From: Zancudomyces culisetae HAW-14-8
Lineage: Eukaryota; Fungi; Kickxellomycota
Length of the DNA stretch: 64,000 nt
Direction of reading: 5' to 3'
Assembly: GCA_052426225.1 (NCBI GenBank)
Contig: JBNJNM010000012.1
Span: 1,860,001-1,924,000, forward strand
Both the position numbers and the translations under genes were made by a program. Positions within the stretch are counted from its first letter, which is position 1. Every line of letters starts with the position of its first letter. Below, piece after piece: positions 1 through 64,000 of this stretch. The notes below the pieces were generated by a model that worked only from the letters and a program-made list of their open reading frames with translations, was not told the DNA's origin and did not search any database.

Positions 1-1166
1 ATGGAATAGACCCAATCTTATGAAAAGTGAGGACTTGGGGAGAGAGATAACGCTAGCAGTACATAAGGCATCGTATTACGTCTTGTGTACATAACGGTGG
101 TCCTTCCCAAGCAGGTGCTCGATATCATAATTGTTTGTTTTGTCGTATAAATTCTTGTACAAAGAAGGATGGAAAATCAGGATAGCTCCATAGCAAGTAA
201 AGCAACTCAATTTATAGCTTGCTTAAAAAACGTTCATTAACCCTCGCTACACTTGCTGGGTATACAATTTAGAGCGACCCCTGTAATTGACGTTATTGTT
301 CCCCAGCACCCATGGCAAAGACCAAGTAATATTTTCTTAGGATTAAAAGAGAGACATTATGATGACTATTTAGATTTTACTAGCTTATCACTGTGTGTGA
401 ATTATATAGCTACTATCTTTTAAAACAAAAATCATAACAGGTCAATAAATTCTTAGTTCCAAAACCAAATATACTCAGGTTGATGAAGCGGTTTGATTAA
501 AGGTTTTGGTCACTGATATGCTCAAGGGTGGAAGCCAAATTCCGGAATTTAATTTGCTGGAGAAACACCAATCAGGGAATGTCTGCAGAGATTTTGTATG
601 GGTTTTTTCCTTATTAAAATTCTTTTCGTCTAGCCTATGAATGAAGAAAAAACTACTATTAAACTATCAATTGTTACATCACCACTAAAAATTCAAGTTT
701 GTATGTGCATTCACTCATTTTTAATATATACACCTCCAAAGCTTTAATATTACTGGTTTGGAATGTATAACCAGTTTGATATATCCGAAACCTCCGCGCC
801 CGGATTAGTTGGTTTAGCTATCCATTTTATCATAACATAGTTGGTGTTAAATAAGCAGCAAAAAAAATAAATGAAAAGTATAATTGAGGATTCACATGAG
901 AGGATTTGCTCATTTCCAAAGTATGTAGGTGTTTATAGAATTCAATTTTCAATTGCTCCAAAAATTCCACTAATTTGGCGTTGAAAATTAATCCGAAATT
1001 GTAGGATATTAAATTTCCAAAGAGCATAGTAATTGTTGTCATTATTGAAACCTTCAGTTCTTTATCTACCTTAAAAATAATGATAATCAAAGACACAACA
1101 AGGTTTTACTGTTGACGTGAAATAAAATAGAGTTTGATCCACTTTAATATCTACTCACTTTACAAA

Positions 1167-1193
1167 AACAACAACAACAACAACAACAACAAC
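1167..1193. repeat. (AAC)9 microsatellite
   Basis: Perfect AAC repeat; it explains the poly-Asn in spurious ORF 1134..1340. Confidence 0.9.
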
Positions 1194-2269
1194 AAAAAAC
1201 AGGTCTCTAATGGTTTAATAAAAGTAGTAATACAAGAATCAGCATTATGTAGTTGGCGATTTTCATTTACAATTGGCAAACAAAATAGAAACCCAGAAAA
1301 AGATAAAAATTTTTCCAATTTGGAGAAAAATCACTACTAGAAACAATACAGAAATGGAGAATGAGCATGTATCACCGGTTTTGTTTTTGTTAATGTAACC
1401 GCTGTGAATGTAGAAAATGCTACACAATCAAAAAATCCATTTTTGGTATCTGCTGCGTTTAATTGTTTACAGACACAGCTGGACTATAGCGAGAGTTTTG
1501 CAAGTTTAAACTCTTTTTGCATCTGCCTTTTTTTTGCATATATGTTTTTTTTTAATAAAAAATTATACAAATAATTAGAAATCGACAACGTTTACAATGA
1601 ATTTACCCAATTCTTAATTATAGAGGCAATTAAAAGCATTTGTGTTTAAACCAAGCTGAAAAACACGATTTCCATTTTTTGTGTTTTTGTTTTTGGTATG
1701 GACAGACTAAATATCTAGAATCTCGAACAACAGAGCAATAAATGGGTTGACAGCATTATTATTCTTGTGCTAATAATCACGAGTATTTTCATTGTTGGTT
1801 ATACTAAATAAAATATAATTATAAGGCAGTTCAATTATAGCCATAACACGCTTAGAATTCCGCCAAAATTTAAGAACACATCGGCCTAATTTATCCAGTT
1901 TATTGAATGGACCCTTCAGAATGAAATAAAAGGTAGAGTGCTAATCCATTACAAAAGTGCAATAAAATGATGTATATGGTTTAAAGGTTACAAATACAGG
2001 TATTTTTATAATCAAAATATTCCGAGGTGTTATAATACCTTATCCAATATTATATAAACTATTAATTATTTGTTTCTAGTTGAATTTTTTAGACAGGTGA
2101 TACATATAAACGCATAACTTTTGGTTCATGTTAACTTCAATACATAAGCACTCACCACCTTAATACACAGACAAACAATCCAGCCTCTTTAAATATAGGT
2201 TTATACTAAAATAATATCAAAGCCAAGGTCGAACAGTCTTACGGTAGAATAGAATAGAGCAAACCAAAT

Positions 2270-3739
2270 ATGATTGCAGCAGCAAAGGTGTACACATCCT
2301 TAAATTTGGATGTATTCTCTTTTTTTAAAGAGAGTAAAAACAAAAAAATAAATGAAGCATATCTAGCGGCAGACAGAAGAGACATTCTATATAAAGAGGT
2401 TATAGGTAAGTTGTTTATGACAACAAAATTTACGCAATTCGACTTCTATTCTAGCATTGAGTATCTCCAGAGCGAAGTGTTATAAAAATAATATCACTTT
2501 TTGCTTTAAATATTTATTTTTACCAAGAAAAAATGGACGGTTACACAGGTTCTAATGGGAATAAATTTATTGATTTTAGAGTTGTTCGAAAAAATGGTCT
2601 TGGAGCTATTCACAACCTCAGAAAAAGAATATAATACGGGGCTACAGACACCAAAAACAGATTGTACTTTAAATAATTTGCCCGAGTTAAAAAGTTTTAT
2701 AAAAAATGTTACTCTAAGAACAAAAACCTCGATATCATGTATTATTTTGGCATTATTATATCTGGCTCGAATTAAGGCAAATAATCCTGGTCTAATAGGA
2801 TCTACAGGATCGGCTTACAGACTTATTATATCATCATTATGCGTAGCTACAAAATATTTGTACGATGATGCCTATCATAACTATTCGTGGGTTCAGGTTT
2901 GTATGGGACTATTTGAACTTTGCGAGTTGAACCAGATGGAAAATGAGTTTATGAGTTATTTACAATACCAGCTTTTTGTCTCTCCGAATGAATGGAATCA
3001 ATGGGTGGCAACAATCGAAGCCAGACTTGTACAAACTTGGAAAGAGAATGGAGTAGCAGAATTATTGTGGAAAAGGGAAGTATTTTTATCAAATGAATGT
3101 TGCAGCAGAAGTGTAAGCAGTACGGTATCAAACGTTGCGTGGAGTAGTAAAGGAAAGATACTTTTAGATTCTTTCTCTAGGGCTTTGGGGTCCGAAAGTA
3201 AGATTGGCTACAGCTCGACACATAAATCTAATGCGAGTATTACAGGAAAAAAGTTCTATGTTAATATCGCTGGTAAAACAAAAAATAATTCTAATGGTAA
3301 AGATAGGGTATTCTTTTCAACTTCAAACTTACCAAGTCGAAGCAAAAAGATGAATTCCATAAAAAATTTGAACTTCTTTAGGAGCAAAAAAATTGAAGAT
3401 GTAGAAATGGCTGAATGTTGCCAAGATAACAGTAGTGATAGTATCACTGTTGATATATGCACACAGCCTAAACGGGGAAGAGCACTCGTCAAGCTAAAGC
3501 AAAGTTTTAGCAGTCTGACAAAGATGGCAGGTAACGGTACTACAACTTGTAACCAGGTTGGTAAGAAGCCAAGAATCTGTAACGAGAGGGAATACATAGA
3601 ACTTTCTTCGCCTATTTACAGTACGACACGCCGCGCCTTTAATTCAACAAATCACTCAAAATCAAGCGCAAATATTAAGAGCTCCAGCACTAGCAGTTCT
3701 GGTGTGATGAGCGATTCACAGACTATAGTCATAATGTAG
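2270..3739 (+). CDS. Pho80/PCL-family cyclin, two exons: join(2270..2405,2580..3739)
   Basis: Cyclin-box-like segment (IILALLYLARIK, RLIISSLCVATKYLYDDAY, ELNQMENEFMSYLQYQL). Intron 2406..2579 has a GTAAGT donor, CTAAT branch point (2552) and TTTTAG acceptor. It is phase 1 and joins ORF 2270 in frame with ORF 2555 (G|AG = Glu). Confidence 0.85.
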
Positions 3740-4011
3740 AGTTAATTTTGATATATGCATAGATTGAGAAGTATATCTCTATAAATATATCCATGCTCCA
3801 AGCAGATGTAGTTTATATTTCATGTTGTACAATCTTTTTTCATTTCGTATTTCTACTATATCCTAGAAGTTTTTGAATACTATTTAGAAAATGTTTATCT
3901 GGAATTTTGGTATCTGTTCACAAGAAAAGCAGTATTACTGCAAACGGATTAAAAATCTGTGTAAATAAATCAAAATAGGAGCTAAAAATCCCTTTTTAAG
4001 TTTATAAAAGT

Positions 4012-4055
4012 CCAAATCAGTTAGGACTACCCAAATCAGTTAGGACTACCCAAAT
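4012..4055. repeat. 19-bp tandem duplication CCAAATCAGTTAGGACTAC (2.3 copies)
   Basis: Direct reading of the sequence. Confidence 0.85.
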
Positions 4056-6157
4056 GTAAGATCCAAAATGCAACAAAAATAAATACTCAATAGATATAAA
4101 ACCTAACAAAGTTCTGAGTTGTCATTTTTTGGCGAGTAGCCACTACCTATGAATGAAATCAAGAGATGCTTGTATTAGGAAATTATGAGAGAGTATGTTT
4201 TCATTTAAACTAGTAGGGAAAAAGGTCGATATTCTTTTAAATTTTAGTTATTAATGATAATTTAATCAGTATTTTATTTGAAACAACTATTAAAAAATGC
4301 TGCCTATATTATTTCAAGTTTGAAATGGCGTTAATATATACAGAATTTTTGTAATACTATTGCTGAAATGAAAAGTAAATAAAATAGTTTGGCAGTGTGG
4401 GTATGCAACAATAACTCGATTTATCGCTTTTTTATGCATGCTGAGTATATGCTACTATCTATATTTGGTGCATTGGCGACACACATGAGTTAGACCTACC
4501 ATGATCGAATGGATGGGGCTTTTTATACCAACGCAAACAATAAAGTATGTTTTCAAAAGATAAAACCCAAGTATATTGCATATACAGTCTGCATTCATGA
4601 GTTTAAAAATTATCAGGCTTTATTTAGTCTCATTTTATTACTTGATATAAAATCATTGGTACTAACGTTTATTTTTTGGGGGGAGGGGAGAGAAGGAGAT
4701 TGGTGTATCTACTGGTTTTCGTACTAACCAATATATTCGCTTTACTTAAGAACTTGTTTCGGATTAAAAATTATTTAATTACAGTTATAACATTAACAGT
4801 TAAAATAGTTGGGAGGGGGTTTAAAGGAACAATGTAATTTGGCTACACAACTTTGTGAACTATACTCTTTGTGCTTTAGTAAAAAGATATTATATGTATT
4901 AAAATTAGATCATTTTTAGAAAGATTTACTAATGAAGTTGACCCGAAGAAAAGTTGACCTGTGGGAATACAGGACCTCGATGATAAATCGCAAATCCAAT
5001 TAAAAGAATATTACCACAGAATCAACATTTAGTAGTTATAGATGAAGTTGGTAAAGTAAAAATGCATTTACTTTAACTCTTATTAGCACTCTTATGTAAA
5101 ATTACTAAATGTGTTGATCAAAAAAATAATTCTTAATGATACTTTGATATGACAGTTTGATAATTAGAAATAAAACGGGAACGGTAGTGAGATATCACCA
5201 TTTATAGCTTATTTGCTGCTCGGATTTTCATTTACTAAATCTGAGCATTATTCTGTTCAGTAATTGATATTCTCCCCAAAAAAACAGAAAAGTACTCATG
5301 AAAATTCGGAATTGGTATTACCCAATGATCCGCATAGTTTTGCTAGTTCATGCAGCAATAAATGTGTTATAAGACTGGATAAAAAAATCGATATACCCTT
5401 ACGAGTTCTTAATATCTAAAATATTAAATCTTGACCCAACTACACTACTAAGCTTTAACTAAGGTTAATACAACAATTATTGCTGATTGGCTGAAATTCT
5501 ATTTAGTACTCATATTCCGAAAATACCTTTAAATATCAAATTATAACTGAATAACAGGAACACCAAATAGCTTGAATATGGCATTCACATTCTTCTACGT
5601 GGTATAATTAATTACCACCCAATTATAGCTTTTTTTTTTGGTTTGTTTAATGGGCAAGCATAATGGTTTCAAGAATAGGCTGACTTATTACTTTATATAA
5701 TAGTGAAAAGTTTTTGAGAATTGTTATGTGTATTTTACGTATTTTATAATAACAAATATGTAACAATGAACGAAAAATCATGTATATTTTTACCAAAAAG
5801 TTAACGCAGGTGAACCAAATAGAAAGAAATCGGAATGATCGCCGAATAAAAATGTAAATTTTTACTACTATTTTAAGCTGCAAACTAAGAAAGCCTATTG
5901 ATAGCTATAGTTAATATTGGGTTTATTTTATAAGGGGGAGACATCAAGCTTGAATTCAATATAAAAGTGCATGAAGAGATGTCGAAAAAAAAACGAGCAA
6001 CACATCACTCACTCTATAGCATTGTAACATACAGAGCATACGCCTAATATACACAGCGTACTACGTATTGACATGTGCAGTATTTACACATTGTAATAAT
6101 ACTCATTTCAACAAGAAAAGAAAGAAAAGAAAGAAAAGGCAAAAACCATATTTAAAA

Positions 6158-7129
6158 ATGAACAGTGTTTTCTCCTCCCTGATCAGTATAGGTGCATACA
6201 TGGAACGCTTTCACACAGTTGGAAATGCTGCTGATAGGATGCCTATAGGATATACACCAACATGGTATGAAAAGTCTTGGCTATCCATATTCGAGGAACG
6301 AAATGAGACCTTGATGTATGGATTTGTTATATTTATTTTTCATGTTTCAGTGTATTTCCTCAGTTATTCAGTGCAGTTTACTTTTGAAAGCATTCCTGCG
6401 TTACAAAAGTATAAGATACAGCAGAATATGCATGTATCAGACAAGGAATGGTGGACAGGTGTGCGCAGATTCTTGGAAAATATGTTTCTCATCAGACTAC
6501 CCACAATTATGCTCTTTTTTCCTGCTGTGGAACTTCTGAATTTTAATATTTCGGTTCCATTCCCGCCACTATATGTTATTTTACTTCAAACTCTATTTTT
6601 CATGGTTGCTGATGATTTCTGGCACTACTGGACTCACCGCTTGCTACATGTGGACTATCTGTACCGAAAAATTCACGTAATTCACCACGAATACTCTGCA
6701 CCATTTGGGCTAATCGGTGATTATTCGCACCCAATCGAATCAACTAGTTTGGCTCTTACCGCAATTAGTGGACCAGTCATGTATTCATGGTTGGCCAGTT
6801 CTACAGGTTTATTCAAAGAGGCTCATGTAATCCCAATAGTCTTGTGGATTGGAGTAAAAACATTTGTATCACTTGAAGTACACACGGGATATGATTTCCC
6901 ATGGTCACTGAACAACTTGATCCCAATATGGGCGGGCGCTGACTATCATGACTATCATCATATGGCATATGGAAACAACTTTGCAAGTATGTTTAGACAT
7001 ATGGATTACATCCTTGGGACAGACAATGGTTACCATAAGTTTAAGAAGCTAAAGAAAATGAATCAAGAAAAAGTGCTAAAGGAGCGAAAAGATCAAAAGG
7101 TTAAAAAGGACGGATATACTTTTTTTTAG
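6158..7129 (+). CDS. ERG25: C-4 methylsterol oxidase (fatty acid hydroxylase/sterol desaturase superfamily)
   Basis: His boxes HYWTHRLLH, HVIHH, HDYHH plus EYSAPFGL..YSHPIE, HTGYDFPWS and WAGADYHD motifs typical of ERG25/MSMO1. First ATG is at 6158 (the ORF track starts at an upstream TTG). Confidence 0.85.
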   Translation: MNSVFSSLISIGAYMERFHTVGNAADRMPIGYTPTWYEKSWLSIFEERNETLMYGFVIFIFHVSVYFLSYSVQFTFESIPALQKYKIQQNMHVSDKEWWTGVRRFLENMFLIRLPTIMLFFPAVELLNFNISVPFPPLYVILLQTLFFMVADDFWHYWTHRLLHVDYLYRKIHVIHHEYSAPFGLIGDYSHPIESTSLALTAISGPVMYSWLASSTGLFKEAHVIPIVLWIGVKTFVSLEVHTGYDFPWSLNNLIPIWAGADYHDYHHMAYGNNFASMFRHMDYILGTDNGYHKFKKLKKMNQEKVLKERKDQKVKKDGYTFF

Positions 7130-10100
7130 GAGATTTTCTACCATACAATTCACAAAAAATAGATTTGCACTCTTCAAATATTCATGTTGTATAAAGTTAT
7201 TTACGCGGTATTACTCCATATTATTTTTCATTATTTCGTATTGTATAGTTTGATAAATACAGTATATACTTTTTTTTAATTAACCAGAGCCTGTCACTTC
7301 AAGCATTATAGTTACATAATTTTCAATAATATCGTGTTTTTAAAAAATTCTACTACCATGAATAGGAATAAACCATTTAGAATATAATGAGGTAAATAAG
7401 CTCTATGGTCAGTTATTTTGACCGTTTACAGTACTGTAATTACATCACATTCTTAAATTGCCCATTTATAGGCTTTGGTTGTAAAAAGGGCATAATTCTG
7501 GTTTACACTTACATTCGAGTAACTGAAAAAGACCGATTAAATATCAGAAACATCTTTTGATCCAACACCTGATCGGTATAAAGTTATTAGATTTACAGAG
7601 TAGAATAACATTGTAGTATTTCTAAAAATATATAGTTGACTCGTTTTTTAATCAAAAAACCAATAAAACACAAAGTATTGATCTTATGATTGATTAATCG
7701 ATATCTGAATCTTAAAGCTATATTAAGAATTATTTCTCAATTCCATTTGGAGTAGTTTTCCAGCTTAATTAATTTTTTTTATATTGCTCAGACTTATATT
7801 TAAAGCCTGTATATTCAAGAAAGAAAGATAAAGAGTGAATCAGTGCCATTAGATGATTGTATTTTACTTGATACACTAAAACAAAAATATACTAATATCT
7901 TTGATAATACTTTTAAAGTCATTTATTAGTTCTTGCAAAGAACAAAGTTCGTGAGTTTCGGAATATTTAGATAAAAACTAGTAAATTTAATATACTTTTG
8001 ACAATAATAAGCAAAAATGGTTATAAATTGACTAGATGAAAAGATATTTACTGAGGCTTTTATAAACGTATATCAAAGCTAAAAGTTCAAATAACAACGA
8101 TCAAAAATGGTTGAGTCGTCACTCGAATTTAATATAACTAACACGTTAATACGGCGTTGAACACGATTATACCATTCCTCAATATATTTCTAGTGTTAAT
8201 TAAACTATTACAGTCTTAAAAAATATCTAATATGTTTTATATTTTATATTTTATATTTTATATTTTATTTTTTTACCAGCTTATAGTTAGAAATAGATTT
8301 AAAAATTTGTTGCAATTTTCAGTGATTGAAAAGCAATTTAAATTGTAAAAGTTATAAAGATTATTAATAAAATTCAATTAAACTTTAAAAAATGAAGAAA
8401 AAATATGAGTATTATAACCTAAAATAAACATGGCCAGGTCCAAATTTGCCATTAAAAATGCATAAGTATAACAATACAAGCTTATACATTATTAAACGTA
8501 CAAATTTAAACTAAAATTATCTTTTGTTAATATTTTTAATTAACGCAATTATTGGCAAATTTTGTTAATTAGTGCTGATGGCCGACATTAGAAATTCGCA
8601 ATAATAATTATATACGTAAATTGGATAAGATGTTACGAGACAGAGATAAGGGAAATATAAAGATAATGACTTGAGAAAGTTAGTATTTTTCAGTAAGCTA
8701 TTAGAGTTAGTTAAGAAGGTATATCTAAATAAAGTTAGAATATAAGTCGCAACTCGACATTGTGATTAAAATTATAGTATTGATTCTCAACAATTAACTA
8801 ATAAAATTTGTAATAGTAATAAAATTCTAAAATTGAAAGTATATTAGTGTATTAGTATATTAAAAAAAAGTAAATCAAATAGAATAGTTATGGTATAAAA
8901 TGCTAAAAAATCTAATTCATAGTAAATACATAAATTAATATAAAAAGCATGTAATAAAATTTAAAGTTTTAATAAATGACATGATTAATTAAAATAATAA
9001 TGAAAGTAAATTGATAAAGTCTAAAATAGATAAATATTTTTAAATAAAGTTGATCATATATGAATCAAGTATATTTTGAAACTTAGAATTACAGAGTACG
9101 AATAGACTGAGAATGTAAGCTATAAACAGCTGAGCTCGCTACACAAATTCAGTTTCCATCTGATGATAAACTAATTTATATTATAATATTTTAATAGCTA
9201 TAAAGTAAAATGATGTTAATAATTAAATTTAATCACAAAATAATAAATAGTAAATGTATAGTACTAACAGTTAGATACAAATATATTTTCACTTTTCGAA
9301 GATAGTAATTTCTTTCACATTTTCCAAAAACGTAAATCATTAAAACGGTCAGCGATCGAAATACGATTTGATAGTATTTACAAATCGTAACAGATTCAAT
9401 AGCAAAAGAATAATTATATTTTTATTATAAAGGTACATGATTTTTTACTAGCGAATCAATCATAAATAATAGAATAAAAAGACTACTATTAGCAGCAATA
9501 GTGATCAATAAATGATAATGATCGTTATTAGTAATGTTGAGTAGGAAAAATCAGCTAGTATAAACGAAAGCAGACGGTGAATAGTAAAATGATATATATA
9601 AATTGGTTTTTTCATAAAGTAGAAATACGATCATGGTTAATTTTTGATAATTATATATTAAGTTTTTATACACTATGGGTAATCACTAATTTTTTACAAA
9701 AAAATCTTTATAAAATTTATGTACTATTATCACAAATATAAATAATGATATACAAAAGAAATGATTATTTAAATAATCACAAAAGGTAAAAAATTAAAAC
9801 TTTTGAAGTCAATATACAATATTTATTAAATATTGAATAAATTGTGAAAAAAAATACTTATAATATAAACAGACTAAAATGTATAAATAAACTACTGTAA
9901 TATATAAAGATGTTATAGCTATCCGATATATCTTCAGCTAACAGTTTGATAAGTTTGGTAAAACGCATATGATGTCAGTTAACTAAGATCTCAGATCACT
10001 TCAATAGTACTGATTGCTGAAATAAGTATGTTAAATATCTTTATTATTGCTAAATAATAATAAAACAATAAGTAAACTCGATTTAATAAAGTTATAGTTC

Positions 10101-10380
10101 TAATTAATAAGTATGAATAAACGTATGTTATAAGTATATACCGCAATGAAAGGCAAAAGATGTATCTTTTCGTTGTCCGCTATAATATTATTCGTTATCG
10201 TTCGGATATTCTATCTTTAACAATATAGTCGTTTTAGCTTTAATTTAGCTAAATTGATCGGTGCTTTATTCTATATATTACAGGAATTAATTAACGAGCT
10301 AAAATAGTATAGCAGTTATACTACACTTAAAAAAAAGTAATTAGTGAAAACGATAAAAGTAATATAATAGTGAATAAAAG

Positions 10381-10452
10381 AGGTCGTGCCGAGAATCGAA
10401 CTCGGATCGCAAGATTCAGAGTCTTATGTGCTAACCATTACACCACACAACC
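10381..10452 (-). tRNA. tRNA-Gln (anticodon CTG), intronless
   Basis: Reverse complement GGTTGTGTGGTGTAATGGTTAGCACATAAGACTCTGAATCTTGCGATCCGAGTTCGATTCTCGGCACGACCT folds as a cloverleaf; A and B boxes intact; T4 terminator immediately downstream. Confidence 0.97.
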
Positions 10453-10460
10453 GCTTGTGA

Positions 10461-10882
10461 TGTTAACTTTCGACCCTTTTCTGCTAGTAGTCGTAGTTAT
10501 TCGTATTTAGTTGGTTTAAAATTTAATAGACAAGTTAATTATCTACTTGTTTTGTTCGAAACTCTAACTAACTATTAAGACTTGTTTATTATTTTGGTTA
10601 TTATTCTTTATTTTTTATTGCTAAAAAGTTGTTCTTCCTAAAAAGTAATTCTTCCAAACTATAAATAAAATTTATATATAAACTATTTTTTTTTCCATCT
10701 ATTTTGTTATCTCAATTTTTTTGTGATATCAATTTTTGTTTTGTAATTTCTTGGCTCATTAAAAAAACCCAAATTGTTAGGGAAAAAAGTGTCCAATTTT
10801 TCCACTAATTTTAATATAGTAATTTATCAGAATTGACTTTGTCAATTCGTATTTTTTGTAATATATAAATAATTATGCAACA
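10461..10882. mobile_element. Solo LTR S1 (422 bp), TSD GTGA, 8 nt upstream of tRNA-Gln
   Basis: TGTTAAC...TATGCAACA flanked by GTGA (10457-10460 and 10883-10886); visibly similar to the T2 LTR at 45575-45900. Confidence 0.9.
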
Positions 10883-10887
10883 GTGAT

Positions 10888-11287
10888 TGTTGTGTAAAAA
10901 TTTGGTTTACTGGTTCGGCACGTATAGCGACACGTTGCCGAACAATTAATGATTGTCGCTGAATCTGATTGTTGAAGGAACTCGTACAAGCATTTTCTCC
11001 ATTGTGGTTTTTGCTTGTATACAACAATTAGATTCGTATTTACTATTATTATTATATTTACTTTAACATGGATTATATTTAGTTTTAAACTCTTATATAC
11101 AGCGTTAGAGGACACAAGGTACCTCGTCGGATTTTTCTCTTCACATAGCGAATTAGTTCTTTATTTATAAATTAAATAAATAGTAATATATCATAAAGTG
11201 AACGGTCCTGAACCAAAACATTAGTATATCAGCGTCGTTGCACTGATATATATAAATAAATAATAAAACTTGAAAATTTATGCAACA
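10888..11287. mobile_element. Solo LTR S2 (400 bp), TSD TGAT
   Basis: TGTTGTGTAAA...TTTATGCAACA with inverted-repeat termini, flanked by TGAT on both sides. Confidence 0.88.
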
Positions 11288-11291
11288 TGAT

Positions 11292-11698
11292 AGTAATATT
11301 ATTTTAAATATGTTTGCCTTTTTAGGGGCTTTGTACTCAACTCCGAACTCTATCGCACTTGTATAGTTTTTATCCTACACCCTTGCTAATAGTTCGTTTT
11401 ATGAAGTTAGTACAGTCGTAATTTTTGTATATCTTATTTTTGTTTTTTTTTTTATTTTCTTCTTCAAAACTGTGTATAAATGATATATATCTTTTGTTAT
11501 CTCTAAAACTAATTATAAAACTTTTCCTGATAACGACTAACCTGTTATCAAGGATAGAAATTGGATAAAACCCTCCATAGGGAGAAAAGTCCAATCTCCA
11601 ATGAAATAAATATGATAAAATAAATATGATAAACTACATATGATAAATAAACTGCCAATCAAAGCTAGAAGGTATGAACTATCATTAATTATATGACA
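11292..11698. mobile_element. Solo LTR S3 (407 bp), TSD TGAT, non-canonical AG left end
   Basis: AGTAATA...TATATGACA flanked by TGAT; carries the GGAGAAAAGTCCAAT motif shared with S1, S6, S12 and T2. Confidence 0.8.
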
Positions 11699-12111
11699 TG
11701 ATATATCTTTCTAAATATATATTTAAAAATAGACTATTAGCTAAACTATTATTTAATACTTATTAATTATAAGTTAATCTTTAAATATTGTTTAGATAAT
11801 ACTATGTTTATTTTAATAAAAGATTGGTGTCGTTACCATTTTGGATACTAAATCCTTCTTTTTATATTGAAATGACTATAAATATAAATGTTGTATAAAA
11901 GTATTCTAAAGTATAAAATATTCTAAAGTATAAAATATTCTCGATATTAGAAAAAGTCTAAAAACTAATTCGAGATTCCTAGAATAAAAACTTATATTAA
12001 ATATAAAATTAAACGTAATCTAGAAAGTAATTAATAAAGTTTTAATAATTTGATAATAATTGTTGTATTAACTCAGTTCTAGATGAGGTGTACTTCTCTA
12101 AAAATATATCA
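11699..12111. mobile_element. Solo LTR S4 (413 bp), TSD CTTG; S1-S3 inserted into its first 4 nt
   Basis: TGATATAT...ATATATCA followed by CTTG (12112-12115); the left CTTG is at 10454-10457. Same family as S8. Confidence 0.88.
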
Positions 12112-12119
12112 CTTGCATT

Positions 12120-15100
12120 TGTCGTGAATTATAATCACCGCAATTTATAATTTTTTCCCACTGGGTTTTTAATAAATTGCTAAGATGGTTAGATTAAATT
12201 CACGTTACATTCCCGTAAATCCGCATGACAAAGCATTTCAGATGGATCGACAGTTGAGAAAATCATCCCCAACACGTTTATAAATTTTAATGACTGGATT
12301 TACAATTTTAGCTTATGTTTCATTTACTTGTTTCAGATTATTATTATTTCACATGTTATCATAAAATTTCTATGATTAAGTATTTTATTAGGATTATAAT
12401 TTTTACAGAATTTATATATAAGGTTTAGTATTTCTAAAATAAAACATCATCAGTTCTCAAATACAGTTTTACTTATACTATATTTATACGACAGTTATAT
12501 ATATAATATAAATTATGGTGATCCAGCCAGGACCAAACCCGAGCCAAACCAGACAGTCAAGTCAGACAATCAAGACAAGACAAGACAATACCAAACCAGA
12601 CCAGAACAGATCAGAACAAACAGAACAAGCTGAAAAGCCAGAGCTGACAGAAAAGGCAGAGTACACCAAGGATATCAAGAAAATGATAGGGGTGAAGGAA
12701 AGCCAAGTCTTCAGGACAGTAAGAGTTAGTGAACCACCTGTATTTAACAACTTGCCGGACCAGAATGCAGCTATATGGATGAAGAAATTTGAGTTATTCG
12801 GCCGCAGCGAAAACTGGACAGCTGAAGATAAACTGGAATACATTGAGGTATATTTTGGAAATAGGATATACTTGTGGAATGAGAGGACAGCAGTCAAAGT
12901 CAACACTTGGGATGAGTATAAGACAGAATTTTTAAAGAAGTTTGATATCAAAGATTCTGTACTAAACTCGTGGCGTGCCTTACAACGGATAAGACAATAC
13001 TCAATGGAGAGTGTGGAAGAGTTTGTAGCACGACTAGAAAGATTGTTCTCATCAGCACAAGTAAAAGATGACGCCATCATGTATCAATGTCTAATGACCG
13101 CTTTATTGCCGCAATACCAGACCGAAATACTGAAAAGCAAGGTTAATAAGTACGACGAAGCCGTCCAACAAGCCGTTGAGTTTGAGGAGTTAGAAAAGTT
13201 CATACAGGATAATGTATACTCAGCCGGTCAGCAAAGAAACAGAAGGCAGCAAGAAGTACGACAAGACACAAGAGGTTCGGTACGCAATGATAACAGAGGG
13301 GGTTTACACGTTGTAAAACAAAAAGTAAAACCAGAATTCAAGACACCAGTAGAAGCTAAAGAAAACAGTGTAGAGGCAAGTTACTATCCCAAATATCCAA
13401 GAGTCACCTGCTATACGTGTAATGAAGTAGGACATATCAGCCCACAGTGCCCTATCAGAAACAATGCAAGTGGAAACCCGAATTACACCGATAAACTTAA
13501 GGACGTTAACGTAGTTGAGTTATATCAAGGAACTCAGAATGACGTTATAGCAGACCTAGAGCAGCGTTGAAGTGACCTGAGCATAATTGAGAAGCGCAAG
13601 CTCTTAGACGGCGATAAAGGAGAAGACTAAAAGAAAGTTAAACATAGTGTCAGTATTCCCGAAGCAATAGGCCAGGATAAGTTTAATATTATTAGTAAAG
13701 GTATAGTTTTAAATAATAAGGCAAACCAGGAAGGGATGCAAAAAGATAATAACATAAACATTAATAAAGTATACGAGGCAAAATCAGAGAGACAAGAATA
13801 CTCTGTTAGGAAAGATATAAAAACAGTAAAAGCAAACATCACCTTAGATCAATTAATCAGGGTATCGCCTACTGTAAGAGCAGAATTAAAAGAAGTATGG
13901 GAGAACAACCATAATGAAGAGCCAAGAGAGTTGGGAACTCTATTTCAAGCGCCCAGTACAAATTGTAGGGCAAAGATATGGCTATTTAACCAAGAATGTA
14001 AAGTCGTGATTGATACAGGAGCAGCTTGCAGCGTTGTCACCAACGCTTTAGCCACAGACCTCAAACTTTCAGTGGATAAGAAATCCCAGGAAATTATCAT
14101 GACAGCTGATGGGAGCGTTCATCGCACAATAGGGAAGGCATGGAACGTACCCATAAATATTAAAAATATTACCTTCCCTGCAGACCTGTTAATTATGTCT
14201 AGCAACAAGGAAACATTCGTGCTTGGAGTTGACTGGCTCAAAACGCACAACGTAGTTATAGACATCACCAATAATAAGGTGATGATACCACATAATAACT
14301 CCACAGTTTCATTAGAGATTTCAACGATAGTTGAAGAACCCGAAGAGGTAGTCGGGTGGGCCAAGGAAGTAGCATTAGTTGAAAATAAGCCCAAAGTTGA
14401 AAACGATATTGCACAGTTATTGGTGCATTATAATGACATATTTGCTTCATCACTAGAAGAGTTGACAAGCACAGACTTAGTCGAGCACTCAATCGACACT
14501 GGGGACCACAAACCCATTCGTCAGAGACCTTATAGAGTACCTCAATCTATGCAGGTTAAGGTTAGAGAAGAACTAGCTACCATGCTAAAAAATGGTGTTA
14601 TAGAAAGATGCCACTCGGACTGGTGCTCACCAGTGGTAACCATTGTCAAAAAGAATGGTAAATTAAGAGTATGCTCAGATTACCGCCAGTTAAACGCCAT
14701 CACCAGAAGAGACAACTATCCTTTACCTAACATTTCAGATATCTTTAACGCTCTAGCTGGAGCAGAATTCTTTACGACGCTAGACGCCCTTAGTGGGTTC
14801 TGGCAGGTAAAAATTCGTGAAGCTGATAAAACAAAAACAGCCTTTTCATTTCCTGGAGAAGGTTTATATTGTTATAAGGTCATGCCCTTTGGACTTAGCA
14901 ATAGTCCCGCGACCTTTCAAAGACTAATGGAGTCTATTTTACAACCTGTTTTATGGAAATCAGTGGTCGTCTTTATAGACGACATTGTAGTATTTTCCAC
15001 ATCATTCAGTCAACACTTATTAGACATAAAAGTAGTTTTTGATTTAATTAAGGTGGCAAAAATAAAATTGAACGATGAGAAATGCGTGTTTGCCCAACAG

Positions 15101-17511
15101 CGCATATCATATCTGGGCCACGCGATTTCTAAAAAGGGGATTGAGACAGATCCATCAAAGTCGGCAGCAATTTCTAAGCTACCATACCCAAACAACATTA
15201 AAGAAATTCAAAGCTTTTTAGGCTTAACCGGTTATTATCGCAGGTTTATAAGAGATTACGCAAGAATAAGTAAACCATTAACATTGATGTTGCGCAAAGA
15301 CCATCCATGGAGTTGGAATGAAAGTTGTTCAGAGGCTGTGGACAAGTTAAAAGAAATGCTCAGTAAACCACCAGTGCTCAAACACCCAGACTGGGATAGA
15401 GAGTTTACCATATCCACAGACGCATCAAAACAAGGATTAGGTGCCATATTAAGCCAGTGTTACGATGGAAGAGACTGGCCAGTTGCATATGCCAGTCGTA
15501 CTTTATCTAAAGCCGAAGAAAATTATTCCATCACTCACTTAGAGGGGCTAGGTGTAGTTTGGGGAGTGACACATTTCAGACACTATGTTTTAGGACGCCC
15601 ATTTAAGATCATTACTGACCACTCCGCTCTAATTAATATTTTTAAATCAAAAGAGCCTACAGGTCGGCTAGCCCGCTGGGAAATTACTCTGAAAGAGTAC
15701 GATTACACCATAGAACACCGAAAAGGTGCTAACAATCCCGCTGACCACCTATCAAGATTTACCTCCAGTTCAATGGATAAAATGCACCAAGACATTGAAA
15801 CGAAAGCTTTATTTGCGATGAGTATTGTCAGATATGAAACTATAATGAAGTATTTAACTAACAGAGCTTATCCATCTGGGTTAAATGAGGAAGAAAAATT
15901 AGAGTTCAGAAAGAAGGCTAATTCATACAAAGTCAGCGACAATAGATTAGTTTCAGTAAGCAAACGGTTTGGACAAAGAGAAGTACTCAATGAATCCAAT
16001 GCAGAAGAAAAAATTCAGGCTATTCACGACCAAGAGCATAGTGGAATAGGAAACACATGGGAAAGGGTCAAACTTTTATACACAGGTTCTAGAATATTTG
16101 ATATTGTTAAAAGAGTTGTTAAGTTTTGTGTCCTTTGCCAAAGATTCAAAGGGCATATTAGTAAAGTGAACCCGCTGCATCCCATAGCTTCAGCAAAACC
16201 TTTTGAGATACTGGGAATCGACGCCATGGGGCCGATCAATCCGGTATCTGATAGTGGTAATAGGTATTTACTGACAGCTATGGATTACAATACTAAATGG
16301 CCAATATCGCGAGCCGTACCTAACATAAGCACAGAAATAGTTGTAAATATCCTAATTTATGATGTAGTTGCACTTTATGGTGTTCCTAAACAGCTGATTT
16401 CAGATAGAGGAGCTAACTTTATAAGTGAAATAGCAACAGAGTTCTATAAGTTTTTAGGTATAGAACATCGACCCACCACTGCATACCGACCACAGGCCAA
16501 TGGCCAAGTGGAAAGGTTTAACCAATACCTTAAAAATGTTTTGTCTAAATATTGTTACAAAGACAGACATAATTGGGATAAGTATTTATGGAAAGTCCTA
16601 TTAACAATACGCTCTACTAAAAATCGAAATATTGGTGTGAGTCCTGCTGAAAGTTTATATGGTGTAAAATTAAACACACCTGTATATTGGAACCCAAATG
16701 TGACTATTGAAAATGAAGAAGAGGCCACATTAGAGCGACTCAAGTTTATACGAGAAGAGTTACCAATTATTAGGGCTCAAGCGTACAACAATATAGTTAT
16801 CAACAAAAAGTATGAAAAACAAAAGTATGATAAAGCAGTTAAAGCGTATCAATATAAAGTAGGTGACAAAGTTCTTCGCATAGTAGCCGCACCCCAATCT
16901 AAGTTTTCTGATCGTTGGGAAGGTCCATATACCATTGTAAGAGTACTAGACAAGGGTACTTATATCATAATGGACGCTAATATGAACAAAGATCAAGTTA
17001 ATGGCGATCGGTTGAAACCGTACCATGAACGAGGCTATATGATTCCGGAAGTCGTGCCAAGTAGAATCAGAACTACGTTGCAGTACTACAAGCAAAGTAG
17101 TCAGTCAGACCGAGACGTCTGACATCAAGAGGGGGTCTGTCGTGAATTTTAATCACCGCAATTTATAATTTTTTCCCACTGGGTTTTTAATAAATTGCTA
17201 AGATGGTTAGATTAAATTCACGTTACATTCCCGTAAATCCGCATGACAAAGCATTTCAGATGGATCGACAGTTGAGAAAATCATCCCCAACACGTTTATA
17301 AATTTTAATGACTGGATTTACAATTTTAGCTTATGTTTCATTTACTTGTTTCAGATTATTATTATTTCACATGTTATCATAAAATTTCTATGATTAAGTA
17401 TTTTATTAGGATTATAATTTTTACAGAATTTATATATAAGGTTTAGTATTTCTAAAATAAAACATCATCAGTTCTCAAATACAGTTTTACTTATACTATA
17501 TTTATACGACA
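12120..17511 (+). mobile_element. Full-length Ty3/Gypsy element T1 (no chromodomain); LTRs 12120-12493 and 17138-17511 (374 bp), TSD CATT
   Basis: TGTCGT...ACGACA LTRs with one difference seen; CATT at 12116-12119 and 17512-17515; PPT AAGAGGGGG 17127-17135; PBS-like TGGTGATCCAGCCAGGAC at 12516. Confidence 0.97.
12515..17122 (+). pseudogene. T1 gag-pol, one reading frame interrupted by two in-frame stops (TGA 13568, TAA 13628)
   Basis: Gag with CCHC knuckle (CYTCNEVGHISPQC), protease DTGA, RT FIDD, RNase H TDAS, integrase HHCC/DDE and WEGPY. Both ORFs are in the same frame. The real start is probably ATG 12683, because ATG 12515 overlaps the PBS. Confidence 0.88.
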
Positions 17512-17514
17512 CAT

Positions 17515-18202
17515 TGTTGTAATTTTAGTTTGCAGAAAATTTCTCAGGAAATTTCCGCAACTTAACCTACAAAAAGTTCTGCTAATAGAGGGGGATTGTT
17601 ACTGGAGAAAGTTTTACTTTATTTAACCAGTCAACCCTACCTTTTTAGCTTATATTTAATTTAGTTTTATGTATTTATTACTTCAATAAATGCGATAAAA
17701 CTGGGTAAAATTACGCCCAGCTCCTAAAATTTGGTGTGCAAAACAATAAATTTTGGTCCAAAAATTAGACTCTGATACCTTTCTGATACCCTTTGAAAAT
17801 TGTGTTACGCTTCACTACCTATGTTTTTTTTTGGTTTTAGGTAGGTTTTTGCTCAAATCACAAATTTCAATTTTATAGAGTAAAATCAGTTATTTTAGAG
17901 CTAATTTATATTTTATTTAATGAATAACTTTTAAAAATATAAAGATATAACCACCAAACTTGTGGTGGGATTACTAGTAATATAATAGTACCTGACTAGC
18001 TATTTTATTAGAACTTTATATAATAGAAACTTAAAATAAAACAATTAAAACTATATATTTCTCCAACATTTGGGTAATTTATTACCCAAGAAATTCCAGA
18101 TTTCTTGCTCGAACACCCGAGATAACGGTGGTTATTCGGTGTTTGAGAAGCAGTGTGCTGTTCACCCAATAGTTTAGATTGGGTAGAACTAAGCATACAA
18201 CA
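17515..18202. mobile_element. Solo LTR S5 (688 bp), TSD GCAT, related to T3 LTR
   Basis: TGTTGTA...GCATACAACA followed by GCAT; similar blocks to 49444-50039 and the same GCATACAACA end. Confidence 0.88.
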
Positions 18203-18206
18203 GCAT

Positions 18207-18570
18207 TGTTAACGAATTTGTATATTTATATAGAAAATCCGTTTATTTAATAGTTATGTTGGTTTTTAGGGATATAAGTGGCGTAGAATCTACTTGTGGC
18301 TTCGATTAATGGGCTCACTTAATCCGTTATAATGATCTTAAAAATATCTACTAATGGCTAAATATTGCAAACTCTTAGTATATGTGTTTATTTTCTAAAA
18401 AGATATGATAAGAACCAAAACTTACTATCGAAATTTCTCACTAAAAAAACTAACAAAAATTGCCAAGAAAAAAAGAGTCCAATTTCTAAAATAATTTTGA
18501 TTACGTATTTCCATTGAATTTCTTCAATTTCCATACACTATTTTTATAAAGTATAAAATATTATACGACA
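18207..18570. mobile_element. Solo LTR S6 (364 bp), TSD GCAT
   Basis: TGTTAAC...TTATACGACA flanked by GCAT on both sides. Confidence 0.9.
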
Positions 18571-19444
18571 GCATGTTATCAAAAGCTCAGATTCACAGCT
18601 ATTGTTTTATCAATTAGTTGGAAACTATTATAGTAATTATACTATGTACTATTATATTATAAGTTTTCACTAAAATACTTAAGTTCCTGTGTAGAACCAA
18701 CTTTATTAAATTGATATTTTTTCTTTCTAGGTCTTTTAAACTACCTATTTATACAAAATTCAAATACTAATAAAAATTAATTTATACTAATAAACTACTT
18801 ATTTTTTTACTTTCTTATCATGTCATAGAAAGACCATAAAGATAAAAAAACTATACATGATTCCTACAAATAAATAAACATATGCAAACATTCATGATTT
18901 GCATAAACAAATACTACTTAAAATATACTAATAAAATATGCACAGACTACTTCTGTGTTTACTAATAATAAATAATATGTATAAACTACAAACAAATATT
19001 AAACAATTAAGTCAAACAATTAAGTATAATTGTCACGACTTGACACTAAGTAATATATGTTTACTTGGCTATGATTTATTTAATAAAATACTATGAGATG
19101 AAAAGTATTTTATTGCTAAAGTTTCCTAAAGCAATAAAATCCTTGTCATTATATAGTTTTACAATATACAAAATTAATTGTAAAACATTATAAAAACTAT
19201 ACTTAAACTATAACTTAAACTAAATAATATTAACTGTCAACTCCACAGTTAACATTTAATAATATGGGGTAAAACCAAATTAATAAAATTTATTAATTCT
19301 TACTCCATAAATTATTAATATATGGAGTAAGAATTAAAGCGGAGAAAACGTTAATAAATTTAACATTTGCTATTTTTAATATGTTATTAAAAATAGCAAT
19401 AATATCATGAATGGATCATGACATCACTCCCCTCTAATGCCTAC

Positions 19445-22400
19445 TCAAGGACCTGGCTTATTCGGATATTGGTTGTGGAACTCGGCTACAATTTCAGGGG
19501 CGTGGACATCTGATGCGTCTTCCCATGTTCTATCCTCAGGTGCGTATCCTTTCCAGTCGATTAGATATTTCAATTTACCTTTGAATATTTTAGAGTCGAG
19601 TATAGCAGCTACTTCGTACTCTTCTTGGTTATCAACAATAACAGGTGGAGGTGGTAGTTCTTGAATACGGTTAAACGTTTCTGTGGCCTTGTATGGTTTC
19701 AAGAGTGATACATGAAATACAGGGTGTATTCTCATGGTTGCAGGAAGTTTGAGTCTTGCAGCTACTGGGTTAACCATCTCAATTATTTCAAATGGTCCGA
19801 TGTATTTGAAATCCAGTTTTTGAGATGGTCTCATGGTTTTAAGATTAGTTAGAGACAACCAAACCTTATCTCCTGGAGTGAGAACAACTTGAGGGTTTCT
19901 TTTGCGATCAGCAAACCTCTTGTAGTTCTCCTTGGCCTTACTTAGGTGTAGTTTTAACTCAGTTTGAATAGTTTGCAGATGACTAGCAAACTCCTGAGCA
20001 CTTGGTACATTGGAATCATTGAGGTTGCTAATAATAAACTGGGGATCATACCCATAATTAGCATGAAATGGACTAACCTTGGTACTAGCGTGAGTTGCAT
20101 TGTTGTAAGCAAACTCAGCCATTGGAAGCAACTGACACCAATTATCTTGTTGATAGTTAACAAAACACCTCAAATACTGTTCAAGTATTTGATTGATGCG
20201 TTCAGTTTGTCCATCAGATTGTGGGTGGTATGCAGTAGAGTGATGAAGTTTGATGTTTAGAAGTCGAGAGAGTTCGGTCCAAAACTTGGATACAAACTGT
20301 GGGCCACGATCGGAGACAATGCTGTTGGGAAGTCCATGTAGTTTAAATACATGATCCATAAAACTTGAGGCAGTAACAGAAGCAGATGGTGTACTTTTGA
20401 GAGGGATGAAATGAGCCATCTTGGTGAGGCGATCCACAACAACCAGTACAACAGTGTTGCCCTGTGAACGTGGTAGTTCCACAATGAAATCCATTGATAC
20501 TGATTCTCAAGGACGATTGGGAGTATTCAATGGCATTAAGAGTCCTGATGGCTTAGTAGAGATGTGTTTTGCTCGGTTGCAGGTATCGCAAGAGTCGATG
20601 TAGTCTTTAATTGTGGCCTTCATCTTTGGCCACCAGAACTGACGTGAAACCAAGGACATGGTTTTAGCGTGACCAAAATGACCAGCTGGCAGTGAGTCAT
20701 GACACATGGCAAGAACTTGAAGACGCAGTGATTCAGGAACAAACATCCTGTCGTTGTACAATAAGATATTATCAGAACAGGAGACTTTTGAGTTGTTTAG
20801 AAGTTCTTGAGCTTGAGTATCAGATTCAGTAATTGCTTTGATTTGAGAAATGATATCACTAGTCTGGCTGGTATCAATAGCTGCAATTACAAACTTGGGT
20901 TGCCAGATAGGTCTATCCTCAAGATTCACCCCCTCCTTATGCTCATCCTTCCTAGATAGAGCATCTGCTTTACCGTTTTGTGATCCTGGACGGTAAGTAA
21001 GCTCGATATCAAACCGGGTTAGGAACAGGGCCCATCTTGCTTGACGCTGATTTAGAATCTTGGCGGAGCGGAAATACTCAAGATTCTTGTGGTCGGTGAT
21101 GACCAAAACCGGATGAGAGGCACCTTCTAGATGATGTCGCCACTGCTCGAGGGCACATTTGATGGCTAGAAGTTCCTTGTCATAGATGTGGTAGTTTCTT
21201 TCAGCAGGATTCAGCGTTCGGGAATAGAAAGCTACAGGATGAGTTTCACCATTAATTTTCTGAGATAACACAGCTCCTAGAGCAAAGTTGGATGCATCAC
21301 ATTCGAGGAGAAACTGAGTTTCTGGGTCAGGATGTGAGAGAACGGGAGCTGTGGTACATTGTTTCTTGAGATTTTCAAAAGCAGATTGTTGTGCTGAGCC
21401 CCAGATAAACTGGGCATTTTTCTTGAGTAAGGAGGTAATCGGAGTTACAATACGTGAGAAGTCTTGGATAAAACGGCGATAGAAGTTAACAAAACCAAGG
21501 AAGGATTGGATGTCCTTGACTGATTTTGGTGTATCCCAATCCAATATTGCAGATACTCGAGACGGATCCATGACTAGGCCTGCAGGTGTGATTATGAAGC
21601 CTAAAAACTCTACTCTTTCTTGGTCAAACTCACACTTTTCAAGTTTGGCGTAGAGTTTGTGAGCGATTAGTCTTTCTAAAACAGTACGAACCTGGGTAGT
21701 ATATTCTTCAGGTGTTGCAGAAAATACCAGAATGTCATCAAGGTATATGACAACATAGACGTCTAGGATATCACGAAAAACGTCATTGACAAATGATTGA
21801 AAGGTTCCAGGAGCATTAGCCAGGCCGAATGGCATAACTTTGTACTCAAACTGACCATACTGTGTTCGGAAAGCCGTTTTTTCTTCATCGCCTTTCCTTA
21901 TGCGTACCAGATTGTACGCGCCACGCAGATCAAGTTTGGTGAAGATTTTAGCAGATTTGACTCGTTCCAGAAGCTCAGTCATCAACGGTAAAGGATACCG
22001 GTTACGTCTGACGACTTTGTTTAGAGCTCTGTAGTCCACAACTAGTCTTAAAGAGCCATTTTTTTTACCTGTGAAAAATACAGAGGCTCCAGCAGGTGAT
22101 TTAGAGCGGACTATGAAACCTTTTGCAAAATTTTCATCGATGTACTCTTTAAGTGCTGTTCGCTCCTTTGGTGCAAGTGGATAAATTGGTCCATACGGTA
22201 AGGCGGCATTGGGTAACAGATCAATTGGGCAGTCATAAGGGCGATGAGGAGGTAGAGTATTGGCCTTTTGTTTGTCAAAAGCTTGGCTGAGGTCTTGATA
22301 TTTACTTGGAATAGTAGCAGTTAAGGAATCAAGAGGTAGTGAAATTGGTTTGGCTTGGTTTATCATGCCTATCAAATGATAAACAGAGTGTTTTAACTTT

Positions 22401-23602
22401 TTGATAGGCACCTTTTGTTGGAACTCAATATCACAAGAACGTTTGCGAATTGGTTCAACCGGATCAGCTGGTGGTGGAGTCATCGGGCGTAACTCTTCAA
22501 AAGTTTCCATATCAGCACTCTGAATACTATTTTCAGAGTCGGCACTTTGAATTGAGATGTCGCTGATATCGGAACTTGGTGAATAGTACAGCTCAGAATC
22601 CAACGAATACACTGATTCAAGTTCATAATCTAAATCTGTTTCATATTCTGGATCAGAAATTTTATCATCATTTTCAGAATATGAGGTGGATTCTTGATCC
22701 TGAACTGACTCAATGACTTCTTGGTTGTGTACTTGGTTATGGGGATCCTGGTTTAAGTTTCCCTGGCTATGGTTAATATTTTTCTGGCTATTTACAGTAT
22801 TTTCCTGGCTATTGTAAGTATTAACCTGGCTATGGTTTTCCTGGCTGTGGTTTGTCTCCTGGTTAAAATTTTCCTGGCTGTGGTTACTTTGGCAATGGAT
22901 AGTCTGACTGTGGTTATCTTTAACATGGTTTTCCAGGTTGTTAGTTTCCTGACTTTGGGTTTCTTGGCTGAGGTTATTCTGGCTAATTAGTGCTGGTCCT
23001 GGTCCTGGTCCTGGTGCTTGTCTTGAAATGACTGAGGTATTAGTCTTGATAATCGTTGGATTGGATTTTTGAGGAGAGAACCTTTTGATTATGCAGTGTT
23101 TTTGGCAATATGCATTATCAAAATGAATTAATCTCTTCTTCCAATTGATAGTGGGTTCATGGAGTTCAAGCCACGGAAGTCCTAAAATCATGTCAACATG
23201 GTGGGAGTTTATGATTTCAAACGTGGCTACTTCTTGGTGAACTCCAATCTTGATCTTGAGCGGGACAGTTTGGTGTGTGATTGGACCGGCAGACATTGGA
23301 GTACCATCTACAAACTCCACAGGTATTGGAGTTGTTTTGGAAACGGATGGAATCGAATGGTTAGATACAAAACCTTGGTTTATGAACAAACCAGAAGCAC
23401 CTGAATCTACCATGGCGACGATTTGCAACTTTACGTTACTTGGGAGTAGTAAAGAAACAGTGACAAGAAAACGATGGGGGTTGTAGACGTCTCGGATACT
23501 GCTGACTTGATGGACAAAGGATCTGGAACGGGGGAAGTCTTTGGTTGGGATGGTTTGGTTCAGGATTGGCTTCCCAATTAAGCCTGAACCCGGTGGTTTC
23601 TC
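19445..23602 (-). pseudogene. C1 Pol (PR-RT-RH-IN-chromodomain), -1 frame to gag, one premature stop at 20507-20509
   Basis: DSGA, YLDD, ECDAS, integrase, chromodomain EEYEVAAILD...WKGY..EDRTWE. RP*ESVSMDF has TGA where the Trp of the conserved PW motif is expected. Confidence 0.9.
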
Positions 23603-24468
23603 TGCTTAGTTTTCTTAAGCTTTTCGGGACAGGTGGTAACTTGGTGGCCTTTTCCGCCGCAGTAATAGCAGAGTCCAAGTTTCATTCGACGTTCTCTCTC
23701 GGTTGGAGAGACGACACGCTGAACGGAATCCACCTGCATAGGTTCTATCTGAGAACTGGTGGGCTGAACATAAGGCTGAATGCCTCTCTTTCTCCTGGCC
23801 TTGTCTTCCTTACGCCTGGTTAACCTGGCATCAATGAGAATTGCAGCATTGATGTAACCTTCCAAATCATCAGGAGTTTGGAATAGCGCAAGGGTGTCGA
23901 GCACGGCTTCGCTCAGACCCTCAGCAAACTGGGATACGAGAGCTGACTCGTTCCAGTCGAGATCCATCATTAAACGACGGAACTCTGATGCATACATTGA
24001 GACAGGTGAGGTGCCCTGTTTCAATGCCCTGATGGCATCATTGGCTGTTTGAGACCGTTGAGGGTCATCAAACACCTTGGCGAACTCTTTGATAAAGAGT
24101 TCGTAATCCTGGAGCACAGGGCTACCCTTTTCAATGTAAGGGCTAGCCCAACGGAGCGCATTCCCTGTGAGAAGGGACATAACAAGACCAACCTTGTTGG
24201 TGGCGGACGGGTAGTGGTCTGGGTGGGTAAAGAACAGTAGACGGCATTGGTTTACAAAACCACGAAAGTTGCTGCGATCTCCGTCATACCTTTCTGGCAA
24301 GGCTATGCGGGCAGCGGCTGGCTGGACTGGGATTGGTACTGGTGCGGCCTGGGCGGACTTTTCTTGTTCTGCTGGCGGATCTGGTGGAGCAGATTGTTGG
24401 GATTTCAATCGCTCGTTTTCTTCTTTAACCCTTTGATAATCGGCTAACAATTCACGATATTTAGACAT
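23578..24468 (-). CDS. C1 Gag (PEG10/sushi-like capsid, CCHC knuckle)
   Basis: LPERYDGDRSNFRGFVNQC, EPMQVD and LCYYCGGKGHQVTTC motifs. Confidence 0.93.
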   Translation of the reverse strand: MSKYRELLADYQRVKEENERLKSQQSAPPDPPAEQEKSAQAAPVPIPVQPAAARIALPERYDGDRSNFRGFVNQCRLLFFTHPDHYPSATNKVGLVMSLLTGNALRWASPYIEKGSPVLQDYELFIKEFAKVFDDPQRSQTANDAIRALKQGTSPVSMYASEFRRLMMDLDWNESALVSQFAEGLSEAVLDTLALFQTPDDLEGYINAAILIDARLTRRKEDKARRKRGIQPYVQPTSSQIEPMQVDSVQRVVSPTERERRMKLGLCYYCGGKGHQVTTCPEKLKKTKQRNHRVQA

Positions 24469-25513
24469 AATAGTAGGTAGTGTAAGAGCAATAAAATAAT
24501 GTCACGACTTGACATAAGTACTATATGTTTACTTGGCTATGATTTATTTAATAAAATACTATGAGATGAAAAGTATTATATTGCTAAAGTTTCCTAAAGC
24601 AATAAAATCCTTGTCATTATATAGTTTTACAATATACAAAATTAATTGTAAAACATTATAAAAACTATACTTAAACTATAACTTAAACTAAATAATATTA
24701 ACTGTCAACTCCACAGTTAACATTTAATAATATGGGGTAAAACCAAATTAATAAAATTTATTAATTCTTACTCCATAAATTATTAATATATGGAGTAAGA
24801 ATTAAAGCGGAGAAAACGTTAATAAATTTAACATTTGCTATTTTTAATATGTTATTAAAAATAGCAATAATATCATGAATGGATCATGACAATAATATGA
24901 TAAATATTAATTATTTACAAGAAATAATCATAAAATCATATAAATATTTATATAAATGATAAACATATAGGTATGTTTACTCATTATATAACATGCATTG
25001 ATATAACTTTCTAAATATATGTTTGAAATTAGACTGTCATGAACTGATTCTAGAATGTTCGAAAACGTTCTAGAATCATTTGATTTTATTCCGCAGTAAT
25101 GTTTAGAATGTTCCCCAACATTCTAGAACATTACCGAAAATTCACATTATTTCTTAATTTTTCTTACGTAATAATTTTCACATGTTTAATTTTATTAGCA
25201 TTCGAGTTTGATTTTTGTTTGATTACTAATCCAATTTGATTAGTAATCAAACACGTTTTTCTTTAACTTGCATTTTTAGCTAATCCGCAGTTTTCATAGT
25301 GATTTTGTTCAAAAACCAAGGCTGGAAAAAAGTATAAAAAGGGTACAATTTTCCTGTCTTGGATTCAGTATCTAGTATCTAGTATCTTGTATACATTCAT
25401 ACAATAAACATTAATAATAATAAATATAACTTTCCAGACTCCAGATCTTGACACTATACTAGATCAAAATATTATATTTATTATTTTCTGAAACCAGCCT
25501 AAGTATTTAAACC

Positions 25514-26734
25514 ATGGAACCGTTTAGCCCAGAACAAGTTGAATTCCTCAACAAAGCCGCCGTGACCCTGCCAGCAGTTGAAGAAGCCATCCAGCAACTA
25601 CTAATAAGAGTAGAAAAAGCCGAGTCTGCCATCAAGGAACATCCAGCGTCCGTATCCAAGAAGATCTATGAAAAAGTCAAAGCAGACACCACCAAGTCCA
25701 TCCAGACCATTCTTGATTCCATGAGCAAACTCCAGACCGATCTCCAAACTTCAGATCAGCTAACTCAAAGCGCCATACAGGCCAACCAGTTGGAAATCCA
25801 ATCCCTTCAGGACCAGCTCAGTACCCTCAGGAACGAAGTCATACTTTATATAACTGAAAACCGTGCCACCAAAGTTGCTAGTACTTCTGAACCTAGTATC
25901 AAAGTCAGACACCCAGACACATTTTCAGGAAAACCCTCCGCCTGTTCCAACTTCTTTTCACAGCTTGCTCTCGTTTTTGCCGCTTCACCCGACAAATTCA
26001 ACACTGACTCAAGTAAAGTCTTGTATGCCATCTCCTACCTCTCAGGAACACCATTCAGTTACATGGAACCTTACCTCATGAAAGCAAACCTTCCAGAGTC
26101 TGACCGTCCTGCCATTCTCTCCAACTACAATCTGTTTAAAGAAACTATCACTCGTGCCTTTGGTGATCCCAACCCTATTGAGAATGCTGATAGGGCAATC
26201 CGTCAACTCCGCCAAACCACTTCCGTTGCCGCATATGCCACCGAGTTTAGACGCCTACAGATGTTAATTGACTGGAACCAACCACCACTTATCTCACAGT
26301 TTCTATCCGGTCTCAAGTACAACGTATCCCAGGAACTCAACCGTAGAGAACCAATAGAAGACATCGATACCCTGATCTCTACAGCCATCCAGATCGACAA
26401 CCGCCTCTTCAGCCATCCACAACGTCGTCAACCTCCAGTTAACCCCACTGCAACTATGCCACCCAAACCCACTGCTTACAACCCGTTTGCTTCACCTGTT
26501 TCTGCACCATCTACCACTCCACCAGCTAATAGTGATGGACCTCAACCAATGGATCTCAGTACCGCTTCATCGACTAGAAGACCACCACTTACTCCTGCTC
26601 AAAGAGCATACCGTATCGAAAACAACCTCTGTCTCTATTGTGGCGGTAATGACCACTTCAACATCAACTGTCCAAAGAAACGCCACAACATCTCCAGCAT
26701 TACACCAATACAGGAAAACGACACCGCCCAGTAG
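25514..26734 (+). CDS. C2a Gag
   Basis: HPDTFSG capsid motif, PQPMDL, CCHC knuckle CLYCGGNDHFNINC. Confidence 0.95.
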   Translation: MEPFSPEQVEFLNKAAVTLPAVEEAIQQLLIRVEKAESAIKEHPASVSKKIYEKVKADTTKSIQTILDSMSKLQTDLQTSDQLTQSAIQANQLEIQSLQDQLSTLRNEVILYITENRATKVASTSEPSIKVRHPDTFSGKPSACSNFFSQLALVFAASPDKFNTDSSKVLYAISYLSGTPFSYMEPYLMKANLPESDRPAILSNYNLFKETITRAFGDPNPIENADRAIRQLRQTTSVAAYATEFRRLQMLIDWNQPPLISQFLSGLKYNVSQELNRREPIEDIDTLISTAIQIDNRLFSHPQRRQPPVNPTATMPPKPTAYNPFASPVSAPSTTPPANSDGPQPMDLSTASSTRRPPLTPAQRAYRIENNLCLYCGGNDHFNINCPKKRHNISSITPIQENDTAQ

Positions 26735-29700
26735 ACAGTAAGGGACACCTATTGGGCAACTTAGCCAGTCCCCACGCCACTGTAACCACTCCTGTTTCTG
26801 ACACCCAATCTCCTGATAAACCAAACACCTTGACCATTCCTGTAACCATCTTGTCCAAGCACCACCACATCAAAACCTACGCTATGGTTGATTCTGGTGC
26901 TTTGTCCTCGTTCATTAACGCCACCTTTGCTCTAAAAAACAATCTACCATCTATATCTAGAAAAATGACAATCACTCTCGCTGACGGATCAAAGCTTAGA
27001 TCCAACTCTGCCTCCCAAGTAACACTAAAAATCAACGATAACCATCTCGAAAATATCTATCTGCAACAACTAGACCTTGGATCTTCACCAATCATCCTTG
27101 GTCTTTCCTGGCTTCAACAACACAATCCTGATATCAACTGGACTGAGAACATAGTCCATCTGCCTTGTACCTTGACTTCTTGTGGGCCCAACCATGTCAA
27201 CCTAGACATCTCTCTTGTGGGCTCAAACCAGTTTAAAGAACATCTGAAGGCACCAGACACTGTCTATGCTGGTGCAATTACCGTGAACAATCTTGAATCC
27301 CTTGTAGCTCCTGAATCTTGTGAAAATCTCTGTCTTGTCTCTGAATCTAATCCTGAAAACCCTGTAACTCCTGTAATCCCTGAAAAGTATAAAATGTTTG
27401 AATCTGTCTTCTCTGAATCCCAATCTGCCAAACTGCCTGAACATCGTCCATATGATCATACCATTCCTTTGCTTCCTGACTCAAAGATACCATATGGCCC
27501 ATTGTACAACCTCTCCCAATTGGAACTAAAGACCCTGTACGACTACATTCAGGAAAACCTAGCCAATGGTTTTATCCAACGCTCTGAATCCCCGGCTGGG
27601 GCTCCCGTCCTATTTGTAAAAAAGAAAGATGGTAGTCTCCGGTTGTGCGTCGACTATAGAGCCCTGAATAAGATCACTGTCCCCAACCGTGCTGCCTTGC
27701 CACTCATCTCTGAAACCTTGGATTGGCTTGGCAAAGCCAAGATATTCACCAAGCTGGATATGAAATCCGCATACCACATGATCAGGATCTCGCCTGGTGA
27801 AGAATGGAAGACCGCGTTTCGTACACGCTACGGCCACTTCGAGTATAAGGTCATGCCGTTTGGCCTTATGAATGCTCCAGCCACGTTCCAGTCCTTTGTT
27901 AACGATCTCTTCCGTGAATACATTGATCAATTCCTTGTTGTGTACATCGATGATCTGTTAATCTACTCAGATGATATCGATAAGCACTATGACCACGTCT
28001 GCCTTGTCTTGAAGAAGCTTCAGGAACACAATCTCACCCTCAAGCTAGAGAAATGTGAGTTTGATGTACAATCAGTACAGTTCCTCGGTTTTGTAATTGG
28101 CCCCAACGGAATCTCTATGGATCCATCTAAAGTATCCAGCGTTACCGAATGGAAGACACCAACTTGTGTCCGTGACGTTCAGGTATTCCTTGGCCTTACA
28201 AACTTCTACCGCCGTTTTATTCTGAACTACTACAAGATATCTCTGCCGCTCACCGCCTTGTTGAAAAAAGGTGTCCAATTCCAGTGGACACCCAAAGCTC
28301 AAGAAGCTTTCGCCTTGCTAAAAGAAACCATGATCAGTAACCCAATCTTAGCTCACTACAATCCTGACCAGCCTTGTATCATCGAAACCGATGCATCAGA
28401 TTTTGCATTAGGTGCCATTTGCAGCCAGTATGACAACGAGGGACAACTCCACCCTGTTGCATACTACTCCCGCAAACTCCTGCCTGCTGAAGTGAATTAT
28501 CAAATCTATGATAAGGAACTGTTAGCAATTATCGACGCTTTTGCTCACTGGCGTCACTACCTTGAATTTTCTGTACACCCAACCGTTGATATGACCGACC
28601 ATAAAAACTTGGAATACTTCTCCTCTACCAGAAATCTTAGTCGCCGCCAAGTCAGATGGTCAGAATACCTCAGTAACTTCAACTTTGTCATCAAGTACCG
28701 CCCTGGAAAACAGAACACTGCCGCCGATGCTCTTTCTCGGAAAGACCAACCTTGGAAGGGGGGTGACTCCCGTACTGACCAAAACAAAATAACTTTACTA
28801 CCTCCTGAAATATTCTCGAAGTCCATGACTAGTACACCTGTTGAACCTTTGTCCTCCGCCCTCATGAACAACATCAAGTCACTACAACCCAAAGACACGT
28901 ACTTTGGACCCATTTACACTGACTTATCCATTAAACCTGATTCCCATGAAAAGTACACTCTTGTTGACAATCTTCTGCACTATGATGGACTAATCTGTAT
29001 CCCCTCGGACGACAACATCAAAAGAACAATTCTGATTGAATGCCATGATTCCCCTGCTGCCGGTCACTTTGGAAATGCAAAGACGTACGAACTTGTATCT
29101 CGCAACTTTTACTGGCCAACCATGAGAAAATATATCAAAGACTACATCTCTGGTTGCGATACCTGTCAACGCAACAAATCCTCTCGCCATAAACCATATG
29201 GCTACCTCGCTCCACTTCCCGTTCCTGATTCACCTTGGTCATCTGTTTCTGTCGACTTCATCACTCAGCTACCTCCATCCAATAACTTTACTGCAATCTG
29301 TGTATTTGTGGATCGCCTTACCAAGATGGCGCATTTTGTTCCCACAACCAATGAAATTGATGCTGAAGGTACTGCAGATCTATTTATCCAGCATATCTTC
29401 TGCAAACATGGACTCCCTAACGACATCGTATCTGATAGAGGTGTAACCTTCAATTCATCATTCATGCGTACTCTAATGAAATCTCTGAATATTGAACAGA
29501 AAATGTCCACCGCATTCCATCCTCAGACAGATGGACAAACTGAACGCGTAAACTCAGTATTGGAACAGTACCTCAGGTGCTACATTGATTACCAACAAAC
29601 TGATTGGTCAAAGTGGTTACCAATTGCTGAATTCGCCTACAACAACACATCTCATGCTTCTATTAAGACCACACCTTTCTACGCAAACTATGGCTTCCAT

Positions 29701-30330
29701 CCACGCTTCTCAGTCACAATTCCTCGTACTCAAGTTTTAAATCCTGCTTCCTCTGATAGATCCAAACTACTATATGATATCCATCAAGAACTGAAATTTA
29801 ACATCTCCCTTGCCCTTGAAGACCATGAGAAATACTACAACCGAAAAGTATCATCACAACCTGACTTCAACATTGGTGATCTTGTCTATCTCTCAACTAA
29901 AAACATCAGGACTCAAAGACCAAGCAAGAAGCTTGACTATCGGAAACTTGGTCCATTCAAAGTATTGGAAAAGATTGGACAAAGATCATACAAACTTCAG
30001 CTACCACACACAATGAAGATTCACCCAGTATTCCACGTCAATCTCCTTGAAACTTGTAAACCAGATCTGATCCCAGACAGACCATCAAAACGGCTTACAC
30101 CTGTGATCATTGATGGTCAAGAAGAATATGAAGTTGAGAAAATCCTAGATAGTAAAATATTTGGTAGAACTGTCAAATACCTGGTACACTGGAAAGGATA
30201 CCCAGACACTGAACGTACCTGGCATACATATTCTGACTTAGCAAATGCAAAATATCTTGTCACTGAATTCCATCGTCACCATCCTGAAAAACCAAAGCCA
30301 CCACAAATGCTTCACGGAGCTCAGCCTTAA
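26713..30330 (+). CDS. C2a Pol (PR-RT-RH-IN-chromodomain), reached by -1 frameshift
   Basis: DSGA, YIDD, ETDAS, HHCC/DDE, GPF, chromodomain EEYEVEKILD..WKGY; the frame is open back to slippery G_GAA_AAC at 26713-26719. Confidence 0.95.
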   Translation, partial: GKRHRPVDSKGHLLGNLASPHATVTTPVSDTQSPDKPNTLTIPVTILSKHHHIKTYAMVDSGALSSFINATFALKNNLPSISRKMTITLADGSKLRSNSASQVTLKINDNHLENIYLQQLDLGSSPIILGLSWLQQHNPDINWTENIVHLPCTLTSCGPNHVNLDISLVGSNQFKEHLKAPDTVYAGAITVNNLESLVAPESCENLCLVSESNPENPVTPVIPEKYKMFESVFSESQSAKLPEHRPYDHTIPLLPDSKIPYGPLYNLSQLELKTLYDYIQENLANGFIQRSESPAGAPVLFVKKKDGSLRLCVDYRALNKITVPNRAALPLISETLDWLGKAKIFTKLDMKSAYHMIRISPGEEWKTAFRTRYGHFEYKVMPFGLMNAPATFQSFVNDLFREYIDQFLVVYIDDLLIYSDDIDKHYDHVCLVLKKLQEHNLTLKLEKCEFDVQSVQFLGFVIGPNGISMDPSKVSSVTEWKTPTCVRDVQVFLGLTNFYRRFILNYYKISLPLTALLKKGVQFQWTPKAQEAFALLKETMISNPILAHYNPDQPCIIETDASDFALGAICSQYDNEGQLHPVAYYSRKLLPAEVNYQIYDKELLAIIDAFAHWRHYLEFSVHPTVDMTDHKNLEYFSSTRNLSRRQVRWSEYLSNFNFVIKYRPGKQNTAADALSRKDQPWKGGDSRTDQNKITLLPPEIFSKSMTSTPVEPLSSALMNNIKSLQPKDTYFGPIYTDLSIKPDSHEKYTLVDNLLHYDGLICIPSDDNIKRTILIECHDSPAAGHFGNAKTYELVSRNFYWPTMRKYIKDYISGCDTCQRNKSSRHKPYGYLAPLPVPDSPWSSVSVDFITQLPPSNNFTAICVFVDRLTKMAHFVPTTNEIDAEGTADLFIQHIFCKHGLPNDIVSDRGVTFNSSFMRTLMKSLNIEQKMSTAFHPQTDGQTERVNSVLEQYLRCYIDYQQTDWSKWLPIAEFAYNNTSHASIKTTPFYANYGFHPRFSVTIPRTQVLNPASSDRSKLLYDIHQELKFNISLALEDHEKYYNRKVSSQPDFNIGDLVYLSTKNIRTQRPSKKLDYRKLGPFKVLEKIGQRSYKLQLPHTMKIHPVFHVNLLETCKPDLIPDRPSKRLTPVIIDGQEEYEVEKILDSKIFGRTVKYLVHWKGYPDTERTWHTYSDLANAKYLVTEFHRHHPEKPKPPQMLHGAQP

Positions 30331-31130
30331 GAGGGGAGGTCGTGTCATGAACTGATTCTAGAATGTTCGAAAACGTTCTAGAATCATCTGATTTTATTCC
30401 GCAGTAATGTTTAGAATATTGGGAAACATTCTAGAACATTACCGAAAATTCACATTATTTATTAATTTTTCTTACGTAATAATTTTCACATGTTTAATTT
30501 TATTAGCATTCGAGTTTGATTTTTGTTTGATTACTAATCCAATTTGATTAGTAATCAAACACGTTTTTCTTTAACTTGCATTTTTAGCTAATCCGCAGTT
30601 TTCATAGTGATTTTGTTCAAAAACCAAGGCTGGAAAAAAGTATAAAAAGGGTACAATTTTCCTGTCTTGGATTCAGTATCTAGTATCTAGTATCTTGTAT
30701 ACATTCATACAATAAACATTAATAATAATAAATATAACACCCCTGACTCCAGATCTTGACATAGACTATTAGCTAAACTATTTTTTAATACTTATTAATT
30801 ATACTTAATCTTTAAATAGTGTTTAGATAATACTGTGTTAATTTTAGTATAAGATTGGTGTCGTTTCCACTTTGGATACTAAATCCTTTTTTTTATATTG
30901 AAATGACTATAAATAGAAATGTTGTATAAAAGTATTCTAAAGTATAAAATATTCTAGATATTAGAAAAAGTCTAAAAACTAATTCGAGATTCCTAGTAAT
31001 AAAAACTTATATTAAATATATAATTAAACGTTATCTAGAAAGTAATTAAAAAAGTTTTATTAATTTGATAATAATTGTTAATTAACTCAATTCTAGATGA
31101 GGTGTACTTCTCTTAAAATATATCAGCATT

Positions 31131-31532
31131 TGTTATATTTATTATGTACTATCTGATCAGTACGTTTGAGTAGCCTGCTGTTTAATTCAGCTACTTCTGG
31201 TTCCGGTTGTGTAGCTAGTATCTTAACCGTGTATGCTTGTTTATGTTTTAATTATTATATTTATACTTAGATACTTATACTATTAATCTTGATTTTTTTA
31301 TTTACGATAGTGCTATTAGGTATAAGAATAAAACTAATAGTTATTGATTATGTAAAAAAAGTTAGATTCAAAAAACTAATTATATCTGTTGTTTTTTCTC
31401 TGCACCTTTGTGCCATTTTTTAATATTAAATACTAAATAATTAAGAATAAAAATAAACTATTGATAGGTGTTCGATTGGTTAAAAAAAACCTTTCGGAAA
31501 AAAATTCAACACGAACATTTCGCTATATGACA
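31131..31532. mobile_element. Solo LTR S9 (402 bp), TSD CATT; copies at +2379, +4758, +7137
   Basis: TGTTATA...TATATGACA flanked by CATT on both sides. Confidence 0.88.
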
Positions 31533-31536
31533 CATT

Positions 31537-31998
31537 TGTTGTATAATTAAATTTTACTTTTAATTATTTATTTTTTTCTTATTTATATATGTATAATATG
31601 TATCGTATAATTATTGTTATAAATTATAAACTTAGTTGAAACTATTATAAACTTAATATAATCATCTGGAGTTGATCATAACTATTTATTTACTACTATA
31701 AAGCTTGTATGATAGAATGATATTTATTTCCTTATGCAATAACTAATAGTTTAAATACTTTTCCTAGTATTATAAACATACTAATAACTAACTATTGAAC
31801 TAATACTAACTAAATAAACTAATACTGAAACAATTTAAATGAGTAATAAACTAATACTCTTAATAAAAACATCAATGAATCAGTTTGATTGAATACTAAA
31901 AAAACTAAAACTAAAAGTATATTATTAATTTAATTATTTCACTTGATGATATGCATATAATATTAGTTTATCATCAAGGGTTCATGTCACTATTGACA
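31537..31998. mobile_element. Solo LTR S10 (462 bp), TSD CATT; 4 copies in the array
   Basis: TGTTGTA...TATTGACA flanked by CATT on both sides. Confidence 0.82.
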
Positions 31999-32001
31999 CA
32001 T

Positions 32002-32314
32002 TGTCAGATACTAACATTTTTATGCAAGTATCTCTTTTATTTTATACTATATGCTAAATATAAAACTATGTTATTCTATTTTTAAATAATACTATGTTCT
32101 ATTTCAGACCTAATTGTATATCTTTTTATTCCTAAATTAACTATTTATTGTGTAACTTTTATAAAAAACTAACTAAAAATCTCTTATATAAGATACTACT
32201 AAAAAATTATATTAAAAAACGAAATGTTATTAAAAAAAATCACTAGGATAAAAAAACTAATGCATTTCGGATTCGTAACCAGTTACGAATCGATTGTCAA
32301 TTTGCTATATGACA
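32002..32314. mobile_element. Solo LTR S11 (313 bp), TSD GCAT; 4 copies in the array
   Basis: TGTCAGA...TATATGACA followed by GCAT. Confidence 0.85.
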
Positions 32315-32317
32315 GCA

Positions 32318-32636
32318 TGTTAAAATAAGATTATTGTAATATATTTTTCTCTACTTATTTATTATCACTATACTATATTTGTTTTAACTTTATATACTGT
32401 ATACTTAATATTATTCTGATAGTTTGAGAAAAGAGTTGTATTTATTTTTCTTGTTGTGAGAGGTCCTTTTGACCCCTAAAATTGTTCATACTAGTCTGAA
32501 ATAAATTATACCTATAAAATAACTTCGGACAAAAACCACGAGGGGAAAAAGGTCCAATCTAAAAATATTGCTAATTATATAATCCTAAACTAATAACTAA
32601 TAATTAAATTCGTTCCTATCATATTATTATACGACA
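32318..32636. mobile_element. Solo LTR S12 (319 bp), TSD TGCA; 4 copies in the array
   Basis: TGTTAAA...TATACGACA followed by TGCA; contains GGGGAAAAAGGTCCAAT. Confidence 0.85.
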
Positions 32637-32721
32637 TGCATTGATAACTTCTTTCTCTATTATTTGTTAAAGTTAATATTTATTTGATTTTTTATATTTA
32701 ATAGTTTAGTTTAAATATCTA

Positions 32722-33140
32722 TGTCATGAACTGATTCTAGAATGTTCGAAAACGTTCTAGAATCATCTGATTTTATTCCGCAGTAATGTTTAGAATGTTG
32801 GGAAACATTCTAGAACATTACCGAAAATTCACATTATTTCTCAATTTTTCTTACGTAATAATTTTCACATGTTTAATTTTATTAGCATTCGAGTTTGATT
32901 TTTGTTTGATTACTAATCCAATTTGATTAGTAATCAAACACGTTTTTCTTTAACTTGCATTTTTAGCTAATCCGCAGTTTTCATAGTGATTTTGTTCAAA
33001 AACCAAGGCTGGAAAAAAGTATAAAAAGGGTACAATTTTCCTGTCTTGGATTCAGTATCTAGTATCTAGTATCTTGTATACATTCATACAATAAACATTA
33101 ATAATAATAAATATAACACCCCTGACTCCAGATCTTGACA
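32722..33140 (+). mobile_element. Chimeric C2 solo LTR (also 35101-35519 and 37480-37898)
   Basis: Left flank ATCTA (TSD of C2b), right flank TAGAC (TSD of C2a); C2b variants in the 5' part, C2a variants in the 3' part. Confidence 0.93.
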
Positions 33141-36100
33141 TAGACTATTAGCTAAACTATTTTTTAATACTTATTAATTATACTTAATCTTTAAATAGTG
33201 TTTAGATAATACTGTGTTAATTTTAGTATAAGATTGGTGTCGTTTCCACTTTGGATACTAAATCCTTTTTTTTATATTGAAATGACTATAAATAGAAATG
33301 TTGTATAAAAGTATTCTAAAGTATAAAATATTCTAGATATTAGAAAAAGTCTAAAAACTAATTCGAGATTCCTAGTAATAAAAACTTATATTAAATATAT
33401 AATTAAACGTTATCTAGAAAGTAATTAAAAAAGTTTTATTAATTTGATAATAATTGTTAATTAACTCAATTCTAGATGAGGTGTACTTCTCTTAAAATAT
33501 ATCAGCATTTGTTATATTTATTATGTACTATCTGATCAGTACGTTTGAGTAGCCTGCTGTTTAATTCAGCTACTTCTGGTTCCGGTTGTGTAGCTAGTAT
33601 CTTAACCGTGTATGCTTGTTTATGTTTTAATTATTATATTTATACTTAGATACTTATACTATTAATCTTGATTTTTTTATTTACGATAGTGCTATTAGGT
33701 ATAAGAATAAAACTAATAGTTATTGATTATGTAAAAAAAGTTAGATTCAAAAAACTAATTATATCTGTTGTTTTTTCTCTGCACCTTTGTGCCATTTTTT
33801 AATATTAAATACTAAATAATTAAGAATAAAAATAAACTATTGATAGGTGTTCGATTGGTTAAAAAAAACCTTTCGGAAAAAAATTCAACACGAACATTTC
33901 GCTATATGACACATTTGTTGTATAATTAAATTTTACTTTTAATTATTTATTTTTTTCTTATTTATATATGTATAATATGTATCGTATAATTATTGTTATA
34001 AATTATAAACTTAGTTGAAACTATTATAAACTTAATATAATCATCTGGAGTTGATCATAACTATTTATTTACTACTATAAAGCTTGTATGATAGAATGAT
34101 ATTTATTTCCTTATGCAATAACTAATAGTTTAAATACTTTTCCTAGTATTATAAACATACTAATAACTAACTATTGAACTAATACTAACTAAATAAACTA
34201 ATACTGAAACAATTTAAATGAGTAATAAACTAATACTCTTAATAAAAACATCAATGAATCAGTTTGATTGAATACTAAAAAAACTAAAACTAAAAGTATA
34301 TTATTAATTTAATTATTTCACTTGATGATATGCATATAATATTAGTTTATCATCAAGGGTTCATGTCACTATTGACACATTGTCAGATACTAACATTTTT
34401 ATGCAAGTATCTCTTTTATTTTATACTATATGCTAAATATAAAACTATGTTATTCTATTTTTAAATAATACTATGTTCTATTTCAGACCTAATTGTATAT
34501 CTTTTTATTCCTAAATTAACTATTTATTGTGTAACTTTTATAAAAAACTAACTAAAAATCTCTTATATAAGATACTACTAAAAAATTATATTAAAAAACG
34601 AAATGTTATTAAAAAAAATCACTAGGATAAAAAAACTAATGCATTTCGGATTCGTAACCAGTTACGAATCGATTGTCAATTTGCTATATGACAGCATGTT
34701 AAAATAAGATTATTGTAATATATTTTTCTCTACTTATTTATTATCACTATACTATATTTGTTTTAACTTTATATACTGTATACTTAATATTATTCTGATA
34801 GTTTGAGAAAAGAGTTGTATTTATTTTTCTTGTTGTGAGAGGTCCTTTTGACCCCTAAAATTGTTCATACTAGTCTGAAATAAATTATACCTATAAAATA
34901 ACTTCGGACAAAAACCACGAGGGGAAAAAGGTCCAATCTAAAAATATTGCTAATTATATAATCCTAAACTAATAACTAATAATTAAATTCGTTCCTATCA
35001 TATTATTATACGACATGCATTGATAACTTCTTTCTCTATTATTTGTTAAAGTTAATATTTATTTGATTTTTTATATTTAATAGTTTAGTTTAAATATCTA
35101 TGTCATGAACTGATTCTAGAATGTTCGAAAACGTTCTAGAATCATCTGATTTTATTCCGCAGTAATGTTTAGAATGTTGGGAAACATTCTAGAACATTAC
35201 CGAAAATTCACATTATTTCTCAATTTTTCTTACGTAATAATTTTCACATGTTTAATTTTATTAGCATTCGAGTTTGATTTTTGTTTGATTACTAATCCAA
35301 TTTGATTAGTAATCAAACACGTTTTTCTTTAACTTGCATTTTTAGCTAATCCGCAGTTTTCATAGTGATTTTGTTCAAAAACCAAGGCTGGAAAAAAGTA
35401 TAAAAAGGGTACAATTTTCCTGTCTTGGATTCAGTATCTAGTATCTAGTATCTTGTATACATTCATACAATAAACATTAATAATAATAAATATAACACCC
35501 CTGACTCCAGATCTTGACATAGACTATTAGCTAAACTATTTTTTAATACTTATTAATTATACTTAATCTTTAAATAGTGTTTAGATAATACTGTGTTAAT
35601 TTTAGTATAAGATTGGTGTCGTTTCCACTTTGGATACTAAATCCTTTTTTTTATATTGAAATGACTATAAATAGAAATGTTGTATAAAAGTATTCTAAAG
35701 TATAAAATATTCTAGATATTAGAAAAAGTCTAAAAACTAATTCGAGATTCCTAGTAATAAAAACTTATATTAAATATATAATTAAACGTTATCTAGAAAG
35801 TAATTAAAAAAGTTTTATTAATTTGATAATAATTGTTAATTAACTCAATTCTAGATGAGGTGTACTTCTCTTAAAATATATCAGCATTTGTTATATTTAT
35901 TATGTACTATCTGATCAGTACGTTTGAGTAGCCTGCTGTTTAATTCAGCTACTTCTGGTTCCGGTTGTGTAGCTAGTATCTTAACCGTGTATGCTTGTTT
36001 ATGTTTTAATTATTATATTTATACTTAGATACTTATACTATTAATCTTGATTTTTTTATTTACGATAGTGCTATTAGGTATAAGAATAAAACTAATAGTT

Positions 36101-39100
36101 ATTGATTATGTAAAAAAAGTTAGATTCAAAAAACTAATTATATCTGTTGTTTTTTCTCTGCACCTTTGTGCCATTTTTTAATATTAAATACTAAATAATT
36201 AAGAATAAAAATAAACTATTGATAGGTGTTCGATTGGTTAAAAAAAACCTTTCGGAAAAAAATTCAACACGAACATTTCGCTATATGACACATTTGTTGT
36301 ATAATTAAATTTTACTTTTAATTATTTATTTTTTTCTTATTTATATATGTATAATATGTATCGTATAATTATTGTTATAAATTATAAACTTAGTTGAAAC
36401 TATTATAAACTTAATATAATCATCTGGAGTTGATCATAACTATTTATTTACTACTATAAAGCTTGTATGATAGAATGATATTTATTTCCTTATGCAATAA
36501 CTAATAGTTTAAATACTTTTCCTAGTATTATAAACATACTAATAACTAACTATTGAACTAATACTAACTAAATAAACTAATACTGAAACAATTTAAATGA
36601 GTAATAAACTAATACTCTTAATAAAAACATCAATGAATCAGTTTGATTGAATACTAAAAAAACTAAAACTAAAAGTATATTATTAATTTAATTATTTCAC
36701 TTGATGATATGCATATAATATTAGTTTATCATCAAGGGTTCATGTCACTATTGACACATTGTCAGATACTAACATTTTTATGCAAGTATCTCTTTTATTT
36801 TATACTATATGCTAAATATAAAACTATGTTATTCTATTTTTAAATAATACTATGTTCTATTTCAGACCTAATTGTATATCTTTTTATTCCTAAATTAACT
36901 ATTTATTGTGTAACTTTTATAAAAAACTAACTAAAAATCTCTTATATAAGATACTACTAAAAAATTATATTAAAAAACGAAATGTTATTAAAAAAAATCA
37001 CTAGGATAAAAAAACTAATGCATTTCGGATTCGTAACCAGTTACGAATCGATTGTCAATTTGCTATATGACAGCATGTTAAAATAAGATTATTGTAATAT
37101 ATTTTTCTCTACTTATTTATTATCACTATACTATATTTGTTTTAACTTTATATACTGTATACTTAATATTATTCTGATAGTTTGAGAAAAGAGTTGTATT
37201 TATTTTTCTTGTTGTGAGAGGTCCTTTTGACCCCTAAAATTGTTCATACTAGTCTGAAATAAATTATACCTATAAAATAACTTCGGACAAAAACCACGAG
37301 GGGAAAAAGGTCCAATCTAAAAATATTGCTAATTATATAATCCTAAACTAATAACTAATAATTAAATTCGTTCCTATCATATTATTATACGACATGCATT
37401 GATAACTTCTTTCTCTATTATTTGTTAAAGTTAATATTTATTTGATTTTTTATATTTAATAGTTTAGTTTAAATATCTATGTCATGAACTGATTCTAGAA
37501 TGTTCGAAAACGTTCTAGAATCATCTGATTTTATTCCGCAGTAATGTTTAGAATGTTGGGAAACATTCTAGAACATTACCGAAAATTCACATTATTTCTC
37601 AATTTTTCTTACGTAATAATTTTCACATGTTTAATTTTATTAGCATTCGAGTTTGATTTTTGTTTGATTACTAATCCAATTTGATTAGTAATCAAACACG
37701 TTTTTCTTTAACTTGCATTTTTAGCTAATCCGCAGTTTTCATAGTGATTTTGTTCAAAAACCAAGGCTGGAAAAAAGTATAAAAAGGGTACAATTTTCCT
37801 GTCTTGGATTCAGTATCTAGTATCTAGTATCTTGTATACATTCATACAATAAACATTAATAATAATAAATATAACACCCCTGACTCCAGATCTTGACATA
37901 GACTATTAGCTAAACTATTTTTTAATACTTATTAATTATACTTAATCTTTAAATAGTGTTTAGATAATACTGTGTTAATTTTAGTATAAGATTGGTGTCG
38001 TTTCCACTTTGGATACTAAATCCTTTTTTTTATATTGAAATGACTATAAATAGAAATGTTGTATAAAAGTATTCTAAAGTATAAAATATTCTAGATATTA
38101 GAAAAAGTCTAAAAACTAATTCGAGATTCCTAGTAATAAAAACTTATATTAAATATATAATTAAACGTTATCTAGAAAGTAATTAAAAAAGTTTTATTAA
38201 TTTGATAATAATTGTTAATTAACTCAATTCTAGATGAGGTGTACTTCTCTTAAAATATATCAGCATTTGTTATATTTATTATGTACTATCTGATCAGTAC
38301 GTTTGAGTAGCCTGCTGTTTAATTCAGCTACTTCTGGTTCCGGTTGTGTAGCTAGTATCTTAACCGTGTATGCTTGTTTATGTTTTAATTATTATATTTA
38401 TACTTAGATACTTATACTATTAATCTTGATTTTTTTATTTACGATAGTGCTATTAGGTATAAGAATAAAACTAATAGTTATTGATTATGTAAAAAAAGTT
38501 AGATTCAAAAAACTAATTATATCTGTTGTTTTTTCTCTGCACCTTTGTGCCATTTTTTAATATTAAATACTAAATAATTAAGAATAAAAATAAACTATTG
38601 ATAGGTGTTCGATTGGTTAAAAAAAACCTTTCGGAAAAAAATTCAACACGAACATTTCGCTATATGACACATTTGTTGTATAATTAAATTTTACTTTTAA
38701 TTATTTATTTTTTTCTTATTTATATATGTATAATATGTATCGTATAATTATTGTTATAAATTATAAACTTAGTTGAAACTATTATAAACTTAATATAATC
38801 ATCTGGAGTTGATCATAACTATTTATTTACTACTATAAAGCTTGTATGATAGAATGATATTTATTTCCTTATGCAATAACTAATAGTTTAAATACTTTTC
38901 CTAGTATTATAAACATACTAATAACTAACTATTGAACTAATACTAACTAAATAAACTAATACTGAAACAATTTAAATGAGTAATAAACTAATACTCTTAA
39001 TAAAAACATCAATGAATCAGTTTGATTGAATACTAAAAAAACTAAAACTAAAAGTATATTATTAATTTAATTATTTCACTTGATGATATGCATATAATAT

Positions 39101-40329
39101 TAGTTTATCATCAAGGGTTCATGTCACTATTGACACATTGTCAGATACTAACATTTTTATGCAAGTATCTCTTTTATTTTATACTATATGCTAAATATAA
39201 AACTATGTTATTCTATTTTTAAATAATACTATGTTCTATTTCAGACCTAATTGTATATCTTTTTATTCCTAAATTAACTATTTATTGTGTAACTTTTATA
39301 AAAAACTAACTAAAAATCTCTTATATAAGATACTACTAAAAAATTATATTAAAAAACGAAATGTTATTAAAAAAAATCACTAGGATAAAAAAACTAATGC
39401 ATTTCGGATTCGTAACCAGTTACGAATCGATTGTCAATTTGCTATATGACAGCATGTTAAAATAAGATTATTGTAATATATTTTTCTCTACTTATTTATT
39501 ATCACTATACTATATTTGTTTTAACTTTATATACTGTATACTTAATATTATTCTGATAGTTTGAGAAAAGAGTTGTATTTATTTTTCTTGTTGTGAGAGG
39601 TCCTTTTGACCCCTAAAATTGTTCATACTAGTCTGAAATAAATTATACCTATAAAATAACTTCGGACAAAAACCACGAGGGGAAAAAGGTCCAATCTAAA
39701 AATATTGCTAATTATATAATCCTAAACTAATAACTAATAATTAAATTCGTTCCTATCATATTATTATACGACATGCATTGATAACTTCTTTCTCTATTAT
39801 TTGTTAAAGTTAATATTTATTTGATTTTTTATATTTAATAGTTTAGTTTAAATATCTATGTCATGAACTGATTCTAGAATGTTCGAAAACGTTCTAGAAT
39901 CATCTGATTTTATTCCGCAGTAATGTTTAGAATGTTGGGAAACATTCTAGAACATTACCGAAAATTCACATTATTTCTCAATTTTTCTTACGTAATAATT
40001 TTCACATGTTTAATTTTATTAGCATTCGAGTTTGATTTTTGTTTGATTACTAATCCAATTTGATTAGTAATCAAACACGTTTTTCTTTAGCTTGCATATT
40101 TAGCTATTCCGCAGTTTTCTAGTGATTTTGTTCAAAAACCAAGGCTGGAAAAAAGTATAAAAAGGGTACAATTTTCCTGTCTTGGATTCAGTATCTAGTA
40201 TCTTGTATACATTCATACAATAAACATTAATAATAATAAATATAACACTCCAGACTCCAGATCTTGACACTATACTAGATCAAAATATTATATTTATTAT
40301 TTTCTGAAACCAGCCTAAGTATTTAAACC

Positions 40330-41550
40330 ATGGAACCGTTTAGCCCAGAACAAGTTGAATTCCTCAACAAAGCCGCCGTGACCCTGCCAGCAGTTGAAGA
40401 AGCCCTCCAGCAACTACTAATAAGAGTAGAAAAAGCCGAGTCTGCCATCAAGGAACACCCTGCCACAGTATCCAAGAAAATTTATGACAAGGTCAAAGCA
40501 GACACCACCAAGTCCATCCAGACCATTCTTGACTCCATGAACAACCTCCAGTCCGATATCCAGAATTCAGACCAGCTAACCCAAAGCGCCATACAGGCCA
40601 ACCAGTCGGAAATCCAATCCCTTCAGGACCAGCTCAGTACCCTCAGGGACGAAGTCATACTTTATATAACTGAAAACCGTGCCACCAAAGTTGCTAGTAC
40701 TTCTGAACCTAGTATCAAAGTCAGACACCCAGACACATTTTCAGGAAAACCCTCCGCCTGTTCCAACTTCTTTTCACAGCTTGCTCTCGTCTTTGCCGCT
40801 TCACCCGACAAATTCAACACTGACTCAAGTAAAGTCTTGTATGCCATCTCCTACCTCTCAGGAACACCATTCAATTACATGGAACCTTACCTCATGAAAG
40901 CAAACCTTCCAGAGTCTGACCGTCCTGCCATTCTCTCCAACTACAATCTGTTTAAAGAAACTATCACTCGTGCCTTTGGTGATCCCAACCCTATTGAGAA
41001 TGCTGACAGGGCAATCCGCCAACTCAGACAAACCACTTCCGTTGCCGCATATGCCACCGAGTTTAGACGCCTACAGATGTTAATTGACTGGAACCAACCA
41101 CCTTTGATCTCACAGTTTCTATCCGGTCTCAAGTACAACGTATCCCAGGAACTCAGCCGTAGAGAACCAATAGAAGACATCGATACCCTGATCTCTACAG
41201 CCATCCAGATCGACAACCGCCTCTTCAGCCATCCACAACGTCGTCAACCTCCAGTTAACCCCACTGCAACTATGCCACCCAAACCCACTGCTTACAACCC
41301 GTTTGCTTCACCTGTTTCTGCACCATCTACCACTCCACCAGCTAATAGTGATGGACCTCAACCAATGGATCTCAGTACCGCTTCATCGACTAGAAGACCA
41401 CCACTTACTCCTGCTCAAAGAGCATACCGTATCGAAAACAACCTCTGTCTCCATTGTGGCGGTAATGACCATTTCAACATCAACTGTCCAAAGAAACGCC
41501 ACAACATCTCCAGCATTACACCAACACAGGAAAACGACACCGCCCAGTAG
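40330..41550 (+). CDS. C2b Gag
   Basis: Near-identical to C2a Gag. Confidence 0.95.
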   Translation: MEPFSPEQVEFLNKAAVTLPAVEEALQQLLIRVEKAESAIKEHPATVSKKIYDKVKADTTKSIQTILDSMNNLQSDIQNSDQLTQSAIQANQSEIQSLQDQLSTLRDEVILYITENRATKVASTSEPSIKVRHPDTFSGKPSACSNFFSQLALVFAASPDKFNTDSSKVLYAISYLSGTPFNYMEPYLMKANLPESDRPAILSNYNLFKETITRAFGDPNPIENADRAIRQLRQTTSVAAYATEFRRLQMLIDWNQPPLISQFLSGLKYNVSQELSRREPIEDIDTLISTAIQIDNRLFSHPQRRQPPVNPTATMPPKPTAYNPFASPVSAPSTTPPANSDGPQPMDLSTASSTRRPPLTPAQRAYRIENNLCLHCGGNDHFNINCPKKRHNISSITPTQENDTAQ

Positions 41551-44500
41551 ACAGTAAGGGACACCTATTGGGCAACTTAGCCAGTCCCCACGCCACTGTA
41601 ACCACTCCTGTTTCTGACACCCAATCTCCTGATAAACCAAACACCTTGACCATTCCTGTAACCATCTTGTTCAAGCACCACCACATCAAAACCTACGCTA
41701 TGGTTGACTCTGGTGCTTCGTCCTCGTTCATTGACGCCACCTTTGCTCTAAAAAACAATCTACCATCTATATCTAGAAAAATGACAATCACTCTCGCTGA
41801 CGGATCAAAGCTTAGATCCAACTCTGCCTCCCAAGTAACACTAAAAATCAACGATAACCATCTCGAAAGTATCTATCTGCAACAACTAGATCTTGGATCT
41901 TCACCGATCATCCTTGGTCTTTCCTGGCTTCAACAACACAATCCTGACATCAACTGGACTGAGAACATAGTCCATCTGCCGTGTACCTTGACTTCTTGTG
42001 GGCCCAACCATGTCAACCTAGACATCTCTCTTGTGGGCTCAAACCAGTTTAAAGAACATCTGAAGGCACCAGACACTGTCTATGCTGGTGCAATTACCGT
42101 GAACAATCTTGAATCCCTTGTAGCTCCTGAATCTTGTGAAAATCTCTGTTTTGTCTCTGAATCTAATCCTGAAACCCCTGATACTCCTGTAATCCCTGAA
42201 AAGTATAAAATGTTTGAATCTGTCTTCTCTGAATCCCAATCTGCCAAACTGCCTGAACATCGTCCATATGATCATACCATTCCTTTGCTTCCTGACTCAA
42301 AGATACCATATGGCCCATTGTACAACCTCTCCCAATTGGAACTAAAGACCCTGTACGACTATATTCAGGAAAACCTAGCCAATGGTTTTATCCAACGCTC
42401 TGAATCCCCGGCTGGGGCTCCCGTCCTATTTGTAAAAAAGAAAGATGGTAGTCTCCGGTTGTGCGTCGACTATAGAGCCCTGAATAAGATCACTGTCCCC
42501 AACCGTGCAGCCTTGCCACTCATCTCTGAAACCTTGGATCGGCTTGGCAAAGCCAAGATATTCACCAAGCTGGATATGAAATCCGCATACCACATGATCA
42601 GGATCTCGCCTGGTGAAGAATGGAAGACCGCGTTTCGTACACGCTACGGCCACTTCGAGTATAAGGTCATGCCGTTTGGCCTTATGAATGCTCCAGCCAC
42701 GTTCCAGTCCTTTGTTAACGATCTCTTCCGTGAATACATTGATCAATTCCTTGTTGTGTACATCGATGATCTGTTAATCTACTCAGATGATATCGATAAG
42801 CACTATGACCACGTCTGCCTTGTCTTGAAGAAGCTTCAGGAACACAATCTCACCCTCAAGCTAGAGAAATGTGAGTTTGATGTACAATCAGTACAGTTCC
42901 TCGGTTTTGTAATTGGCCCCAACGGAATCTCTATGGATCCATCTAAAGTATCCAGCGTTACCGAATGGAAGACACCAACTTGTGTCCGTGACGTTCAGGT
43001 ATTCCTTGGCCTTACAAACTTCTACCGCCGTTTTATTCTGAACTACTCCAAGATATCTCTGCCACTCACCGCCTTGTTGAAAAAAGGTGTCCAATTCCAG
43101 TGGACACTCAAAGCTGAAGAAGCTTTCGCCTTGCTAAAAGAAACCATGATCAGTAACCCAGTCTTAGCTCACTACAATCCTGACCAGCCTTGTATCATCG
43201 AAACCGATGCATCAGATTTTGCATTAGGTGCCATTTGCAGCCAGTATGACAACGAGGGACAGCTCCACCCTGTTGCATACTACTCCCGGAAACTCCTGCC
43301 TGCTGAAGTGAATTACCAAGTCTATGATAAGGAACTGTTAGCAATTATCGACGCTTTTGCTCACTGGCGTCACTACCTTGAATTTTCTGTACACCCAACC
43401 GTTGTTATGACCGACCATAAAAACTTGGAATACTTCTCCACTACCAGAAATCTTAGTCGCCGCCAAGTCAGATGGTCAGAATACCTCAGTAACTTCAACT
43501 TTGTCATCAAGTACCGCCCTGGAAAACAGAACACTGCCGCCGATGCTCTTTCTCGGAAAGACCAACCTTGGAAGGGGGGTGACTCCCGTACTGACCAAAA
43601 CAAAATAACTTTGCTACCTCCTGAAATCTTCTTGAAGTCCATGACTAGTACACCTGTTGAACCTTTGTCCTCCACGCTCATGAACAACATCAAGTCACTA
43701 CAACCCAAAGACACGTACTTTGGACCCATTTACACTGACTTATCCAAGAAACCTGATTCCCATGAAAAGTACACTCTTGTTGACAATCTTCTGCACTATG
43801 ATGGACTAATCTGTATCCCCTCGGACGACAACATCAAAAGAACTATCCTGATTGAATGCCATGATTCCCCTGCTGCCGGCCACTTTGGAAATGCAAAGAC
43901 ATACGAACTTGTATCTCGCAACTTTTACTGGCCAACCATGAGAAAATATATCAAAGACTACATCTCTGGTTGCGATACCTGTCAACGCAACAAATCCTCT
44001 CGCCATAAACCATATGGCTACCTCGCTCCACTTCCCGTTCCTGATTCACCTTGGTCATCTGTTTCTGTCGACTTCATCACTCAGCTACCTCCATCCAATA
44101 ACTTTACTGCAATCTGTGTATTTGTGGATCGCCTTACCAAGATGGCGCATTTTGTTCCCACAACCAATGAAATTGATGCTGAAGGTACTGCAGATCTGTT
44201 TATCCAACATATCTTCTGCAAACATGGACTCCCTAACGACATCGTATCTGATAGAGGTGTAACCTTCAATTCATCATTCATGCGTACTCTAATGAAATCA
44301 CTGAATATTGAACAGAAAATGTCCACCGCATTCCATCCTCAGACAGATGGACAAACTGAACGCGTAAACTCAGTATTGGAACAGTATCTCAGGTGCTACA
44401 TTGATTACCAACAAACTGATTGGTCAAAGTGGTTACCAATTGCCGAATTCGCCTACAACAACACATCTCATGCTTCTATTAAGACCACACCTTTCTACGC

Positions 44501-45146
44501 CAACTATGGCTTCCATCCACGCTTCTCAGTCACAATTCCTCGTACTCAAGTTTTAAATCCTGCCTCCTCTGATAGATCCAAACGACTATCTGATATCCAC
44601 CAAGAACTGAAGTTTAACATCTCCCTTGCCCTTGAAGACCATGAGAAATACTACAACCGAAAAGTATCATCACAACCTGACTTCAACATTGGTGATCTTG
44701 TCTATCTATCAACTAAAAACATCAGGACTCAAAGACCAAGCAAGAAGCTTGACTATCGGAAACTTGGTCCATTCAAAGTATTGGAAAAGATTGGACAAAG
44801 ATCATACAAACTTCAGCTACCACACACAATGAAGATTCACCCAGTATTCCACGTCAATCTCCTTGAAACTTGTAAACCAGATCTGATCCCAGACAGACTA
44901 TCAAAACCGCTTCCACCTGTGATCATTGATGGTCAAGAAGAATATGAAGTTGAGAAAATCCTAGATAGTAAAATATTTGGTAGAACTGTCAAATACCTGG
45001 TACACTGGAAAGGATACCCAGACACTGAACGTACCTGGCAAACATATTCTGACTTAGCAAATGCAAAATATCTTGTCACTGAATTCCATCGTCACCATCC
45101 TGAAAAACCAAAGCCACCACAAATGCTTCACGGAGCTCAGCCTTAA
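41529..45146 (+). CDS. C2b Pol with chromodomain (-1 frameshift)
   Basis: Near-identical to C2a Pol; same slippery site. Confidence 0.95.
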   Translation, partial: GKRHRPVDSKGHLLGNLASPHATVTTPVSDTQSPDKPNTLTIPVTILFKHHHIKTYAMVDSGASSSFIDATFALKNNLPSISRKMTITLADGSKLRSNSASQVTLKINDNHLESIYLQQLDLGSSPIILGLSWLQQHNPDINWTENIVHLPCTLTSCGPNHVNLDISLVGSNQFKEHLKAPDTVYAGAITVNNLESLVAPESCENLCFVSESNPETPDTPVIPEKYKMFESVFSESQSAKLPEHRPYDHTIPLLPDSKIPYGPLYNLSQLELKTLYDYIQENLANGFIQRSESPAGAPVLFVKKKDGSLRLCVDYRALNKITVPNRAALPLISETLDRLGKAKIFTKLDMKSAYHMIRISPGEEWKTAFRTRYGHFEYKVMPFGLMNAPATFQSFVNDLFREYIDQFLVVYIDDLLIYSDDIDKHYDHVCLVLKKLQEHNLTLKLEKCEFDVQSVQFLGFVIGPNGISMDPSKVSSVTEWKTPTCVRDVQVFLGLTNFYRRFILNYSKISLPLTALLKKGVQFQWTLKAEEAFALLKETMISNPVLAHYNPDQPCIIETDASDFALGAICSQYDNEGQLHPVAYYSRKLLPAEVNYQVYDKELLAIIDAFAHWRHYLEFSVHPTVVMTDHKNLEYFSTTRNLSRRQVRWSEYLSNFNFVIKYRPGKQNTAADALSRKDQPWKGGDSRTDQNKITLLPPEIFLKSMTSTPVEPLSSTLMNNIKSLQPKDTYFGPIYTDLSKKPDSHEKYTLVDNLLHYDGLICIPSDDNIKRTILIECHDSPAAGHFGNAKTYELVSRNFYWPTMRKYIKDYISGCDTCQRNKSSRHKPYGYLAPLPVPDSPWSSVSVDFITQLPPSNNFTAICVFVDRLTKMAHFVPTTNEIDAEGTADLFIQHIFCKHGLPNDIVSDRGVTFNSSFMRTLMKSLNIEQKMSTAFHPQTDGQTERVNSVLEQYLRCYIDYQQTDWSKWLPIAEFAYNNTSHASIKTTPFYANYGFHPRFSVTIPRTQVLNPASSDRSKRLSDIHQELKFNISLALEDHEKYYNRKVSSQPDFNIGDLVYLSTKNIRTQRPSKKLDYRKLGPFKVLEKIGQRSYKLQLPHTMKIHPVFHVNLLETCKPDLIPDRLSKPLPPVIIDGQEEYEVEKILDSKIFGRTVKYLVHWKGYPDTERTWQTYSDLANAKYLVTEFHRHHPEKPKPPQMLHGAQP

Positions 45147-47658
45147 GAGGGGAGGTCGTGTCATGAACTGATTCTAGAATGTTCGAAAACGTTCTAGAAT
45201 CATCTGATTTTATTCCGCAGTAATGTTTAGAATGTTGGGAAACATTCTAGAACATTACCGAAAATTCACATTATTTCTCAATTTTTCTTACGTAATAATT
45301 TTCACATGTTTAATTTTATTAGCATTCGAGTTTGATTTTTGTTTGATTACTAATCCAATTTGATTAGTAATCAAACACGTTTTTCTTTAGCTTGCATATT
45401 TAGCTATTCCGCAGTTTTCTAGTGATTTTGTTCAAAAACCAAGGCTGGAAAAAAGTATAAAAAGGGTACAATTTTCCTGTCTTGGATTCAGTATCTAGTA
45501 TCTTGTATACATTCATACAATAAACATTAATAATAATAAATATAACACTCCAGACTCCAGATCTTGACAATCTACTTGTTAGATTCGAACTAAAAACTCA
45601 CTATTAATGTTTTTTCTTTATAAAACTGTTTATTTAGTTTAATAGTTTTATAAATAATAATATTAATATGTGTATTCCAAAAAAGATATGTTTATTAAAC
45701 TCAAGCTAATTCCTATATAAACTATTTTTTATGCTATTTTTTATCTCAATTTTTCTTGTTATCTATTTTTTCTTGGCTCATAAAAAATAACCCAATGCAC
45801 AGGATAAAAATAGTCCAATTTTTCAAATAATTAATTTTGTTAGTTCTCAAATTATCTTATATTATTTGTATAAATATAAAATATATACTTTTATACGACA
45901 GAACCCCCTTCCCAAATTGAACGTACTGTGTTTTTAAAACGGTGAAGCTTTGAACGCAACTGTGAGGACACTTCAGGAACCATATGGGTGCTGTGGTGGT
46001 ATTTTTTTAGTGAATCGCCATTCACAATGTCGCGATTTCCCTCGGAATCGGTAATCAGGTAAGCTCCTAAATTTAACTTTTTTAGAATCCGGTATGGCCC
46101 TTCCCATACTTCTTGAAACTTATCGGTAGCATGTTCGACTAGCTTCATGACCATTTGGTCAATTTTGAAATTCACAAATTTTACTTTTTTATCGTATGCT
46201 GTCTAAATATTTTGTTTAGCTTTAACACTATTTTGGTATCCTATTTCACGTAACTCAGGTATGTTAGTATTTATAGATTCGATTCTTTCCTGTATTGCAA
46301 GTTCCAAATCACTAATTTCGGCCGGCGGTGACCACAATGATGGTGTAGTCAACTTTACACCATATAGTAACTCGGCAGGACTATAACCAGTACTTCTATT
46401 TCTCATGGTTCGTATGGCGAGTAATGTTTTAGACAGGTAAGCGTCCCAGTTTTTCTCATCTTTTTTGCACTGCCTTGACAGTACATTTTTTAGCGTCTGA
46501 TTAAGGCGCTCAACCATGCCGTTTGTCTGAGGTCTATAGGATGTTGCTGGAGTATGCTTTATGCCTAGAAAGTTGTGTACGTTTTCTGCTGCCTCACTGA
46601 TAAATCCTGGACCTCTATCGGTTATAATTTGGTCAGGTGTACCAAAATTCTGCACTATTTGAGTAACAATAAAATTAATAATTGTATCTGACCTAATATT
46701 TTCGACTGCTTCAGCTAACGGCCACCTTGTGAAGTAGTCGATGCCAGTCAGTATATATCTATTTCCGTTAGTAGAAGGAGGACTAATCGGCCCTACGGCA
46801 TCCAACCCAATGATTCCAAAAGGCTTATGCGAATATATTGGCTGCATTTCATTATTTCTTGTTCTACTTCCTTGATAGCTTTGACATACAACGCATTCTT
46901 TTACTGTCTTTTTTACTGTTTTAAATAAATCACGTCCTGTATATTTTTCTGAAATCTTCCTCCAAGTGTTTTCAATACCTTGGTGCGCTTCTTCGTGTAT
47001 AGATTTGACCTTTTCATTAATATTTTAGTCCAATAATACTTTTTTACAAATCCCTTTACACTGTCTAAATAAAATATTGTTTAATAATTGAATTTTTTAG
47101 ATAGTATATATATTTTTCCTTTAGTAACTTCATCACTTTGAGGAGGGAGCCTATTATGAAGTAAATAATCTTTTATAGTTTCATTTGATATACGAGTAAC
47201 TGCTAACACATCTATAGGTTCTTCTGGTATAGTTTTAGATTCTAATCTCGATAGAACATCGGCGGGATTAGATTTTCCTTGGCATAGATTTTCCTTGGCA
47301 GTGAATGACTGAGTAATTATAATTTCGTAGAATCATAGCCCACCGGGCCACACGTCCAGTTATATCCTTGCCGTCAAAAAGTTTCAATAGGGCTTTATGA
47401 TCCGTTCGGATTGTAAAGTGTCTGCTCCAAAAGTAATGTTTAAATTTTCTTACCCCCCATACAACTGCCAATCCCTCCAGATGAGTGATTAAGTAATTTT
47501 TTTTTGTTTATTTGTCGTTTTGCTTGCATATAAAATAGGTTTTTCGCCGAGTTCAGTGACTTGAGTCAAGATAGCTCCAACACCATCAACCGAAGCATCT
47601 GTGGTAAGAATAAACTCCAACTGCCAATTTGGATGCGCTAATGTTGGTGCACTACATA

Positions 47659-49263
47659 CAGTGACTCAAAAAATTGTTCAAATGTTTTTGATGTTCATTC
47701 ATAAATTAGTATATCTCACGAATATTATATTGTATCACTATAAAAATTACAATTATTATACATTAATATACCATGTATTACCTATCAAAATTTTGTATAC
47801 TTGAACCAGCCAATCAACTGTAGTTATTCTTTTTGTTTAATATTTTATTTGAATAATTTTTTTGATAATATTAAAAAAATTTATAAAATTAATTAAACTA
47901 GTATTTAGTATATCCACCCCTGGCTTTCAATACTGCAAATTCTTGATGGCATGCTACTGATTAGCGACATACACTCGTCACATGTTATCTTTTTCCACTC
48001 GTCTTGTACGCGGTCCCAAAGTTCGTTTATCCCTTTTGGTGCATTTTCGTGATTTGATAGCCGTCTTTTCAAATTGACCCATAGATGTTCAATTGGATTT
48101 AGGTCAGGTGACTGTGCTGACCAGTCAAGCACCTGAATTGAGTTAGTTTGCAAGCATTCTTTAGTAATTTTCGCGGTGTGTTTTGGATCGTTATCATGCT
48201 GAAAAATTGTACTTTCCCTGTCTAAGTCGTACCACTCCATTGATTTTACCAGTTCGTCTTCAAGAATATCACAGTACAGTTCTGCATTAAGTCCGCAATC
48301 AATTATAGTGCGATATCCTGAGCCTTCAGAAGTCATGCATCCCCATATCATGATTGAACCTCCACCATGTTTTAAAGTTTTTTTAACATGGTTCGGTTTT
48401 AACTGGCTCCCTTGTTTTTTCCAGCACCACATGCGCCCATCTGACCCAAATCTGTTAATTTTAGTCTCGTCAGACCACATCACACGTTTCCAGTCTTCTA
48501 CAGTCCATTGCTGATAATTTATAGCAAATGCAAGTCGTTGTTTAATATGGCCTAATTTTAGCATAGGTTTTTTGACCTTAGGTTTTGCACTTAAACCATA
48601 TTTTTTCAAGCTATTCCGCACTGTTTGTGGAACCACATATACGAGGCCATTATTCTTGAGAAATTTTGTAACGTCTGTCGCTGTATCAAATTGTCCAGAC
48701 GTAATTTTACGAATTTTAATCGCTCATTAGCTTTTGTCAATTTATTTGGGCTGCCAGGTGGTAAATTTTTTATTTATAGACTATACTTTTTTTATATGTT
48801 GGATATTGTCCCTTTACTAATAGATAGTTTAGATGCAATTAGGCTATATGAGTATCCATTATCCAGTTGATTTATAACACTCCAAACTTTTTCATTATTG
48901 AGATTTTTCATCGTATTTATATTGATCAAAAATACATATTTTAATAATTAATGTATTGTGTAGATAATTGTAAGTTATATCTAGTAACATAAATTTTTTT
49001 AAATGAAATCTAACTTTATGAAAAGATATCATCAAAATTAATAATATTAATTTAAAACCAAATAATTGTTCAAATAAAATATTATTACAAAATGTATAAC
49101 TACAGTTGATTGGCTGGTTTAAGTATTATAAAAATTTCTTATGTTATACATGGTATATGCATGTATAATATTTGTAAAATTTATAGGGATACGATATAGT
49201 ATTCGTTAGATATAATATTTTTTAATGAACATCAAAAACATTTGAACAATTTTTTGAGTCATG
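47659..49263 (-). mobile_element. Tc1-family DNA transposon with ~200-bp imperfect TIRs, flanked by TA
   Basis: TA|CAGTGACTCAAAAAATTGTTCAAATG...CATTTGAACAATTTTTTGAGTCATG|TA. Confidence 0.93.
47905..48911 (-). pseudogene. Tc1 DD34E transposase, decayed
   Basis: WSDE, QHDND-x34-E (SPDLNPIE), HGGGSIMIWG; the N-terminal HTH part from ATG 48911 has stops and a frameshift. Confidence 0.9.
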
Positions 49264-49362
49264 TATATAAATGTAAAAAAGTAAAATGATATGATTTTAG
49301 AATGGTCGAACACCGGGATTATTATATATCCTCGAATAATCACTAGCTAATCGGGTAATGTG

Positions 49363-49435
49363 TGCCTTCTGTCGGAATCGAACCGACGACCTTCTGCTTA
49401 CTAGGCAGACGCTCTGCCAACTGAGCCAAGAAGGC
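49363..49435 (-). tRNA. tRNA-Thr (anticodon AGT), intronless
   Basis: Reverse complement GCCTTCTTGGCTCAGTTGGCAGAGCGTCTGCCTAGTAAGCAGAAGGTCGTCGGTTCGATTCCGACAGAAGGCA folds as a cloverleaf. Confidence 0.97.
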
Positions 49436-50068
49436 AATTGTGCTGTTGATTTCGTTTTCATTTTTTAGTACTAGTCCAATAGGATTTTCCCAAAAAACTT
49501 CCACTAATATCAATCACGGTTCCCTAGAAGGGTGGTTATTACTGACACAGGATTTACCATTTCTAGCCAGTTAACCACTATCTATAAAACCCCCTCGGAA
49601 AGAACACAACTGGACAATTTCCACAATTTTTGGTAAAAATAATTTTATTTAAAAGAATTCCTCCCAAAACCTGGAAAATATAGCCAAAATGGCCCTTTCC
49701 TTACACTAAAAAAATAGTATTACGCCTCTCTATATATGTTTATTTTTACTTTTAGTGTGGTTTTGGTCGGATTTACAAATTTTTCAATTTATACTAATAA
49801 TTTACTAATAAAATTGATTAAAAATAAATCCACTAATAAAGTATAAAATCGATTCGACTAAAAAATAAATCGATTTGTACTATTAAATTGGCTGTAAAAT
49901 TGACAAAAATTTATGACATGGTCATAATTTTTGTACTCTAAATTGAATTGCGCAGGAAACAATTTTTTCAAAATTGATTTCTCTGCTATTTTGCTGCAAT
50001 GAAAGCGGTAAATTTAAGTTGATGCTTTTGCATACAACAATGTCCCCCCTCCAGCTTTCGCTCCGTGA

Positions 50069-53000
50069 TTAATTCCTGTATCTTCTGATTTTAGTTCTTA
50101 AAGAACTTGGAACTACTTCGGGGACCATTCTTTCTGAATACTTGTAGGCCTTTAATCTATCGCCGTTCACTGTATTCATGTTTCCGTCTGGGTCTTTGAT
50201 CAAATACACGCCTTTTGTGTAACACTTGATGATTTCGTAAGGACCTTCCCAGATTGGGTCAAACTTGCCTCCAGGTCCACTTATTCTTTTTAATACTAGG
50301 TCTCCTTCTTTGAACTGATAACGCTTTACCACTTTGTCGTATCTCTGCTTCATTACTGACTTTGACTTTGCGTTATTTTCCATAGCTTTTTCTCTCATCT
50401 TTGGAATACTGATCTGCACGACTCTCATTCTCTGCAATATCTCTTCCTCTAAGTTATCAATTTCAGCCGGCGGCATCCAAGTTGATGGTGTTTGCATTTT
50501 TACACCATATAACATCTCTGATGGACTGAACCCAGTAGATCTGTTTTTCATTGATCTAACAACCAGTAGGGCTTTCCAAATATAACTATCCCAGTTGTCT
50601 CTGTCCATTACGCATATTTTTGCTAAGACATTCTTAAATGTTCTATGAAATCTCTCGACTTGTCCGTTAGTCTGAGGCCTGAAAGCAGTGGTTGGTGTGT
50701 GTTTTATTCCCAACTGCTTGTATAACTCCGTGGTTATTTCTGATACAAATGAACTGCCTCTGTCTGAAATTAACTGAGTTGGTACTCCAAACTCCTGTAC
50801 TACCTTACTTAACAGAAATTCTACAATGGTTTCTGACTGGAAATTTGTTACTGGTACCGCAATGGGCCACCTAGTAAAATAGTCTATCGCTGTGATGATA
50901 AATCTATTCCCAGATTTTGATATAGGGTTAATGGGTCCTACTACATCTATACCCATGATTTGGAATGGTGCAGGCGCAATTATCGGATGCATTTCCGTTC
51001 TTCTAAATTCGCCTTCTTCATATTTTTGGCACCGTTCGCATTCTTGTACCACTTCTTCTACAATTTTACGCAAGCCTCTTCCTACATATTTATTTTTCAC
51101 TCTATTGAGAGTGTTTAGAATCCCTTCGTGTCCTTCTTCATGAATTTCTCTTATCATTAACTTAGCATTGTCGCTGTGTAACACTTCTCGGATTCCTGAT
51201 TCCCTAGAGTACTTGCATACTTTACCGTTTACTAGTTTATACGGCTTTGCTCTTTTTCTTAGCTTGGCTCTGAACTCCTCATCAGCTCGTAGCGGGTAGC
51301 TGAAATCTCTGAGGTAGTTCTCAATGGCTTTATGATGTAAGACATCGATTACCATAAGTTCCTCATACTTTGTTATCTTGTTTTCCTTTTCTCCGGTCTC
51401 TACGTTCCTGGATAAATAATCAGTAGGATTATTTGGACCGCGGCAATGCTCCAATTCAAAGTCGTACTCTCTTAGAAACATGGCCCATCTAGCGACTCTT
51501 CCATTTAACTCTTGAGAATCAAAAACTTTTAACAATGCCATATGGTCGGTTCGAATCTTGAACCTCTTTCCATACAGGTAGTGCTTAAACTTTTTGACTC
51601 CCCAAACTACTGCCAATCCTTCCAAGTGTGTGATTGAGTAGTTCTGTTCATGCCTGTTGTTTGTTCTACTGGCATATGCTATGGGTCTTTCTTCCCCATT
51701 TTGTACTTGAGATAGAATTGCCCCCAATCCAATTCCAGATGCATCCGTTGTGAGTATAAATGCCTGTTCCCAATTTGGGTGTGCCAGAGTCGGTGCTTCT
51801 GTTAGTTTTTTAATTAGTGTTTTAACCGACTCTTCACAACTTGCGCTCCAAGTCCAGGGTACGTCCTTCTTTAATAGCTCTGTAAGCGGCTTTACTATCA
51901 ATGCGTATCCCTCTATAAATTTTCTGTAGTAACCTGTGAGCCCCAAGAACGATTGAATCTCTTTGACGTTCCTTGGTGCGGTTACTTTTTCCATGGCCTC
52001 TATTTTATCCTTGTTGGTAGAAATGCCATGTTTAGAGACCGTATATCCCAGATACTTGATTTCGGTCTTTGCAAACTCACATTTTTCTTTGTGGAGTTGC
52101 ACCTTGTGTTGCTTCAATAACTCAAACACTTCTCTAAGATGTTGAGTGTGGTCTTCTGTGTTCTTTGAATAGATGATTATGTCATCTACAAACACAATAG
52201 CAAACTTCCAGAGTACTTTTGCCAGTACTCGTTCCATCATCTTTTGGAATGTTGCCGGACTATTGCATAATCCAAACGGCATTACATTATAGCAATACAT
52301 ACCATCACCTGGTAATGCAAACGCGGTCTTGTGTTTATCCGCGCTGTTCATACGTACCTGCCAGAATCCACTCATGGCATCGACTACACTGAATACTCCT
52401 GCTTCTCCGAATGCTGCCAGTATGTCGTCAATTATGGGTAGAGGATAAAGATCTTTTCTGGTAATCATGTTGAGTTTGCGGTAGTCAGAACAGATCCGAA
52501 GTTTTCCGTTTTTCTTTTTGACTACAACTACCGGTGCGCACCAGTCTGATTGACATGGCTCTATGATCCCTCTTTGTTCCATAATTTTTAGTTCTTCCCT
52601 CACCTGTTCCCTTAGGTGGTGAGCTATTCTGTATGGTCGCACTCTTACTGGGTTTGAATCTCCAGTATCAATACTGTGTTCCAACACATTTGTTTGCTGG
52701 AGTTCTAGCAAGTCATCCACGAATATCTCTGCATACTCTTTGAGCACTTCTGCAATATTTTCTGGTAGTTCTTCTTTCAGTTCGCGGTTATCGACTTCCT
52801 TGATCATCGAGTAGTATTCATACTCGTTTTTCTGTTTTGGACCATCTGTTTCAGTTATCATCAGTGAAACTACAACGTCCCCTTCTACCGTTGGTAAGAG
52901 CAGCTCCATGTTGCTCAAATCGATGTTGGCCTGGTGTTTCAGTAACCAATCTGCTCCCAACACCATCCGGTTTAATCCTCCTTCCATAACTACTAAATCT

Positions 53001-54511
53001 CCTGGGAAGATGAACCCTGCTATAACAAATGGAACATCTCTGATTATTCCCAGTGTCTCATGCTTGGTGCCATCAGCGGTTATGAGCATTGAGTGATCTT
53101 TTTGCTCAATTTTTAAACCTAACATGTCCATAAATTGCTCTGAGATTACTGAACATGCTGCACCTGTATCAATAACTGTGAGCTGGTGCTTTCCAAATAC
53201 TTCAATGTAAGCTTTGCAGTTTGTGGTGGTTGTCCTATCTTCTACAATGGTGTTCAGCTCCTTGGCTTCTATCTTCTTAAAGAGATCGACCAACTCTTTC
53301 CTGATTTCGGGTGAAGACTGTAACAGTTGACCAAGTGAAATATCTGGTTTTAATTTATCCAACTCTGAACCTATCGAAAACTTTTGAATGTTCTCCGATA
53401 GTCTAATATCCATTTTCTTCCTAACTCTTAGGGTAGCTGGTTTGATTACTGGCCCCGTTTTGTTAGGTTCTTTTTGTGCCACACGGATTTTTGCATGAGC
53501 TGGCTGAAAATCCATGCCATTGTTTTCGTCTCTCTTCCGTTTGTCCACTGCATAGAGTTCCGTATCTTTGTTTCCATCTGTTTTTCTTTCTATCTCTATG
53601 CAGTTAATTTCTTGTTTTTGGTCCTTCTGCCTCTTGTAGCACGCTGCGGCCTCATGCCCTGGCCTTTTGCAGTATGTACATTCCACTTTCTTGAACGGTC
53701 TTCTTGGTTGTGGAGCAGACTTTTCAGAGTAATTGGGTCTCTTTTCTAATATAGCTAGAAGATTAAGTGAAAGCTCGTCAAACTTTTTAATCAACGCCTC
53801 GTACATATCTGGACCCTCATTAGATTTATGTACCTTCATCACCTTCCTACTAGTGCTTTTTGGTTTTTCTGATGTTTCCCTGACAGTAGGTAATATTTTC
53901 TCGACATCCTCTTCTGCCTGGATTATTGCTATGGCAGATTTGACATCCTTAACTTTGGCTTTTAAAATTTGCCTTTGATACTTGGGGTTAAGAGCGTCTA
54001 CAAAAAACTTAAGTCTGATCCGTTCGTCTTTAATATCGACTGTTGAGACCAGTTTGCTGAACTCCGTCTCAAAATCTTCAAAGTCGAGGTAGTCACTTTG
54101 TTTAAGGCTTTGCAGTTGATTCCACGCTCGTGCCTCTCTGTCTTTACCTTCAAACTTTTCCAGGAATTCCTCACGAACCTTTTTCCATTTTTCTAGTTTA
54201 GACTTATTGATCTTGTACCATCGAAGGTCTTTCCCCGTTAAAAACAATTCTAAGAAATCAATCTTGTCTTTTTCCATCCAGCTGTTGATCCTAGCCATTA
54301 GCTCATACCTATCGAGCCATTCTTCCACGTTTGTAGTAGTGTTGCTATCGAACATTGCTACATCTGGAATTCCTCTGTTGAACGTAAAGTTCATATTTAG
54401 AGGTATTCGGTCAGTTGTTGGTTCAGGAGCGCTCGTCTCCTGTACTTCGACCTCCTCTGATTCATCATCAGTAGTATCCTCTCTCAACTTTTCTGCTCTT
54501 TTACTAAACAT
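50069..54511 (-). CDS. T3 single-ORF Gag-Pol polyprotein (1480 aa), no chromodomain
   Basis: CTYCKRPGHEAAAC, DTGA, FVDD, TDAS, HHCC/DDE, WEGPY; uninterrupted. Confidence 0.96.
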   Translation of the reverse strand: MFSKRAEKLREDTTDDESEEVEVQETSAPEPTTDRIPLNMNFTFNRGIPDVAMFDSNTTTNVEEWLDRYELMARINSWMEKDKIDFLELFLTGKDLRWYKINKSKLEKWKKVREEFLEKFEGKDREARAWNQLQSLKQSDYLDFEDFETEFSKLVSTVDIKDERIRLKFFVDALNPKYQRQILKAKVKDVKSAIAIIQAEEDVEKILPTVRETSEKPKSTSRKVMKVHKSNEGPDMYEALIKKFDELSLNLLAILEKRPNYSEKSAPQPRRPFKKVECTYCKRPGHEAAACYKRQKDQKQEINCIEIERKTDGNKDTELYAVDKRKRDENNGMDFQPAHAKIRVAQKEPNKTGPVIKPATLRVRKKMDIRLSENIQKFSIGSELDKLKPDISLGQLLQSSPEIRKELVDLFKKIEAKELNTIVEDRTTTTNCKAYIEVFGKHQLTVIDTGAACSVISEQFMDMLGLKIEQKDHSMLITADGTKHETLGIIRDVPFVIAGFIFPGDLVVMEGGLNRMVLGADWLLKHQANIDLSNMELLLPTVEGDVVVSLMITETDGPKQKNEYEYYSMIKEVDNRELKEELPENIAEVLKEYAEIFVDDLLELQQTNVLEHSIDTGDSNPVRVRPYRIAHHLREQVREELKIMEQRGIIEPCQSDWCAPVVVVKKKNGKLRICSDYRKLNMITRKDLYPLPIIDDILAAFGEAGVFSVVDAMSGFWQVRMNSADKHKTAFALPGDGMYCYNVMPFGLCNSPATFQKMMERVLAKVLWKFAIVFVDDIIIYSKNTEDHTQHLREVFELLKQHKVQLHKEKCEFAKTEIKYLGYTVSKHGISTNKDKIEAMEKVTAPRNVKEIQSFLGLTGYYRKFIEGYALIVKPLTELLKKDVPWTWSASCEESVKTLIKKLTEAPTLAHPNWEQAFILTTDASGIGLGAILSQVQNGEERPIAYASRTNNRHEQNYSITHLEGLAVVWGVKKFKHYLYGKRFKIRTDHMALLKVFDSQELNGRVARWAMFLREYDFELEHCRGPNNPTDYLSRNVETGEKENKITKYEELMVIDVLHHKAIENYLRDFSYPLRADEEFRAKLRKRAKPYKLVNGKVCKYSRESGIREVLHSDNAKLMIREIHEEGHEGILNTLNRVKNKYVGRGLRKIVEEVVQECERCQKYEEGEFRRTEMHPIIAPAPFQIMGIDVVGPINPISKSGNRFIITAIDYFTRWPIAVPVTNFQSETIVEFLLSKVVQEFGVPTQLISDRGSSFVSEITTELYKQLGIKHTPTTAFRPQTNGQVERFHRTFKNVLAKICVMDRDNWDSYIWKALLVVRSMKNRSTGFSPSEMLYGVKMQTPSTWMPPAEIDNLEEEILQRMRVVQISIPKMREKAMENNAKSKSVMKQRYDKVVKRYQFKEGDLVLKRISGPGGKFDPIWEGPYEIIKCYTKGVYLIKDPDGNMNTVNGDRLKAYKYSERMVPEVVPSSLRTKIRRYRN

Positions 54512-57203
54512 TTTGATTTTGTTGTTAAACTTTAAATAATTGATAATTTTTTGTTATTTTGTAATTTTATAAATTTTATATTTTTATGTTTTTATGTTTA
54601 ATTTTTTAACAATATTTTTATTATATATTATTTTATTATAATAATTATTTTTTTTTTATTTATTTTTTTTTTATTATTATAATATTTTTGTTTTAAATTT
54701 TTAATGTATTATTATTGTTGTAGTTTGGTATTGTTTAGAAAACTTGTTAAACCGTTGAAAGTTGAATAATCTTTTAGATATAATGAATTAAATTTCGATT
54801 TTATTTGATTTGGAGTCTGATTTGATTTTTAGTATTTCGACTCAATTAATTTAAATTTTTAATCTCTTTGCTGGTTTTGATTAGTTTTACTTTGTTTTAA
54901 TTTGGACTGTGTCCCTGCTTTTTATCTGCTATGTTATTCTGACTTGTATTCATAAATTTAATTCCCAATTTAAGTTACCAAAAGTTCAGTCAGTTTTGAA
55001 GTGATGAACAGTTTGGGTTTGATGTATTACCCAACTCCCGAACGGTTTGGAAGGGAGGACCTCCCCGCCCAAAAGATTGGACATCGGATTTGTTTTACCC
55101 CCATTTCATATTTCCACACTAGATCTTTCGAACGTTGGAGGGATTTAATCTAGTGTAATAAAAGATTATTGAATTTAATCTTTTCAGTATGTTTCGGTTC
55201 CGAATAATATTAACTAGAAAGTAAAAACTAGTTAAATGATATTTACCGTTCTGAAGACGCGCCGCTCTAACAGAACTCATAAGACGACAATATTGTGCAT
55301 CTTACCTTGGTACCACTATTGGGTTTGGTTGAAATAAATAATAAATTCTACCTCACCCTAGCCCCTTGGGAATGTTGAACTTACATCACCCAATTGACTG
55401 TAGAATACCTAGGAATTGACCTCCATGGTATCCTTTACTCTTGGAGTGCTTTGCTACTCCGTAATTGGTTATACTAAGACCCCCATCTAACTTATCTATC
55501 CTTATTTTGATAGAATGGTTAGGCCGGACAAAGAGAGTAAACCAGTTCTGCTCCTGTCCCATTAATGACGTAGGTTGATTCCTGCAGGGTTATCACCTCG
55601 TAAATATTTATCTCACCTTGTTAGCTACTCAAGGTGTAGAAAGGTCCCCAGAACTGAAAGTACTCTTACCACGTAGGTTGGAGGGTTTGGAATACTTCCG
55701 TTTGTTCTACCGAACCCAAGGTGTCCCTTTTTTGGGTACTACCATTTACTGACTTACTGGGTAAACTTTTTAGTTTCCCGATAATATTAGGCTGATCTTG
55801 TTTAAATATTACTACCAAACCTAATACCAATTTAGTTCCATATTTTACGGAACTTTACCACAAAATTCCTCCACCTGTTTCATTCACTCGGTTTTGGAAT
55901 CGAGTATTTTATTACTCTTATAGTTTCTGGGTTAACTGGTAGGGTAGAAATTATATCCCCAGTTATTTCCTTACTTAAAACCAATTAAAGAAAAAATTTT
56001 TCCTTTAAAACCACCCAGGAAGTCTGATTCAGTTTCCCTAAATCTTGAAAAAGGATTTGGATAACTAACTTCAACTTCTCAAAACTTGGGAGTGTATCTG
56101 GAGATAGATACAGGATCTCCCTATTTAAAGTGTGAAGTTTATTTCTACCTTTAAACTTCTTACACTTTTACTACTGGAGTTCAACTCCAGGTAGTTTCCC
56201 AGCAAAACTGTGGCCTAGAATAAGCTTGCATATAGCTCGCTTAAACTTACCAAGTGACTTTAGTAGGTTGTTAACTCTTACCTTCCCACTGTCACTGGTA
56301 GCTTTTCCCCACTTTAAGGATGTTATTCTTAAAGTTAGCTACAAAGTTGCCGGTCTAGTAACCTATGGTCGGGCTCCTAGACTCGGTGTAGTAAGAAAAA
56401 ATTAGGATTTTTACATCCCATTATCCTCATTACTACTAGTGGCTTCTACTAAGACTAAATGGCATTGCATTTAGTCCCTAGACGCCGGTGATATGGTGTA
56501 AAACCCGCCGCAGAAATCCCCAGTACTTCTCAAAGAAGTCCGTCTCATTCCTGTTTTGAGCCCACCTTTGGTGACTTGTGTACATGTATTTTTAGGTTAC
56601 TTACACATAATTTTGCTTTTCAGCAGTAAACCCCCAGTATCCATCTTTCTTCTCTCAAGTATTGGAAGGTCTCCGTACAGCTAGCATTAACGAAAATTAA
56701 CTTTCTTTAGCTATCACCGTATCTAGGAGATTTCAATATTTGGGGAATCCAGACGAACCCGTCTCGTTTCCGTGTCAAGATCTGGAGTCAGGGGTGTTAT
56801 ATTTATTATTATTAATGTTTATTGTATGAATGTATACAAGATACTAGATACTAGATACTGAATCCAAGACAGGAAAATTGTACCCTTTTTATACTTTTTT
56901 CCAGCCTTGGTTTTTGAACAAAATCACTATGAAAACTGCGGATTAGCTAAAAATGCAAGTTAAAGAAAAACGTGTTTGATTACTAATCAAATTGGATTAG
57001 TAATCAAACAAAAATCAAACTCGAATGCTAATAAAATTAAACATGTGAAAATTATTACGTAAGAAAAATTAAGAAATAATGTGAATTTTCGGTAATGTTC
57101 TAGAATGTTGGGGAACATTCTAAACATTACTGCGGAATAAAATCAAATGATTCTAGAACGTTTTCGAACATTCTAGAATCAGTTCATGACACGACCTCCC
57201 CTC

Positions 57204-60200
57204 TTAAGGCTGAGCTCCGTGAAGCATTTGTGTTGGCTTTGGTTTTTCAGGATGGTGACGATGGAATTCAGTGACAAGATATTTTGCATTTGCTAAGTCA
57301 GAATATGTTTGCCAGGTACGTTCAGTGTCTGGGTATCCTTTCCAGTGTACCAGGTATTTGACAGTTCTACCAAATAGTTTACTATCTAGGATTTTTTCAA
57401 CTTCATATTCTTCTTGGCCATCAATATCTCAGGTGTAAGCCGTTTTGATGGTCTGTCTGGGATCAGATCTGGTTTACAAGTTTCAAGGAGATTGACGTGG
57501 AATACTGGGTGAATCTTCATTGTGTGTGGTAGCTGGAGTTTGTATGATCTTTGTCCAATCTTTTCCAATACTTTGAATGGACCAAGTTTCCGATAGTCAA
57601 GCTTCTTGCTTGGTCTTTGAGTCCTGATGTTTTTAGTTGAGAGATAGACAAGATCACCAATGTTGAAGTCAGGTTGTGATGATACTTTTCGGTTGTAGTA
57701 TTTCTCATGGTCTTCAAGGGCAAGGGAGATGTTAAATTTCAGTTCTTGATGGATATCATATAGTAGTTTGGATCTATCAGAGGAAGCAGGATTTAAAACT
57801 TGAGTACGAGGAATTGTGACTGAGAAGCGTGGATGGAAGCCATAGTTGGCGTAGAAAGGTGTGGTCTTAGTAGAAGCATGAGATGTGTTGTTGTAGGCGA
57901 ATTCGGCAATTGGTAACCACTTTGACCAATCAGTTTGTTGGTAATCAATGTAGCACCTGAGATACTGTTCCAATACTGAGTTTACGCGTTCAGTTTGTCC
58001 ATCTGTCTGAGGATGGAATGCAGTGGACATTTTCTGTTCAATATTCAGTGATTTCATTAGAGTACGCATGAATGATGAGTTGAAGGTTACACCTCTATCA
58101 GATACGATGTCGTTAGGGAGTCCATGTTTGCAGAAGATATGCTGGATAAATAGATCTGCAGTACCTTCAGCATCAATTTCATTGGTTGTGGGAACAAAAT
58201 GCGCCATCTTGGTAAGGCGATCCACAAATACACAGATTGCAGTAAAGTTATTGGATGGAGGTAGCTGAGTGATGAAGTCGACAGAAACAGATGACCAAGG
58301 TGAATCAGGAACGGGAAGTGGAGCGAGGTAGCCATATGGTTTATGGCGAGAGGATTTGTTGCGTTGACAGGTATCGCAACCAGAGATGTAGTCTTTGATA
58401 TATTTTCTCATGGTTGGCCAGTAAAAGTTGCGAGATACAAGTTCGTACGTCTTTGCATTTCCAAAGTGACCGGCAGCAGGGGAATCATGGCATTCAATCA
58501 GAATTGTTCTTTTGATGTTGTCGTCCGAGGGGATACAGATTAGTCCATCATAGTGCAGAAGATTGTCAACAAGAGTGTACTTTTCATGGGAATCAGGTTT
58601 CTTGGATAAGTCAGTGTAAATGGGTCCAAAGTACGTGTCTTTGGGTTGTAGTGACTTGATGTTGTTCATGAGCGTGGAGGACAAAGGTTCAACAGGTGTA
58701 CTAGTCATGGACTTCAAGAAGATTTCAGGAGGTAGTAAAGTTATTTTGTTTTGGTCAGTACGGGAGTCACCCCCCTTCCAAGGTTGGTCTTTCCGAGAAA
58801 GAGCATCGGCGGCAGTGTTCTGTTTTCCAGGGCGGTACTTGATGACAAAGTTGAAGTTACTGAGGTATTCTGACCATCTGACTTGGCGGCGACTAAGATT
58901 TCTGGTAGTGGAGAAGTATTCCAAGTTTTTATGGTCGGTCATAACAACGGTTGGGTGTACAGAAAATTCAAGGTAGTGACGCCAGTGAGCAAAAGCGTCG
59001 ATAATTGCTAACAGTTCCTTATCATAGATTTGATAATTCACTTCAGCAGGCAGGAGTTTCCGGGAGTAGTATGCAACAGGGTGGAGTTGTCCCTCGTTGT
59101 CATACTGGCTGCAAATGGCACCTAATGCAAAATCTGATGCATCGGTTTCGATGATACAAGGCTGGTCAGGATTGTAGTGAGCTAAGACTGGGTTACTGAT
59201 CATGGTTTCTTTTAGCAAGGCGAAAGCTTCTTCAGCTTTGGGTGTCCACTGGAATTGAACACCTTTTTTCAACAAGGCGGTGAGTGGCAGAGATATCTTG
59301 GAGTAGTTCAGAATAAAACGGCGGTAGAAGTTTGTAAGGCCAAGGAATACCTGAACGTCACGGACACAAGTTGGTGTCTTCCATTCGGTGACGCTGGATA
59401 CTTTTGATGGATCCATAGAGATTCCGTTGGGGCCAATTACAAAACCGAGGAACTGTACTGATTGTACATCAAACTCACATTTCTCTAGCTTGAGGGTGAG
59501 ATTGTGTTCCTGAAGCTTCTTCAAGACAAGGCAGACGTGGTCATAGTGCTTATCGATATCATCTGAGTAGATTAACAGATCATCGATGTACACAACAAGA
59601 AATTGATCAATGTATTCACGGAAGAGATCGTTAACAAAGGACTGGAACGTGGCTGGAGCATTCATAAGGCCAAACGGCATGACCTTATACTCGAAGTGGC
59701 CGTAGCGTGTACGAAACGCGGTCTTCCATTCTTCACCAGGCGAGATCCTGATCATGTGGTATGCGGATTTCATATCCAGCTTGGTGAATATCTTGGCTTT
59801 GCCAAGCCGATCCAAGGTTTCAGAGATGAGTGGCAAGGCTGCACGGTTGGGGACAGTGATCTTATTCAGGGCTCTATAGTCGACGCACAACCGGAGACTA
59901 CCATCTTTCTTTTTTACAAATAGGACGGGAGCCCCAGCCGGGGATTCAGAGCGTTGGATAAAACCATTGGCTAGGTTTTCCTGAATGTAGTCGTACAGGG
60001 TCTTTAGTTCCAATTGGGAGAGGTTGTACAATGGGCCATATGGTATCTTTGAGTCAGGAAGCAAAGGAATGGTATGATCATATGGACGATGTTCAGGCAG
60101 TTTGGCAGATTGGGATTCAGAGAAGACAGATTCAAACATTTTATACTTTTCAGGGATTACAGGAGTTACAGGGTTTTCAGGATTAGATTCAGAGACAAGA

Positions 60201-60820
60201 CAGAGATTTTCACAAGATTCAGGAGCTACAAGGGATTCAAGATTGTTCACGGTAATTGCACCAGCATAGACAGTGTCTGGTGCCTTCAGATGTTCTTTAA
60301 ACTGGTTTGAGCCCACAAGAGAGATGTCTAGGTTGACATGGTTGGGCCCACAAGAAGTCAAGGTACAAGGCAGATGGACTATGTTCTCAGTCCAGTTGAT
60401 ATCAGGATTGTGTTGTTGAAGCCAGGAAAGACCAAGGATGATTGGTGAAGATCCAAGGTCTAGTTGTTGCAGATAGATATTTTCGAGATGGTTATCGTTG
60501 ATTTTTAGTGTTACTTGGGAGGCAGAGTTGGATCTAAGCTTTGATCCGTCAGCGAGAGTGATTGTCATTTTTCTAGATATAGATGGTAGATTGTTTTTTA
60601 GAGCAAAGGTGGCGTCAATGAACGAGGACGAAGCACCAGAATCAACCATAGCGTAGGTTTTGATGTGGTGGTGCTTGGACAAGATGGTTACAGGAATGGT
60701 CAAGGTGTTTGGTTTATCAGGAGATTGGGTGTCAGAAACAGGAGTGGTTACAGTGGCGTGGGGACTGGCTAAGTTGCCCAATAGGTGTCCCTTACTGTCT
60801 ACTGGGCGGTGTCGTTTTCC
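57204..60820 (-). CDS. C2c Pol; 1-nt deletion near 57425 frameshifts the chromodomain
   Basis: Matches C2a Pol up to KRLTP, then goes out of frame; chromodomain-coding DNA is still present downstream. Confidence 0.85.
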
Positions 60821-62019
60821 TGTATTGGTGTAATGCTGGAGATGTTGTGGCGTTTCTTTGGACAGTTGATGTTGAAGTGGTCATTACCGCCACAATAGAG
60901 ACAGAGGTTGTTTTCGATACGGTATGCTCTTTGAGCAGGAGTAAGTGGTGGTCTTCTAGTCGATGAAGCGGTACTGAGATCCATTGGTTGAGGTCCATCA
61001 CTATTAGCTGGTGGAGTGGTAGATGGTGCAGAAACAGGTGAAGCAAACGGGTTGTAAGCAGTGGGTTTGGGTGGCATAGTTGCAGTGGGGTTAACTGGAG
61101 GTTGACGACGTTGTGGATGGCTGAAGAGGCGGTTGTCGATCTGGATGGCTGTAGAGATCAGGGTGTCGATGTCTTCTATTGGTTCTCTACGGTTGAGTTC
61201 CTGGGATACGTTGTACTTGAGACCGGATAGAAACTGTGAGATAAGTGGTGGTTGGTTCCAGTCAATTAACATCTGTAGGCGTCTAAACTCGGTGGCATAT
61301 GCGGCAACGGAAGTGGTTTGGCGGAGTTGACGGATTGCCCTATCAGCATTCTCAATAGGGTTGGGATCACCAAAGGCACGAGTGATAGTTTCTTTAAACA
61401 GATTGTAGTTGGAGAGGATGGCAGGACGGTCAGACTCTGGAAGGTTTGCTTTCATGAGGTAAGGTTCCATGTAACTGAATGGTGTTCCTGAGAGGTAGGA
61501 GATGGCATACAAGACTTTACTTGAGTCTGTGTTGAATTTGTCGGGTGAAGCGGCAAAGACGAGAGCAAGCTGTGAAAAGAAGTTGGAACAGGCGGAGGGT
61601 TTTCCTGAAAATGTGTCTGGGTGTCTGACTTTGATACTAGGTTCAGAAGTACTAGCAACTTTGGTGGCACGGTTTTCAGTTATATAAAGTATGACTTCGT
61701 TCCTGAGGGTACTGAGCTGGTCCTGAAGGGATTGGATTTCCAACTGATTGGCCTGTATGGCGCTTTGGGTTAGCTGGTCTGAATTCTGGATATCGGACTG
61801 GAGGTTGTTCATGGAGTCTAGAATGGTCTGGATGGACTTGGTGGTGTCTGCTTTGACCTTGTCATAAATTTTCTTGGATACTGTGGCAGGGTGTTCCTTG
61901 ATGGCAGACTCGGCTTTTTCTACTCTTATTAGTAGTTGCTGGAGGGCTTCTTCAACTGCTGGCAGGGTCACGGCGGCTTTGTTGAGGAATTCAACTTGTT
62001 CTGGGCTAAACGGTTCCAT
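60799..62019 (-). CDS. C2c Gag
   Basis: Near-identical to C2a/C2b Gag. Confidence 0.95.
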   Translation of the reverse strand: MEPFSPEQVEFLNKAAVTLPAVEEALQQLLIRVEKAESAIKEHPATVSKKIYDKVKADTTKSIQTILDSMNNLQSDIQNSDQLTQSAIQANQLEIQSLQDQLSTLRNEVILYITENRATKVASTSEPSIKVRHPDTFSGKPSACSNFFSQLALVFAASPDKFNTDSSKVLYAISYLSGTPFSYMEPYLMKANLPESDRPAILSNYNLFKETITRAFGDPNPIENADRAIRQLRQTTSVAAYATEFRRLQMLIDWNQPPLISQFLSGLKYNVSQELNRREPIEDIDTLISTAIQIDNRLFSHPQRRQPPVNPTATMPPKPTAYNPFASPVSAPSTTPPANSDGPQPMDLSTASSTRRPPLTPAQRAYRIENNLCLYCGGNDHFNINCPKKRHNISSITPIQENDTAQ

Positions 62020-63137
62020 GGTTTAAATACTTAGGCTGGTTTCAGAAAATAATAAATATAATATTTTGATCTAGTATAGTGTCAAGATCTGGAGTCAGGA
62101 GAGTTATATTTATTATTATTAAAGTTTATTGTATGAATGTATACAAGATACTAGATACTGAATCCAAGACAGGAAAATTGTACCCTTTTTATACTTTTTT
62201 CCAGCCTTGGTTTTTGAACAAAATCACTAGAAAACTGCGGAATAGCTAAATATGCAAGCTAAAGAAAAACGTGTTTGATTACTAATCAAATTGGATTAGT
62301 AATCAAACAAAAATCAAACTCGAATGCTAATAAAATTAAACATGTGAAAATTATTACGTAAGAAAAATTAAGAAATAATGTGAATTTTCGGTAATGTTCT
62401 AGAATGTTGGGGAACATTCTAAACATTACTGCGGAATAAAATCAAATGATTCTAGAACGTTTTCGAACATTCTAGAATCAGTTCATGACATTCCGCTTCC
62501 AACCAAAAATATGCTTATCGGCCTAAAAACCCATAAACATTTACCACCAACACCTGGGAAGTATCCAAAAGTATGCGACATAACGCACATTTTGCTTCAA
62601 CTCCCGCAGGTAACACAGCATTTTAAGCTGTTCTGGGAAAAGTTCCCAAAGACATTTGTTGAATTTATCTGTTTGGAAATGTTCTATTAAACTTAATTAA
62701 TATCCCAAGTCCCAATTTGTTAAATTCCCCAAAAGCCTAAAAAGAAAAGGTCGGGTAATGTGGGAAATTCAATTACATTTAGGCTAAAATGTAAATGAAA
62801 CCCGAAAAAGTATCGAGAAAAATCTTAAAGGGAAAAATGTATTTAAAGCCAATGTTCCTAGCCCCACTGAAAGTGTTTCGCATTTACCAGCGCGAGTCCC
62901 TAAAAGGGCTTTCGTGGTTACCTTACCTGGTCCGGTGGTTCAGAGAATTTATTCCCTATTTAAAAGGAACAAACCTCCTACTAGCCCACATTGGCCCCAG
63001 ATGGTGTAAGGTCCAACTCGTCTCATAAATGGCTTCTAGGCGACATAGCCGAAGCTTTTACGGCAAATTTTTGGTCATTAGAAAGAAAATCTTTCTGACC
63101 AAAAATTTAACTTTTCTCCCAAATTCTCCTCATACCA

Positions 63138-63155
63138 TTCCCGGCAGAGCCCCCA
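63138..63155 (-). promoter_or_regulatory. T3 primer-binding site, tRNA-Pro type
   Basis: TGGGGGCTCTGCCGGGAA, 2 nt after the 5' LTR; resembles the classical tRNA-Pro PBS TGGGGGCTCGTCCGGGAT. Confidence 0.8.
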
Positions 63156-63906
63156 TTTGTTGAATTCGTTTTCATTTTTTAGTACTAGTCCAATAGGATT
63201 TTCCCAAAAAACTTCCACTAATATCAATCACGGTTCCCTAGAAGGGTGGTTATTACTGACACAGGATTTACCATTTCTAGCCAGTTAACCACTATCTATA
63301 AAACCCCCTCGGAAAGAACACAACTGGACAATTTCCACAATTTTTGGTAAAAATAATTTTATTTAAAAGAATTCCTCCCAAAACCTGGAAAATATAGCCA
63401 AAATGGCCCTTTCCTTACACTAAAAAAATAGTATTACGCCTCTCTATATATGTTTATTTTTACTTTTAGTGTGGTTTTGGTCGGATTTACAAATTTTTCA
63501 ATTTATACTAATAATTTACTAATAAAATTGATTAAAAATAAATCCACTAATAAAGTATAAAATCGATTCGACTAAAAAATAAATCGATTTGTACTATTAA
63601 ATTGGCTGTAAAATTGACAAAAATTTATGACATGGTCATAATTTTTGTACTCTAAATTGAATTGCGCAGGAAACAATTTTTTCAAAATTGATTTCTCTGC
63701 TATTTTGCTGCAATGAAAGCGGTAAATTTAAGTTGATGCTTTTGCATACAACAGTGCATACGTCGAATTGTAATTTAAAATCGAATAGTGTACGAGAAAT
63801 TTTGGTGTACACACATTGCGGAATGCCAATTTTTATAATTTTTATTGTCGCTTAAATTTTTGTTCAAATTAATTTCGACTCAGCATGAAATAAATTCTAC
63901 ATGCTG

Positions 63907-64000
63907 TGTCATTCAATAATAATGATTCTAGTATGAAAAATGTCTTCATACTAAATCCCAAATTAAATAATAATTATTAGGTGTTCCCAACACCTAATTC
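63907..64000 (+). mobile_element. Possible start of another C2-related LTR, cut by the window edge
   Basis: TGTCAT..TGATTCTAG start and hairpin TAGGTGTTCCCAACACCTA resemble the C2 LTR start and its TAGAATGTTCCCCAACATTCTA hairpin. Confidence 0.4.

What the first reader, a model, noticed from the sequence alone, without database searches (positions are those of the whole stretch)
10453..47658. Polarised stack of 14 LTR-retrotransposon insertions, each made 5-9 nt upstream of one tRNA-Gln gene: a chronological insertion record
Seen: the apparently featureless AT-rich DNA resolves into back-to-back LTRs separated only by 4-bp TSDs. From the tRNA outward (TSD, offset): S1 GTGA 8, S2 TGAT 9, S3 TGAT 9, S4 CTTG 5, T1 CATT 9, S5 GCAT 8, S6 GCAT 8, S7 TGCA 7, S8 GCAT 8, S9 CATT 9, S10 CATT 9, S11 GCAT 8, S12 TGCA 7, T2 GCAT 8 (distal copy lost). 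Removing them one at a time from the tRNA side explains every junction base and collapses ~37 kb to tRNA-GCTTGCAT. Known: Ty3 (S. cerevisiae) and DGLT-A (Dictyostelium) integrate upstream of tRNA genes. Inference: a diverse Gypsy clade shares one Pol III-defined landing pad, and the locus grows from one end like a CRISPR leader. I do not know of a described locus with this depth, family diversity and proximity, but could not search the literature.
Basis: partly seen in the sequence, partly recalled or inferred. Interest (0 to 1): 0.95.

Follow-up and report, generated by a model that had tools for sequence, protein, structure and literature searches.

The report
tRNA-anchored stack of LTR retrotransposon insertions
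In the mosquito-gut fungus Zancudomyces culisetae, a diverse clade of Ty3/gypsy retrotransposons inserts a few bases upstream of tRNA genes, and 14 successive insertions upstream of one tRNA-Gln gene form an ordered record, later enlarged by three untargeted elements and a tandem duplication.

Summary
Removing the units one at a time gives a perfect 4-bp TSD at offsets 5-9 each time and leaves tRNA|GCTTGCAT.

Three chromoviruses (V, A1, A2) with 5-bp TSDs sit inside older LTRs. A 4x tandem array of period 2379 arose by unequal exchange between the A1 and A2 LTRs; its inner LTRs are A2/A1 chimeras. Only about 12.7 of 37.2 kb comes from tRNA-targeted insertion.

- At least 34 of 56 sampled nuclear tRNA loci carry an LTR starting mostly 6-9 nt upstream, from 23 LTR clusters.
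- Five of the S families have full-length copies with identical LTRs and intact gag-pol.
- Eight sampled elements form one chromodomain-less clade, separate from the chromoviruses and less like Ty3 than those are.
- In the other sequenced strain (GCA_001969505.1) the same tRNA and 8-nt leader are followed by a different LTR, so strains differ at the proximal slot.

This is a new variant of a known kind (Ty3, Tj1, DGLT-A targeting). It is not described in the papers I could search. Eight first-reader notes of this scan report the same pattern on other DNA of this genome.

The parts
10380..10452 (-). tRNA-Gln(CTG), the anchor. A TTTT run follows its 3' end.
10453..10460 (.). 8-nt leader GCTTGTGA. 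GCTTG is original DNA; TGA is carried over from the first bases of S4. The leader is shared with strain COL-18-3.
10461..10882 (-). S1 solo LTR, 422 bp, TSD GTGA, offset 8. Its family has at least 12 full-length copies.
10888..11287 (.). S2 solo LTR, 400 bp, TSD TGAT, offset 9.
11292..11698 (-). S3 solo LTR, 407 bp, TSD TGAT, offset 9. Its first base is A where the family has T.
11699..12111 (.). S4 solo LTR, 413 bp, TSD CTTG, offset 5. It is 90% identical to S8.
12120..17511 (+). T1, a full-length element of 5392 bp. LTRs are 374 bp and 99.7% identical; gag and pol are intact; no chromodomain. TSD CATT, offset 9. It points away from the tRNA, opposite to the other families.
17515..18202 (-). 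S5 solo LTR, 688 bp, TSD GCAT, offset 8.
18207..18570 (.). S6 solo LTR, 364 bp, TSD GCAT, offset 8.
18574..24993 (.). S7 solo LTR, 554 bp, in two pieces (18574-19030 and 24897-24993) split by V. TSD TGCA, offset 7.
19031..24891 (-). V, a chromovirus (Chromo and SH3_Tf2-1 domains) with 5-bp TSD ATAAT, inserted inside S7. It is not tRNA-targeted.
24999..31125 (.). S8 solo LTR, 395 bp, in two pieces (24999-25034 and 30767-31125) split by A1. TSD GCAT, offset 8.
25035..30761 (+). A1, a chromovirus with 5-bp TSD TAGAC, inserted inside S8.
30343..39858 (+). Tandem array of 4 units of 2379 bp. Each unit is an A-family LTR, the rest of S8, S9 to S12, and the first 80 bp of the T2 LTR. The inner LTRs are chimeras: A2 5'LTR on the left, A1 3'LTR on the right.
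31131..31532 (-). S9 solo LTR, 402 bp, TSD CATT, offset 9 (array copy 1; further copies at +2379, +4758 and +7137).
31537..31998 (-). S10 solo LTR, 462 bp, TSD CATT, offset 9.
32002..32314 (.). S11 solo LTR, 313 bp, TSD GCAT, offset 8. The last T of its TSD is the first base of S12.
32318..32636 (.). S12 solo LTR, 319 bp, TSD TGCA, offset 7.
39859..45569 (+). A2, a chromovirus with 5-bp TSD ATCTA, inserted inside the T2 LTR.
45575..47655 (-). T2, the oldest unit. It comprises the rest of its tRNA-side LTR (45575-45900; the first 80 bp are at 39779-39858 and in each array unit), a polypurine tract, and the C-terminal 585 codons or so of pol (68% identical to S1-family pol). It has at least 13 in-frame stops and a frameshift. 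Offset 8; the distal TSD copy and the 5' half are lost.
47656..49266 (-). Tc1/mariner-type DNA transposon (DDE_3, HTH_Tnp_Tc3_2) with terminal inverted repeats. It marks the truncation point of T2.
49362..49435 (-). tRNA-Thr(AGT), a second anchor in the window.
49444..63753 (-). T3, a full-length element of the same clade at offset 8, TSD GTGC, LTRs 596 bp and 99.8% identical. Chromovirus A3 (56773-62490, TSD TTCCG) is nested inside it.

Best explanation
The genome is Zancudomyces culisetae (Harpellales), most likely the HiFi assembly of strain HAW-14-8. It carries a radiated, chromodomain-less clade of Ty3/gypsy retrotransposons. Their integration is aimed at a window about 5-9 nt upstream of the mature 5' end of tRNA genes, makes a 4-bp TSD, and has an orientation that is fixed within each lineage.

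The aim is set by distance from the tRNA and not by the local sequence. Each new insertion therefore lands between the tRNA and the previous one and pushes the older units outward. Upstream of this tRNA-Gln that happened at least 14 times. The order from oldest to youngest is T2, S12, S11, S10, S9, S8, S7, S6, S5, T1, S4, S3, S2, S1.

Three chromoviruses later inserted inside older LTRs. Unequal exchange between the 3' LTR of A1 and the 5' LTR of A2 then duplicated the block between them, which was amplified to four copies.

Shown here: positions, TSDs, order, clade, genome-wide tRNA association, the difference between strains, and the chimeric LTRs. Inferred: the tether is the Pol III initiation machinery (TFIIIB, TFIIIC or Pol III) at the transcription start, as for Ty3, Tj1 and DGLT-A, but through a different integrase surface, because no chromodomain is present.
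For: - All 13 sequential removals give perfect 4-bp TSDs at offsets 5-9.
- Seven TSDs contain bases of the next older unit, which fixes the order directly. GTGA and TGAT use the TGAT start of S4; the last T of CATT or GCAT is the first base of S5, S11 or S12, or was carried over from S11.
- The oldest unit, T2, has at least 13 stops and a frameshift. T1 is intact with 99.7% identical LTRs.
- The best identity of each solo LTR to other genomic copies falls with distance from the tRNA (Spearman rho -0.77, p 0.004; this clock is confounded, see the Against line).
- At least 34 of 56 nuclear tRNA loci have a shared repeat starting within 15 nt, mostly at 6-9 nt, falling into 23 LTR clusters.
- Five of the S families have full-length copies with 99.7-100% identical LTRs.
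- None of the clade members has a chromodomain, whereas A1 and V do. Their integrases end 25-40 residues after the GPY/F module.
- The eight elements form one clade with SH-aLRT 100.
- The Ty3 chain 7q5b scores 519 bits with chromovirus A1 but 353-371 bits with clade members.
- Contig LSSK01000670.1 of the other strain matches window 1-10464 at 99.06% and then carries a different LTR after the same leader.
- The inner LTRs of the array are A2-left/A1-right chimeras.
Against: - No RNA or ChIP data are available, so the Pol III start site and any protein tether are unknown.
- The strain comparison covers one locus. The short-read contig ends inside the new LTR, so it cannot show whether S1 lies beneath it.
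- Identity to other copies is a poor clock. S1, the youngest unit here, is only 97-98% identical to its family.
- The tRNA census covers only the 63 best-scoring tRNA hits (Lys, Thr, Ala, Arg, Met), not all tRNA genes.
- Some offsets at other loci fall outside 5-9 nt (2-14 nt). Part of this may come from uncertainty in the tRNA 5' end call.
Confidence: 0.85

Rival explanations
1. This is a TE graveyard. LTR elements piled up here by untargeted, nested insertion into already dead or heterochromatic DNA, and the nearby tRNA is incidental.
For: Three chromoviruses (V, A1, A2) did insert inside older LTRs with 5-bp TSDs and no fixed distance to the tRNA. The whole of 10.4-64 kb is TE sequence.
Against: After those three are removed, all 14 other units map to offsets 5-9 from the tRNA with matching TSDs. 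The same families start 6-12 nt from many unrelated tRNA genes.
Confidence: 0.02
2. This is an assembly artefact. Repeats were mis-joined or the tandem array was inflated by the assembler.
For: The four 1960-bp blocks are 100% identical. I could not lay this genome's own reads on it; only one run was offered and it held 6% of the sampled words.
Against: An independent short-read assembly of another strain has the same tRNA|GCTTGTGA|LTR junction type. The inner LTRs of the array are specific A2/A1 chimeras, which a collapse or expansion error would not create. The published assembly is PacBio HiFi (PMC12611240). The copy number of the array (4) remains unverified.
Confidence: 0.04
3. The aim is set by DNA sequence, not by Pol III factors. 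The integrases prefer the TG-rich termini of earlier LTRs or a short motif, so stacks seed themselves.
For: The leaders next to many tRNAs are made of LTR-end scraps such as TGTCG and TGTTG. Insertions often fall within the first 1-4 bases of the previous LTR.
Against: TSD sequences differ widely between loci: GTGC, TGTC, AAAA, TATT, GTCT, GCAT, CTTG. The constant is the distance to the tRNA, not to the older LTR. S4 and S12, for example, inserted 3-4 nt or 1 nt before the older LTR start. The oldest unit, T2, inserted into plain GCTTGCAT.
Confidence: 0.08

Closest known systems
Ty3 of Saccharomyces cerevisiae (Metaviridae); integrase-TFIIIB tether, structure 7q5b
   Same: A Ty3/gypsy LTR element that inserts in a very narrow window just upstream of tRNA genes. 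Solo LTRs are left at tRNA genes.
   Different: Ty3 makes a 5-bp TSD at -6/-2 from the transcription start, about 15 bp from the mature tRNA end, and uses a cryptic integrase chromodomain as a ruler (PMC8632968, PMC5006619). Here the TSD is 4 bp, the offset is 5-9 nt from the mature end, and the integrase ends 25-40 residues after the GPY/F module with no chromodomain. By score, Ty3 is closer to this genome's chromoviruses than to this clade. Yeast has one Ty3 family; here there are more than 20 LTR clusters.
Tj1 of Schizosaccharomyces japonicus
   Same: It inserts within 12 bp upstream of tRNA genes (-10/-11 from the mature end) in a fixed orientation matching tRNA transcription (PMC4600332). 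Here S1, S3, S5, S9, S10, T2 and T3 all point the same way as the tRNA.
   Different: Tj1 has a 5-bp TSD and is related to Tf1/Tf2 (PMC4600332). Here the TSD is 4 bp and the clade is separate from the chromoviruses. The basal lineage T1 has the opposite orientation. The deep multi-family stacks seen here are not reported for Tj1 in that paper.
DGLT-A of dictyostelid amoebae
   Same: A Ty3/gypsy element without a chromodomain that targets the upstream side of tRNA genes. It is a case of convergent targeting. The authors note that later tRNA-specific insertions displace earlier ones outward (PMC5006619, PMC6101501).
   Different: DGLT-A sits 13-16 bp upstream and has low copy number (20 in D. 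discoideum, none full-length). Its tether is RNase H and the integrase N-terminal extension binding TFIIIC subunit Tfc4 (PMC6101501). Here there are many active-looking families with identical LTR pairs, and the tether is unknown.
Tandem LTR-block-LTR arrays made by unequal homologous exchange between LTRs
   Same: The 2379-bp array has chimeric inner LTRs, exactly as expected for exchange between the A1 3' LTR and the A2 5' LTR.
   Different: The duplicated block is not the interior of an element. It is a stack of five solo LTRs plus parts of two others.

Membership tests
Ty3/gypsy (Metaviridae) LTR retrotransposons | LTR pair with TG..CA ends flanking gag, protease, RT, RNase H and integrase in that order | tested here: met
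   Pfam domain order in T1, T3 and the S1, S3, S5, S9 and S10 family copies. LTR pairs are 99.7-100% identical.
Pol III-gene-targeting LTR retrotransposons (behaviour of Ty3, Tj1, DGLT-A) | Copies lie in a narrow window upstream of many different tRNA genes | tested here: met
   At least 34 of 56 tRNA loci are occupied, mostly at 6-9 nt. The same families occur at Ala, Arg, Thr, Lys, Met and Gln tRNAs. Enrichment is 21% against 1.3% expected.
Pol III-gene-targeting LTR retrotransposons (behaviour of Ty3, Tj1, DGLT-A) | Targeting also of other Pol III genes (5S rRNA, U6) | not tested
   No 5S or U6 loci were examined.
Pol III-gene-targeting LTR retrotransposons (behaviour of Ty3, Tj1, DGLT-A) | Physical tether between an element protein and TFIIIB, TFIIIC or Pol III; de novo insertions at the same sites | not testable with these tools
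   This needs binding and transposition assays.
Ty3 lineage / chromoviruses | Chromodomain (canonical or cryptic) at the integrase C-terminus | tested here: not met
   No Chromo or SH3_Tf2-1 hit in 8 clade members, although A1 and V have both. Only 25-40 residues follow the GPY/F module. No structure was predicted.
Ty3 lineage / chromoviruses | 5-bp target-site duplication | tested here: not met
   Fifteen clade insertions in the window have a 4-bp TSD, and so do the L056, L057, L060 and L062 copies. The chromoviruses V, A1, A2 and A3 have 5 bp.
Ty3 lineage / chromoviruses | Groups with Ty3 and chromoviruses in a pol phylogeny | tested here: inconclusive
   The clade is separate from A1 and V (SH-aLRT 100), and Ty3 scores higher with A1. 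Ty3, Tj1 and DGLT-A themselves were not in the tree.
Tj1-like fixed-orientation integration | Element always in the same direction as the Pol III gene | tested here: met
   The orientation is the same in every stack position seen, roughly 20 in all, for S1, S3, S5 and S10. The three in-stack T3-LTR copies, at or within about 1.1 kb of their tRNA, are oriented the same way; two distal T3-LTR copies and one distal S6 copy are reversed. The coding sense comes from full-length copies and points toward the tRNA. T1 is reversed.
Unequal-crossover tandem duplication | Junction repeat is a chimera of the two parental repeats | tested here: met
   Array LTRs 2-4 carry A2 5'LTR variants at alignment columns 76-121 and A1 3'LTR variants from column 232 on.

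The most novel reading that the evidence does not exclude
Aiming at Pol III start sites arose independently in a chromodomain-less gypsy lineage of Harpellales. It uses a new integrase-host interface; one candidate is the short conserved C-terminal tail (MIPEV..LRS.L.RFK) or the N-terminal region. The lineage has since radiated into more than 20 co-existing families that all compete for the same few bases. If so, tRNA-anchored stacks would be genome-wide stratigraphic clocks of TE activity, and LTR ends would continually rewrite the pre-tRNA leader.
Probability: 0.45. Interest if true: 0.75.

Novelty: new variant of a known kind. Interest (0 to 1): 0.62.

Why it matters
- It adds a further, probably independent, case of LTR retrotransposons aimed at Pol III start sites. 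This one is in an early-diverging fungus and has features not combined elsewhere: a 4-bp TSD, 5-9 nt from the mature tRNA end, fixed orientation, no chromodomain, and more than 20 families.
- Many copies have identical LTRs and intact reading frames. The system therefore looks active and could be used to find a new integrase-host tether.
- The stacks give a built-in relative time order of insertions. This is rare for transposable elements and can be checked against strain differences.
- Such records are not purely insertional. Untargeted chromoviruses and LTR-LTR exchange make up two thirds of this locus.

Tried and rejected
- **Public reads.** Only one run (X1) held 6% of the sampled words. 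Laying it gave low-depth fragments of an S3-like LTR and nothing about the junctions or the array.
- **TE-centred census.** I replaced it with a coordinates-only test against the 62 listed tRNAs.
- **Closest outside relative.** For P0122 (47% identical, inside the clade) only the run id SRR18067333 is on record, with no DNA. Contig L069 of the other strain has no tRNA.
- **Dating solo LTRs.** Identity to other copies gives a significant trend, but I do not rely on it because subfamily structure confounds it.
- **Segmental duplication between stacks.** Another stack with the same S2, S5, S10 order (L067) has different junction TSDs, so I rejected this.
- **S3 starting 4 nt earlier.** I considered the start TGATAG and rejected it. 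The family starts TGTAAT, so S3 has a changed first base.
- **Not run.** No structure prediction or complex prediction was run; the tail length argument was enough for the chromodomain question.
Full report
**Organism and setting.** The window is eukaryotic. An intronless methylsterol monooxygenase gene at 6068-7129 is 98% identical to the NCBI protein of Zancudomyces culisetae. The assembly has 27.09 Mb in 25 contigs, including one of 61,188 bp. This matches the PacBio HiFi assembly of strain HAW-14-8 described in PMC12611240. The words LTR, retrotransposon and tRNA do not occur in that paper. The window is contig C12:1860001-1924000.

**The observation.** ARAGORN finds tRNA-Gln(CTG) at 10380-10452 and tRNA-Thr(AGT) at 49362-49435, both on the minus strand. 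A self-comparison shows five full-length LTR elements and a tandem array of period 2379. I fixed the unit ends from the sequence and removed the units by script.

Two steps are needed first:
- Collapse the array by deleting 32722-39858.
- Remove three elements with perfect 5-bp TSDs: V 19031-24891 (ATAAT), A1 25035-30761 (TAGAC) and A2 39859-45569 (ATCTA).

After that, S1, S2, S3, S4, T1 and S5 to S12 come out one after another. Each has a perfect 4-bp TSD, at offsets 8, 9, 9, 5, 9, 8, 8, 7, 8, 9, 9, 8, 7. What remains is tRNA|GCTTGCAT followed by the LTR of T2. In my first run the S9 end was two bases off. All 14 values in the finding are therefore correct.

**Order of events.** The order is fixed by the sequence itself:
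- The TSDs of S1 (GTGA) and of S2 and S3 (TGAT) are built from the first bases of S4 (TGAT...).
- The last T of the CATT TSDs of T1 and S10 is the first base of S5 and S11 respectively.
- The last T of S9's CATT was carried over from S11 through the S10 duplication.
- The last T of the GCAT TSD of S11 is the first base of S12, which itself went in at offset 7.

In each of these pairs the unit nearer the tRNA must be the later arrival. Other evidence agrees:
- T2, the outermost unit, keeps only the last 585 codons or so of pol. It has at least 13 stops and a frameshift and is cut off at a Tc1/mariner element.
- T1 has intact gag and pol and LTRs that differ at one base in 374.
- The best identity of each solo LTR to other genomic copies falls with distance from the tRNA (rho -0.77). 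I treat this as weak evidence because subfamilies confound it.

- V, A1, A2 and A3 (A3 lies inside T3, TSD TTCCG) carry SH3_Tf2-1 and Chromo domains. They make 5-bp TSDs and sit inside older LTRs or elements at no fixed distance from a tRNA. They are ordinary chromoviruses.
- The 2379-bp array is a recombination product. Its four 1960-bp blocks are 100% identical. Its inner LTRs carry the variants of the A2 5' LTR on the left and of the A1 3' LTR on the right. That is the signature of unequal exchange between those two LTRs, followed by further amplification.
- Of the 37.2 kb, 12.7 kb comes from targeted insertions, 17.3 kb from chromoviruses and 7.1 kb from the duplication.

**Genome-wide test.** I took the 63 best tRNA hits, fetched 55 loci and set the mitochondrial contig aside.
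- At least 34 of 56 nuclear loci, counting the two in the window, have a repeat shared with unrelated loci that begins within 15 nt of the tRNA, mostly at 6-9 nt.
- LTRs of the S1, S2, S5, S10, S11 and T3 families occupy the first slot at Ala, Arg, Thr, Lys and Met tRNAs.
- The first-slot LTRs fall into 23 clusters at 80% identity.
- T3 at the window's tRNA-Thr is a full-length member at offset 8 with TSD GTGC.
- Of 125 family copies found in the genome, 26 have one of the 62 listed tRNAs within 15 kb on the expected side and strand, against 1.3% for random places. The real share must be higher because the tRNA list is partial.
- A second stack with the order S2, S5, S10 (L067) has different junction TSDs, so stacks are built independently.

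**The elements.**
- The S1, S3, S5, S9 and S10 families have full-length copies of 5.3-6.8 kb with 99.7-100% identical LTRs. Their gag-pol frames run to 1463-1513 codons, or are interrupted only once.
- None has a chromodomain. Their integrases end 25-40 residues after the GPY/F module, in a short conserved tail.
- In a pol tree the eight sampled elements form one clade (SH-aLRT 100). Members are about 45-57% identical to each other, and the clade is separate from A1, V and outside gypsy elements.
- The Ty3 chain 7q5b scores 519 bits with A1 but 353-371 bits with clade members. The clade is therefore not close kin of Ty3.
- Outside this species the nearest proteins are 47% identical (one unnamed run) and then 31-38% identical.
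- Orientation is fixed. In every stack position seen, S1, S3, S5 and S10 point the same way. So do the three T3-LTR copies that lie at or within about 1.1 kb of their tRNA; two distal T3-LTR copies and one S6 copy, 2.4-3.4 kb out, are reversed. Full-length copies show that this direction has the element reading toward the tRNA, as T2 and T3 do. T1, the basal branch, is reversed.

**Strain difference.** Contig LSSK01000670.1 of assembly GCA_001969505.1, the earlier short-read assembly, matches window 1-10464 at 99.06%. That stretch includes the tRNA and the leader GCTTGTGA, whose TGA comes from S4. The contig then continues for 293 nt with a different LTR (TGTTGTAGAATAATC...) where this genome has S1. 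That LTR family exists elsewhere in this genome, 97% identical at C13:1629688. Either it inserted on top of S1 in that strain, or the two strains gained different elements at the same GTGA site. Either way the difference lies at the proximal slot, as the model predicts. This is a single locus, and the contig ends inside the LTR.

**Mechanism.**
- Shown: a constant distance to the tRNA across unrelated flanks (TSDs GTGC, TGTC, AAAA, TATT, GTCT, GCAT, CTTG), a 4-bp stagger, fixed orientation, and ongoing activity.
- Inferred: the intasome is held by the Pol III initiation complex at the transcription start. This would parallel Ty3 (integrase-TFIIIB, PMC8632968), Tj1 (PMC4600332) and DGLT-A (RNase H and integrase with Tfc4, PMC6101501). 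The contact surface must differ from Ty3's chromodomain ruler.

**Comparison and novelty.** Targeting of tRNA genes by LTR elements is well known, and outward displacement by later insertions is mentioned for Dictyostelium (PMC5006619). My searches found nothing on this in Zancudomyces or Harpellales. What is new:
- the lineage;
- the combination of a 4-bp TSD, 5-9 nt offset, no chromodomain and fixed orientation;
- the number of co-existing families;
- the depth of the ordered stacks.

I rate it a new variant of a known kind. Eight first-reader notes of this scan describe the same pattern in other windows of this genome. I checked the general claim with my own census, not on those windows.

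Noticed in passing
window 47656-49266: A Tc1/mariner-type DNA transposon (DDE_3 plus HTH_Tnp_Tc3_2; 243-codon ORF on the minus strand) with inverted repeats of about 200 bp (47656-47862 against 49266-49060, 87% identical). It lies exactly where T2 is truncated, and the tRNA-Thr 3' flank follows directly. This suggests a deletion tied to this element.
   Followed up: partly
window 25035-25453, 56773-57191, 62072-62490: The LTRs of the A-family chromoviruses are mosaics. The A1 5' LTR shares variants with both A3 LTRs, and the A3 5' LTR shares others with A2. The LTR pairs of A1 and A3 are therefore only about 97% identical. This looks like gene conversion or recombination between copies and makes LTR-pair dating unreliable here.
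   Followed up: partly
loci L026, L048, L053, L054 (first 15 nt upstream of the tRNA): The few bases between many tRNA genes and the first LTR are made of repeated scraps of LTR starts (TGTCG, TGTTG). These are carried over by successive target-site duplications, so the pre-tRNA leader region is largely LTR-derived.
   Followed up: partly
loci L001, L004, L005, L008, L003, L011: Many nuclear tRNA genes come as tight pairs on one strand, separated by 1-7 nt (Lys-Ala, Ala-Lys, Arg-Lys, Thr-Thr). They are probably dicistronic units. LTRs sit upstream of the first gene of the pair.
   Followed up: no
alignment A2 (integrase C-termini; window 50072-50761 minus strand and relatives): A short tail after the GPY/F module (about MIPEV..LRS.L.RFK) is conserved among families that are only about 50% identical. 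It is a candidate interaction motif.
   Followed up: no
window 13736-17122 (T1 pol): Apart from Z. culisetae itself and one unnamed run, the nearest proteins to the clade's pol are 31-38% identical. Among the named hits these are animal gypsy elements (Trichinella, Daphnia, fish). The origin of the clade is open.
   Followed up: no
window 63754-64000: After the distal TSD of T3, the tRNA-Thr stack continues with another LTR family (related to the first-slot LTR of L028) and runs off the window.
   Followed up: no
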